Shown piece after piece: positions 1 through 64,000 of a DNA stretch of 64,000 bases. The DNA comes from a virus: IMG/VR virus record IMGVR_UViG_3300027996_000008; one strand, 5' to 3'. How positions within the stretch are numbered: position 1 is the first letter of the stretch; the number at the start of each line of letters is the position of its first letter. Below the pieces are notes generated by a model. That model was not told the DNA's origin. It worked only from the letters and a program-made list of their open reading frames with translations, and ran no database searches. Made by a program: the position numbers and the translations under genes.

Positions 1-372
1 AAGATCAACAGACTCTTCAACTTCTTTTTTCTCTTTCTCACCTTCCCAATTTTTATCTATATAATCATAAAATTCTTTTTTTTCTTCATCACTAAAATCA
101 TTTATATCTTCTTTCTTATCAAATTTCTTAGCAAACTTTTTTAAACTTATACTAAAAAATTCTTTATAATCTTTCTTTTCTTCAACAACAGGAAAAAAAT
201 GATTTTTCAATGTTGCTTTCATTTCATCAATTTTCTCTTCTAAATTTAAATCACACCAGTTTTCAAACATTTCAAATGTCTTTTCTGGATTGTCAACTAT
301 ATCCATAAAAGAATTAATTTTTTCTTTCTCTAGATTTTCAAGAATAGTTTTAATCTCCATTTTAATCTCCAT
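1..372 (-). CDS. Probable prohead core/scaffolding protein, 5' part only (runs off window)
   Basis: Open frame MEIKMEIKTILENLEKEKINSF...KKFAKKFDKKKDINDFSDEEKKNFYDYIDKNW directly downstream of the prohead protease, the gp22 position in T4-like head modules. Confidence 0.6.
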   Translation of the reverse strand, partial: MEIKMEIKTILENLEKEKINSFMDIVDNPEKTFEMFENWCDLNLEEKIDEMKATLKNHFFPVVEEKKDYKEFFSISLKKFAKKFDKKEDINDFSDEEKKEFYDYIDKNWEGEKEKKEVEESVDL

Positions 373-390
373 TTATTAATAATTCATATA

Positions 391-1056
391 TTATTTATTT
401 AATTCATTAATTAACTTATTAAATGCTTTAATTCTTTCTTCAGATAGATTTGATGTATTTCTAACATCTTTTTGAATATCTTCTATTAATTTCAATTTAA
501 AAATCTCTTCCATTCTTTTGTCATTTTCCATAATCATTTCAAGAAAAACTTCTGGAAAAACTTGTGCTGATGGATTGTAAACAATATCACCAATAGACTC
601 AATAGAAAAATTAGTAACTAAATTGTAACTTTCATTGTTATTTTTAACATTAACTAGTTTTCCTCGACCTTTACTGGAAACACCAGGCTTAAACCCTTCA
701 TCAATTAATACTTTTATCGCTTTTCCATTTGGTGTGTCAAGAATCTTAGCCTCAGCAAATATATTATTTCCATTCATTTTAGCTAATATAAACTTATGTG
801 ATATTCTATGAAGTTCAATAGTTCCATTTTCACCATGATCTAATTCACCATACATTCGATTTGATTCAATAATTGGTTGAATTCTTTCAATCTCTTTTTC
901 GAATTCATTTTTTTGATATTTTCTACCATTTAGATTTTTTTTCTCAGATACCATCCAATCACCTTTGATGATATAATCTTTTTTGTCACCATTTGACTCT
1001 GTGATAATCTCATAGTCATCATTTGAAATGTTTTCTATTAATTTTTTGTCAGTCAT
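391..1056 (-). CDS. gp21: Prohead core protein protease
   Basis: YGELDHG, N-GR-Y and GVSSKG motifs of the T4 gp21 family; head-module synteny. Confidence 0.93.
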   Translation of the reverse strand: MTDKKLIENISNDDYEIITESNGDKKDYIIKGDWMVSEKKNLNGRKYQKNEFEKEIERIQPIIESNRMYGELDHGENGTIELHRISHKFILAKMNGNNIFAEAKILDTPNGKAIKVLIDEGFKPGVSSKGRGKLVNVKNNNESYNLVTNFSIESIGDIVYNPSAQVFPEVFLEMIMENDKRMEEIFKLKLIEDIQKDVRNTSNLSEERIKAFNKLINELNK

Positions 1057-1073
1057 TTTTTCTTCCTCATATA

Positions 1074-1334
1074 TTATTTAATTTTTTGAAAACTTTCATC
1101 CCAACTAACAAGATTTTTACCACTTATTGCTTTATCCAGATAAACTTTTGGAATTCCATCTTTTTTTAATAAAAGACCTGAAATCAATTTGACCTTTCCC
1201 CAAGGATCAATCGATTTTTTAATAACTCTATCTCCATATTTAAGACCATTTTTTCTCAACATTCTTCCAGATCTCATTAACCATTTTTTTGTCAACCATA
1301 ATAATCCTCCAATTAGAATGTATTTCTTCATCAC
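1074..1334 (-). CDS. Small basic protein between portal and protease (gp67/gp68 position)
   Basis: Fills the gap between gp20 and gp21, overlaps the portal stop; no motif recognised. Confidence 0.45.
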   Translation of the reverse strand: MMKKYILIGGLLWLTKKWLMRSGRMLRKNGLKYGDRVIKKSIDPWGKVKLISGLLLKKDGIPKVYLDKAISGKNLVSWDESFQKIK

Positions 1335-2755
1335 ATTTCCTCATTTGATGGATTTTGTTTTTCCCACTCTTTAGCATCTTTTTTATATTGTTTTATTTCT
1401 TCATCATTTTGACCAAGAACTTCCTTTCTAAGATAAGGCTCACCATACCATTTTAATATTTGATCACCATATTGTTGAAGCATTTCCATTCTAGCTTCTA
1501 ATTTAGCTCTTTTCTTTGCTTCATAATATATTGAATCATTCTTAAATTTGTATCTAATATCATTTTTAACTTCGTTGTATTCAGTTTTTTGAAAAGATCC
1601 CTTTAAGTTTCCATGAATTCCTATTAATTCTGTAAATAGTAAAGAAAATCTCTTTCTTAGATAATTCTTAAATTCTTGAAAATCATTTTCATCTCTTGAT
1701 ATTTCTTCTGTTCTCGCTCCAAAAGCAAATGAAGCTTCTGGTTGTAATCTACTAACTGGAACATGTAATGCATTATAGACTTCTTCACGAAAATATTTAA
1801 CATCATCTAAATTATCAAATCCAGATGCACCACTTCCACCAATTGAATCAATAGAATGACCTCCATTTTGAGAGTTTGTTTTTGCAAACCAGAAATTTTC
1901 TTGCATTGCCATTGTCATATTTGAACTATTCAATTCACCAGTTAGAGTATCAATGTTAAATTTAGATCTATATTTAGACATCATATTTTTTATATATTGT
2001 TGTCCTTTCTTTTTATTTTTACCAGCAACATCAATTTGAAAAATATATCTTTCAGGTGCTCTAACAAATCTATAAACAACTAAAGAATTTTCTAACATAT
2101 TAAGTAAATTCACTGGTCTTATTGCTTTGTTAAGATATCCAATATTCATATTTGTTGTTGGATCAACCAACCCAGATGGTATAAAAATAACATTCTTAAA
2201 ATTTATTTGTCTCTTACCTTTTGGAAAATCATATTCATAAATTAATTTTGTTCCTTCTTTTACTAATGTTAATTTACATCTATCAAGTACTCTAATTTCA
2301 GTTATTCCTTTTTTATCCTGTCCTTCAAAATAAACAAATAATCCACCATCAATATACCACTGTTTAACATGGTCTACACCATACATATCAAATAACAACA
2401 TTCTTTTCACTTCTGAAAATAATTCTGGAATAGCATTTTTTATTCTTTTTTCAGCAGTAGAATTTAATGTGTTAAGCTTATCTACATTAATATCAACAAC
2501 ACTCTCACCATCTTCAGATATAACCATACCATTTGAAATAATAGTGACAGCCTTTGAAACTTTTGGAAATTGAGCATATCTTCTATATTTTCTAACTAGT
2601 TCTTTAATTCCTTGATCTTTTTTCACTTGATCATCAGATTCAAAGAATTTACCAAAGAAATTTCCAGCAGAAATATAATCCTTATCAACAACTACCTGAT
2701 TAAAATTACTTGCATCAAGTTCTTTTGTAAATCTACTTTCTTTTAAATCTCTCAT
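1331..2755 (-). CDS. gp20: Portal vertex protein
   Basis: WYIDG, YLNKAIRP-N-L-MLENSLVVYRFVRAPERYIFQIDV, YF---YNAL-VP-SRL and EISRDE motifs. Confidence 0.97.
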   Translation of the reverse strand: MRDLKESRFTKELDASNFNQVVVDKDYISAGNFFGKFFESDDQVKKDQGIKELVRKYRRYAQFPKVSKAVTIISNGMVISEDGESVVDINVDKLNTLNSTAEKRIKNAIPELFSEVKRMLLFDMYGVDHVKQWYIDGGLFVYFEGQDKKGITEIRVLDRCKLTLVKEGTKLIYEYDFPKGKRQINFKNVIFIPSGLVDPTTNMNIGYLNKAIRPVNLLNMLENSLVVYRFVRAPERYIFQIDVAGKNKKKGQQYIKNMMSKYRSKFNIDTLTGELNSSNMTMAMQENFWFAKTNSQNGGHSIDSIGGSGASGFDNLDDVKYFREEVYNALHVPVSRLQPEASFAFGARTEEISRDENDFQEFKNYLRKRFSLLFTELIGIHGNLKGSFQKTEYNEVKNDIRYKFKNDSIYYEAKKRAKLEARMEMLQQYGDQILKWYGEPYLRKEVLGQNDEEIKQYKKDAKEWEKQNPSNEEM

Positions 2756-2788
2756 TTTATTTTCCTATTTTATTTTTTATATCTATTT

Positions 2789-2796
2789 TATTTATA
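2789..2796 (-). promoter_or_regulatory. T4-type late promoter TATAAATA upstream of portal
   Basis: Exact octamer. The same octamer precedes other late genes: 4699(-), 17895(-), 22494, 23280, 24273, 29873, 32671(-), 46830, 48192(-), 52230(-). Confidence 0.75.
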
Positions 2797-2800
2797 TTTT

Positions 2801-3466
2801 CTAATAAATATTATTCCAGTTGTTGTTTTTATATTTGTTATATTGTTCAGCAACGTATTTATAAGTTTCTGACGCACTCGAATTATTCCATTTTGGCAAT
2901 ATAACTCTAGATGCGTTTTCATATTCAGAAGGATTTATTAATGTCCATTTTGATCTAATATGTGATATTAAATATGTACGAATAGCTGCACGTAAATATT
3001 TTCCAGGACCACCAATGGAGCCTGTGTATATTGCATTCATGTATCGACCTATAACAGGTTCAAATACATTTGGAGGAACAGAATCTAAATCATTTGGATC
3101 ATATCCTTTCTTTGATGCTGTTTTTTCCATCAATGTTGTTAATTGTTCAAAAAATGCTAATCTTAGATCAGGTCTAAGATAGTGAGTATTTATACCTTTT
3201 ATTTTTGGACCACTCGCTCCAGCTTCACCACTAAAAGGAAAGAACATTGGAATGCTATCCCAAGTTTCAAGTGTTTTTTTATTTAGTGCATCATACGTCA
3301 TAACATATAAATTCCAATTTCTTATTTTTTTAGCAGATTGCCCAAAATCTGTTATATCTGTTGGTCTACTATCTTTCTTCTTGTTTGAAATAGTTCTTTT
3401 GAACAAATTAGCAAACCAGCTGCCTGCACGCTTTAATTTATTTTCTTGTATTTTTGTAATTAACAT
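2801..3466 (-). CDS. gp2: DNA end protector protein
   Basis: Y-YDA--K-TL--WD--P and GIN-HYL-P-LR motifs of the T4 gp2 family. Confidence 0.85.
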   Translation of the reverse strand: MLITKIQENKLKRAGSWFANLFKRTISNKKKDSRPTDITDFGQSAKKIRNWNLYVMTYDALNKKTLETWDSIPMFFPFSGEAGASGPKIKGINTHYLRPDLRLAFFEQLTTLMEKTASKKGYDPNDLDSVPPNVFEPVIGRYMNAIYTGSIGGPGKYLRAAIRTYLISHIRSKWTLINPSEYENASRVILPKWNNSSASETYKYVAEQYNKYKNNNWNNIY

Positions 3467-4676
3467 TTTTAATCCATATATTTAAATGTTTTTTGATAAT
3501 TTCTTCTATATTATAAAAATTGTAATAAGAAATTCTAAGCAATTTAATATTATTTGAACTTGCGAAATTAGTTTTTATTTCATCTCTCAACATAATATTA
3601 ATAAAATTAATGTTCATAGTTTCCTGAGTTCTATTACTACTAAAACTAAAAGGTTTAAAGTGTTGTTCGCCATCATATTCTATCAGAATGTTTAATGATG
3701 GTATATAAAAATCGAAAGGCAGATGCAATATGTTTTTACACTCATCAAACCGTTTTTGTGTTTCAAACTCTATATAATTTGATTCTAATATTTTAGCAAT
3801 TATTTCTTCCCCTTTAGACCTTTTACATTTGGGACATCTTTTTCCACTACTGAAGTTTGTCCAATTCATTTTAAATACATGTCCACTTGAACATTTTATT
3901 TCAAGATTACTATGTGAATTTATATATTCTTTGCTTAATAATATATAACCTTCTTGTTCAACATACTTTCTAATTTCTTCAATAGTTTTCTTTTTATTAC
4001 CATAACACACCGGACATCTATTTCCAAACATAAAATTATTCCAACACATTTTAAATATATGACCATCTGGACAAATCATATCTAATTTTGTCGAATTATT
4101 AATATAAGTATCACTCAAAAGTTTATATTCTTTTGATTCTACAAATTCTCTAATTTCTTCAATAGTTTTCTTTTTATTACCATAACACACCGGACATCTT
4201 TGACCTTGTTGAAATCTATCAAAATTCATTTTAAATACATGACCATATGGACAAATCATATTTAGATTAGTTTTATTATTAATATAATCTTTACACAAAA
4301 GCTTATAATCTTTAAAACTTTCAATATATTTCTTAACTTCTGATATTGATAATCTCTTTGATTCATTGCAGCAAATTGGGCATCTTTGACCTTGTTGAAA
4401 GCAATCCCATCTCATCTTGAATTTGTGACACTTAATACACTGAATTTCTAGAATAGTTTTACTATTAATATAAGCATCACTTAAAAGTTTATACCCATCT
4501 ACAGATTCTACAAATTGTCTAATATATTTTATTAGTATTTTTCCAGCTATATCTTTATGCATTCTATTAACATGAATACTAAGACCAGATAAACTTTTAA
4601 ATGTTCTTTCACATTCACAACAAAAAAAATTATTTTCTTCGCTCAATGTTAAGTTTTTTACTACCATCATATCCAT
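3438..4676 (-). CDS. Free-standing homing-endonuclease-like protein: C2H2 finger, repeated C-x-GH-F-M...G-RCP-C zinc modules, C-terminal PD-(D/E)xK/Vsr-like nuclease
   Basis: CCECERTFKSLSGLSIHVNRMH; four ~60-aa Zn modules; FDFYIPSLNILIEYDGEQHF; own late promoter at 4699. Confidence 0.8.
   Translation of the reverse strand: MDMMVVKNLTLSEENNFFCCECERTFKSLSGLSIHVNRMHKDIAGKILIKYIRQFVESVDGYKLLSDAYINSKTILEIQCIKCHKFKMRWDCFQQGQRCPICCNESKRLSISEVKKYIESFKDYKLLCKDYINNKTNLNMICPYGHVFKMNFDRFQQGQRCPVCYGNKKKTIEEIREFVESKEYKLLSDTYINNSTKLDMICPDGHIFKMCWNNFMFGNRCPVCYGNKKKTIEEIRKYVEQEGYILLSKEYINSHSNLEIKCSSGHVFKMNWTNFSSGKRCPKCKRSKGEEIIAKILESNYIEFETQKRFDECKNILHLPFDFYIPSLNILIEYDGEQHFKPFSFSSNRTQETMNINFINIMLRDEIKTNFASSNNIKLLRISYYNFYNIEEIIKKHLNIWIKNVNYKNTRK
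3969..4199. repeat. 51-bp exact direct repeat, period 180 bp, inside the endonuclease
   Basis: tctaatttcttcaatagttttctttttattaccataacacaccggacatct at 3969-4019 and 4149-4199. Confidence 0.9.
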
Positions 4677-4701
4677 ACATTTTGTTAATAACTATTTCTA
4701 T

Positions 4702-5244
4702 TTATAAATTTAATCCTAGTTCTTCAGTAGTCCACAATTTAAATTTAGTTTCATATCTAAAATTAGCATCAGGATGATCAGTTAAAATCAAAAATATTAA
4801 ATCATTCTTTTCAGCAAATCTCTTTGTTGCTTCCCATTTAGCCATATTAACCATATATGTTCTAATTTGTTTTTGATATGTTGATTCTCTTTTTTTTGAT
4901 TTTCTTCCTGTCTTTGTTAATGATTTTGTTGGTGGTTGTGTTTGTGCAAATGGTTTTACTTCACATAACACTCTTTTTATTTCTCCATTTTTATCGGTAA
5001 TTTCAAAATAAAAATCCATAAAATATCTATGTTTATTGCCATCAATTGGTGAAATATAATTTATTATAACCTCTTCCATAACTAGTTTTGTAACACATTT
5101 ATTATTTAATAGATATTTGCAGAAATCTCTTTCCCATCCAGATCTATATATTATTTGATTAGAATTACCACAATACTTCTTTTTGTGTTCTTCAGTAATT
5201 AAAAAGATTTTTCCTTGTTGATAGTTTGGTTTTTTTCTCACCAT
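4702..5244 (-). CDS. gp4: Head completion protein (TnsA-like nuclease fold)
   Basis: YRSGWER-FC-Y, Y-SPIDG--HRYF-DF, EVKP--QT-PP and N-AKWEA motifs. Confidence 0.92.
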   Translation of the reverse strand: MVRKKPNYQQGKIFLITEEHKKKYCGNSNQIIYRSGWERDFCKYLLNNKCVTKLVMEEVIINYISPIDGNKHRYFMDFYFEITDKNGEIKRVLCEVKPFAQTQPPTKSLTKTGRKSKKRESTYQKQIRTYMVNMAKWEATKRFAEKNDLIFLILTDHPDANFRYETKFKLWTTEELGLNL

Positions 5245-5286
5245 TTTAATAATCCCATATAATTAATATATGAAACTATTTATTTT

Positions 5287-5532
5287 TTATGATTTTTTTC
5301 TTAGATAGAATTCATTTGTTTTAGAGATATAATCGAATATATGAGAAATTTCTTGATATATTTCATTATATTCGTCTTTTTCAACAATAATTTTATTATT
5401 TATCATATCCACTTGAAATTTACAATTATCTAAATTATTAGTTATATATAAAATTATGATATTACGTTCAATATCATTTTGAATATTAACATCTATATAT
5501 ATTTTATCTATAGTTAGTATTAATTCAATCAT
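5287..5532 (-). CDS. Hypothetical protein
   Basis: Part of a translationally coupled minus-strand operon. Confidence 0.6.
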   Translation of the reverse strand: MIELILTIDKIYIDVNIQNDIERNIIILYITNNLDNCKFQVDMINNKIIVEKDEYNEIYQEISHIFDYISKTNEFYLRKKS

Positions 5533-5708
5533 TTCTTGCTATCTTCTATATATTTCATAATAACATCATAATCAAATCCAATCTTTTCACAATCTTTTCT
5601 TAATCGTTCTTCAAATTCAATATTAAATTTCCTTTCAATAATTTCATTTGCATTAATTTCGTAATATTCTTTAAGTTTTTTAAAATATTTTTTAATTAAC
5701 TTAATCAT
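5529..5708 (-). CDS. Hypothetical protein (59 aa, not in ORF track)
   Basis: MIKLIKKYFKKLKEYYEINANE...; ATGA overlaps at both ends. Confidence 0.6.
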   Translation of the reverse strand: MIKLIKKYFKKLKEYYEINANEIIERKFNIEFEERLRKDCEKIGFDYDVIMKYIEDSKK

Positions 5709-6037
5709 AATATTATTTGCCTTCCAACAATTTTATTGTATTTATTTTCTAAAAAATCAGCATATGATTTATTAGTAATAGCTATCATTTTTACAGTTTT
5801 TAAATCTTTATATTCAGATTCATCATAATCATATATTGGTCTATCATCAGAATTTGACAAACCATATGGAAATATTGGTAATATATATTCATCTATTTCA
5901 ACTTGTTGTGTCTGTGGATTCATTTGTGCTTCTGATTTCAATATAAAACAATCTTTCATTTTGTTATCTATGTAATCGCCTATTATATAAGTTGTTCCAA
6001 CACGTGCTATTGCTACAGTCATTTTATTCTCCTTCAT
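5705..6037 (-). CDS. Hypothetical protein
   Basis: SD plus operon packing. Confidence 0.65.
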   Translation of the reverse strand: MKENKMTVAIARVGTTYIIGDYIDNKMKDCFILKSEAQMNPQTQQVEIDEYILPIFPYGLSNSDDRPIYDYDESEYKDLKTVKMIAITNKSYADFLENKYNKIVGRQIIL

Positions 6038-6359
6038 TAATTTTCATTTCATCACTACTTCTTAACTTACTTAACAAATCCCAATTGCCTTTTTTTGTGC
6101 AAATGTAAAATGTAAATTCATCTCTAAATGTTTTTCTTAATGCCATTTTCAAAATCTGTTTTGCAACTTCAAAAAAATTATAACATTTCAAAGACCGTGT
6201 GAATTGTAATTTCAATTTATTTTGTGAATCTTTATTTTCATGAATTGTTAGTTTTCTTTTTCTAATATCCAATTCAGCACCATTTCCATCATCATCAAGA
6301 TAACTAATATATTCAAATTTTTTTTTGATATATTTTATGTACGATTTTTTTATATTCAT
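6024..6359 (-). CDS. Hypothetical protein
   Basis: Operon packing. Confidence 0.6.
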   Translation of the reverse strand: MNIKKSYIKYIKKKFEYISYLDDDGNGAELDIRKRKLTIHENKDSQNKLKLQFTRSLKCYNFFEVAKQILKMALRKTFRDEFTFYICTKKGNWDLLSKLRSSDEMKINEGE

Positions 6360-6712
6360 ACCTGATACCTAGAACAAATTTCTTCAATTTTCATATCAAT
6401 TTTAAAACTATCTAATTCAATTTCACATTCTTTTATTTCATCTTCAAGATCAACCAAAAGTTTAGATTTTGTATTATATTCTTTATGCTCTACAAGCGCA
6501 TATTTCAGTGCCGAATCACGTTTTGTTGCATTAGAATATAGAGCCTTACCCTTATCATCTTTCTTCTCTGTAATATTATCTAAGAGTGTTTGTTTGATTT
6601 CTGAAATTTGTATTGATAATTCTTTTTTCTTGTTATGTAATTCCTTTAATTTATAACGTCTTTTAATTATGTTGTCTTTTATATACAACAGTTGTTTTCT
6701 TAATAAACTCAT
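6356..6712 (-). CDS. Hypothetical coiled-coil protein
   Basis: GGAGG SD; heptad-like charged sequence. Confidence 0.65.
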   Translation of the reverse strand: MSLLRKQLLYIKDNIIKRRYKLKELHNKKKELSIQISEIKQTLLDNITEKKDDKGKALYSNATKRDSALKYALVEHKEYNTKSKLLVDLEDEIKECEIELDSFKIDMKIEEICSRYQV

Positions 6713-6737
6713 GATTACCTCCTATTTTGTTTATTTA

Positions 6738-6989
6738 TTAAATAGCATTTCTTATTTCTATAATATACATTGTTTTTGTTTTTCTGCATGTTAACCAATA
6801 ATTATTATATCCACGCTTAATTTTTATCGGATGTTTTCCTGTTATTTTAATATTTCTTTCATACAGAAAAAACGTATCATTGTATATTTTTTCTGTTTCA
6901 TTTTCTTTTATATATTTTCCAGCTATTTCTAATGCAACCCAAAACTGAATACTATTCACTCGGCTTATTTTTATATCATTTAGAAACAT
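6738..6989 (-). CDS. Hypothetical protein
   Basis: GGAG SD; operon packing. Confidence 0.6.
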   Translation of the reverse strand: MFLNDIKISRVNSIQFWVALEIAGKYIKENETEKIYNDTFFLYERNIKITGKHPIKIKRGYNNYWLTCRKTKTMYIIEIRNAI

Positions 6990-6991
6990 TT

Positions 6992-9088
6992 TTAATTCTC
7001 CAATTGTTTATAATTTGTAAATCTGCCATTCATTTCAACTTTAATTTCATTATCACATAACGCTTTTGTATTATTATCATGTGATATCAAGTATATATAT
7101 GAAATATCATTTTTCAATTCTTTTAATATCACTAACAAATCATTGATCCCATTTTCATCTAAAGAACTATTTAATATTTCATCAAAAAAAATAGCTGGAA
7201 AAGTCTGATTTGTTTTAATTTTCATGAATTGTATGAAAACAAACATAATAACTAAATTCAATCGTTGTCTTTGCCCAGATGATGGTGACCAAAAAGAAAC
7301 ATTTTTTCCTCTTCTAACAATATCAACATCTAGCCCATTTCTATTAAATTTGATCATAAACTTAGAATTAATAGCTTCACAATATTTCTTAGCAATTTGA
7401 TTCAAAAATGGAACTGATTTTCCAATTATATATTTTTTGATACCATTATCTCCAACACACAATAGAAGATTTAATAAATTATTCTTTTTGTCGTTCTTTT
7501 CTTCAATAAAAATATTCAATCTTTCAATTCTTTCTTCTATTTCTTTTACTTGTGTATCATCATTTAATGTTTTAATTTTTATATTATTTTCTTCAATTCT
7601 TTTTTCGTTTGATTTAGTTTCTTGATTCTTTAAAGAGATATCAGAAATAATTTTGTTGTATTTAGAATTGTTTTCGTTTGATTTAGAAATAATTTTATTA
7701 TTTTCTTCAATTCTTTTTTCAATTTTTGTCTTTGCTTTATGTAATTTTTCAATATACTCTTCATCAATTTCAACAATTTTTGATTTATCAGTTTTTATAT
7801 CTGTTTCTAATTGTGCTATTGATTCATTTAATTGTTTAATCTTGATATTATTTTCATAAACATTTCTTTCATATTCTTTTAATTCTTTTTCATATTTTGA
7901 ATATTGTTGTTTATGATCATTGAGTCTTTCTAGTTCTTTTTTAATTAATTCACAAGATTTTAAATTTTTATCTATTATTTTATTATTATTTTTCAATTGT
8001 TCAGCTTTAAATATTTCATTGATAAATTGCCCACATTCCTTACATTCATCATTTTTCTCATAGAATTTATTTGCTTTAAATAATAGATTAGATTCATTTT
8101 TGATATTTGATAGATTTAGTTTACTTTGTTCAACTTTAGAATTAATATCATCTATAATCAATTGTGTTAAAGGTTTTTGATAGATTATATTTTCATTTTC
8201 AGATAATTCTTTCTTTTTCTCCTTCAAATCAACATTCTTTTTCTCAATTGACTTTTTAGATTCTTCAACCTTTTCTTTATTTGCTTCTTTTCGTATTATT
8301 GTTTTTTCACATTTTAAAAGTTTTTCTTTCAAATCAATATTCTTTTTCTCATATTCATCAGAATCTAACAATGTAAAATTATCTTTTTCAGTCTCAAATG
8401 TTTTTAATTCATCTAAACATGTTTTTAATAGTTCTTCTCGATTAGAATTATCGTCATATAAAGACTGTTTTTGATTTTCTATAGAAACAATCACAGTGTT
8501 CTTTTTTTCACTTAGAATTGCTTTATTTTGAGTTGAATTACTTATTTCATTATCAAGTATTTTTATATCCTTTTTTATTAATTCTTTCATTTCATCATAT
8601 TTCATCAAATCAAAAATTGGTCTAATAAAATCTCTTTTTTTATCTTTAGTTAATGATAAAAAAGGAACATAAAATTCAGCATCAAGAAAAATTGTTTGAC
8701 TTGCAATTTTTGGATTAACATTTAATAATTTATGAATATCATCTGAAAAACTTTTTTCATCTGAAAAATTTTGTTTTTTATCGTCTTTAAACAAATAAAA
8801 ATCATCTTTATCTTTACATTTTAAAGATCTTCCAACAATATATTCTAAATTATTTTTTGTAAATTGTAATTCAACAAACATATTTTTCTTATTGTCCCAA
8901 TTAATTAATTCTGTTTTAGATTTTTTATCACCAACATTATTAAACAAAATTAGTTTTAATGCTTTAATAATTGTTGATTTTCCAACACCATTTTCACCTG
9001 ATAAAAGATTAATCCCATCTTTAAAATTAATTGTTTGTGGTTTATTTCCAACTGATAAAAAATTTCTAAGAATTAATTTTTTAAACAT
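6992..9088 (-). CDS. gp46: Recombination endonuclease ATPase subunit (Rad50/SbcC-like)
   Basis: Walker A GENGVGKST, zinc hook CKECGQ, signature SSGQRQR, Walker B FFDEIL, ISH. Confidence 0.95.
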   Translation of the reverse strand: MFKKLILRNFLSVGNKPQTINFKDGINLLSGENGVGKSTIIKALKLILFNNVGDKKSKTELINWDNKKNMFVELQFTKNNLEYIVGRSLKCKDKDDFYLFKDDKKQNFSDEKSFSDDIHKLLNVNPKIASQTIFLDAEFYVPFLSLTKDKKRDFIRPIFDLMKYDEMKELIKKDIKILDNEISNSTQNKAILSEKKNTVIVSIENQKQSLYDDNSNREELLKTCLDELKTFETEKDNFTLLDSDEYEKKNIDLKEKLLKCEKTIIRKEANKEKVEESKKSIEKKNVDLKEKKKELSENENIIYQKPLTQLIIDDINSKVEQSKLNLSNIKNESNLLFKANKFYEKNDECKECGQFINEIFKAEQLKNNNKIIDKNLKSCELIKKELERLNDHKQQYSKYEKELKEYERNVYENNIKIKQLNESIAQLETDIKTDKSKIVEIDEEYIEKLHKAKTKIEKRIEENNKIISKSNENNSKYNKIISDISLKNQETKSNEKRIEENNIKIKTLNDDTQVKEIEERIERLNIFIEEKNDKKNNLLNLLLCVGDNGIKKYIIGKSVPFLNQIAKKYCEAINSKFMIKFNRNGLDVDIVRRGKNVSFWSPSSGQRQRLNLVIMFVFIQFMKIKTNQTFPAIFFDEILNSSLDENGINDLLVILKELKNDISYIYLISHDNNTKALCDNEIKVEMNGRFTNYKQLEN

Positions 9089-9474
9089 TAATAATCTCCA
9101 GTATTAAAAAGATATTTAACATCTAGCATTTGATATTCTTGATTAAATTCGTCAATTTCTTTATATAATTCTTCAGCTTGTAATTCAATTGGACCTTTAT
9201 CAATCTTATCTAAATCTTGAACTATTTTATTGACTTTCAAATAAAATTCAATATCACACTGACACAATGTTGAAGAATGTGTTAATTTATAAAATAAATT
9301 TTCATCAAATTGAATAAAAAATTCTTTGTCATTAATATCAAATGATATAACTAAACTATTACTTATAGAATCATTAGAAGCAATTATTTTTTGAAAATTA
9401 ATTATTGGTTCATCTATTATTTCTTCTATCATTTGTTTATTAATTTCTTCATAAACTTTTAAAATTCGTTTCAT
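9088..9474 (-). CDS. Hypothetical protein
   Basis: Likely start MKRILKV after AGGGG SD; the upstream extension in the track overlaps the previous gene. Confidence 0.6.
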   Translation of the reverse strand: MKRILKVYEEINKQMIEEIIDEPIINFQKIIASNDSISNSLVISFDINDKEFFIQFDENLFYKLTHSSTLCQCDIEFYLKVNKIVQDLDKIDKGPIELQAEELYKEIDEFNQEYQMLDVKYLFNTGDY

Positions 9475-9484
9475 TTTATTCCCT

Positions 9485-9799
9485 CTAGAAATTAGTTTCA
9501 TTTTCTTCACACATTTTATTCCACATTGATATAACATATCTAAGTTCTTCTTCAAATTCTTTAATATCAAAGTTATCGGTGATTTTTGTTGTTATTTCTT
9601 TGTGTGAACAATCATTTCCTAAAAATATTTCTTTAGAGTGTGGATAAATTTTTGTTTCTGAATCATATTGATAAACGATTAGCCATCCATGTTTTGATCT
9701 TATCTCAACTGGACCAACTCTAAGAAACATAGGCTTCTTAGCAATTAGTATTTCAAATGTACTTGAATATACCTTTTTTTCTACATGAAGATTCAACAT
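9485..9799 (-). CDS. Hypothetical protein
   Basis: GGAGG SD. Confidence 0.6.
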   Translation of the reverse strand: MLNLHVEKKVYSSTFEILIAKKPMFLRVGPVEIRSKHGWLIVYQYDSETKIYPHSKEIFLGNDCSHKEITTKITDNFDIKEFEEELRYVISMWNKMCEENETNF

Positions 9800-9800
9800 T

Positions 9801-10169
9801 TTATGCCTCCAAAAATTCTTTTTGAAATTTTTCTATTCTTTCATTTTCACGTCTATTGAAAATTCTTTCTGTTTCTGTTAAAAAATATTCAATTGTGTTT
9901 ATTTTATCTTTAAATTCTTTATTATTTTTTTCTATTCTTTTTTTAAAAATAATTTTATTTTTAGTTGTTGTTTCTAACTTAACTTTAATTTCATAACATA
10001 TATCAATATCACCAGTATCATCAATAATATTTTTTACTTCTATAACACTAATACTATAATCTTTATATTTAATATATCCTTTAGCTATAAAATTAGATTC
10101 TTTTAATCTACATAAAGTAATTTCATTGATTTTCTTAAATATCTTTTGTTCTAAATCATTCATTATCAC
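9801..10169 (-). CDS. Hypothetical protein
   Basis: GGAGG SD, downstream of a sigma70-type promoter. Confidence 0.65.
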   Translation of the reverse strand: MIMNDLEQKIFKKINEITLCRLKESNFIAKGYIKYKDYSISVIEVKNIIDDTGDIDICYEIKVKLETTTKNKIIFKKRIEKNNKEFKDKINTIEYFLTETERIFNRRENERIEKFQKEFLEA

Positions 10170-10188
10170 CTCCTTTAACTTTTATTTA

Positions 10189-10216
10189 ATTATACTTATT
10201 TTTCCTTATTTGTCAA
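10189..10216 (-). promoter_or_regulatory. Sigma70-type early promoter
   Basis: TTGACA-16-TATAAT, spacer ends AAG. Confidence 0.75.
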
Positions 10217-10286
10217 GTTTTCTATTTTTTTATCTAATTCTTCTATTTTTGAAATCATTTTTGAAATTAACTGAACCATTTTTATT

Positions 10287-10337
10287 CCTCCAAAGAACAA
10301 CTTTAATATATTATACTTATAATTTAAAGAATGTCAA
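10287..10337 (-). promoter_or_regulatory. Sigma70-type early promoter with GTTGTTCTTTG leader and GGAGG
   Basis: TTGACA-16-TATAAT followed by gttgttctttggagg. Confidence 0.7.
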
Positions 10338-10354
10338 GAATTATTTAAATAAAA

Positions 10355-10425
10355 ATAAATAATAGAAAGGGTGTTCATTGTGTTGACGCACAATGAACTT
10401 GCAAACGAGGTTGATGTTTGCCCCT
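10355..10425 (+). ncRNA. Putative structured leader (three-way junction), copy A, upstream of an endonuclease gene
   Basis: aggg/ccct closing stem, 10-bp hairpin, tt linker, second hairpin; covarying copy at 24278-24346. Confidence 0.6.
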
Positions 10426-10454
10426 GTTAATCTATTTATATATGAGGTTGAATC

Positions 10455-11600
10455 ATGAAAGAAAAAATTAAATGTCAGATTTGTGAAAGAGAGTTTAAAA
10501 GTTTTCAAAGTTTAGGAAATCATTTAAAAACTCATAAAATGAAATCTAAAAAATATTATGATACATATTTTAAACAAGAAAATGAAGGTGTGTGTTTAGA
10601 ATGTGGAAAAGAAACAAGATTTAAAAGTATTGGACAAGGATATAGACGATTTTGTTCAAATAAGTGTTCTACTAATTCAAAAGAAGTACAAAAAAAGACT
10701 AAAGAAACATGGTTAAAGAATTATGGTGTTGATAACCCAAGTAAATCTGACATAATAAAAAAACAAAAAGAAGAAACTTGCATGAAAAATCATGGAGTTA
10801 CAAACCCTTTAAAATCAGAAGAAATTAGAGAAAAATCAAACCAAACATATTTTGAAAGAACTGGATATAAACATCCTAGCAAAGATCCAAAGATAAAGAA
10901 GCAGAAAGAAGAAACGTGTATGAATAATCATGGAGTTAGTAATCCTAGCAAAGATCCAAAGATAAAGAAGCAGAAAGAAGAAACGTGTATGAATAATCAT
11001 GGAGTTAGTTACCCACTTCAATCTAAAGAAGTGAAAACCAAAATGAAAGAAACAATAAAAGAAAAATATGATGTTGATCATTATTCGCAAACAAAAGAAT
11101 TTAAAGAAAAATTAAAACAAACTTGTCAAGAAAAATATGGATGTGAATATTATTTACAATCTGAAGACAAACAAGAAAAATCAAAACAGACATGTCAAGA
11201 AAGATATGGCGTTGATCATCCTATGCATAATCCAGAAATATTTGAAAAAAATCAAAAATCAAGATTTACTTCTAAACAATACACAATGCCTAGTGGCAAT
11301 ACAAGACTAGTTCAAGGATATGAACATTTAGCATTAGATTTTCTAGTTGAGTTGTATGAAGAAAGTGATATTATCACTAAATCAACAAATGTTCCAAAAA
11401 TTAAGTATATATTTGAAGATAAAAATAGAGTATATACACCCGATATCTACATTCCTTCTGAAAACTTAATAATAGAAGTAAAATCAACTTATACATATGA
11501 AGTTAATCTTGAAAAAAATCTAGCAAAGCGACAAGCATGTTTGAATCAAGGATATGAATTCATGTTTATGATTTTTGATGGTAAAGGAAATTTAATATAA
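10455..11600 (+). CDS. Free-standing homing-endonuclease-like protein: C2H2 finger, 23-aa repeats, C-terminal PD-(D/E)xK nuclease
   Basis: CQICEREFKSFQSLGNHLKTH; repeated K-K-TC---YGV--P; YTPDIYIPSENLIIEVKS; antisense to flanking genes. Confidence 0.8.
   Translation: MKEKIKCQICEREFKSFQSLGNHLKTHKMKSKKYYDTYFKQENEGVCLECGKETRFKSIGQGYRRFCSNKCSTNSKEVQKKTKETWLKNYGVDNPSKSDIIKKQKEETCMKNHGVTNPLKSEEIREKSNQTYFERTGYKHPSKDPKIKKQKEETCMNNHGVSNPSKDPKIKKQKEETCMNNHGVSYPLQSKEVKTKMKETIKEKYDVDHYSQTKEFKEKLKQTCQEKYGCEYYLQSEDKQEKSKQTCQERYGVDHPMHNPEIFEKNQKSRFTSKQYTMPSGNTRLVQGYEHLALDFLVELYEESDIITKSTNVPKIKYIFEDKNRVYTPDIYIPSENLIIEVKSTYTYEVNLEKNLAKRQACLNQGYEFMFMIFDGKGNLI
10873..11009. repeat. 68-bp exact tandem duplication (period 69 bp, one 23-aa unit)
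   Basis: atcctagcaaagatcc...catggagttagt at 10873 and 10942. Confidence 0.92.
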
Positions 11601-11602
11601 TA

Positions 11603-11734
11603 TTATTCATTTTTTTCTGATAAATGTTTTTTCAAACTCTCAATCATTTCAATAATTTTTTTCTGATTTGTTCTTACTTCATTAAGTTGATAAGTTAATT
11701 CTAAAAAATCACTTCTAATTTCACCATAGTCCAT
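11603..11734 (-). CDS. Small hypothetical protein (43 aa)
   Basis: MDYGEIRSDFLELTYQLNEV..., GAGG SD, follows uvsY. Confidence 0.45.
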   Translation of the reverse strand: MDYGEIRSDFLELTYQLNEVRTNQKKIIEMIESLKKHLSEKNE

Positions 11735-11746
11735 TCATTTTTCCTC

Positions 11747-12148
11747 TCATTGTCCGTTTCTAAATTTCTGATAATCTAACATTGTCTGAATGTTAAATCC
11801 AACACCTTTAAGATAATTTATATTTCTTTCACATTCATCAATTTTATTTTTCAACTCCTTAATTGATTTCTCAAGTTCAATAATTTCTTCGTTTGAATTT
11901 TTAAGAAAAATATCTCTATCTTCCTTTGATTTAATTATAGATTGAATATCATATTCTGCTTCATCACTGAGCATATAAAATTCAATTCTTCCTTTTCTTA
12001 ATTTATTATATTCAGATTTTTTATTATTATATTTTGTCACTAAATTGGTCATTCTATCAATTTCCGTGGCATGTAAAGAAGGAATTTGTTTCAATACAAA
12101 TTCTGGTTCGTAAACGTTTAAATCTGTTTTTTCATATATTGTTTTCAT
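11747..12148 (-). CDS. uvsY: Recombination mediator UvsY-like
   Basis: IPSLH...EFY...EEIIELE...GFNIQ-M-DYQKF-NG pattern. Confidence 0.75.
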   Translation of the reverse strand: MKTIYEKTDLNVYEPEFVLKQIPSLHATEIDRMTNLVTKYNNKKSEYNKLRKGRIEFYMLSDEAEYDIQSIIKSKEDRDIFLKNSNEEIIELEKSIKELKNKIDECERNINYLKGVGFNIQTMLDYQKFRNGQ

Positions 12149-12504
12149 TCTCCCTCCGTGACTGTATATGCATAATATAATGTTGTTGATCCTCTAGATT
12201 TTTCATCATACATGTAAAAAATTTTATATTGAAATGTTGGTTCATGATATGACCGTTTTACAGATCCAGTTACTGTTTTAACTTCTGGATCTGTATTATC
12301 TATATGATGCCATTTTTTCCCTTCTTTGTTAATTATGTGTGGCAGTTCAATCATTTCATTAAATTTTCTAAGAGTTTTAACAGAAAATGATTGAACTGTA
12401 TCACTTCCAAAATTATCAAATGTATAAATGTTATTTAAAAATTCACGTTCTATTATTTGCAATAAAAACATTATTGAATTGGCTTTATGATCTATTTCTT
12501 TCAT
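12145..12504 (-). CDS. Hypothetical protein
   Basis: GGAGG SD, coupled to uvsY. Confidence 0.65.
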   Translation of the reverse strand: MKEIDHKANSIMFLLQIIEREFLNNIYTFDNFGSDTVQSFSVKTLRKFNEMIELPHIINKEGKKWHHIDNTDPEVKTVTGSVKRSYHEPTFQYKIFYMYDEKSRGSTTLYYAYTVTEGE

Positions 12505-12528
12505 TTACCCCTCCAAATTTAATCTCTC

Positions 12529-12813
12529 TCATAATATCCTCCTAAATTGAATCAAATTAATATCTCTTCTATCTAAAATCAATTCATTTATTCCCTGTTT
12601 ACGAAAATGTTTTAAATCTATATTGGAAATCTCGAAAACCACCAAATGTGCATATTTAGATGGTTTAAATTTGGAATTGTTAAAGTTACCATCGCAAACC
12701 CTTTCTATTAACCATTCTATATTTGTTGCATAGAATTGAAATCTGCTTCTCAAAGATGGTTTATTAATTATATCTTCAAACTCTTCTTGACAACACATTC
12801 TATATATTAACAT
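12529..12813 (-). CDS. Hypothetical protein
   Basis: GGAGG SD. Confidence 0.6.
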   Translation of the reverse strand: MLIYRMCCQEEFEDIINKPSLRSRFQFYATNIEWLIERVCDGNFNNSKFKPSKYAHLVVFEISNIDLKHFRKQGINELILDRRDINLIQFRRIL

Positions 12814-12902
12814 TTAATCCTCCTTATTTCAAAAGAATATATTCATACAATTATTATGACAACTTAATATAGTTGACATTACACAATTTCTTTTTGTATA
12901 TT

Positions 12903-13394
12903 TCATTGTTCAAACCTCATATTAACCTCTTCAAAGTGAATTGGTGTGTATTTAACCTGTTCACAACTCACACAAACAAATCCATTTTTTCCAACAATTT
13001 TTGAATGCAAATGACCATGTATATTCTTTAAACCAATATCAATTGGTTCATGGCTCAACACATATTCATTTTTGTATATGATTGGATATTCAATAACCCT
13101 ATCAAACCCAACACTCAGCCACCATGTTCTGGTTCGTCTTCTATCATGATTTCCAGGAATTAGTATTTTTTCACCATTCAATTGGTTCAAAATATTTGTT
13201 GTTTGTTCTTTGTTTCCAAAACTGAAGTCTCCTAAAAACCATATTCTAGCTTTTTTTGAAACTTTATTATTCCAATTTTTTATGATAGTTTTATTCATTT
13301 CAAAAATATTAGCAAATTGACTTCTAAACGTTTCATAAAGCAAAATGTTTTCATGATAAAAATGTGTATCTGCTAAAAAATAATCTCTACTCAT
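12903..13394 (-). CDS. Calcineurin-like metallophosphoesterase
   Basis: ADTHF-H, LGD, GNHD, SHEP, HGH-H motifs. Confidence 0.9.
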   Translation of the reverse strand: MSRDYFLADTHFYHENILLYETFRSQFANIFEMNKTIIKNWNNKVSKKARIWFLGDFSFGNKEQTTNILNQLNGEKILIPGNHDRRRTRTWWLSVGFDRVIEYPIIYKNEYVLSHEPIDIGLKNIHGHLHSKIVGKNGFVCVSCEQVKYTPIHFEEVNMRFEQ

Positions 13395-13597
13395 TGTTTA
13401 ATTCCTTCTTCATTTAAAAAATTAATTACTCTTAATGTTGTTTTAGTACAATTGATGTCAATCTCCGCACCAAAACATTTTTTGTATATTTTTACATTAT
13501 GAAAATTAAAATCTTCTTCATCAGATTTACATGTTCTAACAAAGATAACTTTCTCATTTACCTGAACTCTGTTTTTACTTAATCTTTTAACTTTCAT
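13391..13597 (-). CDS. Hypothetical protein
   Basis: GGAG SD, operon packing. Confidence 0.55.
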   Translation of the reverse strand: MKVKRLSKNRVQVNEKVIFVRTCKSDEEDFNFHNVKIYKKCFGAEIDINCTKTTLRVINFLNEEGIKQ

Positions 13598-13618
13598 GAC
13601 ATTCTCCTTAATATAAAT

Positions 13619-13801
13619 TTATAATACTATGAGATACTCTTTTCTTATGTATAGATGACCAATTTTATCAAATAATACCTTATATATTACTTGACCTTTA
13701 TATAAAGAATTAACGATTTCTTTAATCGTTCCAATTTTACCATCAATGAAATCTAATTTTTCATTAATCGAAGAAACTTTTACTTGATCATCTTTTTTCA
13801 T
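13619..13801 (-). CDS. Hypothetical protein (SH3/KOW-like pattern)
   Basis: DQVKV...GKIGTIKEI pattern. Confidence 0.5.
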   Translation of the reverse strand: MKKDDQVKVSSINEKLDFIDGKIGTIKEIVNSLYKGQVIYKVLFDKIGHLYIRKEYLIVL

Positions 13802-13802
13802 A

Positions 13803-14417
13803 TTATTTCTCCAAATGTTTTCTTAATATATTTTCATTAATCTCCCATTGGTTTTCTTTAGCATAAGCATAAGCATCAGCAGCATCAACAGCATTATCAG
13901 CATCAGCAGCATAATAGGCAGCAACAGCAGCACTAACAACAGCAGCATAAGCATAAGTAGCATCAACATCAGTATCATTAGCAGCATCAGCAGCATAAAC
14001 AGAAGCAGCAGCATTAGCGGCAGTAGCAGCAGCAGTAGTAGTATTAACAGCATCATAGGCAACAGCATTATAAGCAATACAAGCAGAATTATGAAATGTA
14101 ATAAGTTCTTTTTTAGAAATTTTACGTACTTTGTAATTCCTAATAGCTTGAATTAAATTTCTAGGTCGAACATCTTTAGGATGTTCTTCCTCAAAAATAT
14201 GAAGTGTAGATTCTTCAATATCCGCAATGACAATACAGTAGTCTTCATATTCTTGGGTGCGAAGTGCCCAAAAAGCATCTTCCACACCATTGATTTCTAA
14301 AATCTGAAGTATTGAAACTTCAGTATCTAGGTTTGTTGTCCCTAAAGATTTACATAATTTTTTCCAGCCGGGTACACACGGATTGAAAGATTTTATTTTC
14401 CCTAAAGTAGTTTTCAT
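13803..14417 (-). CDS. Phage hypothetical protein with Ala-rich low-complexity tract
   Basis: MKTTL-KI----PC--GW-KL---LG and NG--DA-WALR pattern common in phage accessory genes; GCN-rich repeats. Confidence 0.7.
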   Translation of the reverse strand: MKTTLGKIKSFNPCVPGWKKLCKSLGTTNLDTEVSILQILEINGVEDAFWALRTQEYEDYCIVIADIEESTLHIFEEEHPKDVRPRNLIQAIRNYKVRKISKKELITFHNSACIAYNAVAYDAVNTTTAAATAANAAASVYAADAANDTDVDATYAYAAVVSAAVAAYYAADADNAVDAADAYAYAKENQWEINENILRKHLEK

Positions 14418-14433
14418 GATAATCTCCTTAATT

Positions 14434-14483
14434 AAATTAACAACTCACAATACTATTATAATCGATTTTACAAATAATGTCAA
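14434..14483 (-). promoter_or_regulatory. Early promoter with GTTGTTAATTT leader
   Basis: TTGACA-17-TATAAT; 27 bp identical to 40163-40189. Confidence 0.75.
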
Positions 14484-14620
14484 GCTAAAAAATAAAAAAA
14501 TAAATAATAAAAATTTAATTTAATAATTTTAGATAGTTACAAAATAAATGCAAAAAAGACTTGATTTTTAATTTTTTATGCATATAATATAAATAAGAGA
14601 AAGTTTTAGGAGGATTTTGT

Positions 14621-16738
14621 TTGAATAATATTGGGTTTGATCAAAACATTAGAAGATTATCAGAGTTATCATATCTTTATAGATGTGTTAATTCAATAAA
14701 AAAATACAAATACTCTAAAAAACTAACAATGAAAATCCTTCAACTTCTTCTTCTAGGTAATGAAAATTATCAAAATAGAACAAACTCAAAATTCTATATT
14801 TCATTAACAGCAAAAGAAATTGCAAAAACACTAAACAAAAAAGAATCAGAAGTGCAATCTATTTTAGATACTCTTTCACACAATTATAATTCAATGTATG
14901 GTGATAATAATCAATTAGTTGGAAAAGATAAAAATCTATATTTTTATAAAGGCAAAGAAAATGAATATTGGAACAAAATGGGTTTCTTTTTTCCTAGTCT
15001 AGGTACGGTAAATATTAATTATGAATCAATTGCTAAATCAAATGGAAAACTTCCACAAACTTTATTAGTTGCAATATGTGCTCTAGCTTCGAATCTACCG
15101 CATAGTGAAACGAATTTAACTTTTAGATACAAACATATAGAAAATATTTGTGGTATCACACCAGATCAATTTAAATCCATCTGCAAAGAGAATAATTTTG
15201 ATTATAGAATTAAATTTTCAGATGCAACTATAGATGAAAAGAGAATAACAAATGTTTCTAATAATAATAGAATTAGAGGAATTTATTTCACTGATAAAGC
15301 AATCAAAAATGCAAAACAATTATTAGGATTGTATTCATATAATCCAGATTATAAAAATCTTTTCTTATTAGGTGAAATGTTCTATACTAATGTTTCAAAA
15401 ATGACAAAAGATTTTTTCATGAATCAAAAATGGGAAAGATTACCAATAGAAAAAGATGTTTTAGATCTATCATTTTGCAAGTGGACTGAAGAAATATACA
15501 AAAATGCTATTAAATTCTACAGAAACATATCAAATCAAGATAAATTATATTATGTAGAAGATTCTAGTTCTTGCACACCAAATTCAAAGAAAGCAATTGA
15601 TCTAGAAATCAAAAATTCTAATATACACAAAAAAGAGTATTACGACAAGAAATACAAGGACGAGAATGTGAACAAGTTAAAAGATGATTCACCATCATCA
15701 ACTACGTCCGAAACCAAGAACGAAGTCACATTCAACAAAACTTCATATCAAGATTTTTGTTATGAATCAAGAGAACGATTTTCAGAATTGAAAAAAGAAA
15801 GAAAAACTGTTTTCTGCGTATTTGAAATCATCAAAGATTATCTAGAAAAAATGGACAATGAATTGATCAAAGAAAAGCTTGAATCTATCAAAACAATTCA
15901 AGACATTCTTAGATCACCAATGTTTACACATCCAAATGATGTTGCAATTAACATTTCCTTGGAAGAGCATGAATTAAAAGGAAAATGGTATGTTGAAGAA
16001 TCTCTAATCAATATAGATACAACAGAGTATCTAGAAGAAATAGAATTTTTTGATATAATCAATGACATCAAAGATGATTTTTCAAATCCAGAAGATTATG
16101 TAAAAGAAGAAGCAATTGAAGTTTGCAAAGAAAAATTTAAAGATTTAATTTTGTGTTCGGATCACAAAGACTATGTTAAAACATGGTTAGAAAGAGCTGA
16201 TCAAGAATCTAAAAATTTCAAAAGAAAAAAAAGGATGAAAGAATGTTTTGAATTAATGTCACCAGTTTATCTTTTACACAAAATACTAGGTGAAACAGAA
16301 TTTAAAAATGTTAAAGATCTAAAGAAATATATTTTCTCTGATCTTTGTCATCAAAAACTGAACGGCTTCAAAACTGCAATCTATTCTGAAATCAAAGATG
16401 AAGAAACAAGAATCTTTAAAAATTGGATCAACAACACAATGATTGATGAATCAATCTATTATGATTATTTTTCTGAAAAATTTAGAATGAAAGATTATCA
16501 TATTAAAAACAAAAAAATCATTGAAAACTTCATAAAAGAATTTGACAACAAAGTTAAAATTGTCAAAATCAATGAAGAAAGACAAATGGTGATTGATCTA
16601 GTAGAATCTCTTGGTATGAAAATAGGTGGTCTCTATGGAGAAATTGATGAAGATGAAGCAAATCTATTTGAGATAGAACTAATCATGGGTCTAACTACAA
16701 TAGATGACATTAGAAAAAATTTATTAGGTCTTGATTAA
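14621..16738 (+). CDS. Large hypothetical protein with N-terminal winged-HTH-like segment
   Basis: 705-aa ORF, TTG start with AGGAGG; SLTAKEIAKTLNKKESEVQSILDTL resembles an HTH. Confidence 0.7.
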   Translation: MNNIGFDQNIRRLSELSYLYRCVNSIKKYKYSKKLTMKILQLLLLGNENYQNRTNSKFYISLTAKEIAKTLNKKESEVQSILDTLSHNYNSMYGDNNQLVGKDKNLYFYKGKENEYWNKMGFFFPSLGTVNINYESIAKSNGKLPQTLLVAICALASNLPHSETNLTFRYKHIENICGITPDQFKSICKENNFDYRIKFSDATIDEKRITNVSNNNRIRGIYFTDKAIKNAKQLLGLYSYNPDYKNLFLLGEMFYTNVSKMTKDFFMNQKWERLPIEKDVLDLSFCKWTEEIYKNAIKFYRNISNQDKLYYVEDSSSCTPNSKKAIDLEIKNSNIHKKEYYDKKYKDENVNKLKDDSPSSTTSETKNEVTFNKTSYQDFCYESRERFSELKKERKTVFCVFEIIKDYLEKMDNELIKEKLESIKTIQDILRSPMFTHPNDVAINISLEEHELKGKWYVEESLINIDTTEYLEEIEFFDIINDIKDDFSNPEDYVKEEAIEVCKEKFKDLILCSDHKDYVKTWLERADQESKNFKRKKRMKECFELMSPVYLLHKILGETEFKNVKDLKKYIFSDLCHQKLNGFKTAIYSEIKDEETRIFKNWINNTMIDESIYYDYFSEKFRMKDYHIKNKKIIENFIKEFDNKVKIVKINEERQMVIDLVESLGMKIGGLYGEIDEDEANLFEIELIMGLTTIDDIRKNLLGLD

Positions 16739-17156
16739 GATTTAATTTTTCTAAATGTTTGTTTTATTTTTAAGAAATTTATTCATAGTAATAATATAAC
16801 TGTGTCAATTTATTATTCGATGTTTGAATTATTATAAAATAATTAAGAAATTTACATATTAATTACAATACTGAATAATTTAAGAAAAAAGAAAATAATT
16901 ATAACAAAAACAAAAAAATTATTAAAATTCTAAGTTTGTGAGTTCCTTGAACGATCAAACAACATTAGAAATTAAATTATATATTAAGTTTATCAAAAAT
17001 ATTTAACATTATTTGAATTATTGAAATTAAATAAAATAATAATAATATTTCAGTATGTTTTTTACATTAATTTATAGAATATAATAGAGATTTTTTTGTT
17101 TTTAAAATATTACAGATTATGTCCTTGACTTTTTGAATAATATAACACAGTTAATC
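16739..17156. other. Extremely AT-rich non-coding region, candidate replication origin/unwinding element
   Basis: Largest intergenic gap in the window; imperfect inverted and direct repeats; near the main strand switch. Confidence 0.35.
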
Positions 17157-17861
17157 CTATCCAATCATTATATCATACACCTCCATGTATTCTTCTTTCA
17201 TTCTTTGTTCTAATTTTTCAAGTTCTTCTCTTGCAGTTTGTTCCATTTCTTGCCAATTTACAGTAGTTCCACTTAATAATTCCCCTGAATATTTTTTTAA
17301 ATTCATACACCATTGTAGTATACATTTCTGTGTTACAAATTCTTCAAAAAATTCATCATCATGTAAATATTCACTATCATCAATAGAATTGTCAATCCAC
17401 ACTTCAAGAGCAATATCATTTAATCCTTGAGTGTTTAGGAATTGTAATTTCTTTGTATTTTTATTAAAACTAAACAGATGTTTTTGCCCAAATGTTATAT
17501 CAATATCTCTCATATAAGCAGTAAAGATTGAATAATCCATTATATTGCCTAATGCTATACTAGTCATATTTCTTTCTAAGAATAGTTTTCTCCATGATGG
17601 TGTTCCACCTGCTGCTGAATTATCAGCTTTATAATATCCAGTTACTGAGTGAATATTACTTGGTAGTGTGTATTCAGTTGTTCCAGAAGTAAGTGTTAGC
17701 ACATAAACTTGCTCTTTTGCGCCATCATAATGCATTTCTATCATCCTTTTCATTGAACGTCTGTATACATTAGTAAATTGAGGATCTGTTAGTTCAACTA
17801 CATGAAATCCATCACCCATATTATTAAGTATTCTTGTTTTAAAATCTGCTAAAGTTGTCAT
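17157..17861 (-). CDS. gp13: Neck protein gp13-like
   Basis: VELTD-Q, HYDG-KE, W--NL-KY-G-L--G--VN motifs; late promoter upstream. Confidence 0.85.
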   Translation of the reverse strand: MTTLADFKTRILNNMGDGFHVVELTDPQFTNVYRRSMKRMIEMHYDGAKEQVYVLTLTSGTTEYTLPSNIHSVTGYYKADNSAAGGTPSWRKLFLERNMTSIALGNIMDYSIFTAYMRDIDITFGQKHLFSFNKNTKKLQFLNTQGLNDIALEVWIDNSIDDSEYLHDDEFFEEFVTQKCILQWCMNLKKYSGELLSGTTVNWQEMEQTAREELEKLEQRMKEEYMEVYDIMIG

Positions 17862-17886
17862 TATTTTCACCTTTTTTAAAATTTAT

Positions 17887-17919
17887 CTTGACATTATTTA
17901 TAAAATAAGTATAATTATA
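17887..17919. promoter_or_regulatory. Bidirectional cassette: early promoter (+) with late TATAAATA (-) nested in its spacer
   Basis: cttgacattatttataaaataagtataattata, identical at 52222-52254. Confidence 0.75.
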
Positions 17920-17948
17920 ATAACATTTTATTATATTAGGAGGTTAAT

Positions 17949-18239
17949 ATGAAAGAAATAAATGTAGTTGGATTTGTAAAATGTAAAAAATGTAATCATT
18001 ATCCAACTATTTTTTCACAAGAAGCTAATAAAAATCAACCATCACATGTTGCACTTTGTATGTGTGAATATGGTGATGAATTGTATGCAAATACCAAAGA
18101 AGAATTAATTACAAAATTTAATGAAAGAAATTCTGAAACAAAGAAACAGAAATTCAAACCTAATTGTTCTGATTGTTCATTGTTTGTTGGTGGGTGTTGT
18201 AGCTCACCTAATGGATGTTATTATTTAAAGGAGGATTAA
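17949..18239 (+). CDS. Hypothetical Cys-rich (Zn-binding) protein
   Basis: CKKC, CxC, CxxC motifs; GGAGG SD. Confidence 0.65.
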   Translation: MKEINVVGFVKCKKCNHYPTIFSQEANKNQPSHVALCMCEYGDELYANTKEELITKFNERNSETKKQKFKPNCSDCSLFVGGCCSSPNGCYYLKED

Positions 18240-18240
18240 A

Positions 18241-18663
18241 ATGAAAGAAAAAAAACTTGTTGAAAAAGTATGTCCATTGGTTGGAAAAAAATGTATTGGT
18301 GAAAAGTGTGAATTTGCTAATACAACAGTAGAAAAAATAATAATAAATGAAGGAAGAGTATTAACACCAAAATATTTAATAAGTTTGAAAAATGATACAT
18401 ATGAAAAAATGAAATCTGAAGCTAAATCAAAAATAATAGAACACCTAAAAAAATCATTTTTTAGTTTAAATAATAATGAATATTTAAAAATAATAGATAT
18501 AATATTAAAAAATCCTGAAGAATATGAAACTGACAATAGTATTTTAGATTATTGTAATATATGTTTATGGTATGAAATTGTATTTCAACTTGTTGAATAT
18601 AAAACAACTAGTAAAATTAATTGTAATATTAAACAAAGTTATAATGGGTGTCGAAATGAGTGA
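18241..18663 (+). CDS. Hypothetical protein
   Basis: GGAGG SD; CP...C-GEKC motif. Confidence 0.6.
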   Translation: MKEKKLVEKVCPLVGKKCIGEKCEFANTTVEKIIINEGRVLTPKYLISLKNDTYEKMKSEAKSKIIEHLKKSFFSLNNNEYLKIIDIILKNPEEYETDNSILDYCNICLWYEIVFQLVEYKTTSKINCNIKQSYNGCRNE

Positions 18664-18920
18664 TATAATTACACGACTAAAGAGACAGACGAATTTTTCA
18701 CTGTTGAAATTCCAGAAGATGTCAAAATTACAACAAGTGTTCTATTTTATTGTAAATATTCATTTGAGCGACTTATCATCAAATATGAGTATGTTATGAG
18801 CAAGAGTATATAGTATTTGAAAATATATGCAAAATACAAAAGTAAGAAAGATATTTATGTATTTTTGGTTGATGAAAAACAAGAGAAACATGATATTACA
18901 CCAAAAGAGGAGGAAGGAAA

Positions 18921-19187
18921 TTGTCAATATTAGTTAAAAATAAAAAAACAGGAAAATGGGAATATGATCATGATCCTACAAATAAGACAACAAAACTTAG
19001 TATTCTTGTTATATTAATTATCATTCTTTCTTATATTATAACTATTGATGATATTAGGAAGGAAAGCCGATGTAAAAGAACTACCGAATATCAAAATGCA
19101 TATAAACAATGTATTTTGAATGGTGGTGAATATTGTCATCTTACAGTAATAGAAATAATGTCAAATAATTGTGGAAATGAGGATTAA
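18921..19187 (+). CDS. Hypothetical membrane protein
   Basis: Single hydrophobic segment LSILVILIIILSYIITI. Confidence 0.55.
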   Translation: MSILVKNKKTGKWEYDHDPTNKTTKLSILVILIIILSYIITIDDIRKESRCKRTTEYQNAYKQCILNGGEYCHLTVIEIMSNNCGNED

Positions 19188-19188
19188 A

Positions 19189-19458
19189 ATGAAAGAAAAA
19201 AAATTAGTTGAAAAAACAAACGCAATGACAGAATTAAACCTAATTCTAAATGATTGGACACAAAAGTTCTTTGGTGAAGATAAAGGTTTATTTGTTGAAA
19301 TGACCTTAACAGCAATAGCGCTTAATAGCAAAGCAGACTTTGTTGACAGCACTTTATCATTTTCTAAACACATGACATCAGAACAGATCGAAAAACATTC
19401 TAAGGCGTTGCTAGATTATTCAAAACAAATAGAAAAAGAAATGGATGAGGAAAAGTAA
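19189..19458 (+). CDS. Hypothetical protein
   Basis: Start MKEKKLVEK after GAGG SD. Confidence 0.6.
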   Translation: MKEKKLVEKTNAMTELNLILNDWTQKFFGEDKGLFVEMTLTAIALNSKADFVDSTLSFSKHMTSEQIEKHSKALLDYSKQIEKEMDEEK

Positions 19459-19671
19459 ATGATTAAAAAGATACTAACAACTTTATGGAAAGATATAAAG
19501 TGTATGAATGATAAACATGATTATGAAATATTTAAAGAGGAAGAATTTGATAGTGTATATGGACCTGCAAACTCACACATATATAAATGTAAAAATTGTG
19601 GAAAAGAATATTCAGGAACTACAATTTCATTAGGAACATTTAAATGGAAAACAAATGAAAATAATAAATGA
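19459..19671 (+). CDS. Hypothetical Zn-ribbon protein
   Basis: C..H...CKNCG pattern. Confidence 0.6.
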   Translation: MIKKILTTLWKDIKCMNDKHDYEIFKEEEFDSVYGPANSHIYKCKNCGKEYSGTTISLGTFKWKTNENNK

Positions 19672-19710
19672 AATTAATTAATATTAAAAGAGGTTTGAGA
19701 ATGGTGAAAA

Positions 19711-20163
19711 ATGAAAATAATAAATGAAGATAAGATGATCAGAGAATTTTTCAAAGGAGGAAGAATGGAAAATCAAGTTTTAAAATTAAAATTAGACAAA
19801 GGTGTAAAGATACCTGAATATCAGACAGAAGGTGCAAGTGGGTTTGATATTGCTGCAAATGAAACTGTCATAATTCCAAAAGGAAAAAGGAAAATCATAT
19901 CCACTGGAATAAGGTGTCAAATTCCAAAAGGTTATGAAATTCAAATAAGACCAAGAAGTGGACTTGCTGCAAGGGAAGGTTTGACTGTTCTTAATGCACC
20001 AGGCACTATAGATGAAAATAATAATAATGAAATAAAGATCATCCTATACAATACATCAGATTATTCTTTTCGTGTTAAGAAGGGCATGAGAATCGCTCAG
20101 GGAGTGCTTCAATATGTGCCCAAAGCAGACATTGTTGTTGTTGAAAATTTAAAAGAAATATAA
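19711..20163 (+). CDS. dut: dUTPase-like protein with degenerate motif 3 and no motif 5
   Basis: SGFDI, RPRSG, MRIAQ present; GTIDENNNNE replaces G-ID-DY-GE; ends before the Gly-rich motif 5. Confidence 0.8.
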   Translation: MKIINEDKMIREFFKGGRMENQVLKLKLDKGVKIPEYQTEGASGFDIAANETVIIPKGKRKIISTGIRCQIPKGYEIQIRPRSGLAAREGLTVLNAPGTIDENNNNEIKIILYNTSDYSFRVKKGMRIAQGVLQYVPKADIVVVENLKEI

Positions 20164-20173
20164 GGAGATTTAA

Positions 20174-21211
20174 ATGATTAAACTTACTTGTTTACAATGT
20201 GGAAAAACATTTGAAATATATCCTAGTAGATTTAAGAAAGGAGAAGCAAAATATTGTTCTAGAAAATGTTCTGATATTTCAAAAAAATTATCAGATAACG
20301 TAAAATGTTCAATATGTGGAAAAACATTTCATGTTAAACCTCATAGATTAAACAGATTAAAAGATAAAGAAAAAATATGTTGTTCTAAAGAATGTGCATA
20401 TGAGCTTAAAAAGACTGAATTTCTAGGTGAAAAAAATCATCAATATGGATTAAAAGGAGAATTAAATTCAACATATAAGGGTGATTTATCTTTAACTAAT
20501 TACGGATATTTAGATTTGAGATGTTTAACACATCCATTTAAAAATAGTAGTAACAAAATTTTTTTACATAGAATAATAATGGAAGAACATTTAAGAGCAA
20601 ATTATCCAGATTCTGAATATTTAATTGGTGTAAAAGATTTTGACGAATTATTTTTAGATCCTTCTGTTGTTATTCATCATAAAGATCTAAATAAATTAAA
20701 TAATACAATTGAAAACTTAGAAATTATGTCATTGGGTGATCATACTTCATTACATGTAAAAGACATGAAAATGAAAAGAGATGAAAAGGGAAGATATAAA
20801 AAAATTAAAGGAAAACAAAAAGGTTCTAAATTATATAAAAGACATATATTTGATGCTGGGTTAGATATAAAATCAAATGAAGAAATTATAATTGAACCAA
20901 ATGCTAGAAAATTATTATCAACAGATTTATATATAAAAATTCCAAATGAATATGTTGGCATAATATGGTCCAGAAGTGGATTATCAGTAAAACACGGAAT
21001 TCAAGTTGGTGCAGGGTGTATAGATTCAACGTACACAGGGGAAGTTAAAATTCTTTTATATAATTTTGGAGATAAACCATTTAAAGTTAATGTTGGTGAT
21101 AGAATAGCACAGTTATTAACAATTCCAATAAATATAGAAAATTATGAATATGTAAAAGAACTTGATGAAACCGATCGTGGAGAAAATGGTTTTGGGTCGA
21201 CTGGTGTTTGA
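20174..21211 (+). CDS. dut: HNH endonuclease - trimeric dUTPase fusion
   Basis: N-terminal Cys4 fingers, HHKD-NK-NN-IENL--M----H HNH, then AGLD, SRSG, GCIDSTYTGE, DRIAQL, RGENGFGSTG. Confidence 0.88.
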   Translation: MIKLTCLQCGKTFEIYPSRFKKGEAKYCSRKCSDISKKLSDNVKCSICGKTFHVKPHRLNRLKDKEKICCSKECAYELKKTEFLGEKNHQYGLKGELNSTYKGDLSLTNYGYLDLRCLTHPFKNSSNKIFLHRIIMEEHLRANYPDSEYLIGVKDFDELFLDPSVVIHHKDLNKLNNTIENLEIMSLGDHTSLHVKDMKMKRDEKGRYKKIKGKQKGSKLYKRHIFDAGLDIKSNEEIIIEPNARKLLSTDLYIKIPNEYVGIIWSRSGLSVKHGIQVGAGCIDSTYTGEVKILLYNFGDKPFKVNVGDRIAQLLTIPINIENYEYVKELDETDRGENGFGSTGV

Positions 21212-21214
21212 TTT

Positions 21215-21445
21215 ATGAAAACAAAAACTGATATTGCTAAAGAACATTTTAAAAATAAAGAATATAAAAAATCTTTAAAAATATTTAAAACATTTAATAG
21301 AATTTTTAACAAAGAAGAATTAGATATTCTTAATAGAGCATATGAATGTTTTAGTTTTAGTAGTTTTTATAAACAATTAAATTTTGATTGTGAAAAAATT
21401 ATAGAATCAGCCAAGGAATTAATAATTAAAAAATATGGTGTTTAA
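21215..21445 (+). CDS. Hypothetical helical (TPR-like) protein
   Basis: Operon packing. Confidence 0.55.
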   Translation: MKTKTDIAKEHFKNKEYKKSLKIFKTFNRIFNKEELDILNRAYECFSFSSFYKQLNFDCEKIIESAKELIIKKYGV

Positions 21446-22489
21446 ATGTGCTATGAAAAAATAAAAATTATAGAATATAAAGGAAAAACTTTTAAAACAA
21501 AAACATGGTGTGAAATAACAGAGAAAGAACGTATTAATTTAAAAGAAGAATATTTTAAGAAACCAGATATTAAAGAAGTTGTCGAAGAATTAGAATATAT
21601 TTCAAGTGGAACAATTAAAGTTTCAAATATTAAAAAATATTTTTTTAGAGACATACAATCAAAGGTTGTTGTTCATAGTGCAAAATGGTCTATTGAAGAT
21701 GTTTTTGAAAGTAATGATATTTTGGGTCATTTTATTAAACAAGTTGAAAAATTAAAAGGATATTTTGAAGAAAATGAAAGTATATCTAATAAAATGGATA
21801 CAGTTTTTAGACTTGCTGGTATAGGTGTTGCAAAAAAACCAACAAATTTTCCAATAAGTCAAGTTAGAAAAATTTTATATGAATATAACATAAACAACAA
21901 TTATTATGATTATTCATGTGGTTGGGGTGATAGATTACTTGGTTCATTATCATGTAATATAAATTATTTTGGAACAGATCCAAATTATCTTTTAACACCT
22001 AGATTAAAAGAACTAGGACAATTATTTTTAGAAACAAATTATCATAAAAACGCAACATTTGATGTTAAATGTCAAGGTAGTGAATTATTTATTCCAGAAT
22101 ATGAAGATAAAATGGGAGTTGCTTTTTCTAGTCCTCCTTATTTTTTACTAGAGGATTATAAGATAGGTAAACAAAGTTGTAATGAGAATACAAATTATGA
22201 AGATTGGTTAAATGATTACTGGAAAAATACTGTTATTAATATTGAAAAATATTTAATAAACGAAGGAACTCTATTGGTTAATATTAAACCATATAAAAAA
22301 TATGATCTTTATAATGACACAATGAAAATATGTATAGACAATGGATTTTATTTATATGATGAGATAGATATGAAAAATATTTCAAGAAAAAAATCAGGAT
22401 CAAAGGAATTAGTTGAAAATGATGAAAAAATAATGGTTTTAAAGAAAAATAGTAATTGCATTGAAAAAAATGATTTTGAATGGTTTTGA
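21446..22489 (+). CDS. DNA amino-methyltransferase (motif I before motif IV)
   Basis: YDYSCGWGDRLLG (SAM-binding) and FSSPPY (catalytic). Confidence 0.85.
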   Translation: MCYEKIKIIEYKGKTFKTKTWCEITEKERINLKEEYFKKPDIKEVVEELEYISSGTIKVSNIKKYFFRDIQSKVVVHSAKWSIEDVFESNDILGHFIKQVEKLKGYFEENESISNKMDTVFRLAGIGVAKKPTNFPISQVRKILYEYNINNNYYDYSCGWGDRLLGSLSCNINYFGTDPNYLLTPRLKELGQLFLETNYHKNATFDVKCQGSELFIPEYEDKMGVAFSSPPYFLLEDYKIGKQSCNENTNYEDWLNDYWKNTVINIEKYLINEGTLLVNIKPYKKYDLYNDTMKICIDNGFYLYDEIDMKNISRKKSGSKELVENDEKIMVLKKNSNCIEKNDFEWF

Positions 22490-22532
22490 AAATTATAAAT
22501 AAACAAATATAAAACAATAAAAGAGAAATAAA

Positions 22533-22784
22533 ATGAATGAAACAATGACAACAAGTGGAATTGCAACGTATGATGTAACCCAAAAATCTGAACCTGATTC
22601 AGAACATTATAAAAAGAAATGTTTTGATATGAATAAAAATGAATTTTCAAAGTTGATAAAAAGAAATTGCATTCCAGATAGAATTCAAAAATATATGGCA
22701 AATTTTAGAAACTCCGATATATATGTAAATTACAATAAAGTGAAAATAAATTTAAAGAAATTGCTAGGAGGTAATAAAAAATGA
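22533..22784 (+). CDS. Hypothetical late protein
   Basis: TATAAATA at 22494. Confidence 0.6.
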   Translation: MNETMTTSGIATYDVTQKSEPDSEHYKKKCFDMNKNEFSKLIKRNCIPDRIQKYMANFRNSDIYVNYNKVKINLKKLLGGNKK

Positions 22785-23284
22785 AGAAAATGTATGTTTT
22801 CATAGGAAGAAATGAAGGAAAACCAATTACAATATCATTTAACAGAAACAAAACATTGACATTAAAGTTTGGAGATATTGTTAAATTGGAAGATAGTGAA
22901 TATACAGCTTATTCACAATTTTTTGCACCAAAGATTAAAGAAAAAGTTGAAGAAGTAGATATAAATGTTGTTCTTGATGATTCACTTAATGATATTTCTA
23001 TTTCACAAGTTATTAAAGTTGATGAAGAAGTTGAAGAAGAAAAAGAAATTGAAGTAGAATTTTATGATACAATACAAGTTGTCGAAGCAGATGGAACAAT
23101 TTCAGAGGAAATTGAAATAGAACCTATAATTCCTGTTGAAAATGCTACAGAAGATAATAAATACAAAGAAGCAGACTTGTACGAATTGAAAAACAAAGAA
23201 TTGAAAAAGATATGCAAGACGTTGAAAGTTGATGACAAAGGCAATAAGAAACAACTGGTTGAAAGAATATTAGAGAATATATAA
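22781..23284 (+). CDS. Acidic protein with C-terminal SAP/Rho-N-like DNA-binding module
   Basis: LYELKNKELKKICKTLKVDDKGNKKQLVERIL. Confidence 0.65.
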   Translation: MKKMYVFIGRNEGKPITISFNRNKTLTLKFGDIVKLEDSEYTAYSQFFAPKIKEKVEEVDINVVLDDSLNDISISQVIKVDEEVEEEKEIEVEFYDTIQVVEADGTISEEIEIEPIIPVENATEDNKYKEADLYELKNKELKKICKTLKVDDKGNKKQLVERILENI

Positions 23285-23325
23285 ATAAAGATGGTAATTA
23301 CTAATTAAAATTTTTGGAGAAAAAA

Positions 23326-24201
23326 ATGAAAAAAAGTTACACAACACTTATTGATTGTACGCTGGATTTATATTCAGGCATAACAAAATTTATTGCTGAT
23401 GGTGTTTCAGTTGATTTAGATGAAGACTATGGTTCAGATCTAGTGGATGCTGGTATTTTAGTTGCAAACACTGATTGGACAAAACCTGTTAATGCTCTGT
23501 CTTTAGCATCTACAGCAGGAGACACCGCGTATGATTTCGATATGGATGGTTTTACAGGAGAAAAACTTCTTAAGATAGATGCAACTACAACTGGTGAAGA
23601 TCTACCAACGGGAAGTACTATTGTAATCAAAGTTCAGAATGCAGCTGGAACAACTGACTATGAAACAATCACTCTTGCAGTCGGAGCAATCACTGCGGCT
23701 GCTACAACAACTTTCTACATCAAACCACAAGCACTTTTAAAAACACTTGGAACAAGATTGAATTTTTCTGGCACTATAAAAGATCCTGCAAGCGGAACGG
23801 GAATCACCACTATCACTGTTACTTTAATTGATGAAGTGGTAGCAGACGCTGTTATATGGACAATTGGCGCTGAAGGATCTGATAAAATTAATGTAGGAAT
23901 GCAACTTCTTGATTCTGCTGGTGATGCACTAGTTAATTCTGCTGGTATTGTAGAATTTTATATTTCTAGCGATAACAGAGGAATTGTTCCTGTTGCTACA
24001 AGCGATAGTTTAGCTATAGGAACTGCTGGTGATATTCTTGCAGTATTAGAAGCAAAACAAACACTTTTACTTGTTAGTGAGCTTGATGGAACCGTGGATG
24101 TGGATGTGGAAGAAGCCACAGGTGGACCAACTGTTTACGCTGTTGTTAAATTTGATGATGGTAGAAAAGTTGTTTCTCCACCAATAACATTTACTGCTTA
24201 A
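23326..24201 (+). CDS. Putative virion structural/decoration protein
   Basis: Late promoter at 23280; Thr/Ala/Gly/Val/Asp-rich beta-type composition; followed by a terminator. Confidence 0.5.
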   Translation: MKKSYTTLIDCTLDLYSGITKFIADGVSVDLDEDYGSDLVDAGILVANTDWTKPVNALSLASTAGDTAYDFDMDGFTGEKLLKIDATTTGEDLPTGSTIVIKVQNAAGTTDYETITLAVGAITAAATTTFYIKPQALLKTLGTRLNFSGTIKDPASGTGITTITVTLIDEVVADAVIWTIGAEGSDKINVGMQLLDSAGDALVNSAGIVEFYISSDNRGIVPVATSDSLAIGTAGDILAVLEAKQTLLLVSELDGTVDVDVEEATGGPTVYAVVKFDDGRKVVSPPITFTA

Positions 24202-24230
24202 TTAATACCCAACTCTCAACTCTCCGATAT

Positions 24231-24260
24231 AAGGCGTCCTTCTTGGGCGCCTTTTTTGTT
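24231..24260 (+). terminator. Rho-independent terminator
   Basis: aaggcgtcc-ttctt-gggcgcctt followed by a T-run. Confidence 0.88.
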
Positions 24261-24277
24261 TCTATATGTTTTTATAA

Positions 24278-24346
24278 ATAAATAATAGAAAGGGTGTTGA
24301 ATGAACTGGAATTCATTCAACTTTGTGTTACGGAGTGACACACCCT
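24278..24346 (+). ncRNA. Putative structured leader (three-way junction), copy B
   Basis: First 21 nt identical to copy A; compensatory changes in the stems; overlaps late promoter TATAAATA. Confidence 0.6.
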
Positions 24347-24376
24347 ATAAGTTATATATATTATACGGAGATCAAG

Positions 24377-24532
24377 ATGAAAAGTCAAGAATTATTAGAA
24401 AAAATAATTAAAAAAGAAATTTGTGTAATTTATAAAATTACTAATTTGGTTAATAATAAAGTTTATATAGGAAGCAGTATTAGAGCATATAAACGAATGA
24501 AAAATAATCATATTAGAAATTTAATCATTTGA
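24377..24532 (+). pseudogene. Truncated GIY-YIG homing endonuclease (51 aa)
   Basis: VIYKITNLVNNKVYIGSS..KR then a stop; catalytic Glu/Asn region absent. Confidence 0.8.
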
Positions 24533-24556
24533 ACAGCAAACAACAGGAGCACACAC

Positions 24557-25147
24557 TTGAAAGTCATTCTAAACAACATATCTAACACATGGACAAGTAT
24601 TCTTTCAGCAGCAAGAAACACAGTTAATAAATCACCACTTGATAAAGAACCATCTAAAAAATTCAAACTAAATCTATTGATTGCAGAACATTCACCAATT
24701 AGGAAATTAAAAATAGACTGGACGTGGAAAGGTTTGAAAAGTTGGATTGCAACACATTTCAGCAGACATTCAATTGGGACAATTCATTTCATATCCACAC
24801 AAAGAAATGATAGAACAAACAACAACAGAGACAAATCACCACAAGACACACCAGTTAACCACAATTGTGAGGCAAACGCACAAGCAATCATCAACATATC
24901 TAGAAAACGGTTATGTAATCAATCACACAAAGAGACTAGAGAAGCATGGAAATCACTTCTAGAAACATTCAAAGAAGAAGAACCAGAACTATATCTTGTT
25001 TGTGTGCCTGAATGTGTGTATAGGTTTGGATGTCCAGAAATGAACAATTGTGGATTTTTCAATCAATTCAGAAATGAATATAAAGACTATGATCTGAGTG
25101 ATATCAAAAAAAGATATGAAAAGTTCTTGACTTATAGAAAAAAATAA
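24557..25147 (+). CDS. thyX: Flavin-dependent thymidylate synthase-like protein
   Basis: AEHSPIR, HFSRH, STQR-DR, -RKRLC, VPECVYR pattern. Confidence 0.72.
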   Translation: MKVILNNISNTWTSILSAARNTVNKSPLDKEPSKKFKLNLLIAEHSPIRKLKIDWTWKGLKSWIATHFSRHSIGTIHFISTQRNDRTNNNRDKSPQDTPVNHNCEANAQAIINISRKRLCNQSHKETREAWKSLLETFKEEEPELYLVCVPECVYRFGCPEMNNCGFFNQFRNEYKDYDLSDIKKRYEKFLTYRKK

Positions 25148-25189
25148 GTATAATATAGATAGTTTTTATTTTATTCATAAGGAGGTATT

Positions 25190-26119
25190 ATGAAAGTTAT
25201 TGATCAAAAAATTACAGAAAATTATTCTATTTACAATGGTGATTCTTGTAAAATTTTACAAGGTATTCCAGACAATTCAATTGATTATATTGTTTATAGT
25301 CCACCATTCTTTGATTTATTTAATTATACAGATTCAATACATGATATATCTAATTCATTGAATGATTTAGATTTTCTTACACATTATGATTATATTATTA
25401 AAGAAACAGAAAGAATATTAAAACCTGGTAGACTTATTTCAATTCATTGTATGGATACACCATATTCAAAATCAAAACACGGATTTATGGGATTAAGAGA
25501 TTTTCCTGGAGAAATAATAAGAATGCATCAAAAATATGATATGATTTATCATTCACGTCATTGTATATGGAAAGATCCATTAATTGAGGCTGTTAGAACA
25601 AAAGCAATAGGACTTGCTCATAAACAAATAGTAAAAGATTCAAGTGTTTGTAGATCTGGATTACCTGATTATATAATCACAATGAAAAAAAGAGGAGATA
25701 ATGAAAACTTTGTATCACATAAAGATGGATTTTGTAATTTAGAATATCCAGGAAGTAATCCTCCAGAATTTGATAAAGATGATATAAAATATTCTCATAA
25801 TTTTTGGAGAAGATTAGCTAGCCCAGTTTGGATGGATGTTAGACAAACAAAAACATTAAATTATAGAGCAGAAAAAGGAGAAGGAGACACAAAACACATG
25901 TGTCCAACACAGCTTGATTCTATTCATAGATGTTTAATGTTATATTCAAATCCTGGAGATGTTGTTTTGAGTCCATTTGGTGGTGTTGGAACTGAACCTT
26001 ATTGTGCTTTAAATTTAGAAAGAAAAGCAATAGCAATTGAATTAAAAAAAGAATATTTTGAACAAATGAAATTAAATCTTTCTAAATTTGATGATACAGA
26101 TGAATTTACTTTTATTTAA
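25190..26119 (+). CDS. DNA N4/N6 methyltransferase (beta-type motif order)
   Basis: YSPPF (motif IV) and VVLSPFGGVGT (motif I). Confidence 0.88.
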   Translation: MKVIDQKITENYSIYNGDSCKILQGIPDNSIDYIVYSPPFFDLFNYTDSIHDISNSLNDLDFLTHYDYIIKETERILKPGRLISIHCMDTPYSKSKHGFMGLRDFPGEIIRMHQKYDMIYHSRHCIWKDPLIEAVRTKAIGLAHKQIVKDSSVCRSGLPDYIITMKKRGDNENFVSHKDGFCNLEYPGSNPPEFDKDDIKYSHNFWRRLASPVWMDVRQTKTLNYRAEKGEGDTKHMCPTQLDSIHRCLMLYSNPGDVVLSPFGGVGTEPYCALNLERKAIAIELKKEYFEQMKLNLSKFDDTDEFTFI

Positions 26120-26128
26120 GGAGTTAAA

Positions 26129-27523
26129 ATGAATAATAATTATAATGATTTCATAAAAAGTAAAATAATAAAATTTGAATATACTGGATTTGATATTGAA
26201 TTAGATGATATAAATCCTGTTTTGTTTGATTTTCAAAAAAGCATTATTAAATGGGCAATTAGAAATGGTAAAAGTGCTGTTTTTGCATCAACAGGATTAG
26301 GCAAAACTTTAATTCAGTTAGAAATAGCAAATATAATAAACAAAACAAAGAATGTGAATGTTATTATATTCGCACCTCTTGCTGTATCTGAACAAACTAT
26401 TAGAGAAGCTAAAGAAAAATTAAATTTAAATATTAATAATCTTAGATATGGATTTAAAGAAGGAATTAACATTATAAATTATGAACAAATTGAAAATGTT
26501 GAAGTTGATAAATTTGATTGCATTATTTTGGACGAATCATCAATTTTAAAAAATTTTACAGGAAAATATAGAAATTTGATTATTGAAAAATTTAAAAAAT
26601 ATTCGTATAAATTCTGTTTTACTGCAACACCATCTCCTAATGATTATATGGAACTTGGAAATCATTCTGAATTTTTAGATGTATTACAATATAAACATAT
26701 GTTATCAACATTCTTTTTTAATGATGCTGGAGATACTAAAAAATGGTTAATAAAACCACATGCACAAGATAAATTTTGGGAGTGGGTTGCAACATGGGGA
26801 TGTGTTTTAACACACCCAAAAGAATTAGGATTTGAAGATGATAGATATGATTTACCAGAATTAGAAATAAATGAAATAATAGTTGATTCTGATGATTTAA
26901 GAATTGATATTTTTACAGGTGAATATATATTAGACAATTCATCAAAAACATTATCAGAAAGAAGAAATGCAAGAAAATCAACAATTGATATAAGAACTGA
27001 TTATACTGCTGATTTAGTGAATAAATCTAGTGATTATTGGCTTGTTTGGTGTGACTTAAATGACGAATCAAAAACATTATCTAATAAAATTATAGATTCA
27101 GTTGAAATAAAGGGATCTGACAAAAATAAACATAAAGTTGAATCAATGCTAGGATTTCAGAAAGAAAAAATAAAATGTTTAGTTACTAAACCAAAAATAG
27201 CAGGTTTTGGTATGAACTGGCAGCATTGTAATAATATAGTGTTTACTGGTTTATCAGATTCTTTTGAACAAATATATCAAGCAATAAGAAGGTGTTGGAG
27301 ATTTGGACAACAAAGAAAAGTTAATGTTTATTTTGTGATATCACACAAAGAAGGCACAGTTTTAAAAAATATAAAAAGAAAAGAAAAACAAGCAAATGAA
27401 ATGATTAAAAAAATGGTAGGAATGACAAATAAATATATGAAAAAAAATATATTAGAAAATAAAGAAGATAATTCAGAAGATCATCTTTATACATATGATA
27501 TGATTTTACCAGATTTTATTTAG
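26129..27523 (+). CDS. SF2 (SNF2/Res-like) helicase
   Basis: STGLGKT, LDESS, TATP, GMNWQ, QAIRRCWRFGQ. Confidence 0.9.
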   Translation: MNNNYNDFIKSKIIKFEYTGFDIELDDINPVLFDFQKSIIKWAIRNGKSAVFASTGLGKTLIQLEIANIINKTKNVNVIIFAPLAVSEQTIREAKEKLNLNINNLRYGFKEGINIINYEQIENVEVDKFDCIILDESSILKNFTGKYRNLIIEKFKKYSYKFCFTATPSPNDYMELGNHSEFLDVLQYKHMLSTFFFNDAGDTKKWLIKPHAQDKFWEWVATWGCVLTHPKELGFEDDRYDLPELEINEIIVDSDDLRIDIFTGEYILDNSSKTLSERRNARKSTIDIRTDYTADLVNKSSDYWLVWCDLNDESKTLSNKIIDSVEIKGSDKNKHKVESMLGFQKEKIKCLVTKPKIAGFGMNWQHCNNIVFTGLSDSFEQIYQAIRRCWRFGQQRKVNVYFVISHKEGTVLKNIKRKEKQANEMIKKMVGMTNKYMKKNILENKEDNSEDHLYTYDMILPDFI

Positions 27524-27532
27524 GAGGCAAGC

Positions 27533-28072
27533 ATGAAAATAATAGCATATATTGGCGTAATTGGATCGGGTAAGGACTATCAAGCCAATGAGATGAAAAA
27601 ACATCTAGAATCGAAAGATAGGACTGTTAAAACAATCAAATTTGCAGATGCATTGCGTGAAATGATTTGGTTGTTAATTGGATGGACACCAAAAACGGAA
27701 GAGGAGTATGAAAAATTCAAAAAATCAACATTTTCTTTTTTTGGTGGTGAATTTTCTGGACGTGAAATTTTAATCAGACTTGGAACAGATATAATGAGAA
27801 ATTATGATAAAAATGTCTGGGTGAATAAAATGATGTTAAAAATTAATTCATCAACTGAGGATTATATTTTGATAACTGATTGTAGATTTACAAACGAGGT
27901 AAATTGTTTAATTGATTGTGGTGCTAAATTTATATTTTGTAATTATAAATCAGAGCGATATGAATTAAAAAATCACAGTTCAGAAGCATTTGCTCAAAAA
28001 TGTATTCCATTTTTTAAAGATTGTGAAATAATGGAAAATGAATCAATCAAAACTATTCTAAACACCATCTAA
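27533..28072 (+). CDS. Deoxynucleoside monophosphate kinase (T4 gp1-like)
   Basis: G-IGSGKD, FAD-LR, RE-L---GT---R, -TDCRF-NE. Confidence 0.85.
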   Translation: MKIIAYIGVIGSGKDYQANEMKKHLESKDRTVKTIKFADALREMIWLLIGWTPKTEEEYEKFKKSTFSFFGGEFSGREILIRLGTDIMRNYDKNVWVNKMMLKINSSTEDYILITDCRFTNEVNCLIDCGAKFIFCNYKSERYELKNHSSEAFAQKCIPFFKDCEIMENESIKTILNTI

Positions 28073-28244
28073 AAACGTCATATTATCGTTCTGAGAAACA
28101 AAAACACTTTTTTAATGTCTATGTAAGGGTTTAATGTGAAAGTTGCTCTATGGCGTCACAAAGAAAAACAAAATAATCCTTGACTTTTCTAAAAAAATAA
28201 ATTATAATTAAATTGTAGGTTGTTTTAAAATTTAGGAGGTTATC

Positions 28245-28553
28245 ATGAAAGAAAGAAATACATCAAACATTCCAGAAGAATTCGAAATTGGAAAATCTGT
28301 TTATCTTCGTGCAAATATAGAAGATATAGCAGACGGAAAATTTACTAACAGAACATTAGCAAAACGATTGGTTTTTGGTCATGTCAATTTTTACAATGGT
28401 GATAAAATGGTTGTGAGATTGATTTTAGAACCAGTTGATAAAAAACCTTCTGTAACACCTTATAAATTTGAGGATGTTATGACTGAAAAAGAAGCAAAAG
28501 AATTCTTGGAAAAAGAATTCAAAAAATCAATGAAAGATATATTTGGAGGTTGA
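28245..28553 (+). CDS. Hypothetical protein
   Basis: Early promoter at 28180-28207, GGAGG SD. Confidence 0.65.
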   Translation: MKERNTSNIPEEFEIGKSVYLRANIEDIADGKFTNRTLAKRLVFGHVNFYNGDKMVVRLILEPVDKKPSVTPYKFEDVMTEKEAKEFLEKEFKKSMKDIFGG

Positions 28554-29043
28554 TTTGAAAAAATATTTTTTTGATGTTGATGGAGTTATTCGTGATTTTG
28601 TCAAAGGACTTGGAGTTGACAATATACAAACTTGGAAACTTCCAAAAGAAGCATGGGACAAAATGAAAATTGATCCTAAGAAATATTTGTATGATTGTCC
28701 ATCATTTCCAGATGTTATTGCAGATATCAACAGAATTGGTTTGAAACACATAACCTTTCTAACAAACCAATGTGGAAAGCCTGACAGAGAATATTGGACA
28801 AAGATGTTTCTTGATAGGATTTTCTTTCTCAACAATGATATCATTTTCACAAAGAATTTTGAAGAAAAAGTTGATTTGTTGAAAAACAATTCTGATATGA
28901 TTCTAATAGATGATTATCCTTATTTTTTTGAAAAGGAAGGATTTGAAGAAATCAAAGATAGATTATATCTTGTGAAAAGATCTTATAATAAGCATGTTAG
29001 GAAGTTTTATGATCATTTTTATAAAATTGGAGAATTTAAGTGA
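28543..29043 (+). CDS. HAD-family 5'(3')-deoxyribonucleotidase-like protein
   Basis: FFDVDGV, FLT, K, LIDD motifs. Confidence 0.8.
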   Translation: MEVDLKKYFFDVDGVIRDFVKGLGVDNIQTWKLPKEAWDKMKIDPKKYLYDCPSFPDVIADINRIGLKHITFLTNQCGKPDREYWTKMFLDRIFFLNNDIIFTKNFEEKVDLLKNNSDMILIDDYPYFFEKEGFEEIKDRLYLVKRSYNKHVRKFYDHFYKIGEFK

Positions 29044-29600
29044 AAATCATAAAAGAAGGAAACAAAATCAAATTAGAAGAAAGTTCAGAAGTTGTATTTG
29101 CTCACAAAGGAAAGAAAGTGATTGTAACCAAACATTCTACAATTAGACAAATAGAAAGATCCAAACTATCTAAGAATGAAATTGAAACACTTTACAAAAG
29201 ATCTATCGATAAGATCAAATCTTTCAAAAATGCATTTGGACCATATTTGTTTTTCTCCAAGTCACTCAAACAGGGAATAGTTGTTGATTATAGAGAAGAT
29301 TATAAAGATAAAGACGGCGGAAAACATCTAATCATCATCACCTTTCTTCCAAGAGGCAAAGACAAAGCACTCAAAGGAACAAAAAAACTCATGCTTGAAA
29401 GATATGTTGATCTGGATGAAAATTGTTCAACACACCTTTCACAAGAGTTTTTAGACTACATGAGCGAAATATCTGATTCTATTGAAAAGGATAATGAAGA
29501 AAACTTTAAAGTTGTTGTTGATGAATCTGTTTTCAGATTTTATCAAGTTGATGAAAAAGTTTGGCAAGAGATCGATGTTGATGTTTTTGAATTTGAATAA
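29040..29600 (+). CDS. Hypothetical protein
   Basis: Coupled ORF; TKHS--RQIER segment weakly reminiscent of RelE/BECR-fold RNases. Confidence 0.6.
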   Translation: MKIIKEGNKIKLEESSEVVFAHKGKKVIVTKHSTIRQIERSKLSKNEIETLYKRSIDKIKSFKNAFGPYLFFSKSLKQGIVVDYREDYKDKDGGKHLIIITFLPRGKDKALKGTKKLMLERYVDLDENCSTHLSQEFLDYMSEISDSIEKDNEENFKVVVDESVFRFYQVDEKVWQEIDVDVFEFE

Positions 29601-29621
29601 AAAATAAATAAGTTTGATTAT

Positions 29622-29695
29622 GGTGACTGTCGTCCAATTGGATAGGACACTGGGTTGTGGTCCCAGTAATGAGAGTTCGAGTCTCTTCAGTCACA
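29622..29695 (+). tRNA. trnH: tRNA-His(GTG), G-1 encoded, A73, no CCA
   Basis: Acceptor GTGACTG/CAGTCAC, D stem gtcc/ggac, anticodon stem ctggg/cccag with GTG, T loop TTCGAGT. Confidence 0.88.
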
Positions 29696-29750
29696 CTTTT
29701 TTTGCACAGTAACACTATTTATGTTACTATGCAGTTTAATGTTACTAGGT

Positions 29751-29826
29751 GCCTACATAGCTCAGTTGATAGAGCAACAGATTTGTAACCTGTAGGTCGT
29801 AGGTTTGATCCCTACTGTAGGCTCCA
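29751..29826 (+). tRNA. trnT: tRNA-Thr(TGT) with encoded CCA
   Basis: Acceptor GCCTACA/TGTAGGC, anticodon loop TTTGTAA, T arm gtagg/cctac. Confidence 0.9.
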
Positions 29827-29908
29827 TTTTTTAATGTCAAATAATTCTTGATTTCTGTTTAAATAATCAAAATATAAATATCTTCAGTAACATTGGAGGT
29901 ATTATATT

Positions 29909-31378
29909 TTGCTACATATCAACTATCACAACAACGTTTTCATTTCTTTGAAAACACTTTCAAATGAAACTTTTCGTCTGATCAAAAACAAATTCACACA
30001 TACATATGAAACATGGGAAAACAGAAAGAAAGTAACAAAGACTTATAAGTTCTTATACAGAGACAAATATCTTTACAAAGGACTTTTGAGTGAATTGATT
30101 GATTTCTGCTTGTCAGTGGGTATATCTTTTGTTTTAGATGATAAATTAAAGACAAGAAACAAGTTTACTGATGAACAATATGATAAGTTGATTGAAGTGG
30201 TTAAACCTTCTCTAACTCCTAGATTTTTTCAGAAAGATTCAATAATGAAAGTAATTAGAAATAAACAACAGACAGTTTTGTCATGTACGAGTTCTGGAAA
30301 ATCATTGATAATTTATATTTTAATAATGTTTTTCAAATTAATAAGAAAGGACAAATCAAAAAAATCATTGATAATTGTACCAAGTATTAATCTAGTTAAT
30401 CAAATTTATGGAAATTTTATAGAATATGCAGAAACAAATGATAAAATCATTATAGGAAAACTAGTAAGAAAGTTAAATAGTGAACAAGAAAAGTTTGATG
30501 AATTTGATGAAAGTTGTCTTCTAACAACTTGGCAGAGTTTACAGAATAAACCATCTAGTTTTCTAGATCAATTTGAAATGGTTTTAGTGGATGAATGTCA
30601 TGGAGCAAAAAGTCCTGTTTTAAAAAAGAAAATTTTAGAAAAATGTATTAATGCAGAATATAAATCTGGAGTTACTGGAACAATGCCATTAGATGATCTA
30701 AACTCAAAAGTAATAACTGGGTTACTTGGTAAATTAACTTATAGTGTCAGTCAACGTGAATTAATAAATATGGGATTTGCTCCTGATATTGAAATAAAAA
30801 GTCTAATATTAAATTATCCAAAAGTATATCAAAAAATGAATTATCAAGATGAATGTTATTTTGTTAATCAAAATGACAAGAAAAAGAAAGTAATAACACA
30901 GATCATTGAAAAATATGACAAACAAAATGTTTTATGTTTGTTTAAATTAATAAAATACGGAAAGAGTATTGTTAGAATACTTAAGAAAAAATTTCCAAAT
31001 AAGAATATTATGTATATAGATGGATCTATTTTAACAAAATCAAGAGAAGAAATAAAAAAAACATTAGAAGAAAATGTAGATTGTATTTTAGTTGCTAGTT
31101 ATAGAGTGTTCAGTACTGGAGAATCTGTTAAAAATATACATACATCTATTTTTACTGAATCACCAGGAATAAAGAATTATACTTGTATTCAGTCAATTGG
31201 TCGTCTCATGCGTAAACACGAATCTAAAGACAAAGCAACTGTATGGGAAATAGTCGATAAAATAGAATATAATAATAATTATTCACCATATGGATATTTG
31301 TATAATCATTACATAAAAAGAAAGGACTTTTATGAAATGGAACAACATCCAGTATATGAAAAAGAAATAAAAACATAA
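29909..31378 (+). CDS. uvsW: UvsW DNA helicase
   Basis: TSSGKSLIIY, TWQS, VDECH, TGT, Q-IGR-MR; late promoter upstream. Confidence 0.93.
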   Translation: MLHINYHNNVFISLKTLSNETFRLIKNKFTHTYETWENRKKVTKTYKFLYRDKYLYKGLLSELIDFCLSVGISFVLDDKLKTRNKFTDEQYDKLIEVVKPSLTPRFFQKDSIMKVIRNKQQTVLSCTSSGKSLIIYILIMFFKLIRKDKSKKSLIIVPSINLVNQIYGNFIEYAETNDKIIIGKLVRKLNSEQEKFDEFDESCLLTTWQSLQNKPSSFLDQFEMVLVDECHGAKSPVLKKKILEKCINAEYKSGVTGTMPLDDLNSKVITGLLGKLTYSVSQRELINMGFAPDIEIKSLILNYPKVYQKMNYQDECYFVNQNDKKKKVITQIIEKYDKQNVLCLFKLIKYGKSIVRILKKKFPNKNIMYIDGSILTKSREEIKKTLEENVDCILVASYRVFSTGESVKNIHTSIFTESPGIKNYTCIQSIGRLMRKHESKDKATVWEIVDKIEYNNNYSPYGYLYNHYIKRKDFYEMEQHPVYEKEIKT

Positions 31379-31451
31379 AATAATTGAAAAAAGTGTTGAC
31401 ATTTGATTTAATACATGCGATAATATAAAAGTAAATTGTTAATTTTATTTA

Positions 31452-31862
31452 GTGATGAACAAAAAGGAGAGGATAATGAAAAAGCATAATATCGAGGGTC
31501 TTAAGGATTCTAATAATATTGAAATATATGTAGGTGACAAAATATCTTATATATCTTTGTATGAAAATCACTCTGACGCTATGGATTATTTCGACGTAGA
31601 ACCACAATTGAACTACTCAGTTGATGAGGTGTATCTTGAAAAACTTGAGGGTGTTGTAGAGTTTAAAAATGGTTCATTTATGGTTGGCAAAGAATTACTT
31701 TATAATGTCATAAACCCGGAAACTATATACGAAAGAATTAAATATTTGGATTATATTGATGAATTGAGCGTATCATTGAGAGAATTCATCAAAGAAGAGA
31801 AATTCGGATTTAAAGTCAAAAATTTTAGAGATATTTTCAAAGTTGAGGTTTTAAATGAATAG
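31452..31862 (+). CDS. YopX-like hypothetical protein
   Basis: GLKD-N--EIY-GD and G-V-FKNG-F pattern. Confidence 0.6.
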   Translation: MMNKKERIMKKHNIEGLKDSNNIEIYVGDKISYISLYENHSDAMDYFDVEPQLNYSVDEVYLEKLEGVVEFKNGSFMVGKELLYNVINPETIYERIKYLDYIDELSVSLREFIKEEKFGFKVKNFRDIFKVEVLNE

Positions 31863-31944
31863 ATTAAGAGATTATTGTGATATAGATAGAAACTTTGAAT
31901 ATATATCACTTCTAGATGAAGAAGAAAATAAATAAGTTTATCGT

Positions 31945-31972
31945 GGTGAGTGTCGTCTAGTTGGTTAGGATT
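31945..31972 (+). pseudogene. 5'-half remnant of a tRNA-His-like gene
   Basis: ggtgagtgtcgtctagttggttaggat vs ggtgactgtcgtccaattggataggac, with the same upstream aaaataaataagttt. Confidence 0.6.
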
Positions 31973-32009
31973 TTAGTAAAGCATGGGTAAATATAAATGA
32001 GTGAAAAAT

Positions 32010-32642
32010 CTATTCTGGATCATCATTAAATAAATTATTTAAATCATCAAACTCAGTCAAAATATCTTCTTCCTTTTCAATTTCTTCAACAACTTCATTT
32101 TCATCATTTATATATTGTTCTGAATTTGGAACATTATCATCAATATCATCAACACCAGTAGAAATAACTTCATGTGAAAATTTATACTCAGATATAGGAA
32201 TATTATATACTAATGGTTGACCAGCAAAATAGAATGGTTCCCTTGTGTTTTCTGATGAAACTTGAAACCATTTTCCGAAGTTAGGAATATAAAACAAACT
32301 ATCAATTGTTGGTTCCGTTGTACTGGTTCTACTTTGCCACTTTCCAACTGTTATTTGAATTATATTTGACCAGTCACTTATAAACCCAAACTTTCCAAAT
32401 AGTTCTTCACCACTAGACCAATTTTTCACATCGCCATAAACAGTAAGTTGAATTCCTGAACTATATATTTGTGTTGGATCTTCACCGAATAGTTTGTCAA
32501 TATCTGGTGTTGTTTTTGGTAGATAAAATACATCAAACCCTTTTTGCGCTATCATGTCATCAATCATATTCTTTTTTGTTGTATATTCTACATTGCTTTG
32601 ATATTGATTGTATCGATTCCATAATGGATTTTCATAACTCAT
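32010..32642 (-). CDS. gp14: Neck protein gp14-like
   Basis: G-D-FYLP-T----DKLFGED, KFG, P--DSL-YIP pattern; late promoter at 32671. Confidence 0.88.
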   Translation of the reverse strand: MSYENPLWNRYNQYQSNVEYTTKKNMIDDMIAQKGFDVFYLPKTTPDIDKLFGEDPTQIYSSGIQLTVYGDVKNWSSGEELFGKFGFISDWSNIIQITVGKWQSRTSTTEPTIDSLFYIPNFGKWFQVSSENTREPFYFAGQPLVYNIPISEYKFSHEVISTGVDDIDDNVPNSEQYINDENEVVEEIEKEEDILTEFDDLNNLFNDDPE

Positions 32643-32686
32643 AATTTACTCCTAAAAATAATTCTATGTTTATTTATAAAAAAAGC

Positions 32687-32741
32687 TTGACATTCTTTAA
32701 AAAATAAGTATAATAGTATATGTAAAATCGTTCTTTAGGAG
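32687..32741 (+). promoter_or_regulatory. Early promoter with boxA-like GTTCTTTA and SD
   Basis: TTGACA-16-TATAAT ... tcgttctttaggagg. Confidence 0.7.
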
Positions 32742-32744
32742 GAA

Positions 32745-33092
32745 TTGAAAATGAAAGACATCAGAGAGCATGTCAAAAGAGCAAATGATCTTGGTATTGA
32801 AACTGGAAAAGTTGTTGAAGATTATATTCCAGTTGAATTAAGAGATTATATTCAAACAAATGAACTATCTGTTCAGTTCATTCATGATTCACTTATCAAT
32901 CTTGGTCAATTAATGAATTCATATTATGATGCAATGATGATATATCATAAAGAAGGAATTGTTGATGAAGATTTCTTTGAAACAAAATTCATGCAAGAAT
33001 CAAATTTTAAAAGACTTTTAGAATTAGAACTAAAAGAAAAAAACATGTTTGGAAAATCACATGAAGTTGAGGAAGGATATGATTTTTGTTAA
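32745..33092 (+). CDS. gp33: Late transcription co-activator gp33-like
   Basis: SY-DA---Y--E and L-----E-N-F pattern; adjacent to gp32. Confidence 0.6.
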   Translation: MKMKDIREHVKRANDLGIETGKVVEDYIPVELRDYIQTNELSVQFIHDSLINLGQLMNSYYDAMMIYHKEGIVDEDFFETKFMQESNFKRLLELELKEKNMFGKSHEVEEGYDFC

Positions 33093-33182
33093 TAAAATGA
33101 AAAAAATAAGTATAATAATGCAACTTGCAACAAAGATGATTGCAAAAAACGAAATGCTAGAAAACAAAAAGGAGAAAAATGT

Positions 33183-34169
33183 ATGAGTAACTTTGATGCT
33201 AAATTTGATGCTATGTTTAATGGTGAGTTAAAAGATGATTCTTTATCAGTTAAAGAACCATCAACAACTGAGAATTCTTATCAAGATGATAATGATGTTT
33301 ATTTCTTATCGTCAGGTAAAAACGGTGAAAAAAACACTATAAAATTAAGAATGATTCCAAACTTTCATGAAAATGAATTTTCTGGAATTGATAATCTTTT
33401 TATGTTACAGAAAAAAGTTCACAAACTAAGAAAAGGAAATCAGAAATTGAATTTCAATTGTCTTAGGTTTCAGAATGATTTGAAATTTAAAAAGAATAAT
33501 AAAGGATTTTTTGATATTCCTGAAGGTGAAGAGCTTCATAAATGTCCAATGTGTGAATTAAATCCGTGGGTAGGAAATGCAAATGAAAATCCTTCTGGAT
33601 ATGCAGAATATCAAAAAAAGAAATCAAAATTATCTGGTTGGGTGAATGTATATATCTATGATGATACATTAAATCCAGAAAATAATGGAACTATCAAAAA
33701 AATGTATTTTGATGGCAGATTAATGAGATGCTTAAAAGGTGATATGAAAGACGCTGTAGATAAAGAAGGTAATATAATTCAAAAAGGTCTTGATCCTTTC
33801 GATGTTATGAATGGTGCTGATATTTGGATTGAAATTGCTAAAGCAGGACAATGGGATTCATACGATGGGACAAAATTTCTAAGACCGAGTCCTTTCATGA
33901 ATGGCGATCGTGAGAAAATCAAAGAAATTATTTCAGGCGATTTTGATCTAACTGAGAAAATAGGAACATTCTATGATTATGATGAACTCAAAGAAAAAAT
34001 AGATATTTTCTATGGAAATAAATCAGAAGTTGAAGAAGAAGTTGAAGTAAATGAAGAAGTTGCTAAAGAAGAAGTAATTTCTGAAGTTGCAACACCAATT
34101 GAAGTTAAAGAAGAAATCATTGAAGAAGATTTAGATGATTTTGATGTTGATAGTCTAATAGATGACTAA
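33183..34169 (+). CDS. gp32: Single-stranded DNA-binding protein
   Basis: -R-IP, CP-CE, NVYIYDD--NPEN-G, PFD---GA-----I, YD---F, acidic tail. Confidence 0.92.
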   Translation: MSNFDAKFDAMFNGELKDDSLSVKEPSTTENSYQDDNDVYFLSSGKNGEKNTIKLRMIPNFHENEFSGIDNLFMLQKKVHKLRKGNQKLNFNCLRFQNDLKFKKNNKGFFDIPEGEELHKCPMCELNPWVGNANENPSGYAEYQKKKSKLSGWVNVYIYDDTLNPENNGTIKKMYFDGRLMRCLKGDMKDAVDKEGNIIQKGLDPFDVMNGADIWIEIAKAGQWDSYDGTKFLRPSPFMNGDREKIKEIISGDFDLTEKIGTFYDYDELKEKIDIFYGNKSEVEEEVEVNEEVAKEEVISEVATPIEVKEEIIEEDLDDFDVDSLIDD

Positions 34170-34190
34170 TATAAACAAGGAGGAAAATAA

Positions 34191-34385
34191 ATGAAAAAAA
34201 TAAAATCATTTAAGAAAGTAGCACTTAAACTTGCACCATATATTATATTTGGTTCAACTGTATTAATTCTAGACTCAATTTCACCACTTAATTCATATTC
34301 AGTATGTATTGGTGCAATATTGTTACACATTCTTTCAAAGGCAAAAAAATATTTTAATGAAAAACTTCAGGAGGAAAATAAATGA
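34191..34385 (+). CDS. Small membrane protein
   Basis: Two hydrophobic segments. Confidence 0.55.
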   Translation: MKKIKSFKKVALKLAPYIIFGSTVLILDSISPLNSYSVCIGAILLHILSKAKKYFNEKLQEENK

Positions 34386-35158
34386 AATTAAACTTATCTG
34401 CACTCAAATCAATTGCAACAATTGAAAATGATCTATGGTTTGGAAAAGATCAAATCACAAATGTTAAAAAAGACAAAACAACAGGAATCAGATACATTCC
34501 ATCATCACCAATTTTTGAAAAAGAATTTGGAATTTCAGATCTATCAACTTTCATGAAAATGCTAGTAATGTACAATGAACCAGTGATTTCTTTCAACAAA
34601 TCAGATCTAGTTATTTCAAAAAAAGATCTAACGGGAGCATTAACCTACAGAATGTCAAATGAAAATGCAATGAGATTCAAAATAGATCTTGCAGAATCAG
34701 GAAACAATGCATTTAACAGTTGTGGTGATTTTCTAAAATCAGATTCTTTCTACAAATTTTCAATTGATGAAAAAATGATGAATGAAATAAGATCTTCAGC
34801 TTCATTCATAAGAGGAAAAGATGCAAACACGTTCATCAAGTTTGAAAAAGATAGCAATGATGAAGAGATGAGAATAGTTGTTTATTCACCTGGTTGTGAA
34901 AATTTATCAACACACATTCTAAAAGGTGAAAATACAGCTTCTCTAGGTTCATATTCAAAACAATTGAACATTGACGCAATTCCATCAAGCGGATCGTGGG
35001 ATTTTTATATTTTTGAAGGTCACAACATTGAAGTAAAAAATAGGAAAGGTGATAAATTAAAAGTTGCTGCAAAAGACACATTTCTATATGGTAGATCATT
35101 TATTGGCGATGATGATAAAAAAGAATTGCTCGAATGGTATTCTGTATTTAAAAGCTAA
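34382..35158 (+). CDS. gp45: Sliding clamp
   Basis: MKL----LK-IATI N-terminus, F-I-DL--F---L motif; position between gp32 and gp44. Confidence 0.72.
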   Translation: MKLNLSALKSIATIENDLWFGKDQITNVKKDKTTGIRYIPSSPIFEKEFGISDLSTFMKMLVMYNEPVISFNKSDLVISKKDLTGALTYRMSNENAMRFKIDLAESGNNAFNSCGDFLKSDSFYKFSIDEKMMNEIRSSASFIRGKDANTFIKFEKDSNDEEMRIVVYSPGCENLSTHILKGENTASLGSYSKQLNIDAIPSSGSWDFYIFEGHNIEVKNRKGDKLKVAAKDTFLYGRSFIGDDDKKELLEWYSVFKS

Positions 35159-35171
35159 GTTATAATAACAA

Positions 35172-35195
35172 TGGGTGGTTGAAATATACCACCCA
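35172..35195 (+). other. Intergenic hairpin without U-tract
   Basis: tgggtggt-tgaaatat-accaccca. Confidence 0.5.
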
Positions 35196-35210
35196 ATTTA
35201 GGAGGATATT

Positions 35211-35564
35211 ATGAACACACAAGAAAATAAAAATGATAAAGCATTATCAAATAAAAATTATAATTTACTTCTGTTATTGGAACAAAATATAAGATATAAT
35301 TTTCCAGATGTTTGTGTAAATGAATTAGGAGAAGATTGTTATTTTGATAGTGTATCAATTGCAGAACATAACGAAGATAAATTAATAGTTAATTTTAGAG
35401 ATGAAAATTATATTACAATTGAAGAATCTAGAGGTGTTGAATTAACAATTACAATTGATGGAAAATTTCGCGATGAAATTTCAAATTCTAAAGGTTCTGG
35501 TGGTATTTATTCTAAAGATGATATTTTTGACAAAATGTGTAAAGTAATGAAAAAATATTCATAG
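35211..35564 (+). CDS. Hypothetical protein
   Basis: GGAGG SD. Confidence 0.65.
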   Translation: MNTQENKNDKALSNKNYNLLLLLEQNIRYNFPDVCVNELGEDCYFDSVSIAEHNEDKLIVNFRDENYITIEESRGVELTITIDGKFRDEISNSKGSGGIYSKDDIFDKMCKVMKKYS

Positions 35565-35574
35565 AGGAGGAGAA

Positions 35575-36543
35575 ATGTCAAAAAAAGCAGAATCATATCT
35601 ATGGGAAGAAAAATATAGACCACAAGAATTTTCAGATTGTATCCTTCCAAAAGGGATTAAAAACACATTTGATAAATTTATAGAAGAAGAATATTTACCA
35701 CATCTAATTCTGGAAGGTACTCCCGGCATAGGAAAAACAACAATGTTAAACATCCTTGCTGATTATCTAAATATGGAAATGGTTATTTGGAACGGTTCAC
35801 ATCACAATGGAATAGATTTCATCAGAAATAATTTTGAATCATACATGATGACTGGATCAATGAATGGAAACAGAAAACTATTTGTGTTAGAAGAAGCTGA
35901 TAGACTCACAACAGATGCATTACAAGCTATGAAAAAGCCTTTAGAAGACTATTCCAACAATTGTAGTGTCATTATGACAACTAACAACTATGACACATTA
36001 ATTCAAAAATGTGGAGATGATGCAATTCTTTCTAGAATGGACAAAATATCTTTCAATTATACTTCAAAACAAAAGAAAGAAATAGCAGTTCCAGCAATCA
36101 AAAGAGTTTTTAAAATATTGAAAGAAGAAAGTATTGAATTTGATCAAAAAAATAAATCACTTCAATCATTTATTGTAAATACACTTCCAGATTTCAGATC
36201 AGTTTTAAAATTGCTAAGACGACATGTCATTGAAAATAATAACACAGTAACAGACTCAATTGTTGATTGCATTCCAAAGAAATTAGACAAAGATTTATTG
36301 ATGAAAATAATCAACTCAAAGCATGAAGAAATTGCTAGTTTTGCAGAAACAGAATCATCAACAAAAATTTTCAGTTGGATAGGTAGAAATATATTAGAAT
36401 TCACTACTAATATAAATACTATAACAAGAGTTTATAATGCTCTAATATATCACGAAAATTTAGATAAAAATAACGTTATAAAGATAAATAATATGATAAC
36501 TTTCTTTTACAATTTAAAACAAATTTTAAACTCAGAAAAATAG
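35575..36543 (+). CDS. gp44: Clamp loader large subunit
   Basis: WEEKYRP, G-PGIGKTT, EEAD, SR, PDFR. Confidence 0.95.
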   Translation: MSKKAESYLWEEKYRPQEFSDCILPKGIKNTFDKFIEEEYLPHLILEGTPGIGKTTMLNILADYLNMEMVIWNGSHHNGIDFIRNNFESYMMTGSMNGNRKLFVLEEADRLTTDALQAMKKPLEDYSNNCSVIMTTNNYDTLIQKCGDDAILSRMDKISFNYTSKQKKEIAVPAIKRVFKILKEESIEFDQKNKSLQSFIVNTLPDFRSVLKLLRRHVIENNNTVTDSIVDCIPKKLDKDLLMKIINSKHEEIASFAETESSTKIFSWIGRNILEFTTNINTITRVYNALIYHENLDKNNVIKINNMITFFYNLKQILNSEK

Positions 36544-36550
36544 AGGTTTA

Positions 36551-37057
36551 ATGAAAACTAATATAAAAGCAATCACAACAGAAGTTAATGATATACCATC
36601 TTTTTTAAGTGAGTCTACACTATCAGTCACAATTTGGTTTACTGGATGTATACACGATTGTAAAGGGTGTCAAAACCCACAATTACAGACTATTGATTCA
36701 AGTGGATTAGATATTGAATTTATTAAAGATGAATTAGAAAAAAGAAGAATATTATGTGATTGGGTTGTGTTTAGTGGTGGAGATCCAATGCACGATTTGA
36801 ATGAAAAAGTTGTTGAGGAATTGGCTGTTTTTGCAAAAGGAATTGGATATAAAACATTTGTTTATACTGGATATGATATGGTTGGACAGGTTAATGGTGT
36901 TGATTATGTGAAAACTGGGATATTTGTAGAGAATGATGGTGTTGATGAGTTTTGGTTGGCTAGTAGGAACCAATCGATTTGGAGAATAGATGGATTAAAA
37001 AAAGTTTACTGGTACGATAAAGGTATTGTTTATAATAAAATAGAAAAGAGGAGTTAG
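36551..37057 (+). CDS. nrdG: Anaerobic RNR activating radical-SAM protein
   Basis: GCIHDCKGC-N, SGGDP, YTGY, SRNQ. Confidence 0.92.
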   Translation: MKTNIKAITTEVNDIPSFLSESTLSVTIWFTGCIHDCKGCQNPQLQTIDSSGLDIEFIKDELEKRRILCDWVVFSGGDPMHDLNEKVVEELAVFAKGIGYKTFVYTGYDMVGQVNGVDYVKTGIFVENDGVDEFWLASRNQSIWRIDGLKKVYWYDKGIVYNKIEKRS

Positions 37058-37058
37058 G

Positions 37059-40028
37059 ATGACATTAAGGTTTAGTATGGATTTTCCAGAGAATTTTTCA
37101 GATTTATACAATAAGATTCATTCAAATGAAAAGGGTAGATTGATGTTAGAAATTGAAGGAATTAGTAGGGATAATTTAGATTTTGCAAAGAATTCCAAAA
37201 AATATTTTCTAACAGATAATGTTGCTGATATAAGTATTGATTCTAATGCTAATGTTGATAATGGTATAAATCATGCTAATTATGTTAGTGAATTATCAAA
37301 ACCAATGTTAAAATTAGAAAATTATTTTTTAATTTATAGAATGATTGAAAAAGAATATGGAGAAGAAGAAGCAAATAAAATATTCAAATCTATAATATAT
37401 TCGGATATTTACCTACATGACCCAACAAATGTACAGGTCCCTTATTGTTTTTCAACAACAACATCACGAATAATGATAGAAGGTAGACCTTGGAGTGAAC
37501 CAGTAGCAATACCACCAAAAACAGCAGCATCATTTATTGGTCAAGTAATTGAGACAGTGATGAATCTGTCCAGTAGCCAAATGGCAGGGGCTGTTGCTAT
37601 AGGTGATTTATTTGTGAATTATTCATATTATGCAAAAAAAGAAAATCTAACTGATAAACAAATAGAAAATCATTTTCAATCTCTTGTGTATATTTTTAAC
37701 AATAAATTTTCTCGTGGATCTCAGAGTCCATTTACTAATCTAAGTCTTTTTTGTAGAAATAATTTAGAAGCATTATTTAATGGATATATGTTTCCTGATT
37801 TTACAAAACCAGATTTTGACTATGTAATGAAGATTCAGAAAATATATATGAAATTCTTTTGTAAAGGAGATCCTACAACAAATGAACCATACAGATTTCC
37901 AGTTCTCACATCTGCATTTCTACATGATAAAGAAAATGAAATAGAATTAGATGAAGAATTTTTTGATATCGTAGCAGAACATAATATTTCAAAAAGCATT
38001 ATGAATGTATATGTTTCTGATTCAGTTGGTAAAATTGCTTCTTGTTGTTTTACAAACGATCAAATGGTCTTAACAAAATCAAGTAATAACGGAGTTAAAT
38101 TATCAACAATAAAGGAAATTGTTGAAACTAGAATGATTGATAGAGAAAATTTTAAAGTTTGGCAAAATGGATTTTGGTCTAAGGCTAAAATGGTTAAAAT
38201 TTTAAAACAAAATAGAGAAATATTTCAAGTTGAAACTGTTAATAATAAAATTTTAAAAATGACAGAAGATCATTTAAATTTAACATTTGATGGTGAAAAA
38301 TTAACAAAAGATTTAACCGAAAATGATTATATTGCTTTTAATACAAATGAAACAAAATCTATACCAGAACATAGCGAAAATTTAACTTATGAGCAGGGAG
38401 TTTTGATTGGTGCATATCTTGGTGATGGTAGTTCTGAAAAAAATAGAATTAATTTTAGTATTAATAAGGAAAAATATGAAAAATTAAACAAAATAATAGC
38501 TAAAGCTCTTGAACAGTGGAATTTAAATGTGAAAATGAAACTTTATAAAGAATATAATAATGTTTATCCTTGCGTTATATCATCAAAAGAGCTTCATACA
38601 ATAATTAAACGTTGGGTAAAAGGTTCATGTTGCTATGAAAAGAGTTTAAATTTAGATGTGATTTTACAATCGATTGAATTTAGAAAGGGAATTTTGGATG
38701 GTATGTATATAACAGATGGTGGAAATAGTAATAGAATATATACAACATCAGAACAATTATCCAAAGATTTTGAAGTTTTAATAACATCGCTTGGTAAAAA
38801 TAGTATTATTAATATTTCAGATAGAACAGACGAAAAGGTTATGATAAGAGGAGAAGAATTTAATAGAAATCATGTTTTATATTGTATTAGATGGTATGAA
38901 AATAGACATAAATCTAAACAGAAAAACATATATAAATTCAAAAACAACACAATATATTTTAAAATTAAAAATATAACAAATATAACAAATATCTATAAAG
39001 ATGAATATGTATATTGTTTTGAAATGAAAGATCAAACAAATCCATATTTTACATTACCAACAGGAATTAACACACATAATTGCAGATTGAATTCTCAAAC
39101 AAAGTTAAATGGTGCAGATTCATTTGGGAATGGCGGATTATCAGTAGGTAGTCATAGGGTTGTATCAATTAATTTACCAAGAGTAGCAATTGAAAGTGAA
39201 TTTCAATCAGATGATCAAAATAGAATTGAAAGATTTTATGAAATTTTAGATGATCAACTAGATATGGTTCATAAAACATTAAAGGCACATAGAAAATTAT
39301 TACATAAAAGAGCAGACGCTGGATTTCTTCAATTTGTTAAACCATTAAACTATATAAACATTGATAAAATGTTATTTTCTACAATTGGTATTCTAGGAAT
39401 GCATGAAATGATGTATCACTTAACAGGAAATGATATGTATGATGAAAATGGAAAACTTAAAGAAAATGTAATAGCTCTTGAAAAAAATATTATTAATTAT
39501 ATTAATGATAAAGCTTCTGAGTGGTCTGAAAATGAAAATGTTAATTATAATCTTGAAGAAGTGCCTGGTGAATCACTTGCTCCTAAATTTGCACTAAAAG
39601 ACAAAATAATTTATGGAGAAGAAGTTCAACCATTTGAATTGTATTCAAATCAATTCATTCCTTTAACTGTTGATATGGATATTTTTGATAGAATGAAATA
39701 TGAAGGAATATTTTTCAAAGCTTTATCAGGTGGTGGTATTTGTCATATAAATGTTGATAGTCAAATAAAATCAAAAGAAGACATGAAAAAAATTATGAGA
39801 TATGCAATTGAATGTGGTTTACAACATTTTGCTGTTAATTATAATTTTAATAAATGTGAAAATGGTCATATTCATGTTGGAGATAATAATTTGAAAGTTT
39901 GTGCTGAATGTGGTGGTGAAATTATTGATAACATTTCAAGAGTTGTTGGATTTTTCGTTCCAAGAAGTCAAATGAATAAAATTAGAAGAGAATCAGAATA
40001 TTTTCTAAGAAAATTTAAAGCTGTTTAA
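37059..40028 (+). CDS. nrdD: Class III anaerobic ribonucleotide reductase, intein-containing, no ATP cone
   Basis: IYLHD, QS-F-N, SC|CRL finger loop, E-VP-E, GG-I-H, CENGH..CAECG, SRVVGF. Confidence 0.95.
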   Translation: MTLRFSMDFPENFSDLYNKIHSNEKGRLMLEIEGISRDNLDFAKNSKKYFLTDNVADISIDSNANVDNGINHANYVSELSKPMLKLENYFLIYRMIEKEYGEEEANKIFKSIIYSDIYLHDPTNVQVPYCFSTTTSRIMIEGRPWSEPVAIPPKTAASFIGQVIETVMNLSSSQMAGAVAIGDLFVNYSYYAKKENLTDKQIENHFQSLVYIFNNKFSRGSQSPFTNLSLFCRNNLEALFNGYMFPDFTKPDFDYVMKIQKIYMKFFCKGDPTTNEPYRFPVLTSAFLHDKENEIELDEEFFDIVAEHNISKSIMNVYVSDSVGKIASCCFTNDQMVLTKSSNNGVKLSTIKEIVETRMIDRENFKVWQNGFWSKAKMVKILKQNREIFQVETVNNKILKMTEDHLNLTFDGEKLTKDLTENDYIAFNTNETKSIPEHSENLTYEQGVLIGAYLGDGSSEKNRINFSINKEKYEKLNKIIAKALEQWNLNVKMKLYKEYNNVYPCVISSKELHTIIKRWVKGSCCYEKSLNLDVILQSIEFRKGILDGMYITDGGNSNRIYTTSEQLSKDFEVLITSLGKNSIINISDRTDEKVMIRGEEFNRNHVLYCIRWYENRHKSKQKNIYKFKNNTIYFKIKNITNITNIYKDEYVYCFEMKDQTNPYFTLPTGINTHNCRLNSQTKLNGADSFGNGGLSVGSHRVVSINLPRVAIESEFQSDDQNRIERFYEILDDQLDMVHKTLKAHRKLLHKRADAGFLQFVKPLNYINIDKMLFSTIGILGMHEMMYHLTGNDMYDENGKLKENVIALEKNIINYINDKASEWSENENVNYNLEEVPGESLAPKFALKDKIIYGEEVQPFELYSNQFIPLTVDMDIFDRMKYEGIFFKALSGGGICHINVDSQIKSKEDMKKIMRYAIECGLQHFAVNYNFNKCENGHIHVGDNNLKVCAECGGEIIDNISRVVGFFVPRSQMNKIRRESEYFLRKFKAV
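38046..39080 (+). mobile_element. Intein with LAGLIDADG endonuclease in NrdD (345 aa)
   Basis: Starts CFTNDQMV, TEDH block B, LIGAYLGDG and ILDGMYITDG, ends THN followed by Cys. Confidence 0.95.
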
Positions 40029-40179
40029 CAACACATTCAACCAATCCTATAACATACTATTCAAAAACATTTTTTATTCCTCATACACTTGATATGAAAC
40101 TCTAAGAACCATTTAAATATAACTTTTTCAAAAAATATCTTGACTTTTCTTTAATGATAGAATATAATAGTATTGTGAG

Positions 40180-40539
40180 TTGTTAATTTTTGATTTGGAG
40201 AATAAAATGTATATAATAGGTTTTACAATAGCAATTTGTTGTTTTGTTTCAGCATTTGGAAGATTCATTTCAAGAAGCTGGAATGGAATAACTCTAGAAA
40301 TAAAAACAATAACTATTGTTGGACTATTAGGTCTTACAATGGTTTATTATGATGTGACAAGTCCTGTTGTCACTGAGCAAGAAATTTTCATAACAACACA
40401 CACATTCAAATATAATCTTGGATGTGGTGAATGGAAAATTAAAATTGAAAAAATAACACCAACTCGTTTTGGTGCAATATATAGAATGTCAAAGGGGTTT
40501 ACAGTGTTAGAACAATTGAAAAGATGTGATGAAAAATGA
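40180..40539 (+). CDS. Hypothetical membrane protein
   Basis: Two hydrophobic segments; early promoter at 40140. Confidence 0.6.
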   Translation: MLIFDLENKMYIIGFTIAICCFVSAFGRFISRSWNGITLEIKTITIVGLLGLTMVYYDVTSPVVTEQEIFITTHTFKYNLGCGEWKIKIEKITPTRFGAIYRMSKGFTVLEQLKRCDEK

Positions 40540-40745
40540 AACTAAATAAAATATTTGAAAAATCAAATGAATATAAAAAATATTTATCAAGTGGATTATA
40601 TTATGGTATAAGATACTATAATAGTATAAGATATTATAATTTAAATCTAAATAATTATGAATGGATTTTTTTTGATGTTACATATTTTAATGTATGGGTT
40701 AAAGAAAATTTTAAAACATTTGATAATTATGAGGAATACAAATGA
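40536..40745 (+). CDS. MKLNK-family mini-protein 1
   Basis: MKLNKIFEKS..YLSSGL ... YEEYK. Confidence 0.8.
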   Translation: MKLNKIFEKSNEYKKYLSSGLYYGIRYYNSIRYYNLNLNNYEWIFFDVTYFNVWVKENFKTFDNYEEYK

Positions 40746-40936
40746 AGCTTAACAAAAGATTTGAAAAGTCAAATGAAGGTATTAAATTTCTATCAAGTGG
40801 TTTGTATTTAAGTGGTTCTAAAGGATTACGATTAAGTTATAAGAAATGGATTTATTTTGATATTGCATATTTTAATGTATGGTTAAAAGATACTGAAAAT
40901 TCTGTATTATCAATTGATTATGAGAAATACAGATGA
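40742..40936 (+). CDS. MKLNK-family mini-protein 2
   Basis: MKLNKRFEKS..FLSSGL ... YEKYR. Confidence 0.8.
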   Translation: MKLNKRFEKSNEGIKFLSSGLYLSGSKGLRLSYKKWIYFDIAYFNVWLKDTENSVLSIDYEKYR

Positions 40937-41145
40937 ATCTGAATAGAATATTTGAAGCTAATAGAGATATATTTAAAAATGTATGGATTAATAAAATAGA
41001 TAGAGTATATTATGCAATATGCCATAATGATATAGTGTTAATTTTTAGTAATAATTCATTTACACGTAAAAATGAATGTTTTTTATATTTAAGAGGAAAT
41101 TTTGAAACACAGCAAGATATAGAATTACATGGGTATTGGTTATGA
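40933..41145 (+). CDS. MKLNK-family mini-protein 3 (divergent)
   Basis: MNLNRIFEA start, ATGA-coupled. Confidence 0.6.
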   Translation: MNLNRIFEANRDIFKNVWINKIDRVYYAICHNDIVLIFSNNSFTRKNECFLYLRGNFETQQDIELHGYWL

Positions 41146-41333
41146 AGCTCAATAAATGTATTGAAAAGTCTAAAAATTTTTATTCAATTCAATTTCTATC
41201 AAGTGGATTATATAAAAGCTCTAGTAATATTTTACAAATAAATATAAATGTTTATATTGAATATTATAAAAATTTAATTATCTTTTGTTATTATAAAAAT
41301 GAAGATAGAATTTACTATGAGGAATATCAATGA
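41142..41333 (+). CDS. MKLNK-family mini-protein 4
   Basis: MKLNKCIEKS..FLSSGL ... YEEYQ; stop overlaps gp47 ATG. Confidence 0.8.
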   Translation: MKLNKCIEKSKNFYSIQFLSSGLYKSSSNILQININVYIEYYKNLIIFCYYKNEDRIYYEEYQ

Positions 41334-42358
41334 AACATTTAATTTTGAGTGATTTACATTTCGGTGTAAAAACAGATGATTTTTTTATAAACTATCAAAA
41401 AAATTATCTTTTATCTCTAATAGAAATAATTAAAGAATATAATATAGAAAATATTATTGTAACAGGTGATATAAACGATAAAAGAAAAATCACTGATAAT
41501 AGAATTCTAAATATATTCAAAGATATTTTTAATGAGATAGAAAGACAAACAAATATTGGATATATTGCAATTGTTGGAAATCATGATATGTATTATAAAA
41601 ATTCACACAAATATAATTCAGTTGGAAACTTTTTCTCAGACAATTTGAAACACTTATCAATTGTTGATCAATGTTACAAATATAAAAATATGGTATTTGT
41701 TCCATGGATTACAACAGACAACTATGAATATGTTTCTGAGTTTATATCTAAACACAACTCAAAGGATAACTATTTATTTGGTCATTTTGCATTAAAAGGG
41801 TTTAAAATGACTGGAAATTACACATGTAAGAAATCTCAAATATTTAAATCAGATTATGAAAATTATGCAAAAGTTTTCTCAGGTCACTTTCACAATCAAC
41901 AAGAAAAGGATAATATTTTATATGTTGGAAATCCTTGGCAAACAAATTTTGGTGAATTAGAAAAAAAAGGCTGTTGGATTTTTGACAATGATTCAGGAGA
42001 AATTGAATTTATGGAAAATAAAAACAATCTTTTTGAAAAACATTTTATTAAAGATAATGAAGATTTACAAGGAATTGAAAAAAAATTATTGACTATTACA
42101 AATAAATATGTTAAAATTTATATAGATTCAATTGATAATAAATATATTAATTCAATTGATATGATTATAGAAAAACTAAAACCAAAAGAGGTTGATACTT
42201 CTATAAAGGATTTAGATTTAGAAATAGATGAAGATGTTGATTTTTCAATTGTTGAAAATGTTGATAAAGAATATTTCAATCAGTTGAAAATAGAAAATAA
42301 AAAAGTATTGCAGGAATTATTTAAAAATTATGAAATTAGAAATGAAATGGAGGATTGA
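41330..42358 (+). CDS. gp47: Recombination endonuclease nuclease subunit (Mre11/SbcD-like)
   Basis: SDLHFG, GD--D-R, GNHD, GH, SGHFH, Y-G-P. Confidence 0.95.
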   Translation: MKHLILSDLHFGVKTDDFFINYQKNYLLSLIEIIKEYNIENIIVTGDINDKRKITDNRILNIFKDIFNEIERQTNIGYIAIVGNHDMYYKNSHKYNSVGNFFSDNLKHLSIVDQCYKYKNMVFVPWITTDNYEYVSEFISKHNSKDNYLFGHFALKGFKMTGNYTCKKSQIFKSDYENYAKVFSGHFHNQQEKDNILYVGNPWQTNFGELEKKGCWIFDNDSGEIEFMENKNNLFEKHFIKDNEDLQGIEKKLLTITNKYVKIYIDSIDNKYINSIDMIIEKLKPKEVDTSIKDLDLEIDEDVDFSIVENVDKEYFNQLKIENKKVLQELFKNYEIRNEMED

Positions 42359-42359
42359 G

Positions 42360-42764
42360 ATGGCTAATGACAAAGACAAAACAAAAGACAAAGACAAAAC
42401 AAAAGACAAAGAAATAGAAGTTATTGAAGAAATAAAGATTAAACCAAAAAAACTAAAGAAACAAATTAGATTAGAAATGTTAGATTGCGATGAGTTTGGA
42501 GGAAAAATTGCTGATGTTATTGATAAATTATCAACATTAGAAATGAAATATATAAATTCAGGTGTTTCAAATATAGAAATAATATGCAAAGGATCTTATG
42601 ATAATGCATATTACATTCTTTATGGTATTCGTGAAGAAACTGACAAAGAATATGATAAAAGAATAGATAAAGAAAACAAAAAAACAGAACAAAAACAGAA
42701 ATTAATAGAAAAGAAGTTGAAAGAAATTAAAGAACTTCAGGAGTATATTGATGAAAATAGTTAA
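42360..42764 (+). CDS. Hypothetical protein with an 18-bp DKDKTK tandem repeat
   Basis: GGAGG SD before MANDKDK. Confidence 0.6.
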   Translation: MANDKDKTKDKDKTKDKEIEVIEEIKIKPKKLKKQIRLEMLDCDEFGGKIADVIDKLSTLEMKYINSGVSNIEIICKGSYDNAYYILYGIREETDKEYDKRIDKENKKTEQKQKLIEKKLKEIKELQEYIDENS

Positions 42765-42954
42765 CACTGAAAACAAAAAAGTGGTTCTAATGGGACCTAA
42801 AGAGTTTGAGATTTTGCCTTTTCTTTATCGAATTGCATTAAAGGAAATAGAAAATGGTTTGAAATCTCATGTTGATGAAGCATCTAAACAAGTGCTAATT
42901 GAAAGAAAAAAGATAATTCAGAAAATGATGAAAGAAATGCCAGAGGAGGAATAA
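42748..42954 (+). CDS. Hypothetical protein
   Basis: Operon packing. Confidence 0.55.
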   Translation: MMKIVNTENKKVVLMGPKEFEILPFLYRIALKEIENGLKSHVDEASKQVLIERKKIIQKMMKEMPEEE

Positions 42955-43638
42955 TTGATGAAAATAATAGGGTTAAGAATTGAAAAGTATATAGGAAAAT
43001 ATGTAAGTGGTTCTAATTGTGATTTTGAATATAAAGATTCTGAATTTGAAAGACATGTTCTTTGTGTAATTCTTGAAAATAATATAAGAGTAGAAATAAC
43101 ATTAACAGATGAAGAAGGAGAGTGTTATTCTGGATGGTGTTGTGCTTCATACGCAAATGTTGAATTTAAAGTAGTAAAAAGATTTAATGGATTTAATTTT
43201 AAACCAAAACAACTTATTATTATAGACGAAATAAAAGATTTGGTAGATTTACAAATTTTTTTTGAAAAAGATGAAATTCATTGTGATTTGCTAGAATTAA
43301 GCAAATTGGGTGGAGATGAATATTATCCTTCTGGATATTATAGTGTCAATATGGATTTATTTCAAAAAACAAACAGAGCAAAAGAAAAAAGACCTTGTTT
43401 TCTATTCAAAGGAGAATCAGCAATTGGCAAATCTTATTTGTCTTCTAGATTCAAAAAAGACGTTATAGTTTTTGAAACAGATTTTTGGGATATTTTACCA
43501 GATAAAATTGTTGCAGACGTTATAGTTTTTGGAAATAGGTCTAAATTTAGTATTGAAGAAATAGAATCAAAAACAAAGGATATAGAACTTGTTATAGTTG
43601 ATTTTACATATTTTAAAAAATTAAATGAGGTAGAGTGA
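42955..43638 (+). CDS. Hypothetical protein with C-terminal P-loop-like motif
   Basis: GESAIGKS. Confidence 0.6.
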   Translation: MMKIIGLRIEKYIGKYVSGSNCDFEYKDSEFERHVLCVILENNIRVEITLTDEEGECYSGWCCASYANVEFKVVKRFNGFNFKPKQLIIIDEIKDLVDLQIFFEKDEIHCDLLELSKLGGDEYYPSGYYSVNMDLFQKTNRAKEKRPCFLFKGESAIGKSYLSSRFKKDVIVFETDFWDILPDKIVADVIVFGNRSKFSIEEIESKTKDIELVIVDFTYFKKLNEVE

Positions 43639-43844
43639 TGTTTATACTAGCTAAATACATATTAAAATTTGGCGGTTGTTATTGTTATACAATCACAAAG
43701 AAATATACAACTGAATCATTGGATTTTGCTTTAAAAATTTATAATAGATACGAAAATCATAATATTATAAAAAATAAGCAAAAACTAATAACAAAAATTT
43801 TAAAAGAAAATTTTGAAGAAAGGATTATAAATGAAGAAGGTTAA
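43635..43844 (+). CDS. Hypothetical protein
   Basis: Operon packing. Confidence 0.5.
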   Translation: MMFILAKYILKFGGCYCYTITKKYTTESLDFALKIYNRYENHNIIKNKQKLITKILKENFEERIINEEG

Positions 43845-44046
43845 AAATATATTTGGTTGGAATACACCAAAACATTTTATTAAATTTATGAAGATAACAA
43901 AACATCTTGAATATGGATTTATAGAATGGTCTTTAGTTCTTAAAAAATATAGAAAATATCAAATTAAAGCATATTTGCTATTGCTAGTTGAAAAATTAGT
44001 TGAAATACTAAATAAAAATGTTGTTATTAAATTGGAGGATAGTTAA
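43831..44046 (+). CDS. Hypothetical protein
   Basis: Operon packing. Confidence 0.5.
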   Translation: MKKVKNIFGWNTPKHFIKFMKITKHLEYGFIEWSLVLKKYRKYQIKAYLLLLVEKLVEILNKNVVIKLEDS

Positions 44047-44184
44047 TTGTACACTAAAAGAAAAACATTAAAGAAAAAATTTGTTAAACACTTTAAACAC
44101 TTAGACTTTATTCTTGGATTCATTTCAGGATTTTCGTTCACAACTACAATTTTTATATTATTACAGATTATAGGAGGTTAAAAA

Positions 44185-44448
44185 ATGGTTGATATGACAA
44201 AACCAATTGGAAAAATGGATGATGAAGAATTTACAGAAATGCAAGAAGCAATTAAAAATGCAAAATACACAAAAGAAGTTCTTCCAGAAAAAGGAATGTT
44301 TGGTGTATTTTTAGTAATGGTTGTTCAAGAAAAAGAATTTTCAAAAAGAAGACTCTCACCATTATTCAAAAATGTATATGGTGCTAAAGAATGGTTGAAA
44401 ATTCATGATAAAAGAGTTTCTAAGCACAAAGGAGAAAAGAATGGTTGA
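44185..44448 (+). CDS. Hypothetical protein
   Basis: GGAGG SD. Confidence 0.6.
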   Translation: MVDMTKPIGKMDDEEFTEMQEAIKNAKYTKEVLPEKGMFGVFLVMVVQEKEFSKRRLSPLFKNVYGAKEWLKIHDKRVSKHKGEKNG

Positions 44449-44611
44449 TATCTCAAAATGTTCAAATAAAAATTGCAAAAAGAAAGAAATTTGTTACAGA
44501 TATGTTGTAGCTTCTGGTCTCAGACAATCATATGCATATTTTAAACCAGATGAAGAAACAGGAAAATGCAAATATTTTATAAAAGTTGACGAAGGTGTAA
44601 AATTAAATTAG
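44441..44611 (+). CDS. Small Cys-rich protein
   Basis: MVDISKC-N--C-K---CYRY...Q-Y...C-YF. Confidence 0.6.
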   Translation: MVDISKCSNKNCKKKEICYRYVVASGLRQSYAYFKPDEETGKCKYFIKVDEGVKLN

Positions 44612-44620
44612 GAGGTTATT

Positions 44621-44848
44621 ATGCCATTTTATGACATGAAATGCACAAATGAAAAATGCAAAAAGAAAGATGTTGATGTTGAAATAATGTGTTCAATGTC
44701 AAATTCTAAAGAACAAAAATGCAAAGAATGTGGAGAATTATTGAAAATAACACATAAACCTAAAAACAATGGTGTTAGAGGGTTTAGGATAAAAGGTGAA
44801 TGTTGGACAACAACTAGTCATGGTGGGAGTCACACAATTCATGATTGA
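44621..44848 (+). CDS. FmdB-family zinc-ribbon protein
   Basis: MP-YD-KC---C ... C-ECG ... F--KG--W. Confidence 0.82.
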   Translation: MPFYDMKCTNEKCKKKDVDVEIMCSMSNSKEQKCKECGELLKITHKPKNNGVRGFRIKGECWTTTSHGGSHTIHD

Positions 44849-44860
44849 TATTTAAATTAA

Positions 44861-45322
44861 ATGGAGTTTGTTATGAAGAAGAAATTAGAATTCAATTATC
44901 AATTTGATACAGCTAATCTGGTCAAAATAAAACTTAATGTTGGTGCAAGTGCAGTCAATGAGACACTAACTAGAATGGGATTTGGTAGACCTAATTCAAA
45001 AACACTAAATCAAACATGTTTTCTCATCAAGATAAAGAAAGAATGGTATATTATACATTTTAAAGAAGCATATGGATTAACAGGGTGTGATATTAATTGG
45101 AGAGATGAAAATATCCAACACAGAAATACTGTTGCTAGATTACTTCAAGAATGGGGAAATATAACAATTCTAAACGAAGATACAATAGATTTTTCATATG
45201 GAAAGAACATAACAAAAGAACCAGCATTTATTTTCAAAATCAAACACGAAAACAAAGATGATTTTAAATTAAAACCGAAATACTTTATCGATCCTTTAAG
45301 AGGTTTATTACAAGAGATCTAA
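44861..45322 (+). CDS. regA: Translational repressor RegA
   Basis: ETLTR-G, L-QTC, YIIHFKE, RN--A-LL-EWG. Confidence 0.9.
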   Translation: MEFVMKKKLEFNYQFDTANLVKIKLNVGASAVNETLTRMGFGRPNSKTLNQTCFLIKIKKEWYIIHFKEAYGLTGCDINWRDENIQHRNTVARLLQEWGNITILNEDTIDFSYGKNITKEPAFIFKIKHENKDDFKLKPKYFIDPLRGLLQEI

Positions 45323-45394
45323 AAAACGTTTTGACATTTTAATAAAAATCAGTTATAATTATTATAGGTTGTTAATTTATTTAAGAGGTTTATT

Positions 45395-46825
45395 ATGAAA
45401 AAAATATTTTTAATTTTTGTTTTTTTGGTTGGATGTGTTGGATGTGTTGGAACAGAACCAATCTATGAAAATGATTTTCTAAAAGATTGTTCTAAATTTT
45501 CAGAACAAATTAATTTAAATACAGAAGTTATGAAAATGACATCACTATTGAATTGTAGTGACAATTTTGTCACTAATGTAAAAAATCAAGCTCCACACGG
45601 AACATGTGGAGAATTTGCTGAAACATCAGCATTAGAAACAATGACAGGACTATATTTAGAAGGTCTTGTTGAAAAAAATGACCTTCATGGAGATTTTCTT
45701 AATATTAATCTATCAGAAGCAATGCATCAATATAATAATAATAATTATATTAGTGATAGATCTAAAAAAACAACAACAGAATCTATTTTTCCATATGAAT
45801 TATTTCCAGGGGAAATATCGGAATGGAACACAAATCATTTTAATGAAAATTCAGTTTTTAATTCTGCAATTTTATTTTCTCTAAAATATCAACAATATAA
45901 AAATTGTAGAAACATAATAAAAAATATTGAAAAATATGAAAATTATGAATTGTTTGATATTATTAAAAATATAAAAATAGACATGAAAAAATGTCTTGAT
46001 GAAATAATTGAGAAAACAGAAACAACAACAGTATCATATATAAGCGAAATGAAAACAGTTGAAAATAGAATGTTTATTAGACCTATATGTACAAATGGAA
46101 TAGATAAAATAGAGTGTTCTGAGCTAACAGAACCATTTGGAGGATATAAATATAATTTATTCAATAATAAATTTACAGAAACAGAATTTCAAATTGATTG
46201 GAATGAATATGATAATTCAGTTAAAAAAATGATAAATTCAGGAAGAACAATCATTATTGCTCTTCCTTGGAATCATATGAAGAATGATGAATTAATTGAA
46301 ACAAATAAACCATATAATTTTCAAAAGAGAATTATCAAACCAAAAGATGAATTTGAAATTTTTGAAAATTGTTGGGACGGAAATAGAAATGGAATATGTG
46401 AAGAAAAAGAAGATAAAAATAAAGATGGAGAATGTACATTGATTGATGATTGCAATTATAATTTTAGTGATTCAATTGAAATAGATGAAGATGGAAAAAG
46501 GCATTTTTACAATCATGGTCACAAGGGACACATTGTAAATATAATTGGTTATATTGAAAATGAAGACATAACATATTTTATTGTTAAAAATTCATGGGGA
46601 GATAATTATAAAGGAAAAGATTTATTTTATTTAATACCAACACCTGGAACACATAAAGCATCGAGAAGAGTTTTTGGATTCTATTCACATAAATTTGGAA
46701 TTACTAAAAACAATAAAAAATTAGAAGGAGGCTGGGCAATGAAACAGTTATATAGTAATGATTTACTTCATGATGGAGATGAAGATGGAGTAATAGATTT
46801 ATTAGATAAAGATTTATTTAATTAA
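45395..46825 (+). CDS. Papain-like (C1) cysteine protease, putative lipoprotein
   Basis: Signal peptide with LVGC lipobox; Q..GTC, GH-V-IIGY, KNSWG; DxDxDG Ca-binding-like motifs. Confidence 0.85.
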   Translation: MKKIFLIFVFLVGCVGCVGTEPIYENDFLKDCSKFSEQINLNTEVMKMTSLLNCSDNFVTNVKNQAPHGTCGEFAETSALETMTGLYLEGLVEKNDLHGDFLNINLSEAMHQYNNNNYISDRSKKTTTESIFPYELFPGEISEWNTNHFNENSVFNSAILFSLKYQQYKNCRNIIKNIEKYENYELFDIIKNIKIDMKKCLDEIIEKTETTTVSYISEMKTVENRMFIRPICTNGIDKIECSELTEPFGGYKYNLFNNKFTETEFQIDWNEYDNSVKKMINSGRTIIIALPWNHMKNDELIETNKPYNFQKRIIKPKDEFEIFENCWDGNRNGICEEKEDKNKDGECTLIDDCNYNFSDSIEIDEDGKRHFYNHGHKGHIVNIIGYIENEDITYFIVKNSWGDNYKGKDLFYLIPTPGTHKASRRVFGFYSHKFGITKNNKKLEGGWAMKQLYSNDLLHDGDEDGVIDLLDKDLFN

Positions 46826-46867
46826 AAAATATAAATAATTTCGTATTAAATATATGGAGTTATTAAA

Positions 46868-47674
46868 ATGGGAAAAGAATTTAAAACAAAAGAAGATTTT
46901 GAAAAACATATTGAGAAAATAACATCAGTTAAAACAGGCAATTTAGTTTTTCCTCTAAAATTAAAAACGTTTATTCAAAATGAAGATTATAGTAAAAGTG
47001 CATGTTTTATTAGATTCATACCAAAATTCAAAAAAGTAGTATCTGATATAGCAAATAAAGTTACAAAGGAAACACTCGAACCAATGAGCTTTAGTTCAAT
47101 CATCATGCCAATTTTACCAGTTGAAGATACATTATCAAATCAATGGGGATCTGTTGAAGGCGCTAAATTGCTAGCAGGTGAAATAACTGGTGGAAAGGTT
47201 ATAGAATATAGCAGTTGGTTAGCAGCAAGAAGTTTAGGTGCTGGGGTTCCAGAAGCTGTTAGAACAAGAGTTACAAAGGCACTTACTGGAGGAACAACAA
47301 TCAATCCATTCGACAAACTATTATATCAGGGACATCAGAGAAGATCAATTAATCTAACATTCAATTTTTTAAAACCAGAATCAAAAGAAGATGAATTAAA
47401 CTTAAGATCAATTGCTAATCTGTTCAGAACATTATCAATTGGTAGCTATGATTCATTAGTGATCAAGAATCCTATTTTGTGGAATGTGGAATTTGTTAGT
47501 TATCCAGATTATAGTGGATTTCTAAAATATAAAAAATGTGGGATTGGTGATGTGACAGTTAGATTTGGCGACGATGGTGAATTTAAAGCAATGAAAAGTG
47601 GAATGCCATTTATGAGTCTTTCTATGTCAATCAATGAAACTGAATATCCAAGTATAGAAGATGTAATTATATAA
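46868..47674 (+). CDS. gp48: Baseplate tail-tube cap gp48-like
   Basis: NPF---LYQG---R---L-F-F-P-S--E, and L-Y--C-I--V-V ... L-M---E-E; late promoter. Confidence 0.75.
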   Translation: MGKEFKTKEDFEKHIEKITSVKTGNLVFPLKLKTFIQNEDYSKSACFIRFIPKFKKVVSDIANKVTKETLEPMSFSSIIMPILPVEDTLSNQWGSVEGAKLLAGEITGGKVIEYSSWLAARSLGAGVPEAVRTRVTKALTGGTTINPFDKLLYQGHQRRSINLTFNFLKPESKEDELNLRSIANLFRTLSIGSYDSLVIKNPILWNVEFVSYPDYSGFLKYKKCGIGDVTVRFGDDGEFKAMKSGMPFMSLSMSINETEYPSIEDVII

Positions 47675-47707
47675 AAAGAATCTAATATTTTCAATCATTT
47701 ATAAAAA

Positions 47708-48160
47708 TTATTTCCATATTCTAATATCAGTTACATCATTTCTTTTGTTTATATCAACATTATAATTAAAAAATTTCATATATTTTTTTAAAAAACGATT
47801 ATAAACACGTTCTCTTTTTTCATCTCTATTAGGAGTGTAATATAAAATTCCATCATAATAAGGACTCACATCATATTTTTTAGCTAAATTTTGATATTTA
47901 ACATGAGCTTCTATAATGAATTTACATAATTCTTTAGCAAATTCATCTATATTATTTAGTGGCTCTGTCCCTTTATGAAAAGAACCTACATTTTTATTTA
48001 ATTTTATTTTATTTTGAGCATAAAAATCAATAAAAATATTTTCTTTATAAAAATTCAATTCAATAACTATTGTTCTTTTTTGAATTTTTTTGGTTAAAAA
48101 TATTTTATTTTTTTTGTTTTCAATTAAAATTAATTTGTTGTTTTCTTTTAAAATAAGCAT
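47708..48160 (-). CDS. Hypothetical late protein
   Basis: TATAAATA at 48192, GGAG SD. Confidence 0.6.
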   Translation of the reverse strand: MLILKENNKLILIENKKNKIFLTKKIQKRTIVIELNFYKENIFIDFYAQNKIKLNKNVGSFHKGTEPLNNIDEFAKELCKFIIEAHVKYQNLAKKYDVSPYYDGILYYTPNRDEKRERVYNRFLKKYMKFFNYNVDINKRNDVTDIRIWK

Positions 48161-48205
48161 TTATATCTCCTAAATAATAATTTTCTAAATTTATTTATAA
48201 AAAGT

Positions 48206-48297
48206 TTGACTTTCGTGTCTGGTTATGCTATAATTAAAGTATAGAGGTTAAGACAGTTTAACCTCAGTTGTTAATTTATTTGAAGGAGGTCGTTATG
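48206..48297 (+). promoter_or_regulatory. Promoter-stem-loop-SD cassette 1 (PeSL-like)
   Basis: TTGACT-17-TATAAT, gaggttaa/ttaacctc hairpin, agttgttaattt, aaggaggtcgttatg. Confidence 0.75.
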
Positions 48298-48822
48298 ACT
48301 ATTAAAAGAATTTCAATAAAAAATAAAAAAGAATTAAATAAAGAAAATGGAATGATAGAGATCTTTTCAGGTATTATTATGTCTGAAGAACTTTTTGAAA
48401 AAGTAGAGAGTTTTGAAGACTGGAAAGCAGAAGGGGAATATTTTGGAAATCTTTTTGTGGTTCAATCTCTTATTGAGTGTACATACTCAATAAGTAGAGA
48501 ATTTTCCAGACTTGAAGCCTCACAGGAAGAAATTCTCGGAAAAAAATTCTTTATCAATGGGTCTAAATTAAGTATAAGCCCAAAAATCAGACAGGTTGAA
48601 CCTCAGTTCAAGCCTGTTAGAAATGCAAAAGAATTGTTAGATATTTTGACTTCTAATTGTGGGATGTGGGATTCCAGATTTGATTCTGAATATTCTGAAA
48701 TTGCTGAAATAATCAGACAAGTTGAAAAAGAATTCTTTGCTATAGAAGTTGCGGCAAAAGTTGCTGATGCAAACGCTCCAGTAGGAATGTCTGACAATAA
48801 AAAAGAATATTTTAAAAAATAA
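48295..48822 (+). CDS. Hypothetical early protein
   Basis: Own promoter cassette and SD. Confidence 0.7.
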   Translation: MTIKRISIKNKKELNKENGMIEIFSGIIMSEELFEKVESFEDWKAEGEYFGNLFVVQSLIECTYSISREFSRLEASQEEILGKKFFINGSKLSISPKIRQVEPQFKPVRNAKELLDILTSNCGMWDSRFDSEYSEIAEIIRQVEKEFFAIEVAAKVADANAPVGMSDNKKEYFKK

Positions 48823-48825
48823 TTC

Positions 48826-48915
48826 TTGACTTCTACATTTAGATATGCGATAATTAAATTGTAGGGTTGAGTTAGTTCAGCTCAGTTGTTAATTTAAAAG
48901 GAGGAGATAGATATG
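48826..48915 (+). promoter_or_regulatory. Promoter-stem-loop-SD cassette 2
   Basis: TTGACT-17-GATAAT, gggttga/tcagctc hairpin, agttgttaattt, ggagg. Confidence 0.75.
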
Positions 48916-49311
48916 AGAAATGTAAACTTAGATAGCTGTCATAGCTATGATGTATATGAAAAAGACAATAAATTTTTCCTCCGTAAAATATACGGTGGTG
49001 GTATAAGAAGAAATATATCAGATACTCATACTGAGATATCTGAAGATGAATATAAAGCTCTGATCTCTGAAGCTGAAGAGTTTGAGAGAAAAAGAAATGA
49101 AGAAAAAAAAGAAAAAGAAAGTGAACATGATAAAAAGATGTCATGGTTCAAAAAAATAGAGGGTGTATACCCTGAAATGGAAATGGAGATAAAAAATGGT
49201 GAAGTTTTTGATAACTACGGAAATTTTTTATTTTATGCACCAAAAAAACCAGTTGATATTTCAACTTGGTTAGAGGAGAAAATTGAAGATTTTATGGAAA
49301 ACTGTGAATAA
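48913..49311 (+). CDS. Hypothetical early protein
   Basis: Own promoter cassette and SD. Confidence 0.7.
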   Translation: MRNVNLDSCHSYDVYEKDNKFFLRKIYGGGIRRNISDTHTEISEDEYKALISEAEEFERKRNEEKKEKESEHDKKMSWFKKIEGVYPEMEMEIKNGEVFDNYGNFLFYAPKKPVDISTWLEEKIEDFMENCE

Positions 49312-49333
49312 AATTTATTTGTCAAAATAATTG

Positions 49334-49424
49334 TTGACTTTTATATTTAGATATGCGATAATAGTATTATAGAGTTGAGGTTGTTCAACTCAATTGTTAA
49401 TTAATTTAAAAGGAGGTCGTTATG
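49334..49424 (+). promoter_or_regulatory. Promoter-stem-loop-SD cassette 3
   Basis: TTGACT-17-GATAAT, gagttga/tcaactc hairpin, aattgttaatt, aaggaggtcgttatg. Confidence 0.75.
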
Positions 49425-49790
49425 ACTGAAAAAAGAATGTTCATAAATGCAACACCACACGTAATAACATTAAGACAAAGAGACGGTCTTGATGTAAGTT
49501 TTCAACCTTGTGGAACCGTTCCACGAGTTAACACAATAGAAGAGGATGCAGGTTTTAACTGTGTTCCTCTAGTGACTTCTGAATTAGGGGAAGTAACAAA
49601 TCTTCCTGATTTTTCAGAATTAAACCATAATGGAACTGTGCATATATTTTGCATTGTTTCTAGAATGGTTCTTGATGCTGTAGAACCAGTTAAAGGAGTT
49701 ACATTTGTAGCGCCAGACAGTGGTAAGACAGCTATCAGAAATGAAAAGGGTCATGTTCAGGCCGTTACAAGATTGATTGTTAAAAAATAA
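49422..49790 (+). CDS. Phage hypothetical protein (N-TPH-I family pattern)
   Basis: INATPH-ITL, P-G-V-RV, IVS--V---V ... -APD. Confidence 0.7.
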   Translation: MTEKRMFINATPHVITLRQRDGLDVSFQPCGTVPRVNTIEEDAGFNCVPLVTSELGEVTNLPDFSELNHNGTVHIFCIVSRMVLDAVEPVKGVTFVAPDSGKTAIRNEKGHVQAVTRLIVKK

Positions 49791-49803
49791 ATGGAGAATT
49801 ATC

Positions 49804-50316
49804 ATGAAGAAATTAATTTTAATCACACTAGCATTTTTTATGATTGGTTGTTGCTATGATTGTTCAGATCGAATAGTCGATTATGAAGGATATAACAACG
49901 TAATAGAAGAAGAAAAAGTTGATACTGATACTTTGGTATTAGTTGAAGAAGAAAGTGTTGTAGATCAAGAAATTGAGTCCCAAGATGAAGATTTAGAAAC
50001 AGTTGATGAAGGAGAATTATCAAATGAATTGAAATGTTTAAGATGTTTTGTGTTTCTAACCAAATTCAAAAATGAATGTGATGAATTAGATTATCTAGTT
50101 GAAGAATGTATTCAGTTTGAGGAATTATGTGAAGATTATGATGAAGTCTGTCCAATTTCAGTCGAAGAAATAGATGATACAGATCTAGAAGTTGAAGAAG
50201 ATACAGAAACTCCAGATGAAGACACAAACAATTGTCATAAGCATAAAAAGAAACATAAACATGGAAAATGTAAACATAATTGTCATAAACATGGAAAGGA
50301 GAAGTGTAATGATTAA
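49804..50316 (+). CDS. Acidic lipoprotein-like protein with Cys/His-rich tail
   Basis: MKKLILITLAFFMIGC lipobox; Asp/Glu-rich body; CHKHKKKHKHGKCKHNCHKH. Confidence 0.7.
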   Translation: MKKLILITLAFFMIGCCYDCSDRIVDYEGYNNVIEEEKVDTDTLVLVEEESVVDQEIESQDEDLETVDEGELSNELKCLRCFVFLTKFKNECDELDYLVEECIQFEELCEDYDEVCPISVEEIDDTDLEVEEDTETPDEDTNNCHKHKKKHKHGKCKHNCHKHGKEKCND

Positions 50317-50674
50317 TTCTATAAGCAATGATCTTTTAACATCAATTTTAAATATTAATTTAAAAAGAGATGATGTAACTTTATATAATAATAAAATCTA
50401 TATTGAAAATAAGCAATATTTAACACAATTTAAATTTATAGTAAATTGTAATGATATTGAAATAATTATTAGAAAATGTAATATATCAAATCATTTAATT
50501 GATTTAATGCCACCACAATTTAAAGATTTGTATTGTAGCAATCATACAAGATTTAATGAAATACAAAAATTTATTGAAAAATTTAATTTAATTATTAAAA
50601 AAAATGATGAAAGAATTAAAAAAAATGATGAAAGAATTATAATTAATTTATTGAATGGAGATAAGAATGACTAG
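50309..50674 (+). CDS. Hypothetical protein with KKNDERI tandem duplication
   Basis: GGAG SD before MINSIS. Confidence 0.55.
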   Translation: MINSISNDLLTSILNINLKRDDVTLYNNKIYIENKQYLTQFKFIVNCNDIEIIIRKCNISNHLIDLMPPQFKDLYCSNHTRFNEIQKFIEKFNLIIKKNDERIKKNDERIIINLLNGDKND

Positions 50675-50876
50675 TAAATTAGATAAAATAATAAAAGATC
50701 TATCAAAGGTTTTGATTAAAGAAAAGCTTGAATTACAAAAAAGAGTTTTTAGAGAGAATATTGAAATTGGATATGAAGAAGATGGAGAATTCAAAGTTGT
50801 GTTATCAATAAGAAATGAGTAATTACAACAAGTTATAAAATAAATCAAAAAAAGATTAAATTTAAAGGAGATTGAT

Positions 50877-51122
50877 ATGAGAGCTTATATTTTTGCTGGA
50901 GATCAAGATTTTACAGAATTAGTAATTCTTTTAAAATCAAAAGGTATTTATTGTGAAATTAATACAGATATTGATTTACATAAAAAAATTTGTAGTAATA
51001 TTGGATTATATCCTGATTATCCTGTTGCTAAAATCAATGGAATATTTATATATCCGTGGGTTATTGAGGAACTTAAAAATCCTGATGTTGATATTAATGA
51101 TTTATTTAAACCACTTAGATAG
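50877..51122 (+). CDS. Hypothetical small protein (glutaredoxin-like pattern, no CxxC)
   Basis: GGAG SD; YP---ING motif. Confidence 0.5.
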   Translation: MRAYIFAGDQDFTELVILLKSKGIYCEINTDIDLHKKICSNIGLYPDYPVAKINGIFIYPWVIEELKNPDVDINDLFKPLR

Positions 51123-51129
51123 TGGAATT

Positions 51130-52200
51130 TTAAATAATAGGACTTTCTTTGATACATATTAAATTCTGTTCATATTTCAAATCAGATGTTATTTTATGAA
51201 TAACATCAGTGATTAACCATTTTCCAGAATACTTAGAAATTTCTTTAGCCTGAATATCAATCCACATTTTAATATCAGCAATTTTTCCAACCATCACATC
51301 AGAATCTGGATTTGTTTTTTTAAACTGTAGATAATCATTAAAATAGTTCTTTTCAATATATGAAGAGTTATCATTTAATCTAACATTCAAAAAATTATCA
51401 TCAAACACAAATTTAGCATTAGACAATTCAACATCAGCAACACTTGATGTTCCAGCAAATGTATCAGAATTGAATTTTTTATATCCATTTTCACCTTTTA
51501 CATAAACATCTGTTAAATCAAACAAATCATTTTTGTTCCAGTTCTCAATCAATTTTGTATCATTTCTTTTTGGAATTGTGATAAATTCTAATTCTGTATC
51601 TTGTTTGAACAGTTCTTCATAGCTTTTGAAAATAATTGATTGATTCTGTTGAAAAAACACATATGGTTTATTATTCAATTTTCTTAGATATTCAATAGCT
51701 TTCAATGAGTTTTTGAATGTATTGAAAAATGTTATTCCTGATAGATCTAAACCAGTTGTTATTTTAACTTTGTGGTGTTTGCATATATCTGTTACTATTG
51801 TGTTTAGTGTTTTATTGCTGTATGAACCATAGTATTGACTAGATAGCATTTTTTTATATCTTTCATCAACCAATTGAAAATGATTCATATCAACTGCATT
51901 TGTTTTTTGTTGAATTGATGGAATTGATTTCAAGATAAAAGTGTTTGTTCTGAAATCGTTTGAAAGAGATGTTTTCCAGGATATTCTGATTTTTTCATTT
52001 CCCTTGAAAGGAACAGTTTCGCGAAAATTGTATTGATCGTTGAAAACTATTTCTCCAGTGTAAAATACATTTCTAATTGATTCAATTATACTAATTTCAA
52101 TAAAGGCTAGTGTTAGATCATATTCTTCAGAATCAGTTATTAAAACTATTTCCTTTATTTCATTAATAACACTGTCAAATTCTTTTTTTAGAACAACCAT
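51130..52200 (-). CDS. Baseplate hub/gp27-like structural protein
   Basis: EISIIESI-----TG-I---D------P--GNE-I-I pattern; nested late promoter at 52230. Confidence 0.65.
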   Translation of the reverse strand: MVVLKKEFDSVINEIKEIVLITDSEEYDLTLAFIEISIIESIRNVFYTGEIVFNDQYNFRETVPFKGNEKIRISWKTSLSNDFRTNTFILKSIPSIQQKTNAVDMNHFQLVDERYKKMLSSQYYGSYSNKTLNTIVTDICKHHKVKITTGLDLSGITFFNTFKNSLKAIEYLRKLNNKPYVFFQQNQSIIFKSYEELFKQDTELEFITIPKRNDTKLIENWNKNDLFDLTDVYVKGENGYKKFNSDTFAGTSSVADVELSNAKFVFDDNFLNVRLNDNSSYIEKNYFNDYLQFKKTNPDSDVMVGKIADIKMWIDIQAKEISKYSGKWLITDVIHKITSDLKYEQNLICIKESPII

Positions 52201-52221
52201 ATAAAATACCTTTAAAATTTG

Positions 52222-52254
52222 CTTGACATTATTTATAAAATAAGTATAATTATA
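52222..52254. promoter_or_regulatory. Bidirectional early(+)/late(-) promoter cassette, second copy
   Basis: 33 bp identical to 17887-17919. Confidence 0.75.
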
Positions 52255-52277
52255 GTGTATAAAATTAGGAAATTGAA

Positions 52278-52484
52278 ATGAAACTAAACAAAATATTTGA
52301 AAAGTCAAATAAATATAACAAATTTCTATCAAGTGGAATACATTGGGACGAGCTGATAAATTCAATTTATTTAAATCCTTATTTGTTTATTCGTTTTCAT
52401 AATTTTCATGAAAAATTTCATATTAGGATTAAATTTGGTGCAGATGGAATTCATGGAAGATTTAAATTTGAGGATTATCAATGA
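52278..52484 (+). CDS. MKLNK-family mini-protein 5
   Basis: MKLNKIFEKS..FLSSGI ... FEDYQ. Confidence 0.8.
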   Translation: MKLNKIFEKSNKYNKFLSSGIHWDELINSIYLNPYLFIRFHNFHEKFHIRIKFGADGIHGRFKFEDYQ

Positions 52485-52699
52485 AACTAAATAAAATGAT
52501 TGAAAAATCTGATAAATATGAAAAATATTTATCAAGTGGAATACATTATTATGAGCCGTTTAATTCAATTTATTTAAATCCTTATTTGTTTATTAAATAT
52601 CTCAATTTTCATGAAAAATTTTTTATTCAGGTTAAATTTGGCGCTGATGGAATTCATGGAATTCAAGGAATTTTATATAAATTTGAGGATTATCAATGA
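52481..52699 (+). CDS. MKLNK-family mini-protein 6
   Basis: Close paralogue of 5. Confidence 0.8.
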   Translation: MKLNKMIEKSDKYEKYLSSGIHYYEPFNSIYLNPYLFIKYLNFHEKFFIQVKFGADGIHGIQGILYKFEDYQ

Positions 52700-52983
52700 G
52701 CAAAATAGATAAATTAATAAAATATCTTGAAAGACACACACAAATGAATCAAATATCAGATTGGCATAAAGGATGTGTATCTTCACAGAATTATATAATA
52801 GATCATTTGAAAAAAAGTAAATCTATCTATTTTACACATGATGAAATTATAAAATATAAAAACCATATAAAAAAATCAGATAAAAGAATAGCATATAAAA
52901 ATACAGTTTTAGCAGGAAATTGGTATGGGTTGTGTGAATTTGATAAAATCTTCAAAAACTGGAGAAAAAATGAAACTGAATAA
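52696..52983 (+). CDS. Hypothetical protein
   Basis: ATGA-coupled to mini-protein 6. Confidence 0.6.
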   Translation: MSKIDKLIKYLERHTQMNQISDWHKGCVSSQNYIIDHLKKSKSIYFTHDEIIKYKNHIKKSDKRIAYKNTVLAGNWYGLCEFDKIFKNWRKNETE

Positions 52984-53188
52984 GTGTTTTGAAAAATCAA
53001 GCAGACATACAAAATTTCTGTCTAATAGTTTATTGTTATTATCAGCACATAATGGTGAATATTTAGGAGTAAATTTTAATGAATATTTTGATTTTAATGA
53101 TTGTTTATGTTTTAAAGATGTTTGGTCATTTGAATGTAAATCAGGAAGAAAAACACAATATTCATTAAAATTTAGAAAATACAAATAA
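52970..53188 (+). CDS. MKLNK-family mini-protein 7
   Basis: MKLNKCFEKS..KFLSN ... FRKYK after GGAG SD. Confidence 0.75.
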   Translation: MKLNKCFEKSSRHTKFLSNSLLLLSAHNGEYLGVNFNEYFDFNDCLCFKDVWSFECKSGRKTQYSLKFRKYK

Positions 53189-53200
53189 AAGGAGGAGATT

Positions 53201-53479
53201 ATGAGTTTATTGAAAAAAATGTGGAACATGAAATCAAGAACAGCTTTATTAATTAACACAATTGCATTAGTGTTAAATTATTTTGTGTTTTACATGACAA
53301 AGGTTGAATCGGTGTTTCATGTGATTAAGTTGCAATGTATAACAGAGATGATATTGGTTGTATGTGTAACATTAGATTCAAAACGAGTAACAGAGATGAT
53401 TTCTAGTTGGTATACAAGACGACTAGAGAAGAAATTAGACAAAATAACAAAAGAATTAGAAGAGGAGGAAAAGAAATGA
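53201..53479 (+). CDS. Hypothetical membrane protein
   Basis: Two hydrophobic segments. Confidence 0.6.
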   Translation: MSLLKKMWNMKSRTALLINTIALVLNYFVFYMTKVESVFHVIKLQCITEMILVVCVTLDSKRVTEMISSWYTRRLEKKLDKITKELEEEEKK

Positions 53480-53661
53480 TTTTATTAAAAATTTTATGGG
53501 TAATATGTGGTGTTATTGCTGCAGTAATGTATCAGAAGGACAATTTAAAAAATAATGATGGTGATGATTTTATTCTAGAAATTTTAGCAATTATTGTGTT
53601 TGTTTTTAGTGGTGCAATTGGATTATTTAATATTTGTCTATATAAATTTCTTAAAAAATAA
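53476..53661 (+). CDS. Hypothetical membrane protein
   Basis: MILLKILWVICGVIAAV..., second hydrophobic segment. Confidence 0.55.
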   Translation: MILLKILWVICGVIAAVMYQKDNLKNNDGDDFILEILAIIVFVFSGAIGLFNICLYKFLKK

Positions 53662-53669
53662 AAAACTTC

Positions 53670-53726
53670 TTGACAAATTCAAAAAAATAAGTATAATATA
53701 TATTGTAACATTGTTCTTTGTGGAGG
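53670..53726 (+). promoter_or_regulatory. Early promoter with boxA-like GTTCTTTG and SD
   Basis: TTGACA-16-TATAAT ... ttgttctttgtggagg. Confidence 0.7.
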
Positions 53727-53733
53727 TACAACA

Positions 53734-54693
53734 TTGAAATTTCTCATCGACATCAGCAACATCCTTTGTGCTGGATATTTATCAAAACATGATGATTATA
53801 TTCGTAATTTTTCGTTAGAAGATCTTGAAAATGCAGTTAGAGAATATACATTGTATCGTATATTCGGGTTTATGTATTATTTAAAAGCTAAACAGGATGA
53901 CATTATTATATGTTTAGATTATGGAAGTTGGAGGTATGATTTTTTTCCTGAATATAAATGGAAAAGAAAACAATCTAAGAGTAAATCAAAAGTTGATTTT
54001 GACATAATGTATAAATTCTTTAAAAAGTTTGAAAAAGAACTTACTGATTTTTTTCCATTTAAAACGATCAAAGTACATAAAGCTGAGGCAGATGATATTA
54101 TTGGATGTCTAGCAAAACATATTGAAAAAACTGGAGAAGATGTGCTAATATGCAGTTTAGATAAAGATTTTGTTCAGCTTACATCTGATAAAGTAAGACT
54201 ATATGATATTGGTAAAAACACAATTGTCAAAGAGATTAAGTTAGGTTCAAAAGATATTATTATTCCTATAACAACCGCAAAAGACGCTAAAAAGTATCTT
54301 TTATTCCAGATTATGTACGGAGACTCTTGTGATGGAATTTGTAATGTAAAATCAGACAATGATGCATTTTCTAATCCAACAAAACAACAGAAAAGATTTG
54401 GACCAAAAACAATTATGAAACATATCTTCTCAGAAGACAAAAAACAAAACAAAGAAAACCTGAAGAAAATATATGATGAATATTCTGAAAATATGAAAAG
54501 AAATGCAAAATTAATTGATCTTAAATATACACCTAAAGAAATAAAAAAAGAAATAATAAAACAATATGAAGAATCGAAAAAATCTATTTCAATCAAAAAA
54601 ATACATAACTATTGTGAGCAACACGATTTAAGAGATTTGATTGAAAAAGTGAACAAATTTTTATATGAAGATATAGGTATTGATTTTGTATAA
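53734..54693 (+). CDS. rnh: T4-type RNase H / 5'-3' exonuclease
   Basis: LID-SN, D--SWR----P-YK--R, EADDII, S-DKDF-QL, GD--DGI-NV. Confidence 0.92.
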   Translation: MKFLIDISNILCAGYLSKHDDYIRNFSLEDLENAVREYTLYRIFGFMYYLKAKQDDIIICLDYGSWRYDFFPEYKWKRKQSKSKSKVDFDIMYKFFKKFEKELTDFFPFKTIKVHKAEADDIIGCLAKHIEKTGEDVLICSLDKDFVQLTSDKVRLYDIGKNTIVKEIKLGSKDIIIPITTAKDAKKYLLFQIMYGDSCDGICNVKSDNDAFSNPTKQQKRFGPKTIMKHIFSEDKKQNKENLKKIYDEYSENMKRNAKLIDLKYTPKEIKKEIIKQYEESKKSISIKKIHNYCEQHDLRDLIEKVNKFLYEDIGIDFV

Positions 54694-54786
54694 AAACTAT
54701 TTAGGCTATGTGTTACTATTCATAAATCTTTTTTGTGTTGTGATGAACGAATATGAAGCTTAAATTAACTATTTAGAACTAGGAGA

Positions 54787-54987
54787 ATGATTATGTATGA
54801 AGAACTAAACAGGAATCAAAAAGAATTTTTTCAAAAACTAGCGGACCTTTGTGAAATGTATGGATGTAACATTGAAACAATTAGTACATGCTATTCAACA
54901 TTGAATTTTCAGTTTGATGAAGGAAACATTGAATTTGATCAAGACAGCATTGACCACATGGATATCAAAACATTTTTGGACGAGTAG
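54787..54987 (+). CDS. Hypothetical protein
   Basis: GGAG SD. Confidence 0.55.
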   Translation: MIMYEELNRNQKEFFQKLADLCEMYGCNIETISTCYSTLNFQFDEGNIEFDQDSIDHMDIKTFLDE

Positions 54988-55010
54988 AAACAATTAATAG
55001 GAGGTATATT

Positions 55011-55691
55011 TTGATTAGGATTGATTTGTTTGATGAAGATCAGGAAATTATTAAACCCAAAAAAGAAAGAAAAAAAGTTGTTCACGAAAATCTATTAAAA
55101 AAGAAAAGAAAGAAAGGTGAAAAATCAAAACGTGACTATGTAGATGGAGCAAGATTATATAGATTGATGTGTGCTTGGTGGTTTTTGAAGAAAAGAATTT
55201 TGAAAATTAGGAAACAAATTGAAAATCCATTTCTATCTGAAGAAATGTTTGAAAAAATTGGAAACAAATTCTTTCAGTTAAAATTGGCACATAAGAGCGC
55301 ATTTGATGAATTAACAACAAGTTATCTTCTAATAGCAAAGAAATATACTAATCATAAGAATTTTATTGGGATTCCTAAAGACACTAAACATGAATTAGCA
55401 ATGACAGCACTAATAAAAGGAATGTCAATTGGTAAAAATAAAAATAATAAGAATTATGGGATTCCCTATATGTGCAGATTTGATATCAATAAAAGTGAAA
55501 GTGTATTTTCATTTTTTGATCAAACAATTCAGAATTTTTTCTATCAATATACAAACGATCAAAAGAGATATAGAGAAATCAAACAAGAATGTCTTCATAG
55601 TAGATTCAGACAGTTACAACAAGATGCATTTAATCTAGGAATCAAAGGACCATTGAATTTTTATGCAGATTGCGTTTCTGATGAAGATTAA
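55011..55691 (+). CDS. gp55: Late transcription sigma factor gp55-like
   Basis: DYVD---LY, LIA-------NF, RFD--KS-S-FSFF-QTI-N-F match the gp55 pattern; TATAAATA promoters present. Confidence 0.78.
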   Translation: MIRIDLFDEDQEIIKPKKERKKVVHENLLKKKRKKGEKSKRDYVDGARLYRLMCAWWFLKKRILKIRKQIENPFLSEEMFEKIGNKFFQLKLAHKSAFDELTTSYLLIAKKYTNHKNFIGIPKDTKHELAMTALIKGMSIGKNKNNKNYGIPYMCRFDINKSESVFSFFDQTIQNFFYQYTNDQKRYREIKQECLHSRFRQLQQDAFNLGIKGPLNFYADCVSDED

Positions 55692-55753
55692 CTTGACATT
55701 TTATATTTTTCAAGTATAATAGTATTTAAGTAAATTTTATTTTGGTGAAAAAA

Positions 55754-55960
55754 ATGAAACTAAATAAATGTTTTGAAATGAATGAAAGAAAGGTGAAAAA
55801 TTTATTTTATGCCAAATTTCTATCGAATGGATTGTATATTGAGTATAGATCTTCTTTAGTTTTTCAAACAACACATAGATTATATTTTTTGGATTTTGAT
55901 CTAAGATGGAATGAATTCTCAATTATGTATGAACGACATGTAATGGATGAATATCAATGA
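55754..55960 (+). CDS. MKLNK-family mini-protein 8
   Basis: MKLNKCFEM..KFLSNGL ... DEYQ; own promoter at 55693. Confidence 0.78.
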   Translation: MKLNKCFEMNERKVKNLFYAKFLSNGLYIEYRSSLVFQTTHRLYFLDFDLRWNEFSIMYERHVMDEYQ

Positions 55961-56145
55961 AACTAAATAAAAGATTTGAAAAGTCAAATAAATATGAAAA
56001 ATTTCTATCAAATGGATTATCAAAAGATAGTGTTGGGTTAAATCATTATAATTCATTTAATTTATATTTAAATTTATATAAAGAATATTTTAAATTATGG
56101 AGTGTAAATTTTAGCAAAATAAAAAATTACATGGAGTATAGATGA
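55957..56145 (+). CDS. MKLNK-family mini-protein 9
   Basis: MKLNKRFEKS..KFLSNGL ... MEYR. Confidence 0.8.
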   Translation: MKLNKRFEKSNKYEKFLSNGLSKDSVGLNHYNSFNLYLNLYKEYFKLWSVNFSKIKNYMEYR

Positions 56146-56276
56146 AACTAAATAAAATATTTGAACAATCTGATGAATATGAAAAATTTCTATCAAATGG
56201 ATTATCAAAAGATAGTGTTGGGTTAAATCATTATAATTCATTTAATTTATATTTAAATTTATATAAAGAATATTTT
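55991..56276. repeat. 101-bp exact direct repeat between mini-proteins 9 and 10
   Basis: 55991-56091 equals 56176-56276 (period 185). Confidence 0.88.
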
Positions 56277-56330
56277 CTTCTTTGGGATTTAGATTTTAGC
56301 AAAATAAAAAATTACATGGAGTATCAATGA
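56142..56330 (+). CDS. MKLNK-family mini-protein 10
   Basis: Near-duplicate of 9; stop overlaps primase ATG. Confidence 0.8.
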   Translation: MKLNKIFEQSDEYEKFLSNGLSKDSVGLNHYNSFNLYLNLYKEYFLLWDLDFSKIKNYMEYQ

Positions 56331-57412
56331 ATTTTCTAAATAGAAAATATATCAAATTATTGAACTTCAAAAATATGCAAGAAGAAGATGGAAAGATTAA
56401 ATTCGAATGTCCATATTCTGATTGCAAGCAAGATGGAAAAACAAAGGCATATGTATTATCAATTGATTCACTAACAGCAACATTCTATTGTCACAGATGC
56501 AATAAAAAACATCATTGGTCTAAATTGCTAGAAGAATTTGACTATATTTTATATAGAAAATATTTAGAAGAAAAAAGATTCTATGAGATTGATAATTTCA
56601 CAATAAAAGAACCAACATCAATTAAAATAACAAATGAAAAGACATATGAACACGATTTTGATGATTTTCGTAAACACTTAAAATCACTAGACAATTTATC
56701 TAGTTATAACAAAGGTAAACAATACATAGAAATTGAAAGAAGAATTCCAAAAAAACATCATGAAAATATGTTTTATTTTAAAGGAAATCCATATGAGTTT
56801 TTCAATAAAATATTTAACACTGAAAAATATTCAAAACAAGCTGAAAAAGGATACACATATGAAGGTGTGATTGTTCCTTTTCTAACAAAACAAAATAATA
56901 TTACAAAAATAGTTGGATTTGCTCTAAGAGTTATAGGAAATTCAAGAATGAGATTCATTAACTTATTCAATGAAAATATTGGTAGTTCATATTTATTAGG
57001 TATTCACAAAGTCGATTGGAATAAACCCGTTATAGTTGTTGAAGGGTTATTGGATAAACTATCATTTAACAATGATGATCAAGTTCTTGCATTAATGTCA
57101 ATCAATCTTAAAATAGATGTTATTCAAAAATTAGCAAGAAATAAAGTCATATATGTATTAGATAATCAATTTGATCATAAAGATGTAACAAAACAACTTG
57201 ATAAGATTATTGAAACTGATTTCTATGTTTGTGCATGGGACAAAACAGCGGATGGTTGTAAAGATGTGAATGATTTGAGAAAAAATGGATGGAATGATAA
57301 AAAAATCAAAACAATGATCTTTAAAAACTCTTATAATTCCTTAATTGCTGATGTTATGATTAAAAAACGAATTGAGGAAACCCAGGAGAATATGTATGTT
57401 AAAACTAAATAA
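56327..57412 (+). CDS. gp61: DNA primase
   Basis: CP...C, YCH-C zinc domain, VVEGLLD, VLDN, KDVND toprim motifs. Confidence 0.92.
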   Translation: MNFLNRKYIKLLNFKNMQEEDGKIKFECPYSDCKQDGKTKAYVLSIDSLTATFYCHRCNKKHHWSKLLEEFDYILYRKYLEEKRFYEIDNFTIKEPTSIKITNEKTYEHDFDDFRKHLKSLDNLSSYNKGKQYIEIERRIPKKHHENMFYFKGNPYEFFNKIFNTEKYSKQAEKGYTYEGVIVPFLTKQNNITKIVGFALRVIGNSRMRFINLFNENIGSSYLLGIHKVDWNKPVIVVEGLLDKLSFNNDDQVLALMSINLKIDVIQKLARNKVIYVLDNQFDHKDVTKQLDKIIETDFYVCAWDKTADGCKDVNDLRKNGWNDKKIKTMIFKNSYNSLIADVMIKKRIEETQENMYVKTK

Positions 57413-57596
57413 ATTGATTGAACATTCCAATAATGTTAAAAAATTTCTATCAAGTGGTATAATAATATTTTATGATAAGCATGTATTAAATGTTTTTCAT
57501 TTGAATGTTACAAATACATTTTTAGCATGTTATAATAATAAAATAGGATTTTTTTATACTAATTACAAAAAAATTGAGAAAACAGAATATAGATGA
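57396..57596 (+). CDS. MKLNK-family mini-protein 11
   Basis: MLKLNKLIEHS..KFLSSGI ... TEYR. Confidence 0.72.
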   Translation: MLKLNKLIEHSNNVKKFLSSGIIIFYDKHVLNVFHLNVTNTFLACYNNKIGFFYTNYKKIEKTEYR

Positions 57597-57606
57597 GGAG
57601 GTCAAA

Positions 57607-58041
57607 ATGTTTGATTTATATGAACCAGAAGAAAAAGAAGTTATTAAAAAACCTAAAAAGGCATCTGCTTTTGATCTTTTAAAAGCAATCACAATCAACA
57701 AAAATCTAAAAAACATCAACTACAAACCATCAGATTGTTTCTTCATATTAACATTAATGTGTTATAATCAACAATTAAAAAAATATGCAACACCATTTAT
57801 TGATAGATATGGCAAATTGTCAAATAAAGAAATATTGCGTATTTTAGAAAAAATACTACCTAAAAAATCTTTTTTCATTAAAAGAAAAATCAATAAATTT
57901 CATGAAAATGATTTAGTAATAAGAGTGTCAAATTTCTTTAATGTATCTGATGATGTTGCAATTGATTACTTAGATACTGTTAAGATTGCTGGTGAATATG
58001 ATCAATTCATAGAATGTTTTGATCTTGGTGGTAGAGTTTGA
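57607..58041 (+). CDS. gp62: Clamp loader small subunit gp62-like
   Basis: FDLLKAI---K N-terminus, K---FIK, ---FFNVS---A--YL pattern. Confidence 0.6.
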   Translation: MFDLYEPEEKEVIKKPKKASAFDLLKAITINKNLKNINYKPSDCFFILTLMCYNQQLKKYATPFIDRYGKLSNKEILRILEKILPKKSFFIKRKINKFHENDLVIRVSNFFNVSDDVAIDYLDTVKIAGEYDQFIECFDLGGRV

Positions 58042-58151
58042 AAAAAGTCTTTTTAATGTTTGTTTTCAAAAAACTCTTTGACATTTATATAATATTGATA
58101 TATAATAGTAAGTGATAATATTTTTTATTAATTTTATCCTGGGAGGATATC

Positions 58152-58862
58152 ATGAAAGTCAAATTATTTTTAACATTGCTGATGGTGTTAATGTTGTCTT
58201 GTACAACAATTCACTATCACACAGGGAATTCAGGAAAATCAAGTCAGGACAAAATTTATGATGTTATTAACAAGAACATAAAGTCAATTGTTCTTGTTAA
58301 AACTACGGTTTTAGACATTGTATGTTTAACACCAAATACAAATTCATGTAAAATTATTGAAAATAGTATGTTTGGAACAGGATATCTTGTTGATAAAGAA
58401 AAAGGTCTATTTGTTACAAATAGACATGTTATAGAAGGAAATATCAGAGTTGAATTATTGCTGGGCGAAAAGGTTGTAAAAACTAAAATATTAGAAGCAA
58501 GTGAAAAACCTGATGTAGCACTATTAAAGGTTGAAGATTTAGAATTTGTTGAAAATTTAGAGCAAGTTAAATTTTGCTATAATTATAAAGTTGGCGAAAA
58601 GGTTGTTTTAATTGGGCATCCATTAGGGCTAGTAAATTCTGTATCAACAGGAATTATATCAGCGCTTAGAGATCTTTATATACAAACTGATGCCGCTATT
58701 AATTCTGGAAATTCTGGTGGTCCTATGTTTAATCTAAAAGGTGAATTTATTGGTATGAATACTTTTATGTACACAACAACAGGGGCTAACATTGGTTTGA
58801 ATTTTGCAGTCAAATCAAAAGAAGTCATGAAAATTATTAAAAAACATTTATCTAAAAAATAA
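58152..58862 (+). CDS. Trypsin-like (HtrA/S1C-type, no PDZ) serine protease, putative lipoprotein
   Basis: LMLSC lipobox; TNRHV, DVALL, DAAIN-GNSGGP triad motifs. Confidence 0.9.
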   Translation: MKVKLFLTLLMVLMLSCTTIHYHTGNSGKSSQDKIYDVINKNIKSIVLVKTTVLDIVCLTPNTNSCKIIENSMFGTGYLVDKEKGLFVTNRHVIEGNIRVELLLGEKVVKTKILEASEKPDVALLKVEDLEFVENLEQVKFCYNYKVGEKVVLIGHPLGLVNSVSTGIISALRDLYIQTDAAINSGNSGGPMFNLKGEFIGMNTFMYTTTGANIGLNFAVKSKEVMKIIKKHLSKK

Positions 58863-58926
58863 ATTGACTTTAAAATAAAATTAATATATAATACTAATGT
58901 TTGAATGTTAACTATGGAGGTTAAAA

Positions 58927-59136
58927 ATGACATCACAAATGATTGTTATATTATCACTTGGAATTAATCTAAATATTCTTTTCTATTTATTAGGATTTGA
59001 TAATAAATCCCTGTATATGACAAAAAAGAATAAAATTATCTTTAGTATTTTGTGTTTAATTCCATTTCTTTATTCAATTATGGTATTGATTGCAGGATTA
59101 TATATTAGTTTAAGAAAGGAGGAAAATAATGTGTGA
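58927..59136 (+). CDS. Small membrane protein
   Basis: Two hydrophobic segments. Confidence 0.6.
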   Translation: MTSQMIVILSLGINLNILFYLLGFDNKSLYMTKKNKIIFSILCLIPFLYSIMVLIAGLYISLRKEENNV

Positions 59137-59572
59137 TACTAATTACATGTATCTAGATGTAGACCATAGATTTTATTATTCGAATTTGAATTGGCATCTA
59201 GAGAAGAGAAGAAAAATTAAAAATAAAGAAGAATACAAATGGAACAATGTTGGATTTTATTCTAAACTTTCTCATCTTTATAACGAGGTTGCTAAAAGAT
59301 TAAAAATAAAACATTGTGAAAATATCAAAGAATTGAATGAAGCTTTTAATAATATGTTAGAAAAGATTGCTGAATTCAATGATATTATTATCAAAGATGG
59401 AACACCTACTGTAATTCAAGAAAGAGTGATTATCGAATATAGAACTGAAGTTCTTAAAGAAGATGGAAGATGTGCTGGTGGTCTAAAACATGTCGAAAAT
59501 AAAAATGAAAGAAAAGTGATAAAAGACGACACTAAGAAAAAAGATAAAGAAATAAATTTTGAATTTTGTTAG
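59129..59572 (+). CDS. Hypothetical protein
   Basis: GGAGG SD. Confidence 0.6.
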   Translation: MCDTNYMYLDVDHRFYYSNLNWHLEKRRKIKNKEEYKWNNVGFYSKLSHLYNEVAKRLKIKHCENIKELNEAFNNMLEKIAEFNDIIIKDGTPTVIQERVIIEYRTEVLKEDGRCAGGLKHVENKNERKVIKDDTKKKDKEINFEFC

Positions 59573-59584
59573 GTTTGAATATAG

Positions 59585-59770
59585 ATGAAGCTGAATAAAA
59601 TATATGAAAAGAATTCAAAATTTCTATCAAATGGTGTGTTTGTATTTACTGTTAATTTATATTATAATATGGATGAGTGGATTTATTTAGCTGATATTAC
59701 ATATTTTAATGTGTGGGTTAAAGATATTGAAAAATCTGTAATACATATTAAATATGATGAATATAGATGA
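59585..59770 (+). CDS. MKLNK-family mini-protein 12
   Basis: MKLNKIYEK..KFLSNG ... YDEYR; resembles member 2. Confidence 0.8.
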   Translation: MKLNKIYEKNSKFLSNGVFVFTVNLYYNMDEWIYLADITYFNVWVKDIEKSVIHIKYDEYR

Positions 59771-59807
59771 AACCGAATAAATTTATTGAATTTTTTAGGA
59801 GGAAAAA

Positions 59808-60068
59808 ATGAAAATTTTAAAATTGTTAGTTATTATGTTAATTGTTATGAGTGTAGTTACATTAATTGCTGATGAGTTCAAAAGTGGCGATATTGTTTGC
59901 CAGGTTATTAAAGATCCAGAAAGAAATAATTATAACAAATTGATTAATTGTAAAAGAATTGTAGATGTTAAGAAAAAGAAATATTTGTTCATGATTATAG
60001 AGAATAAGAATTTTAAAATTGAACAAGAATCAAAAAATCTATTAAAAAAGTATATTAAGGTTAATTAA
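59808..60068 (+). CDS. Hypothetical exported protein
   Basis: N-terminal signal-peptide-like segment. Confidence 0.6.
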   Translation: MKILKLLVIMLIVMSVVTLIADEFKSGDIVCQVIKDPERNNYNKLINCKRIVDVKKKKYLFMIIENKNFKIEQESKNLLKKYIKVN

Positions 60069-60071
60069 CAC

Positions 60072-60132
60072 TTGACAAATAGAAAAAAGTAAGTATAATA
60101 GATAGAGAAAAATCGTTCTTTGACATTGGAGG
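60072..60132 (+). promoter_or_regulatory. Early promoter with boxA-like GTTCTTTGACATT and SD
   Basis: TTGACA-16-TATAAT ... tcgttctttgacattggagg. Confidence 0.72.
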
Positions 60133-60138
60133 TTAAAT

Positions 60139-63100
60139 TTGTATAGCTACATAAAAAGCATTGGAAATAAATTATATGTTACAAAATATGTAAATGGTAA
60201 GAAAGTATATGAAGTTGATAATCATTTCAAGCCATATGTTTTTATGAGATGTGAAAAAGAGACAGGATTGAAATCTTATCCACTCAATCACAATGTTATG
60301 AAATTTGACTTTCAATCAATCAAATCATATAGAGAAACACTGAAAGAATTTCCAAAAGATCAAATATATTCTAATTTTTCAAATCTAGTAGAAGTTGAGA
60401 AAATTAGACAAGATAAACTAACTGAAAATTATGATATGAAAAACCTCAATGTTGCTTTCTTTGATATTGAGGTTTATTCTGATTCAGGATTTCCACATGC
60501 TAATACAGCAGAACATCCAGTCACTTCTATTGCTCTACAAGTGCGAAAAACAAAAGACATATATGTTTGGGCACTAACTGATAAATTTGTTCCTCATAAG
60601 GACAATATCACGTTTAAAAGCTATGATAATGAGGCCGATCTTTTAAGAGAATTTTGTCAGTGGTTTGGTCAATCTGGCATTGATACCATTTCTGGGTGGA
60701 ACAGTTGTATTGAGGAAAATCAAAGTGTTTGGACACAAAATAAAATTATAAAAATAAAAAATGTTTTTAAAAATATGAATACAACATTTGATGGTAACAT
60801 TATTGAACATAAAAATACTGGTATTAAAGATGAATATAAAATAAAATTACATAATGGACAAGAAATATTATCCTCCAAAGATCATATATTCCCATTATAT
60901 TATAAAAACAAAAATGAATATAAATATCCAAATTCATTATTGAAAAATTATAAAGAATCAAAACTTGAAGATATAGATATAAACAAAGATATATATTTTA
61001 AATTGGACAAACATAATAATAAAAATGAAGATATAACATTTAAAAAATTAATATTAAATAATTTTGAATATTTTAAAAATCATGATTTTTTTGATTTTGT
61101 AATAACAGATGATAAGATTAGAAATTGGATAATTGAAAATTGTGATGTGAATACTTTATTTACCCATGAAAAAAATTATAAAGGTAAAAGATTTTGGGAA
61201 TATTCCCAAAAAAAATGGTCATATAAAAGATTAAAGAATTTAATACCAGAAGAATTGATAAAAGATTTTCTAAATAACATTGATGAATTGCATTTAATGA
61301 GCAAACCAAAAAGAACATTAAATATAAACCAAAAAATTGATAAAAGATTTTTTCAGATTCTTGGATTTATTTATACTGATGGATTTTATTCAAAATATGA
61401 TAATAATATTCAATTAGGAAGTTCAAAAAAAGATTTGTTAAATCAATATATAAAATACATAGAAGATTTAATTCAGTTCAATAGTTCATATATATCAAAT
61501 AAAAATTTAAAATTAGCAAAAGATAAAATATATCATTATACTTTAACACATAGGAATCAATTTTCATTTCTTCTTCCAATGATATATGATATTGACATTG
61601 ACAAAAATTTAAATATTGAATTATTATCAGAATTATCAAATGAACAGTTTAACTATTTTTATTCTGGTCTAATAGATGGAGATGGTTGCGTTGATAAACA
61701 TAGTGGTACTGTTAATTTATGTAATTATGAAAAGAAAGACATCAAAAGAAAGGATATACATAAAATACAGGAATTATTATTATGGAATTCAATTTTTGCA
61801 ACAACAACTGATGTTAACATAAGAATAAGTTCATCTAATATATCAAATTATGATTTTATTAAAAGTTTAAATATATTGCATAGTGAAAGAAAAGAAAAAA
61901 TTAAATTAAATATTTTAAAAGAAAAAAAGAACACACCAAGTAAGTCAATTAAATATTATGAATATGATAATTTTTATTTAGTTAGATTAAAAAATATAGA
62001 AAAAACAAATAATAAAGTTGTAATGTATGATATAATGACAGAATCACATTTATTTAATTGTAATGGAATAAAAACACATAATTGCAATTTTGACATTCCA
62101 TATATAATAAACAGATGCAAAAAGATTATCAAAAAAGATGTTAATTTGTTATCACCTTTTGGTTTGGTCATTAAAAAAATAATAAGAGGTCCAAAACTCA
62201 AAACACAATCTAAAAAATTAAGAGAATTGATTGAAAAAAGAAAGAAGCAAGGAATCAAAACAAAATCAAAGGATATCAATTCAGGTGAAATAGTTGGTGT
62301 ACAGTCTTTAGATTATATGATTCTAGACAAACACTATCATTCTAACAAAAGAGACTCATATAAACTAGGTGAGTATGGTGAAGAGATTGTAGGTGAAACA
62401 AAAGTCTCTTTCAAAGGAACTCTCGCTGAATTGTGGTTGAATGACAAACAGAAATACATAGAATACAATATACAAGATGTCGAACTACTGACAAAGATTG
62501 ATGAGAAACAAGGATATATTGATCTTGCATATTCTATATCTTATTTTGCTGGAAGTATTCCAGACGATTGCACAGCAAACACAAAGATTTGGACAGCAAA
62601 GTTTTTCAATTACTTGCTAGATGAAAAAAATCAAGTGCTTCCACAACAAAAAGAACATCATTCAGATGGTATTATGGGTGCATATGTGAAAGAACCAGAA
62701 TTGAAATTGCACAAGTGGATAGGTAGTGTCGATTACACATCTCTCTATCCTTGTTGTGGTATCAATCAAAATGCAAGTCATGACACAAAAATTGAAGAAT
62801 TATCTTCAAAACAAAACTATATCGATGAAATGGTTGCTGGAACATTTGATTTTGAACCATACAAAAAGAATAATCAAATCATTACACCATGTGGAACAGT
62901 TTTTACCAAGGATAAATGTGGTATGTTAACAGAGGTATTTAGAAATCTTTTTACTGATAGAAAAGCAAATCAATCATTATCAAAAAAATATAAAAAAGAA
63001 GGTGATCAAGTAAATGCTAATAAATATCATAATATTCAATTAGCTTTGAAAATTCTTCTCAATTCACTATATGGATTTCTTGAATTTAATGGATCAATAC

Positions 63101-64000
63101 TTAATGACAGTTCAATTGCTGAATCATTTACAAGTATGGGACAGGTAGCTAATCTATATGTTTCAAACAGATTTAACAATTATTTAAATAAAATACTAAA
63201 AACAGAAGAAGTTGATTATATTGTTTATTCAGATACAGATTCATTTTATATTAATCTAGATCCATTTGTTGAAAAAGCATTAAATAAAAAACCAGATATG
63301 AAAGACGAAAATATTTTGAATTATTTAGATAAATTATTTGAAAAGAGGCTAACTCCAAAATTGAATCTATTGTGTCAAGAATTAGAAAATTATATGGGTT
63401 GTTATGATAATAGATTGAATCTAGATAGAGAGATAATTGCAAAATCTGTTGTTTGGGTTGCTAAAAAGAAATATTGTGCAAATGTTATTGATAATGAAGG
63501 TTTCAGAACAATTAATAATCCATACATGAAAATTATGGGAATGCAAATTATTAGATCAGACACACCAAAGATGATTAAACCACTTCTAAAAGAAGGTGTT
63601 AAAATGATGTTAAATGAAGAGAACATATATGATTTTGTTAATGATTCAGTTAGTGATTTGTACAAGTATAATTATGTAGAGATTGCGACACCTAAGAGCA
63701 TGAATAATCTAGAATTATATTATGAAGCTCCAAAACATGAATTAGATTTGGAAACATGGGTTAAAGAAAAGGGTATAACATGTCCAGGAAATCTAAGAGC
63801 TACATATCATTATAATCAATTGTTAAAATATTTTGATTTATCAAACAAATATCAATCAATTCAATCTGGCGATAAAGCAAGAATAGTTGAATTAAAACCG
63901 GGCAATCCATATGGAATTGAAAAAATTGCATTTCTTGATGAACTACCAGAAGAGTTTGGTTTAGAAGAATATGTAGATTTTAGAAGACAAATTTATAAAA
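60139..64000 (+). CDS. gp43: Family B DNA polymerase, intein-containing, 3' end outside window (not in ORF track)
   Basis: TTG start; ExoI FDIE, ExoII GWNS|CNFDIPY, ExoIII YNIQD, DYTSLYP, KILLNSLYG, YSDTDS. Confidence 0.96.
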   Translation, partial: MYSYIKSIGNKLYVTKYVNGKKVYEVDNHFKPYVFMRCEKETGLKSYPLNHNVMKFDFQSIKSYRETLKEFPKDQIYSNFSNLVEVEKIRQDKLTENYDMKNLNVAFFDIEVYSDSGFPHANTAEHPVTSIALQVRKTKDIYVWALTDKFVPHKDNITFKSYDNEADLLREFCQWFGQSGIDTISGWNSCIEENQSVWTQNKIIKIKNVFKNMNTTFDGNIIEHKNTGIKDEYKIKLHNGQEILSSKDHIFPLYYKNKNEYKYPNSLLKNYKESKLEDIDINKDIYFKLDKHNNKNEDITFKKLILNNFEYFKNHDFFDFVITDDKIRNWIIENCDVNTLFTHEKNYKGKRFWEYSQKKWSYKRLKNLIPEELIKDFLNNIDELHLMSKPKRTLNINQKIDKRFFQILGFIYTDGFYSKYDNNIQLGSSKKDLLNQYIKYIEDLIQFNSSYISNKNLKLAKDKIYHYTLTHRNQFSFLLPMIYDIDIDKNLNIELLSELSNEQFNYFYSGLIDGDGCVDKHSGTVNLCNYEKKDIKRKDIHKIQELLLWNSIFATTTDVNIRISSSNISNYDFIKSLNILHSERKEKIKLNILKEKKNTPSKSIKYYEYDNFYLVRLKNIEKTNNKVVMYDIMTESHLFNCNGIKTHNCNFDIPYIINRCKKIIKKDVNLLSPFGLVIKKIIRGPKLKTQSKKLRELIEKRKKQGIKTKSKDINSGEIVGVQSLDYMILDKHYHSNKRDSYKLGEYGEEIVGETKVSFKGTLAELWLNDKQKYIEYNIQDVELLTKIDEKQGYIDLAYSISYFAGSIPDDCTANTKIWTAKFFNYLLDEKNQVLPQQKEHHSDGIMGAYVKEPELKLHKWIGSVDYTSLYPCCGINQNASHDTKIEELSSKQNYIDEMVAGTFDFEPYKKNNQIITPCGTVFTKDKCGMLTEVFRNLFTDRKANQSLSKKYKKEGDQVNANKYHNIQLALKILLNSLYGFLEFNGSILNDSSIAESFTSMGQVANLYVSNRFNNYLNKILKTEEVDYIVYSDTDSFYINLDPFVEKALNKKPDMKDENILNYLDKLFEKRLTPKLNLLCQELENYMGCYDNRLNLDREIIAKSVVWVAKKKYCANVIDNEGFRTINNPYMKIMGMQIIRSDTPKMIKPLLKEGVKMMLNEENIYDFVNDSVSDLYKYNYVEIATPKSMNNLELYYEAPKHELDLETWVKEKGITCPGNLRATYHYNQLLKYFDLSNKYQSIQSGDKARIVELKPGNPYGIEKIAFLDELPEEFGLEEYVDFRRQIYK
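60706..62082 (+). mobile_element. Intein with LAGLIDADG endonuclease in the polymerase ExoII motif (459 aa)
   Basis: Starts CIEENQSV, SKDH block B, LGFIYTDG and SGLIDGDG, ends THN followed by Cys; removal restores GWNSCNFDIPY. Confidence 0.93.

Follow-up and report, generated by a model that had tools for sequence, protein, structure and literature searches.

In a window of 64,000 nucleotides of DNA from an uncultured T4-like phage (the whole stretch analysed), two genes for homing endonucleases of unrelated folds are each preceded by a copy of the same short element of roughly 60 bases, which raises the question of what this element is and what it may do for the genes that it heads. The two genes are:

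10455 to 11600, plus strand: gene for an intact homing endonuclease of DUF7487; the protein has a C2H2 finger, repeated modules and, C-terminally, a D...EVK nuclease motif
24377 to 24532, plus strand: GIY-YIG remnant of 51 aa, TGA-ended, an N-terminal stub co-oriented with its neighbours

The first gene lies antiparallel to its neighbours. Its product, described as a PD-(D/E)xK nuclease in a previous sequence-only reading, belongs to DUF7487 (E 1.8e-81), the PD-(D/E)xK (TnsA-like) match itself being sub-threshold. The second gene is the GIY-YIG remnant that it had been taken for, and is 59% identical to the N-terminus of an intact GIY-YIG+NUMOD3 gene that follows a further copy of the element (copy 5, below).

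The fold of the two window copies

10368 to 10425, plus strand: fold of copy 1 (minimum-energy fold, pair count, covariance model)
10368-10371 with 10422-10425, plus strand: closing stem of copy 1
10373-10382 with 10389-10398, plus strand: hairpin 1 of copy 1, loop 10383-10388
10401-10406 with 10416-10421, plus strand: hairpin 2 of copy 1, loop 10407-10415
24291 to 24346, plus strand: fold of copy 2 (minimum-energy fold, pair count, covariance model)
24291-24294 with 24343-24346, plus strand: closing stem of copy 2
24296-24305 with 24312-24321, plus strand: hairpin 1 of copy 2, loop 24306-24311
24324-24329 with 24337-24342, plus strand: hairpin 2 of copy 2, loop 24330-24336

The two copies have the same minimum-energy fold (z-scores of -3.9 and -4.4), and it is the one that the sequence-only reading had drawn: a 4-bp AGGG/CCCU closing stem encloses two hairpins, namely a perfect 10-bp hairpin with a 6-nt loop (hairpin 1) and, after a UU linker, a hairpin of 6 bp (hairpin 2). 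All 20 pairs are formed in each copy. Both sides have changed at five of the six pairs of hairpin 2 and at four of the ten pairs of hairpin 1, the latter being the number of compensatory swaps originally reported. When the partner columns were slid, pairing went down to 35-45%. The element start, first noticed as an identical run of 21 nt, is a block of 23 identical bases in the two copies; the 21-mer occurs twice in the window, where 0.04 occurrences are expected.

Five copies in one phage lineage

Searching phage sequences with a covariance model, as the original observation had suggested, led to three further copies, all of them before nuclease genes. The model was trained on copies 1 and 2 alone, which score 99.4 and 93.9 bits against it; the further copies were recovered at 65-67 bits, and the top unrelated match scored at most 17 bits. 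The five copies are:

Copy 1, window 10353-10428: heads the intact DUF7487 nuclease gene
Copy 2, window 24276-24349: heads the GIY-YIG stub
Copy 3, variant contig L067 203-278: heads an intact DUF7487 gene
Copy 4, variant contig L219 5476-5402: heads a decayed DUF7487 gene
Copy 5, variant contig L230 324-399: heads the intact GIY-YIG+NUMOD3 gene

In five of five cases the element precedes a nuclease ORF, and two nuclease families are represented. The claim that it travels with nucleases of two unrelated folds is thus upheld, and copy 5 extends it from a remnant to an intact GIY-YIG+NUMOD3 gene. The variant contigs are from the same phage population as the window, and all five copies represent one phage lineage; coming from one population, they amount to only about four independent lineages. 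The fold element is restricted to this phage lineage, being absent from 80 IMG/VR loci that have DUF7487 homologues.

The structure is real and under selection. In the five copies together, pairing is complete (100 of 100 pair cells), and nine pairs have changed on both sides, a level of pairing reached by none of 500 shuffles, with slid controls at 37-46%. RNAalifold independently gives the same fold from the five copies, and partition-function folds assign the stems pairing probabilities near 1. The pairs are Watson-Crick in 99 of the 100 cells, and the sole G-U pair, in hairpin 2 of copy 2, favours the plus strand. The closing stem is invariant in all copies, so covariation is no test of that stem. 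Hairpin 1 has six of ten positions invariant (GTT.A.TG) and a free loop sequence, exactly inverted between copy 1 and copies 4 and 5. In hairpin 2 the stems turn over completely while the loop tracks the SD. Copies 4 and 5 are mosaics of copy 1-type and copy 3-type modules, indicating exchange inside the head. Elsewhere in the window, ordinary late leaders are short and lack structure (-2 to -11 kcal/mol, versus -23 kcal/mol for the element).

The element is the 5′ end of the mobile cassette

Two sites in the window are the empty counterparts of cassettes on the variant contigs:

4708 to 4712, no strand: empty site of copy 3, where L067 has a 922-bp insert (L067 203-1124)
53658 to 53672, no strand: empty site of copy 4, where L219 and L221 have an insert of 1219 bp with this 15-bp repeat on both sides

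The 922-bp insert comprises a late-promoter-like box (described below), the fold, the SD and a gene for a 268-aa DUF7487 nuclease; compared with the empty window site, its limits are 2 nt before the box and 12 nt past the stop codon. The 1219-bp insert holds the decayed DUF7487 gene headed by the fold, and its flank ceases to be homologous to the empty site no more than 5 nt from the box. At copy 5, the replaced segment runs from the first base of the conserved block to the stop codon. Accordingly, in three of three filled/empty or replaced alleles, one boundary lies 0-5 nt from the box and the other end at the stop codon or a few bases past it. Since the mobile DNA starts just before the late box and ends at or near the nuclease stop, the fold is part of the nuclease cassette, and the element is the 5′ end of the mobile cassette itself. 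It had been proposed that the element is either a cis-regulatory RNA or a nuclease-associated ncRNA. The association with nucleases stands, and the allele boundaries argue against a free-standing ncRNA gene beside the nucleases.

Promoter boxes and nearby signals

10354 to 10361, plus strand: late-promoter-like box AATAAATA of copy 1, predicted start about 10367
24277 to 24284, plus strand: late-promoter-like box AATAAATA of copy 2, overlapped by TATAAATA at 24273-24280
10433 to 10440, minus strand: perfect TATAAATA box of copy 1, 7 nt from the fold complement, predicted antisense start about 10427
10310 to 10337, minus strand: perfect sigma70-type promoter TTGACA-16-TATAAT, just outside the cassette, serving the flanking minus-strand genes
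24231 to 24253, plus strand: intrinsic terminator that ends the upstream gene, immediately ahead of copy 2

The late motif reported in marine T4-like phages is NATAAATA (PMC2984593), and TATAAATA is also found upstream of the portal and neck genes in the window. In each of the five copies, 6 nt separate the plus-strand box from the fold; no -35/-10 pair is present on the plus strand of the element. By sequence match only, four of the five copies have a late box on the minus strand as well (TATAAATA in copy 1, AATAAATA in copies 3 to 5), at a gap of 7-8 nt. Such a box was not found in copy 2, which has TATATATA and a sigma70-like match instead. The presence of the minus-strand box tracks antiparallel orientation (four of four antiparallel copies, the co-oriented copy 2 being without it), which is as compatible with an outward promoter serving host genes as with an antisense RNA. 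The box is an A/T-only octamer within an A/T-rich spacer, and may reflect chance and shared ancestry. The U-rich tail UUCUAUUAUUUAU comes after a branched fold, not a simple GC hairpin, and was not called in a terminator scan. Transcription of either strand from these boxes is a prediction from sequence.

The hairpin-2 loop matches the SD of its own gene

10407 to 10414, plus strand: SD copy in the hairpin-2 loop of copy 1, GAGGTTGA, an exact match to the SD region 10444-10451
10444 to 10457, plus strand: SD region of copy 1, GAGGTTGA, and nuclease ATG
24329 to 24335, plus strand: SD copy in hairpin 2 of copy 2, TACGGAG, an exact match to the SD region 24364-24370

The CCCT end of the fold lies at a fixed distance of 29-30 nt from the ATG (29 and 30 nt in the window copies, the values given in the earlier reading), and the SD lies about 19-22 nt downstream of the fold. 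No fold pair involves the SD, which is largely unpaired in the partition-function folds of copies 1 and 3; in copy 2 its predicted partner is coding sequence downstream rather than the fold. The description of the fold as lying wholly upstream of the SD is therefore correct, the SD taking no part in its pairing.

The longest strings shared by loop 2 and the cognate SD are 8, 7, 7 and 7 nt, with six of seven positions in copy 3, whereas non-cognate loop/SD pairs share 3-6 nt (per-copy shuffle P 0.01-0.04). Pairing between the complement of loop 2 and the cognate SD spans 7-8 nt in four copies and six of seven positions in copy 3, and it is cognate-specific: the predicted duplexes reach -11 to -13 kcal/mol, versus -3 to -9 kcal/mol for non-cognate combinations. 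In copy 3, which heads an intact gene, SD and loop mismatch at one central base and the predicted duplex is only -5 kcal/mol. Three to four bases flanking the SD core of the loop also track each gene's own SD. Copy 5 has the hairpin-2 stem of copy 1 with a different loop, and that loop matches its own SD, as was predicted beforehand. The complement of the motif occurs on the plus strand in none of the cassettes.

A possible antisense brake and competing explanations

The loop-SD match and the opposite-strand late box, taken together, point to an antisense or bidirectional mechanism over a simple cis leader. Our tentative reading, to which we give a little less than an even chance, is that mobile, free-standing homing-endonuclease cassettes of this T4-like phage share the element as their conserved regulatory head, and that convergent late promoters would also yield an antisense RNA of about 70 nt with a loop that pairs with the nuclease ribosome site. 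Each cassette reads, in order, an (A/C)ATAAATA late-promoter box, the two-hairpin fold closed by AGGG/CCCU, an A/U-rich spacer of about 30 nt, the SD and the nuclease ORF. The late transcript is predicted to begin 1 nt before the fold, and the second late box, in the spacer and in the opposite direction, would cause the head of about 75 bp to be transcribed convergently. One product would be the nuclease mRNA, with the fold as its 5′-terminal structure; the other would be the antisense RNA, which would start 2 nt before the complementary fold, run into the U-rich complement of the invariant block and may end there. Hairpin 1 may be a structural or terminator hairpin that acts independently of its sequence. 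The hairpin-2 loop of the antisense RNA is the complement of its own gene's SD, so this RNA would base-pair with the ribosome-binding site as well as with the whole leader and may thereby repress translation of the nuclease. Where an antiparallel insertion has severed host genes, the outward-facing box may also give them back their late transcription. It is possible, if somewhat doubtful, that T4-like homing-endonuclease cassettes carry a self-contained, reprogrammable antisense module, that is, a roughly 70-nt RNA from a leader-internal promoter with a loop rewritten to the ribosome-binding site of whichever nuclease is joined to it. A selfish gene would in that case enter each new genome with a translational brake of its own.

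An antisense RNA would be unnecessary if the element acted on the sense strand only, the fold protecting the late nuclease mRNA in cis from 5′-end-dependent decay and the SD-like loop tuning translation as a decoy or standby site for ribosomes. These are established mechanisms: 5′-terminal stem-loops stabilise mRNA, as in the E. coli ompA leader, and an SD-like sequence is the stabiliser in B. thuringiensis cryIIIA (STAB-SD). The fold starts 1 nt past the predicted late start in five of five copies, keeps its fixed distance to the ATG, has robust stems, leaves the SD unpaired and has its only G-U pair on the plus strand, all of which would suit a sense leader. However, a decoy or stabiliser needs only the SD core, which leaves the cognate-tracking flanking bases unexplained, as it does the opposite-strand late box at a mirror-image distance; and small ORFs that begin at the loop, upstream of the gene, are not conserved (none in copy 2; SD-to-ATG spacing of 2, 3 or 7 nt). 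We consider this explanation rather unlikely.

The inverted repeats might instead work as DNA, either as protein-binding palindromes (an operator past the late promoter) or as PeSL-like crossover points for recombination of the head. This is consistent with the almost exclusively Watson-Crick pairs, the operator half-site-like invariant positions of hairpin 1, the exact inversion of that hairpin, which is a DNA-level event, and the exchange inside the head seen in the mosaics of copies 4 and 5; moreover, PeSL crossovers map inside stem-loops (PMC2839356) and I-TevI represses its own late promoter via an operator (PMC2988022). Yet complete turnover of the hairpin-2 stem with an SD-tracking loop is unexpected of an operator, autoregulation by the nuclease protein would need convergent evolution because two unrelated nuclease folds share the element, the 10-bp stem and 6-nt spacer make a short substrate for cruciform extrusion, and an AGGG/CCCT closing stem spanning 50 nt would serve no evident purpose in DNA; we regard a DNA-level function as improbable. 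Very improbable, in our view, is a role confined to insertion repair and insulation, in which the outward late box would restore host late transcription and the fold and U-rich tract would attenuate read-through antisense, the nuclease itself not being regulated. A good minus-strand box in the four antiparallel copies, even in the decayed copy 4, and its lack in the sole co-oriented one would be expected, and invading endonucleases can bring promoters for neighbouring genes (PMC2988022, T4 mobile-element review), but this leaves unexplained both the loop-SD identity and the perfect fold kept in copy 2, and the host neighbours of copies 1 and 4 already have perfect sigma70 promoters beside the cassette.

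Comparison with known systems

In the T-even endonuclease leaders (I-TevI, I-TevII, I-TevIII and segB; mobE of Aeh1), a hairpin contains the RBS and the late promoter is nested inside it, so that the 5′ arm is missing from late transcripts (PMC2988022). The element resembles these leaders in placing a structured RNA and a T4-type late promoter directly upstream of a homing endonuclease ORF, presumably restraining nuclease expression, but its box precedes the whole fold, its SD lies downstream and unpaired, and its loop copies the SD. Identity with an RBS-sequestering leader of the I-TevI/mobE type was rejected, as no fold pair involves the SD and the fold ends 29-30 nt before the ATG; so was a late promoter inside the hairpin, as the box lies 6 nt upstream of the fold in five of five copies. 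In Aeromonas phage 25, the seg-type endonuclease gene seg43(25) has a very stable predicted hairpin just upstream of an RBS that is not sequestered (PMC2988022), and the element likewise places a stable predicted structure upstream of an endonuclease RBS that it leaves free. By its description, seg43(25) is set apart as a single hairpin abutting the RBS, with a loop-SD match, a second promoter and a multi-copy family unreported there.

The PeSL (promoter-early stem-loop) cassettes of T4-type phages pair a sigma70 early promoter with a GC-rich terminator stem-loop that precedes it, and lie next to ORFans (PMC2839356, PMC4122927). Like PeSL, the element is a composite of promoter and stem-loop at indel edges, which are exchange points between unrelated genes, and three indel or replacement boundaries lie 0-5 nt from its box. 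Unlike PeSL, it has a late-type box followed by two A/U-rich hairpins and occurs only at nuclease genes; a sigma70 promoter after a GC-rich stem-loop was not found in it, and identity with PeSL was rejected. A different GIY-YIG gene of the same phage has a PeSL-like head, with a terminator and a sigma70 promoter, rather than the fold.

PMC12197685, which cites the sar antisense RNA, also describes CfrI of the marine T4-like cyanophage S-PM2, an experimentally detected antisense RNA that connects the homing endonuclease F-CphI with psbA (Millard et al. 2010). In that account CfrI, like the putative RNA here, is an antisense RNA tied to a homing endonuclease gene in a T4-like phage; as described there, it is longer, is encoded between psbA and the endonuclease gene and is not a multi-copy covarying head. 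In Rfam 15, no family reaches its gathering threshold at the element (best local scores of 12-28 bits versus thresholds of 37-100, including sar, at 12.7 bits versus 43, and int-alpA); in the Rfam scan of the window, only two tRNAs pass threshold. A small three-stem self-cleaving ribozyme of the hammerhead type was rejected, with no catalytic core and no Rfam match: the junction strands are only 1, 1-2 and 0-1 nt (U; UU, U or UG; none or C), which leaves no room for such a core.

P22 sar/ant and IS10 RNA-OUT/RNA-IN are cis-antisense systems in which an RNA from a convergent promoter physically overlaps the RBS. The element would resemble them in that a putative short antisense RNA, from a leader promoter facing the gene's own promoter, acts on the RBS of a potentially harmful gene. 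Unlike sar and RNA-OUT, the putative antisense RNA would not extend as far as the SD but would contact it by way of its mirroring loop.

Results

The element, a late-promoter box followed by a two-hairpin fold at the 5′ end of nuclease cassettes, belongs to an uncultured T4-like phage, an affiliation that follows from the T4-type genes in the window (portal, neck protein, UvsY, SbcC/gp46-like ATPase, RNase H, DNA polymerase B and an intein-bearing NrdD) and from the TATAAATA boxes that precede its structural genes by 25–45 nt. The G+C content of the window is 26%. Close matches were confined to metagenome contigs of near-identical sequence, which come from a few samples in JGI, ENA and Logan; JGI 3300023276 and 3300028045 and ENA ERZ27250540, ERZ27250310 and ERZ27250269 contain this phage. 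In INPHARED, DNA searches at near identity gave no relevant match. In IMG/VR, a 17-mer scan and a degenerate box-plus-hairpin pattern scan returned chance matches only, and no close relatives turned up with the nuclease, a ThyX-like protein or the upstream protein as query.

A covariance model (R1) was built from the two window copies only, c1 and c2. Searching with this model, a check proposed in the sequence-only reading, recovered three further copies (65–67 bits) in contigs of the same phage population, all of them before nuclease genes. No third copy was found by R1 in the rest of the window, where the next matches scored 17 bits or less. Among the matches listed in the metagenome scan, most fell in an unrelated gut-bacterial RBS region and at least one (in contig L067) was a true new copy; the five copies are thus a lower bound (at least five).

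Copies of the element and the genes that follow them
c1, window 10353–10428 (+): 381-aa DUF7487 protein (C2H2 finger at the N-terminus; TnsA-like PD-(D/E)xK match below threshold)
c2, window 24276–24349 (+): 51-aa GIY-YIG N-terminal stub ending in TGA
c3, contig L067 203–278: intact 268-aa DUF7487 nuclease, 56% identical to that of c1
c4, contig L219 5476–5402: decayed DUF7487 gene (71-aa stub, frameshifted repeats, nuclease domain deleted)
c5, contig L230 324–399: intact GIY-YIG+NUMOD3 nuclease of 367 aa that matches the c2 stub at its N-terminus with 59% identity

The PD-(D/E)xK and GIY-YIG assignments made earlier for the two window genes agree with these results, and the proposal that the head travels with nucleases of unrelated folds now extends to five copies, the head being common to DUF7487 and GIY-YIG genes. 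It was absent from 80 of 80 IMG/VR loci with DUF7487 homologues and does not, therefore, accompany that nuclease family in general. In the same phage, a further GIY-YIG gene, P0133, has a terminator and a perfect sigma70 promoter at its head instead. A PDB sequence search with the nuclease domain gave no match.

The DUF7487 nuclease behind c1 (window 10455–11600, +) has 381 aa versus 358 aa in contigs L009–L011, a difference that arises through internal module repeats of ~69 bp whose number varies within the population. Behind c2, the GIY-YIG stub is followed in frame, past its TGA, by a 196-aa ThyX-like ORF (window 24557–25147, +), whose Pfam Thy1 match is below the cut-off (E 2.7e-4). The fused ORF of 256 aa, a JGI gene call that took TGA for Trp on a short contig, is an artefact and was rejected as a read-through allele.

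Both window copies have an AGGG/CCCU closing stem, then a single unpaired U, hairpin 1 (10 bp, perfect, with a loop of 6 nt), a UU linker and hairpin 2 (6 bp, with a loop of 7–9 nt). The sequence-only reading had described an identical 21-nt start, a common three-way-junction fold and compensatory changes in the two window copies. The identical start proved to comprise 23 bases, the fold gave z-scores of −3.9 and −4.4 against dinucleotide shuffles, and in the pairwise alignment of c1 with c2 all 20 pairs were paired in both copies, nine of them changed on both sides, with pairing falling to 35–45% when the 3′ partners were slid by 1–3 columns. In the five-copy alignment every pair cell was paired (100/100) and nine pairs were changed on both sides; none of 500 shuffles reached the observed pairing values, and RNAalifold independently gave the same junction. 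The closing stem is invariant across the five copies, covariation being uninformative for that stem, and near-identical contigs of the same population (>99.9% identity) hold no informative variation in c1 and c2. We conclude that a two-hairpin, junction-like fold is under selection.

No known Rfam family, the int-alpA motif included, matched at gathering thresholds, and local E-value scans gave noise only. Several other identities were rejected: a group I intron fragment (no Rfam match, an upstream terminator, free-standing ORFs), a tRNA-like or RNase P substrate (neither CCA nor T-arm features), a hammerhead-type ribozyme (a junction without the core), a CsrA site (GGA missing from three loops) and a translated upstream ORF coupled to the nuclease start (not conserved).

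On the plus strand the box reads AATAAATA in c1, c2 and c5 and CATAAATA in c3 and c4; NATAAATA is the late motif reported in marine T4-likes (PMC2984593). Box and AGGG are separated by 6 nt in all five copies, the fold is 56–58 nt long, and the ATG follows CCCT after 29–30 nt. Transcription in T4 starts 6 nt after the late box, and the predicted transcript would therefore start, 1 nt ahead of the closing stem, at about 10367 in c1 and 24290 in c2. By comparison, the leaders behind other late boxes of the window lack structure and are short (−2 to −11 kcal/mol, versus −23 for the element). The Shine-Dalgarno region (SD) lies outside the fold in every copy, as had been noted for the window copies; it is mostly unpaired in c1 and c3 and in c2 is predicted to pair with the downstream coding sequence. 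Elsewhere in the window (31927–31975, +), a AATAAATA box precedes a sequence like the 5′ half of the tRNA-His gene (29623–29696), a gene that shares this box and leader; the sequence was not called as a tRNA and may be a tRNA remnant.

The loop of hairpin 2 (loop 2) tracks the SD of its own gene by identity.

Loop 2 and the SD of the gene behind each copy
c1: loop 2 GAGGTTGA, SD GAGGTTGA, 8/8
c2: loop 2 TACGGAG, SD TACGGAG, 7/7
c3: loop 2 GAGGTAG, SD GAGATAG, 6/7, one mismatch
c4: loop 2 GAGGTAG, SD GAGGTAG, 7/7
c5: loop 2 GGAGTCA, SD GGAGTCA, 7/7

Non-cognate pairs have 3–6 nt in common, and the shuffle probabilities of the four exact matches are 0.01–0.04 per copy. The most telling case is c5, which combines the hairpin-2 stem of c1 with a different loop equal to its own SD, a match predicted from the loop before the SD was read. 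The flanking bases of loop 2 are lineage-specific, which a constant partner (16S rRNA, for instance) cannot account for. An anti-SD partner on the plus strand inside the cassettes was rejected, no complementary site being present on that strand; the sole encoded complement of the SD motif is loop 2 read on the minus strand.

Comparison of alleles revealed that the element physically belongs to a mobile cassette in which nucleases of two families occur. The flanks of c3 in L067 match window 4649–4708 and 4712–4809, so the window is the empty site; the insert (L067 203–1124) begins 2 nt before CATAAATA and ends 12 nt past the nuclease stop codon. For c4, L219 has 1219 bp that the window lacks, enclosed by a 15-bp direct repeat (window 53658–53672), and on the c4 side homology to the empty site ends within 5 nt of the box. 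L230, which carries c5, is an allele of the gp23-downstream locus (L225/L226) in which the resident co-oriented GIY-YIG gene has been swapped for an inverted one, the replaced segment (L230 324–1526) opening with the first base of the conserved block and closing with the stop codon. From these three comparisons, the mobile unit comprises box, fold, spacer, SD and nuclease ORF.

Mosaic structure is also seen among the heads: in c4, hairpin 1 of c1 is joined to hairpin 2 and SD of c3, and in c5, hairpin 1 of c4 is joined to the hairpin-2 stem of c1. Hairpin 1 is exactly inverted between c1 (window 10373–10398) and both c4 (L219 5431–5456) and c5 (L230 344–369), its 26 bases matching the other strand at 100% identity, with the stem kept and the loop going from TTGACG to CGTCAA. 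A flip or template switch at a perfect inverted repeat leaves such a signature; it follows that the loop sequence of hairpin 1 is free and that DNA-level exchange occurs inside the head.

Several further features of these loci and the window were observed. At the gp23-downstream locus, outside the window, the related GIY-YIG nucleases of L225/L226 (1439–2254) and L230 (324–1526) lie in opposite orientations with 73–75% DNA identity in parts, one headed by a terminator and sigma70 promoter and the other by the folded head, and the last ~40 nt of the old gene persist beside the new cassette. A 412-aa ORF with DUF4379 treble-clef and CapR-homology domains (window 3448–4648; ORF 3438–4676, minus) consists for the most part of ~1.2 kb inserted relative to the L067 allele. 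From the neighbouring gene it took over the late promoter and the first ~13 codons. It is missing in L067, where the DUF7487 cassette sits 60 bp away, different mobile genes occupying adjacent sites in the two alleles. Two perfect TTGACA-16-TATAAT promoters lie within 150 bp on the minus strand (10189–10216 and 10310–10337), and similar blocks recur at 25119, 32673, 53661 and 60071; the c1 and c4 cassettes are inserted beside such blocks, both 17 nt from the −35 hexamer. Other selfish elements in the window have no folded head, namely an HNH domain fused to dUTPase (20174–21211) and a LAGLIDADG intein in NrdD (37059–40028).

On the minus strand, a late box lies between fold and SD in four of the five copies (TATAAATA in c1, 10440–10433; AATAAATA in c3–c5), c2 being without one. 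It stands 7–8 nt from the complement of the closing stem and mirrors the plus-strand geometry, so that, judged by motif, late-type boxes are symmetric on both strands. The minus box is an A/T octamer in an A/T-rich spacer, and its presence tracks antiparallel cassette orientation (4/4). The invariant block reads CCCU followed by a U-rich run on this strand, and the U-rich tail of the putative antisense RNA is not a canonical terminator. Duplexes between the loop-2 complement and the SD are predicted at −11 to −13 kcal/mol for cognate pairs versus −3 to −9 for non-cognate ones. Across the start of the GIY-YIG stub lies a sigma70-like TTGACT-17-TATAAT sequence (window 24360–24388, minus) that is directed into the complement of c2; with 1.9 such matches expected in that stretch, it may be due to chance.

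Discussion

Homing endonucleases need expression high enough to spread and low enough to spare the phage. We tentatively propose, at somewhat less than even confidence, that convergent late transcription produces an antisense RNA that restrains translation of the nuclease. This minus-strand RNA, with a predicted length of ~70 nt and a predicted start near 10427 in c1, would begin with a hairpin whose 9-nt loop complements the nuclease SD, continue with the perfect 10-bp hairpin and end in the U-rich tail; the loop would pair with the SD and so act as a brake. The predicted layout is the usual one for cis-antisense regulators, and it would account for the covariation of loop and SD by identity, the free loop of hairpin 1 and the use of one head with unrelated nucleases.

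A leader acting on the sense strand only, as a 5′ stabiliser or decoy, appears rather unlikely; the position of the stable fold at the predicted 5′ end speaks for it, and it leaves unexplained both the tracking of each gene's own SD by the flanking bases of loop 2 and the late box on the other strand. An operator or recombination site acting at the DNA level is improbable; the exact inversion of hairpin 1 speaks for it, and the turnover of the hairpin-2 stems around a loop that tracks the SD speaks against it. Slightly less probable still is a module for insertion repair and insulation. The link between minus box and antiparallel orientation suits equally well an outward promoter by which host genes behind the insertion regain late transcription, and an invading endonuclease bringing such a promoter is a possibility already raised (PMC2988022); this module would leave the tracking of each SD by loop 2 unexplained.

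What is gained is a testable hypothesis, antisense pairing of loop and SD from convergent late promoters, together with a covariance model as a means to find further members and a worked example of regulatory heads reshuffled between selfish genes in T4-like phages.

To our knowledge, the documented controls of homing endonucleases comprise only RBS-masking hairpins, late promoters and I-TevI autorepression. P22 sar and IS10 RNA-OUT are the nearest mechanistic analogues of the proposed antisense RNA, but these overlap their own RBS. In T-even endonuclease genes, a hairpin masks the RBS and also encloses the late promoter (PMC2988022); both of these defining features were tested, and neither was found in the element. 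The nearest published oddity is the seg43(25) hairpin of Aeromonas phage 25, which does not sequester the RBS (PMC2988022). Marine T4-likes do have antisense RNAs tied to homing endonucleases, as CfrI of S-PM2 shows (PMC12197685). PeSL cassettes, like the element, are recombination-prone regulatory heads, although their build is different (PMC2839356, PMC4122927). The arrangement described here is portable and different from the documented endonuclease controls.

Follow-up and report, generated by a model that had tools for sequence, protein, structure and literature searches.

The window examined here, a 64,000-nucleotide stretch of DNA, is part of a novel marine T4-like phage with a GC content of 25%, and it raises the question of what a set of small proteins with constant ends and highly variable bodies does for such a phage, and how the set diversifies. 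In the initial annotation, twelve ORFs at five loci were described as sharing a head (MKLNKxFEKS followed by KFLS(S/N)G) and an EY(Q/R/K)-like end. All twelve were confirmed at the positions reported, and each encodes 61-72 residues (Table 1). A six-frame pattern scan recovered exactly these twelve members together with the remnant of a thirteenth, which survives only as a head scar of 14 codons, and found none between 1 and 40 kb. Over 797 codons, the family frames contain 0 stops, while the two remaining sense frames contain 67 and 148, which rules out chance as the origin of these ORFs, and all indels between strains are in frame (9, 21 and 6 nt).

Table 1. Positions of family members, promoters, neighbouring genes and recombination scars in the window.
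Feature	Position	Strand	Remarks
Sigma-70-type early promoter, TTGACT-17-TATAAT	40140..40168	+	11/12 match; heads transcription unit 1
Lead gene of unit 1, non-family	40207..40539	+	Hydrophobic-looking, possibly membrane; stop overlaps m1 start (ATGA)
Array 1 (m1-m4)	40536..41333	+	Consecutive members joined by 4-nt ATGA overlaps
m1	40536-40745	+	
m2	40742-40936	+	
m3	40933-41145	+	Head only
m4	41142-41333	+	
342-aa gene, T4 gp47/SbcD-like nuclease subunit	41330..42358	+	Assigned by eye from sequence motifs only; ATGA overlap with m4 stop
Perfect sigma-70 promoter, TTGACA-16-TATAAT	52223..52250	+	12/12 match; 28 nt upstream of m5
Array 2a (m5 and m6)	52278..52699	+	
m5	52278-52484	+	
m6	52481-52699	+	
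95-aa non-family ORF between m6 and m7	52696..52983	+	ATGA overlap with m6; 14-nt overlap with m7 start
m7	52970-53188	+	
Perfect sigma-70 promoter	55693..55720	+	12/12 match; 34 nt upstream of m8
Array 3 (m8-m10)	55754..56330	+	
m8	55754-55960	+	
m9	55957-56145	+	
m10	56142-56330	+	
T4 gp61-type DNA primase	56327..57412	+	Start overlaps m10 stop (ATGA)
m11	57396-57596	+	Single member
Sigma-70-type promoter	58864..58892	+	11/12 match; unit ending in m12
Tail scar, F-E-Y-R-stop codons	59574..59587	+	No gene body ahead; directly before m12 ATG
m12	59585-59770	+	Single member
Head scar, MKPNKFIE + 6 codons + stop	59767..59811	+	Overlaps m12 stop and start of next gene (59808)

The family is undescribed and specific to one phage lineage, with approximately 30 copies per genome. 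As anticipated from the sequence alone, no known family was recognised: searches of ten members against Pfam and PHROGs returned only sub-threshold noise, and when 1.84 billion proteins were searched with a profile, only 20 clusters were retrieved, all in this lineage. None of 50,697 phage records was matched by megablast with 20 kb of the sequence, and scans of the IMG/VR and JGI metagenomes found one related locus each (L005 and L006). Relatives L020-L023, with ligase identities of 62% or 36%, have no member within ~10 kb of the ligase gene. A second region (L007/L013) adds 18 members, one copy in L013 being broken, and appears to be part of the same genome as the window. Specifically, the longest contig carrying P0013 (from the L007/L013 region), m5, m2 or the capsid protein is 128,709 bp for each, suggesting that all four reside on one contig. 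The estimate of ~30 copies follows from adding these 18 members to those in the window. The copies are spread over at least ten places, and this one orphan family accounts for some 4-5% of the large genome of this marine phage.

Alignment of the window members reproduces the conserved ends, giving a head of MKLNKxFEKS...KFLS(S/N)G with L3, N4 and E8 invariant and an end of (E/D/K)Y(Q/R/K). Member m3 had been described as retaining the head only, and by hhalign it indeed keeps just the first 12 residues. Both ends are under strong selection at the peptide level. When ten independent paralog pairs are pooled, codons 1-8 exhibit a dN/dS of 0.10 at a pS of 0.47, with Leu3 encoded by four different codons, as expected from the earlier proposal that synonymous variation in the head reflects selection on the peptide. 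The corresponding dN/dS ratio is 0.45 over codons 9-21 and 0.23 across the final five codons. For the body, the closest pairs give 0.6-0.8, and the pooled value of 1.27 (0.98-1.69) is not counted as positive selection, given that the AT bias has probably saturated synonymous sites. In other words, purifying selection is evident at the ends, and the ratio for the body is about neutral, not clearly above 1. Likewise, the changes between strains (~14 non-synonymous to 3 synonymous) match the neutral expectation.

Two AlphaFold2 models were generated with moderate confidence (pLDDT 69 and 62.5), and a deeper alignment of 38 sequences did not better the model (pLDDT 62.5). In these models, the first 8-13 residues are flexible with at most one helical turn, and a five-strand beta meander follows, its first strand and turn being contributed by KFLSSG. 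The common docking helix proposed earlier thus finds no support. The meander itself matches no known fold: comparison of the first model with the PDB, BFVD and 48,161 PDB representatives revealed nothing above chance (the best score, Z 4.7, was for single-layer beta-sheets such as OspA and TCP10), and the ESM Atlas gave no usable match. The protein architecture can be divided into a constant N-terminal module, in which a flexible octapeptide (MKLNKx[F/I]E) precedes the initial beta-hairpin made by KFLS[S/N]G, a body of 35-45 residues that is almost wholly different between subfamilies, and a constant end of (Y/F)-(E/D)-(E/D)-Y-(Q/R/K).

The middle of these proteins was expected to be aromatic-rich, and F, Y and W together account for 17-29% of residues in the members (mostly ~21%) compared to 11% in long ORFs. 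However, this enrichment may be an effect of composition, since random stop-free codons at the 16-25% GC of the members would yield ~18% by our own estimate, and by that estimate the body composition is near that of random AT-rich stop-free codons. First-position GC (GC1) is 0.28 in members versus 0.35 in core genes, and the bodies are poor in Cys. A body-only profile constructed from members on other contigs recognised three of ten window bodies above shuffled controls. The recent duplicates m9 and m10 have opposite net charges (+6.6 versus -2.4), and the tandem duplicates m5 and m6 share 78% nucleotide identity.

Perfect TTGACA-16-TATAAT promoters are located directly before m5 and m8, and the other units are headed by 11/12 matches. 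Sigma-70-type promoters are likewise found at the arrays of a second phage lineage (L005) and at those of L007, in the second region of the genome. Every recognisable head and baseplate gene, including portal and capsid, is preceded by the late motif TATAAATA, roughly 15-40 nt upstream, and this motif is absent on the array strand upstream of every array in the window and L007. Presumably, the arrays are transcribed from these host-type sigma-70 early promoters, although no RNA run was found to contain the stretch. The members are chained by ATGA stop-start overlaps, often onward into the next gene. The overlap between the m4 stop and the start of the 342-aa gene suggests translational coupling, and the start of m11 overlaps the final 17 nt of the primase gene. 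Translation would proceed along the chain via such overlaps, often into the primase, the 342-aa gene or smaller ORFs. Part of the conserved tail is explained by this junction with the next gene, because the tail codons GAG-GAW-TAY and ATG-GAG-TAT provide a Shine-Dalgarno sequence (GAGGA or GGAG) at the right spacing to the next ATG.

Given the role of the junction and the about neutral ratio of the body, the members might be near-neutral relays or selfish cassettes in which only the junction (tail with Shine-Dalgarno sequence, ATGA and head) matters, the body is filler kept open for ribosomes to get to the next start, and recombination between the ends multiplies the copies. The neutral proportion of strain-level changes, the AT-richness of members relative to the genome, the failure of most bodies to be recognised by a profile of other bodies, and the occurrence of scars and a broken copy all agree with such a model. 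However, the head is maintained as a peptide rather than as RNA, given its synonymous diversity, and selection on the peptide likewise constrains KFLS(S/N)G and the tail. Even tails that lack a Shine-Dalgarno sequence (GAA-GAA-TAT before 41330) still encode E-E-Y, member length is held within its narrow range, and bodies are 41-45% identical between two phage lineages where a neighbouring gene is 55% identical. Variation between strains provides a further objection. Over ~18.6 kb, strain L001 is 99.9% identical to the window, and the differences within aligned blocks are found only inside m7 and m10. All substitutions map to m10, which carries seven substitutions and two indels, with the conserved head and tail as their limits. 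Seven substitutions in the 189 nt of m10 beside ~18 kb without change are more than neutral drift can account for. Overall, we consider the filler model unlikely.

The m10 pattern fits the import of a diverged allele. Gene conversion was considered for the L001 allele, but no donor was found among the sampled paralogs. In strain L002, m6 and m7 contain 13 of the 15 differing positions, and a further set of variants is located in m8. Compared to L001, m7 is a chimera that combines the front of the first L001 copy with the tail of the third, and two cassettes (~404 nt) are missing from the window. The crossover falls within up to 48 nt of common sequence encoding WSFECKS. The scars around m12 and the broken copy in L013 are further footprints of recombination. 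As judged from these sequence patterns, recombination between members reshapes the arrays. Homologous recombination could take place in the conserved tail-junction-head DNA and in the patches common to bodies, and cassettes would thereby be duplicated, lost, fused or traded among co-circulating strains. Although short-read contigs break at the arrays, variants are found repeatedly across independent assemblies and runs (that of m7, for example, in both L002 and run X4), indicating that the family is not an assembly artefact, while single contigs may still be chimeric. A diversity-generating retroelement was also rejected on the substitution spectrum, as the strain substitutions (G>A, T>C, G>A, A>C, T>A, A>G and T>C) are not adenine-specific and no donor is present among the loci.

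The short constant N-terminus ending in Glu is reminiscent of the T-even internal proteins IPI, IPII and IPIII and their polymorphic ip loci, in which small proteins of T4-type phages carry diverse bodies. Those proteins are described as diverse defence inhibitors, an arms-race set with only a 10-residue targeting sequence in common (PMC9026906, PMC3012670). By analogy, the octapeptide might be a capsid-targeting sequence that brings each mini-protein into the prohead core and is cut after Glu8 by a gp21-type protease, with the bodies injected alongside the DNA to act against host defences, as for T4 IPI*. A prohead protease of the matching gp21/S77 family is encoded in the window at 391-1056 on the minus strand (phrog_207 at 1.5e-39; Pfam Peptidase_S77). 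T4 gp21 cleaves after L/I-x-E and itself carries LIE-9. The N-termini of the protease (MTDKKLIE), scaffold (MEIKTILE) and major capsid protein (MAKERNLLVE) of this phage carry hydrophobic-hydrophobic-Glu at residues 6-8 or 8-10, an arrangement present at that place in just two of 41 long window ORFs, including the protease. The predicted flexibility of the first 8-13 residues would also suit a cleavable tag. Among 38 family members, residue 7 is F, I or Y in all and E8 is present in 37, so that 37/38 have [F/I/Y]-E at residues 7-8, and residue 6 (P3) is I, M or L in 24. However, P3 is R or C in the remaining 14, where the T4 protease requires L or I. Moreover, conservation is not confined to a tag of 8-10 residues but also covers KFLSSG and the C-terminus, the arrays have early promoters only, and ~30 copies are present rather than three or four. 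No significant similarity to a known internal protein was detected in Pfam or PHROG, including none to T4 IPI in Pfam, and no fold match was found in the PDB or BFVD. A complex prediction for the prohead protease and member P0008 scored 0.00, which carries no weight for or against binding. On balance, delivery in the capsid appears quite improbable, although if the octapeptide were such a tag, the internal-protein principle of T4 would reach a distant marine lineage.

Prochlorosin gene families of marine cyanobacteria encode a conserved leader and a hypervariable core, and the combination here of a constant N-terminal part, a variable remainder and many copies in a marine genome resembles that of precursors of ribosomally made, modified peptides. 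No gene for a modifying enzyme, protease-transporter or leader-recognition element is called beside the arrays in the window, L001, L007 or L013 (Pfam labels of neighbours in the latter three), and the Cys-poor bodies are predicted to be beta-structured and are closed by a second conserved motif. Gene neighbourhood and composition thus led us to reject this very remote alternative.

The explanation we favour, with a probability of about one half, is that these are early, diversifying proteins for host interaction or counter-defence that are shuffled by recombination. The cassette arrays and the hot spot of strain variation fit an arms-race repertoire, and the early promoters and the position beside replication genes fit host take-over or anti-defence. 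After synthesis early in infection, the proteins would work in the host cytoplasm as a diversifying set of effectors on one small beta scaffold, where the constant ends may ensure folding or engage a common partner, and target specificity may be set by the variable faces. Apart from the docking helix, this retains the diversifying repertoire originally envisaged, with an undescribed family, constant ends, a hypervariable body and concentrated strain variation. A more specific and more tentative version is a natural library of ~30 mini-binders for counter-defence on a tiny beta scaffold, rebuilt by exchange at a coding junction that combines recombination site, ribosome hand-over and constant termini, with the octapeptide perhaps doubling as a protease-cleaved capsid tag.

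An early counter-defence function has precedent in T4 dmd and tifA (61.5-61.4), small early anti-toxin genes of 60-85 residues at a locus named for primase gene 61, where recombination at short homologies alters copy number (PMC9391042). Similarly, array 3 lies directly upstream of the primase gene. However, dmd and tifA are unrelated single-copy genes rather than paralogs and their amplification was observed under laboratory selection, whereas the copies described here are ancient and diverged. No significant Pfam or PHROG match to Dmd or TifA families was found. Large eukaryotic DNA viruses also carry multigene families or gene accordions, composed of diverging tandem paralogs in variable regions that are gained and lost by recombination and are linked to host range or immune evasion. 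Poxvirus K3L is one such case (cited in PMC9391042). These systems differ in hosts and virus groups, have no homology to the phage family, and involve much larger proteins.

Hyperplastic regions of phage genomes are known to carry orphan genes that decide host range, mostly single and untraceable. Here, one family is nearly the sole difference between co-existing, otherwise identical strains, and the sequence itself reveals how it is shuffled. The family thus offers a tractable entry point into what marine myoviruses contest with their low-GC host and into protein diversity in phages without a dedicated mutator. A close parallel for the exchange itself is provided by the PeSL-ORFan cassettes of T4-type hyperplastic regions, whose conserved flanks act as sites of homologous recombination through which near-identical phages gain, lose or replace small orphan genes (Arbiol et al. 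2010, PMC2839356). The L001 and L002 differences similarly map to family genes. However, the shared sequence is coding (tail, ATGA and head) rather than an intergenic promoter and stem-loop, and the cassettes form translationally linked chains whose cargo is paralogous; promoters occur only at array heads and no stem-loop is reported at the arrays. True PeSL-type cassettes are present elsewhere in the window, at 48186-48300, 48806-48920 and 49314-49428.

The twelve ORFs of 61-72 residues (m1-m12) that the initial annotation had grouped as a family with a constant head, a variable body and a constant tail are all present where it had placed them, and our alignment (A1) matches that description. 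L3, N4 and E8 are invariant among the window members; M1, K2, K5, the penultimate Tyr and three residues of KFLS (K, L and S) are almost invariant. The third member (m3) was correctly described as head-only, since just its first 12 residues are common with the family. Profile and pattern searches in all six frames of the window recovered the twelve members plus a 14-codon head remnant after m12, and no further members. There are no stops in the 797 family codons, compared to 67 and 148 when this DNA is read in its two alternative sense frames. ATGA overlaps join successive members, and also join m4 to a 342-aa gene, m10 to the primase gene and m6 to the next ORF. As previously proposed, no known family is recognized: Pfam and PHROGs gave no significant match. 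When 1.84 billion representative proteins were searched exhaustively with the family profile, 20 clusters emerged, of which about nine come from the window and the others from related metagenome contigs.

The phage has a GC content of 22-30% over the 64 kb of the window, and carries genes for a T4-type portal, a gp21/S77 prohead protease, a gp2-like DNA end protector, an SbcC-like nuclease subunit, a helicase, RNase H, a gp61-type primase and a B-family DNA polymerase. Because the closest sequenced phages share about 28-34% protein identity (primase versus Acinetobacter T4-likes; portal versus cyanomyophages), megablast of 20 kb of the window DNA against 50,697 phage records gave no match, and several seawater metagenomes contain near-identical DNA, this is a marine T4-like myovirus that is uncultured, branches deeply and has a low-GC host.

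On contigs from the same samples, a region holding MoxR-VWA, NAD-dependent ligase, Cpn10 and glucosaminidase genes has 18 additional members. These are spread over five or more arrays; one is head-only and another is broken. For a member from this region (P0013), m5, m2 and the capsid protein, the longest contig listed as carrying each has an equal length of 128,709 bp, which suggests that the two regions form a single genome with ~30 members. A more distant second phage (L005/L006; dS ~1.2 versus the window in one shared gene) has seven members, some among late structural genes. Because all 20 clusters derive from the window and related contigs, and no members were seen near the ligase gene of relatives whose ligase is 62% or 36% identical, the family is restricted to a narrow clade. 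One member of the MoxR-VWA region (contig L013) is interrupted by a stop after 17 codons, with the head MKLNKCYEKYANCTQVS followed by an intact KFLSNG...YEDYQ remainder, and is a decaying or recombinant copy.

Selection figures were pooled over ten independent paralog pairs. Codons 1-8 have a dN/dS of 0.10 (bootstrap 0.03-0.26) with a synonymous difference of 0.47, and therefore the head is conserved as a peptide and not as DNA, in agreement with the initial annotation. The ratio is 0.45 for codons 9-21 and 0.23 for the last five codons. The body value of 1.27 (0.98-1.69) must be read cautiously because dS is probably saturated; with GC3 at 13%, silent differences are likely to plateau close to the 0.27 observed. 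Body values are lower for the closest pairs (0.62 for m5/m6 and 0.82 for m9/m10), and the between-strain substitutions (about 14 non-synonymous versus 3 synonymous) equal the neutral expectation. The aromatic richness ascribed to the body may be largely compositional, because member GC is 16-25%, at which random stop-free codons would by a rough estimate give ~18% aromatic residues.

Both the neutral ratio and the composition would be accounted for if the bodies were near-neutral filler whose frames stay open so that translation is handed on, and the family a self-propagating cassette. We consider this unlikely; peptide-level constraint on head and tail and the allele pattern of m10 (see below) would be left unexplained. 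Constraint on the body is argued for by the maintenance of open frames, the narrow range of lengths, indels that are exclusively in frame, a recurring L-N and I-x-F pattern (alignment A4), and 41-45% body identity across the two phage lineages, compared to 55% for a neighbouring gene. A body-only profile of members on other contigs detects m5, m6 and m9 above shuffled controls; seven other window members were not above these controls. The recent duplicates m9 and m10 share 88% DNA identity and lie about nine charge units apart (net charge +6.6 versus -2.4; pI 9.7 versus 5.2) through about ten substitutions, nearly all of which replace a basic or neutral residue with an acidic or neutral one.

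The near-identical strain contig L001 aligns with the window in blocks of 9,984, 559 and 8,094 bases, and all differences in these blocks fall inside m7 or m10. At the m7 locus, L001 has three members versus one in the window, and the window m7 combines the front of the first copy with the tail of the third, with a crossover within the common stretch encoding WSFECKS. The L001 m10 gene has insertions of 21 and 6 nt and seven substitutions (six non-synonymous), all confined between gene nucleotide 55 and 13 nt before the end, a stretch flanked by the conserved head and tail. Local neutral drift cannot have put seven substitutions into 189 nt beside ~18 kb that has none; import of a diverged allele by recombination in the conserved ends explains this most simply. 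No donor was found among the sampled paralogs. In a second strain contig (L002), 13 of the 15 positions that differ from the window are in m6, which has a 9-nt deletion, and m7. The same m7 variant appears in sequencing run X4, and run X5 has a variant cluster in m8. Enrichment is weaker in the second genome region, where family genes make up about a quarter of the DNA and contain 3 of 8 and 5 of 8 differences. Also, m12 is flanked by a tail remnant (F-E-Y-R-stop) before its start and by a head remnant (MKPNKFIE plus six codons) after its stop, which are the expected leftovers of deletions between conserved ends. Logan contigs break at the arrays, as repeats would predict, and single chimeric assemblies are therefore possible; recurrent variants, such as that of m7 in L002 and X4, are still independent observations.

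This recombination logic is that of the PeSL-ORFan cassettes of T4-type hyperplastic regions (PMC2839356). What is new here is that, unlike in those cassettes, the common recombination substrate of the family is coding. It also forms the stop-start junction, provides the ribosome-binding site and encodes the constant termini of the proteins, and all ~30 cargo genes are paralogs of one family. The cassette system rests on an undescribed protein family. PeSL-type regulatory cassettes are also present (see table), each consisting of TTGACT, 17 nt, TG-CGATAAT, an 8-9 bp stem-loop, a constant CAGTTGTTAATTTA, AAGGAGG and ATG, and their stem-loops show compensatory changes.

Coordinates of cassettes and other features
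Feature	Location	Observation
PeSL-type regulatory cassettes	window 48186-48300, 48806-48920, 49314-49428	three copies, each before a different orphan gene
PeSL-type cassette, fourth copy	L001 10868-10990	within strain-specific insertion, before another orphan gene
Strain-specific insertion	L001 10897-12117 (window about 53672)	1.2 kb, just after the promoter preceding the RNase H gene; PeSL-type cassette at its start, 138-aa ORF inside
Counterpart of distal part of insertion	window 10291-10877	~72% identical, opposite strand; covers the 5' part of a homing-endonuclease gene and the sequence upstream of it
m9/m10	window 55957-56330	
Interrupted member	L013 9300-9560	
MoxR-type AAA ATPase and VWA/DUF2201 genes	L007 612-3240	directly 5' of two family members
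Major capsid protein	L017 12630-14039 (left of window)	469 aa
ORF between portal and prohead protease	window 1074-1334 (minus strand)	
ORF upstream of array 1	window 37059-40028	989 aa

Perfect TTGACA-16-TATAAT promoters lie 28 nt 5' of m5 and 34 nt 5' of m8, and 11-of-12 promoters head the units with array 1 (m1-m4) and with m12. Arrays of L005 and L007 (a contig of the second region) are also headed in this way, even between late genes. The T4 late motif TATAAATA occurs roughly 15-40 nt 5' of the portal, capsid, gp25-like, gp6-like and other late genes. It was not found on the array strand near any array, and is absent from the entire plus strand of L007 (12 kb, 15 members). The sequence was not found in any RNA data set; judging from these motifs, the arrays would be expressed early.

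Our preferred reading, with a probability of about 0.5, is that the members are early proteins that turn over continually and most likely act as effectors in host interaction or counter-defence. The support is circumstantial, and comprises the early promoters, small size, concentration of strain variation, charge reversal between m9 and m10, and position. In T4, dmd and tifA (61.5 and 61.4) are small early counter-defence genes at a locus that takes its name from primase gene 61; they have been amplified by recombination (PMC9391042).

The most interesting rival is modelled on the T-even internal proteins, which are diverse defence inhibitors with only a 10-residue capsid-targeting sequence in common, cleaved by gp21 after L/I-x-E (PMC3012670, PMC9026906). 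The N-termini of the protease (MTDKKLIE), scaffold (MEIKTILE) and capsid protein (MAKERNLLVE) of the present phage carry a hydrophobic-hydrophobic-Glu motif, which occurs within the first 11 residues of just 2 of 41 long window ORFs, protease included, and the family head has [F/I/Y]-E at residues 7-8. However, the arrays are without a late promoter, P3 is R or C in 14 of 38 members, and family conservation extends past a tag, making this model quite improbable. The capsid protein start resembles the 10-residue propeptide of T4 gp24, not the 65-residue one of gp23; LIE, QLE, SLE and LAE sites lie around residues 45-58.

RiPP precursors and DGR targets were considered as the identity of the family and rejected. 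In two AlphaFold2 models, from alignments of 22 rows (pLDDT 69) and 38 rows (pLDDT 62.5), the N-terminal 8-13 residues are of low confidence and form no more than a single helical turn; an antiparallel meander of five strands comes next, with KFLSSG as its first strand and turn. Fold searches with the model gave no meaningful match. Because both models show a flexible-looking N-terminus and a beta meander, without a fold match, the common docking helix proposed initially is unsupported, and the constant N-terminal part is more aptly seen as a flexible tag together with the first hairpin.

Two other ORFs of the phage deserve mention. Between the portal and protease genes, the interval occupied in T4 by core-protein genes 67 and 68, there is one basic ORF of 85-86 aa, which has a hydrophobic stretch in its N-terminal part and matched nothing. 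The ORF upstream of array 1 appears by eye to be anaerobic ribonucleotide reductase-like, with an apparent intein insert that ends in THNC and carries a putative LAGLIDADG-type endonuclease; an LGDGS motif is also seen.
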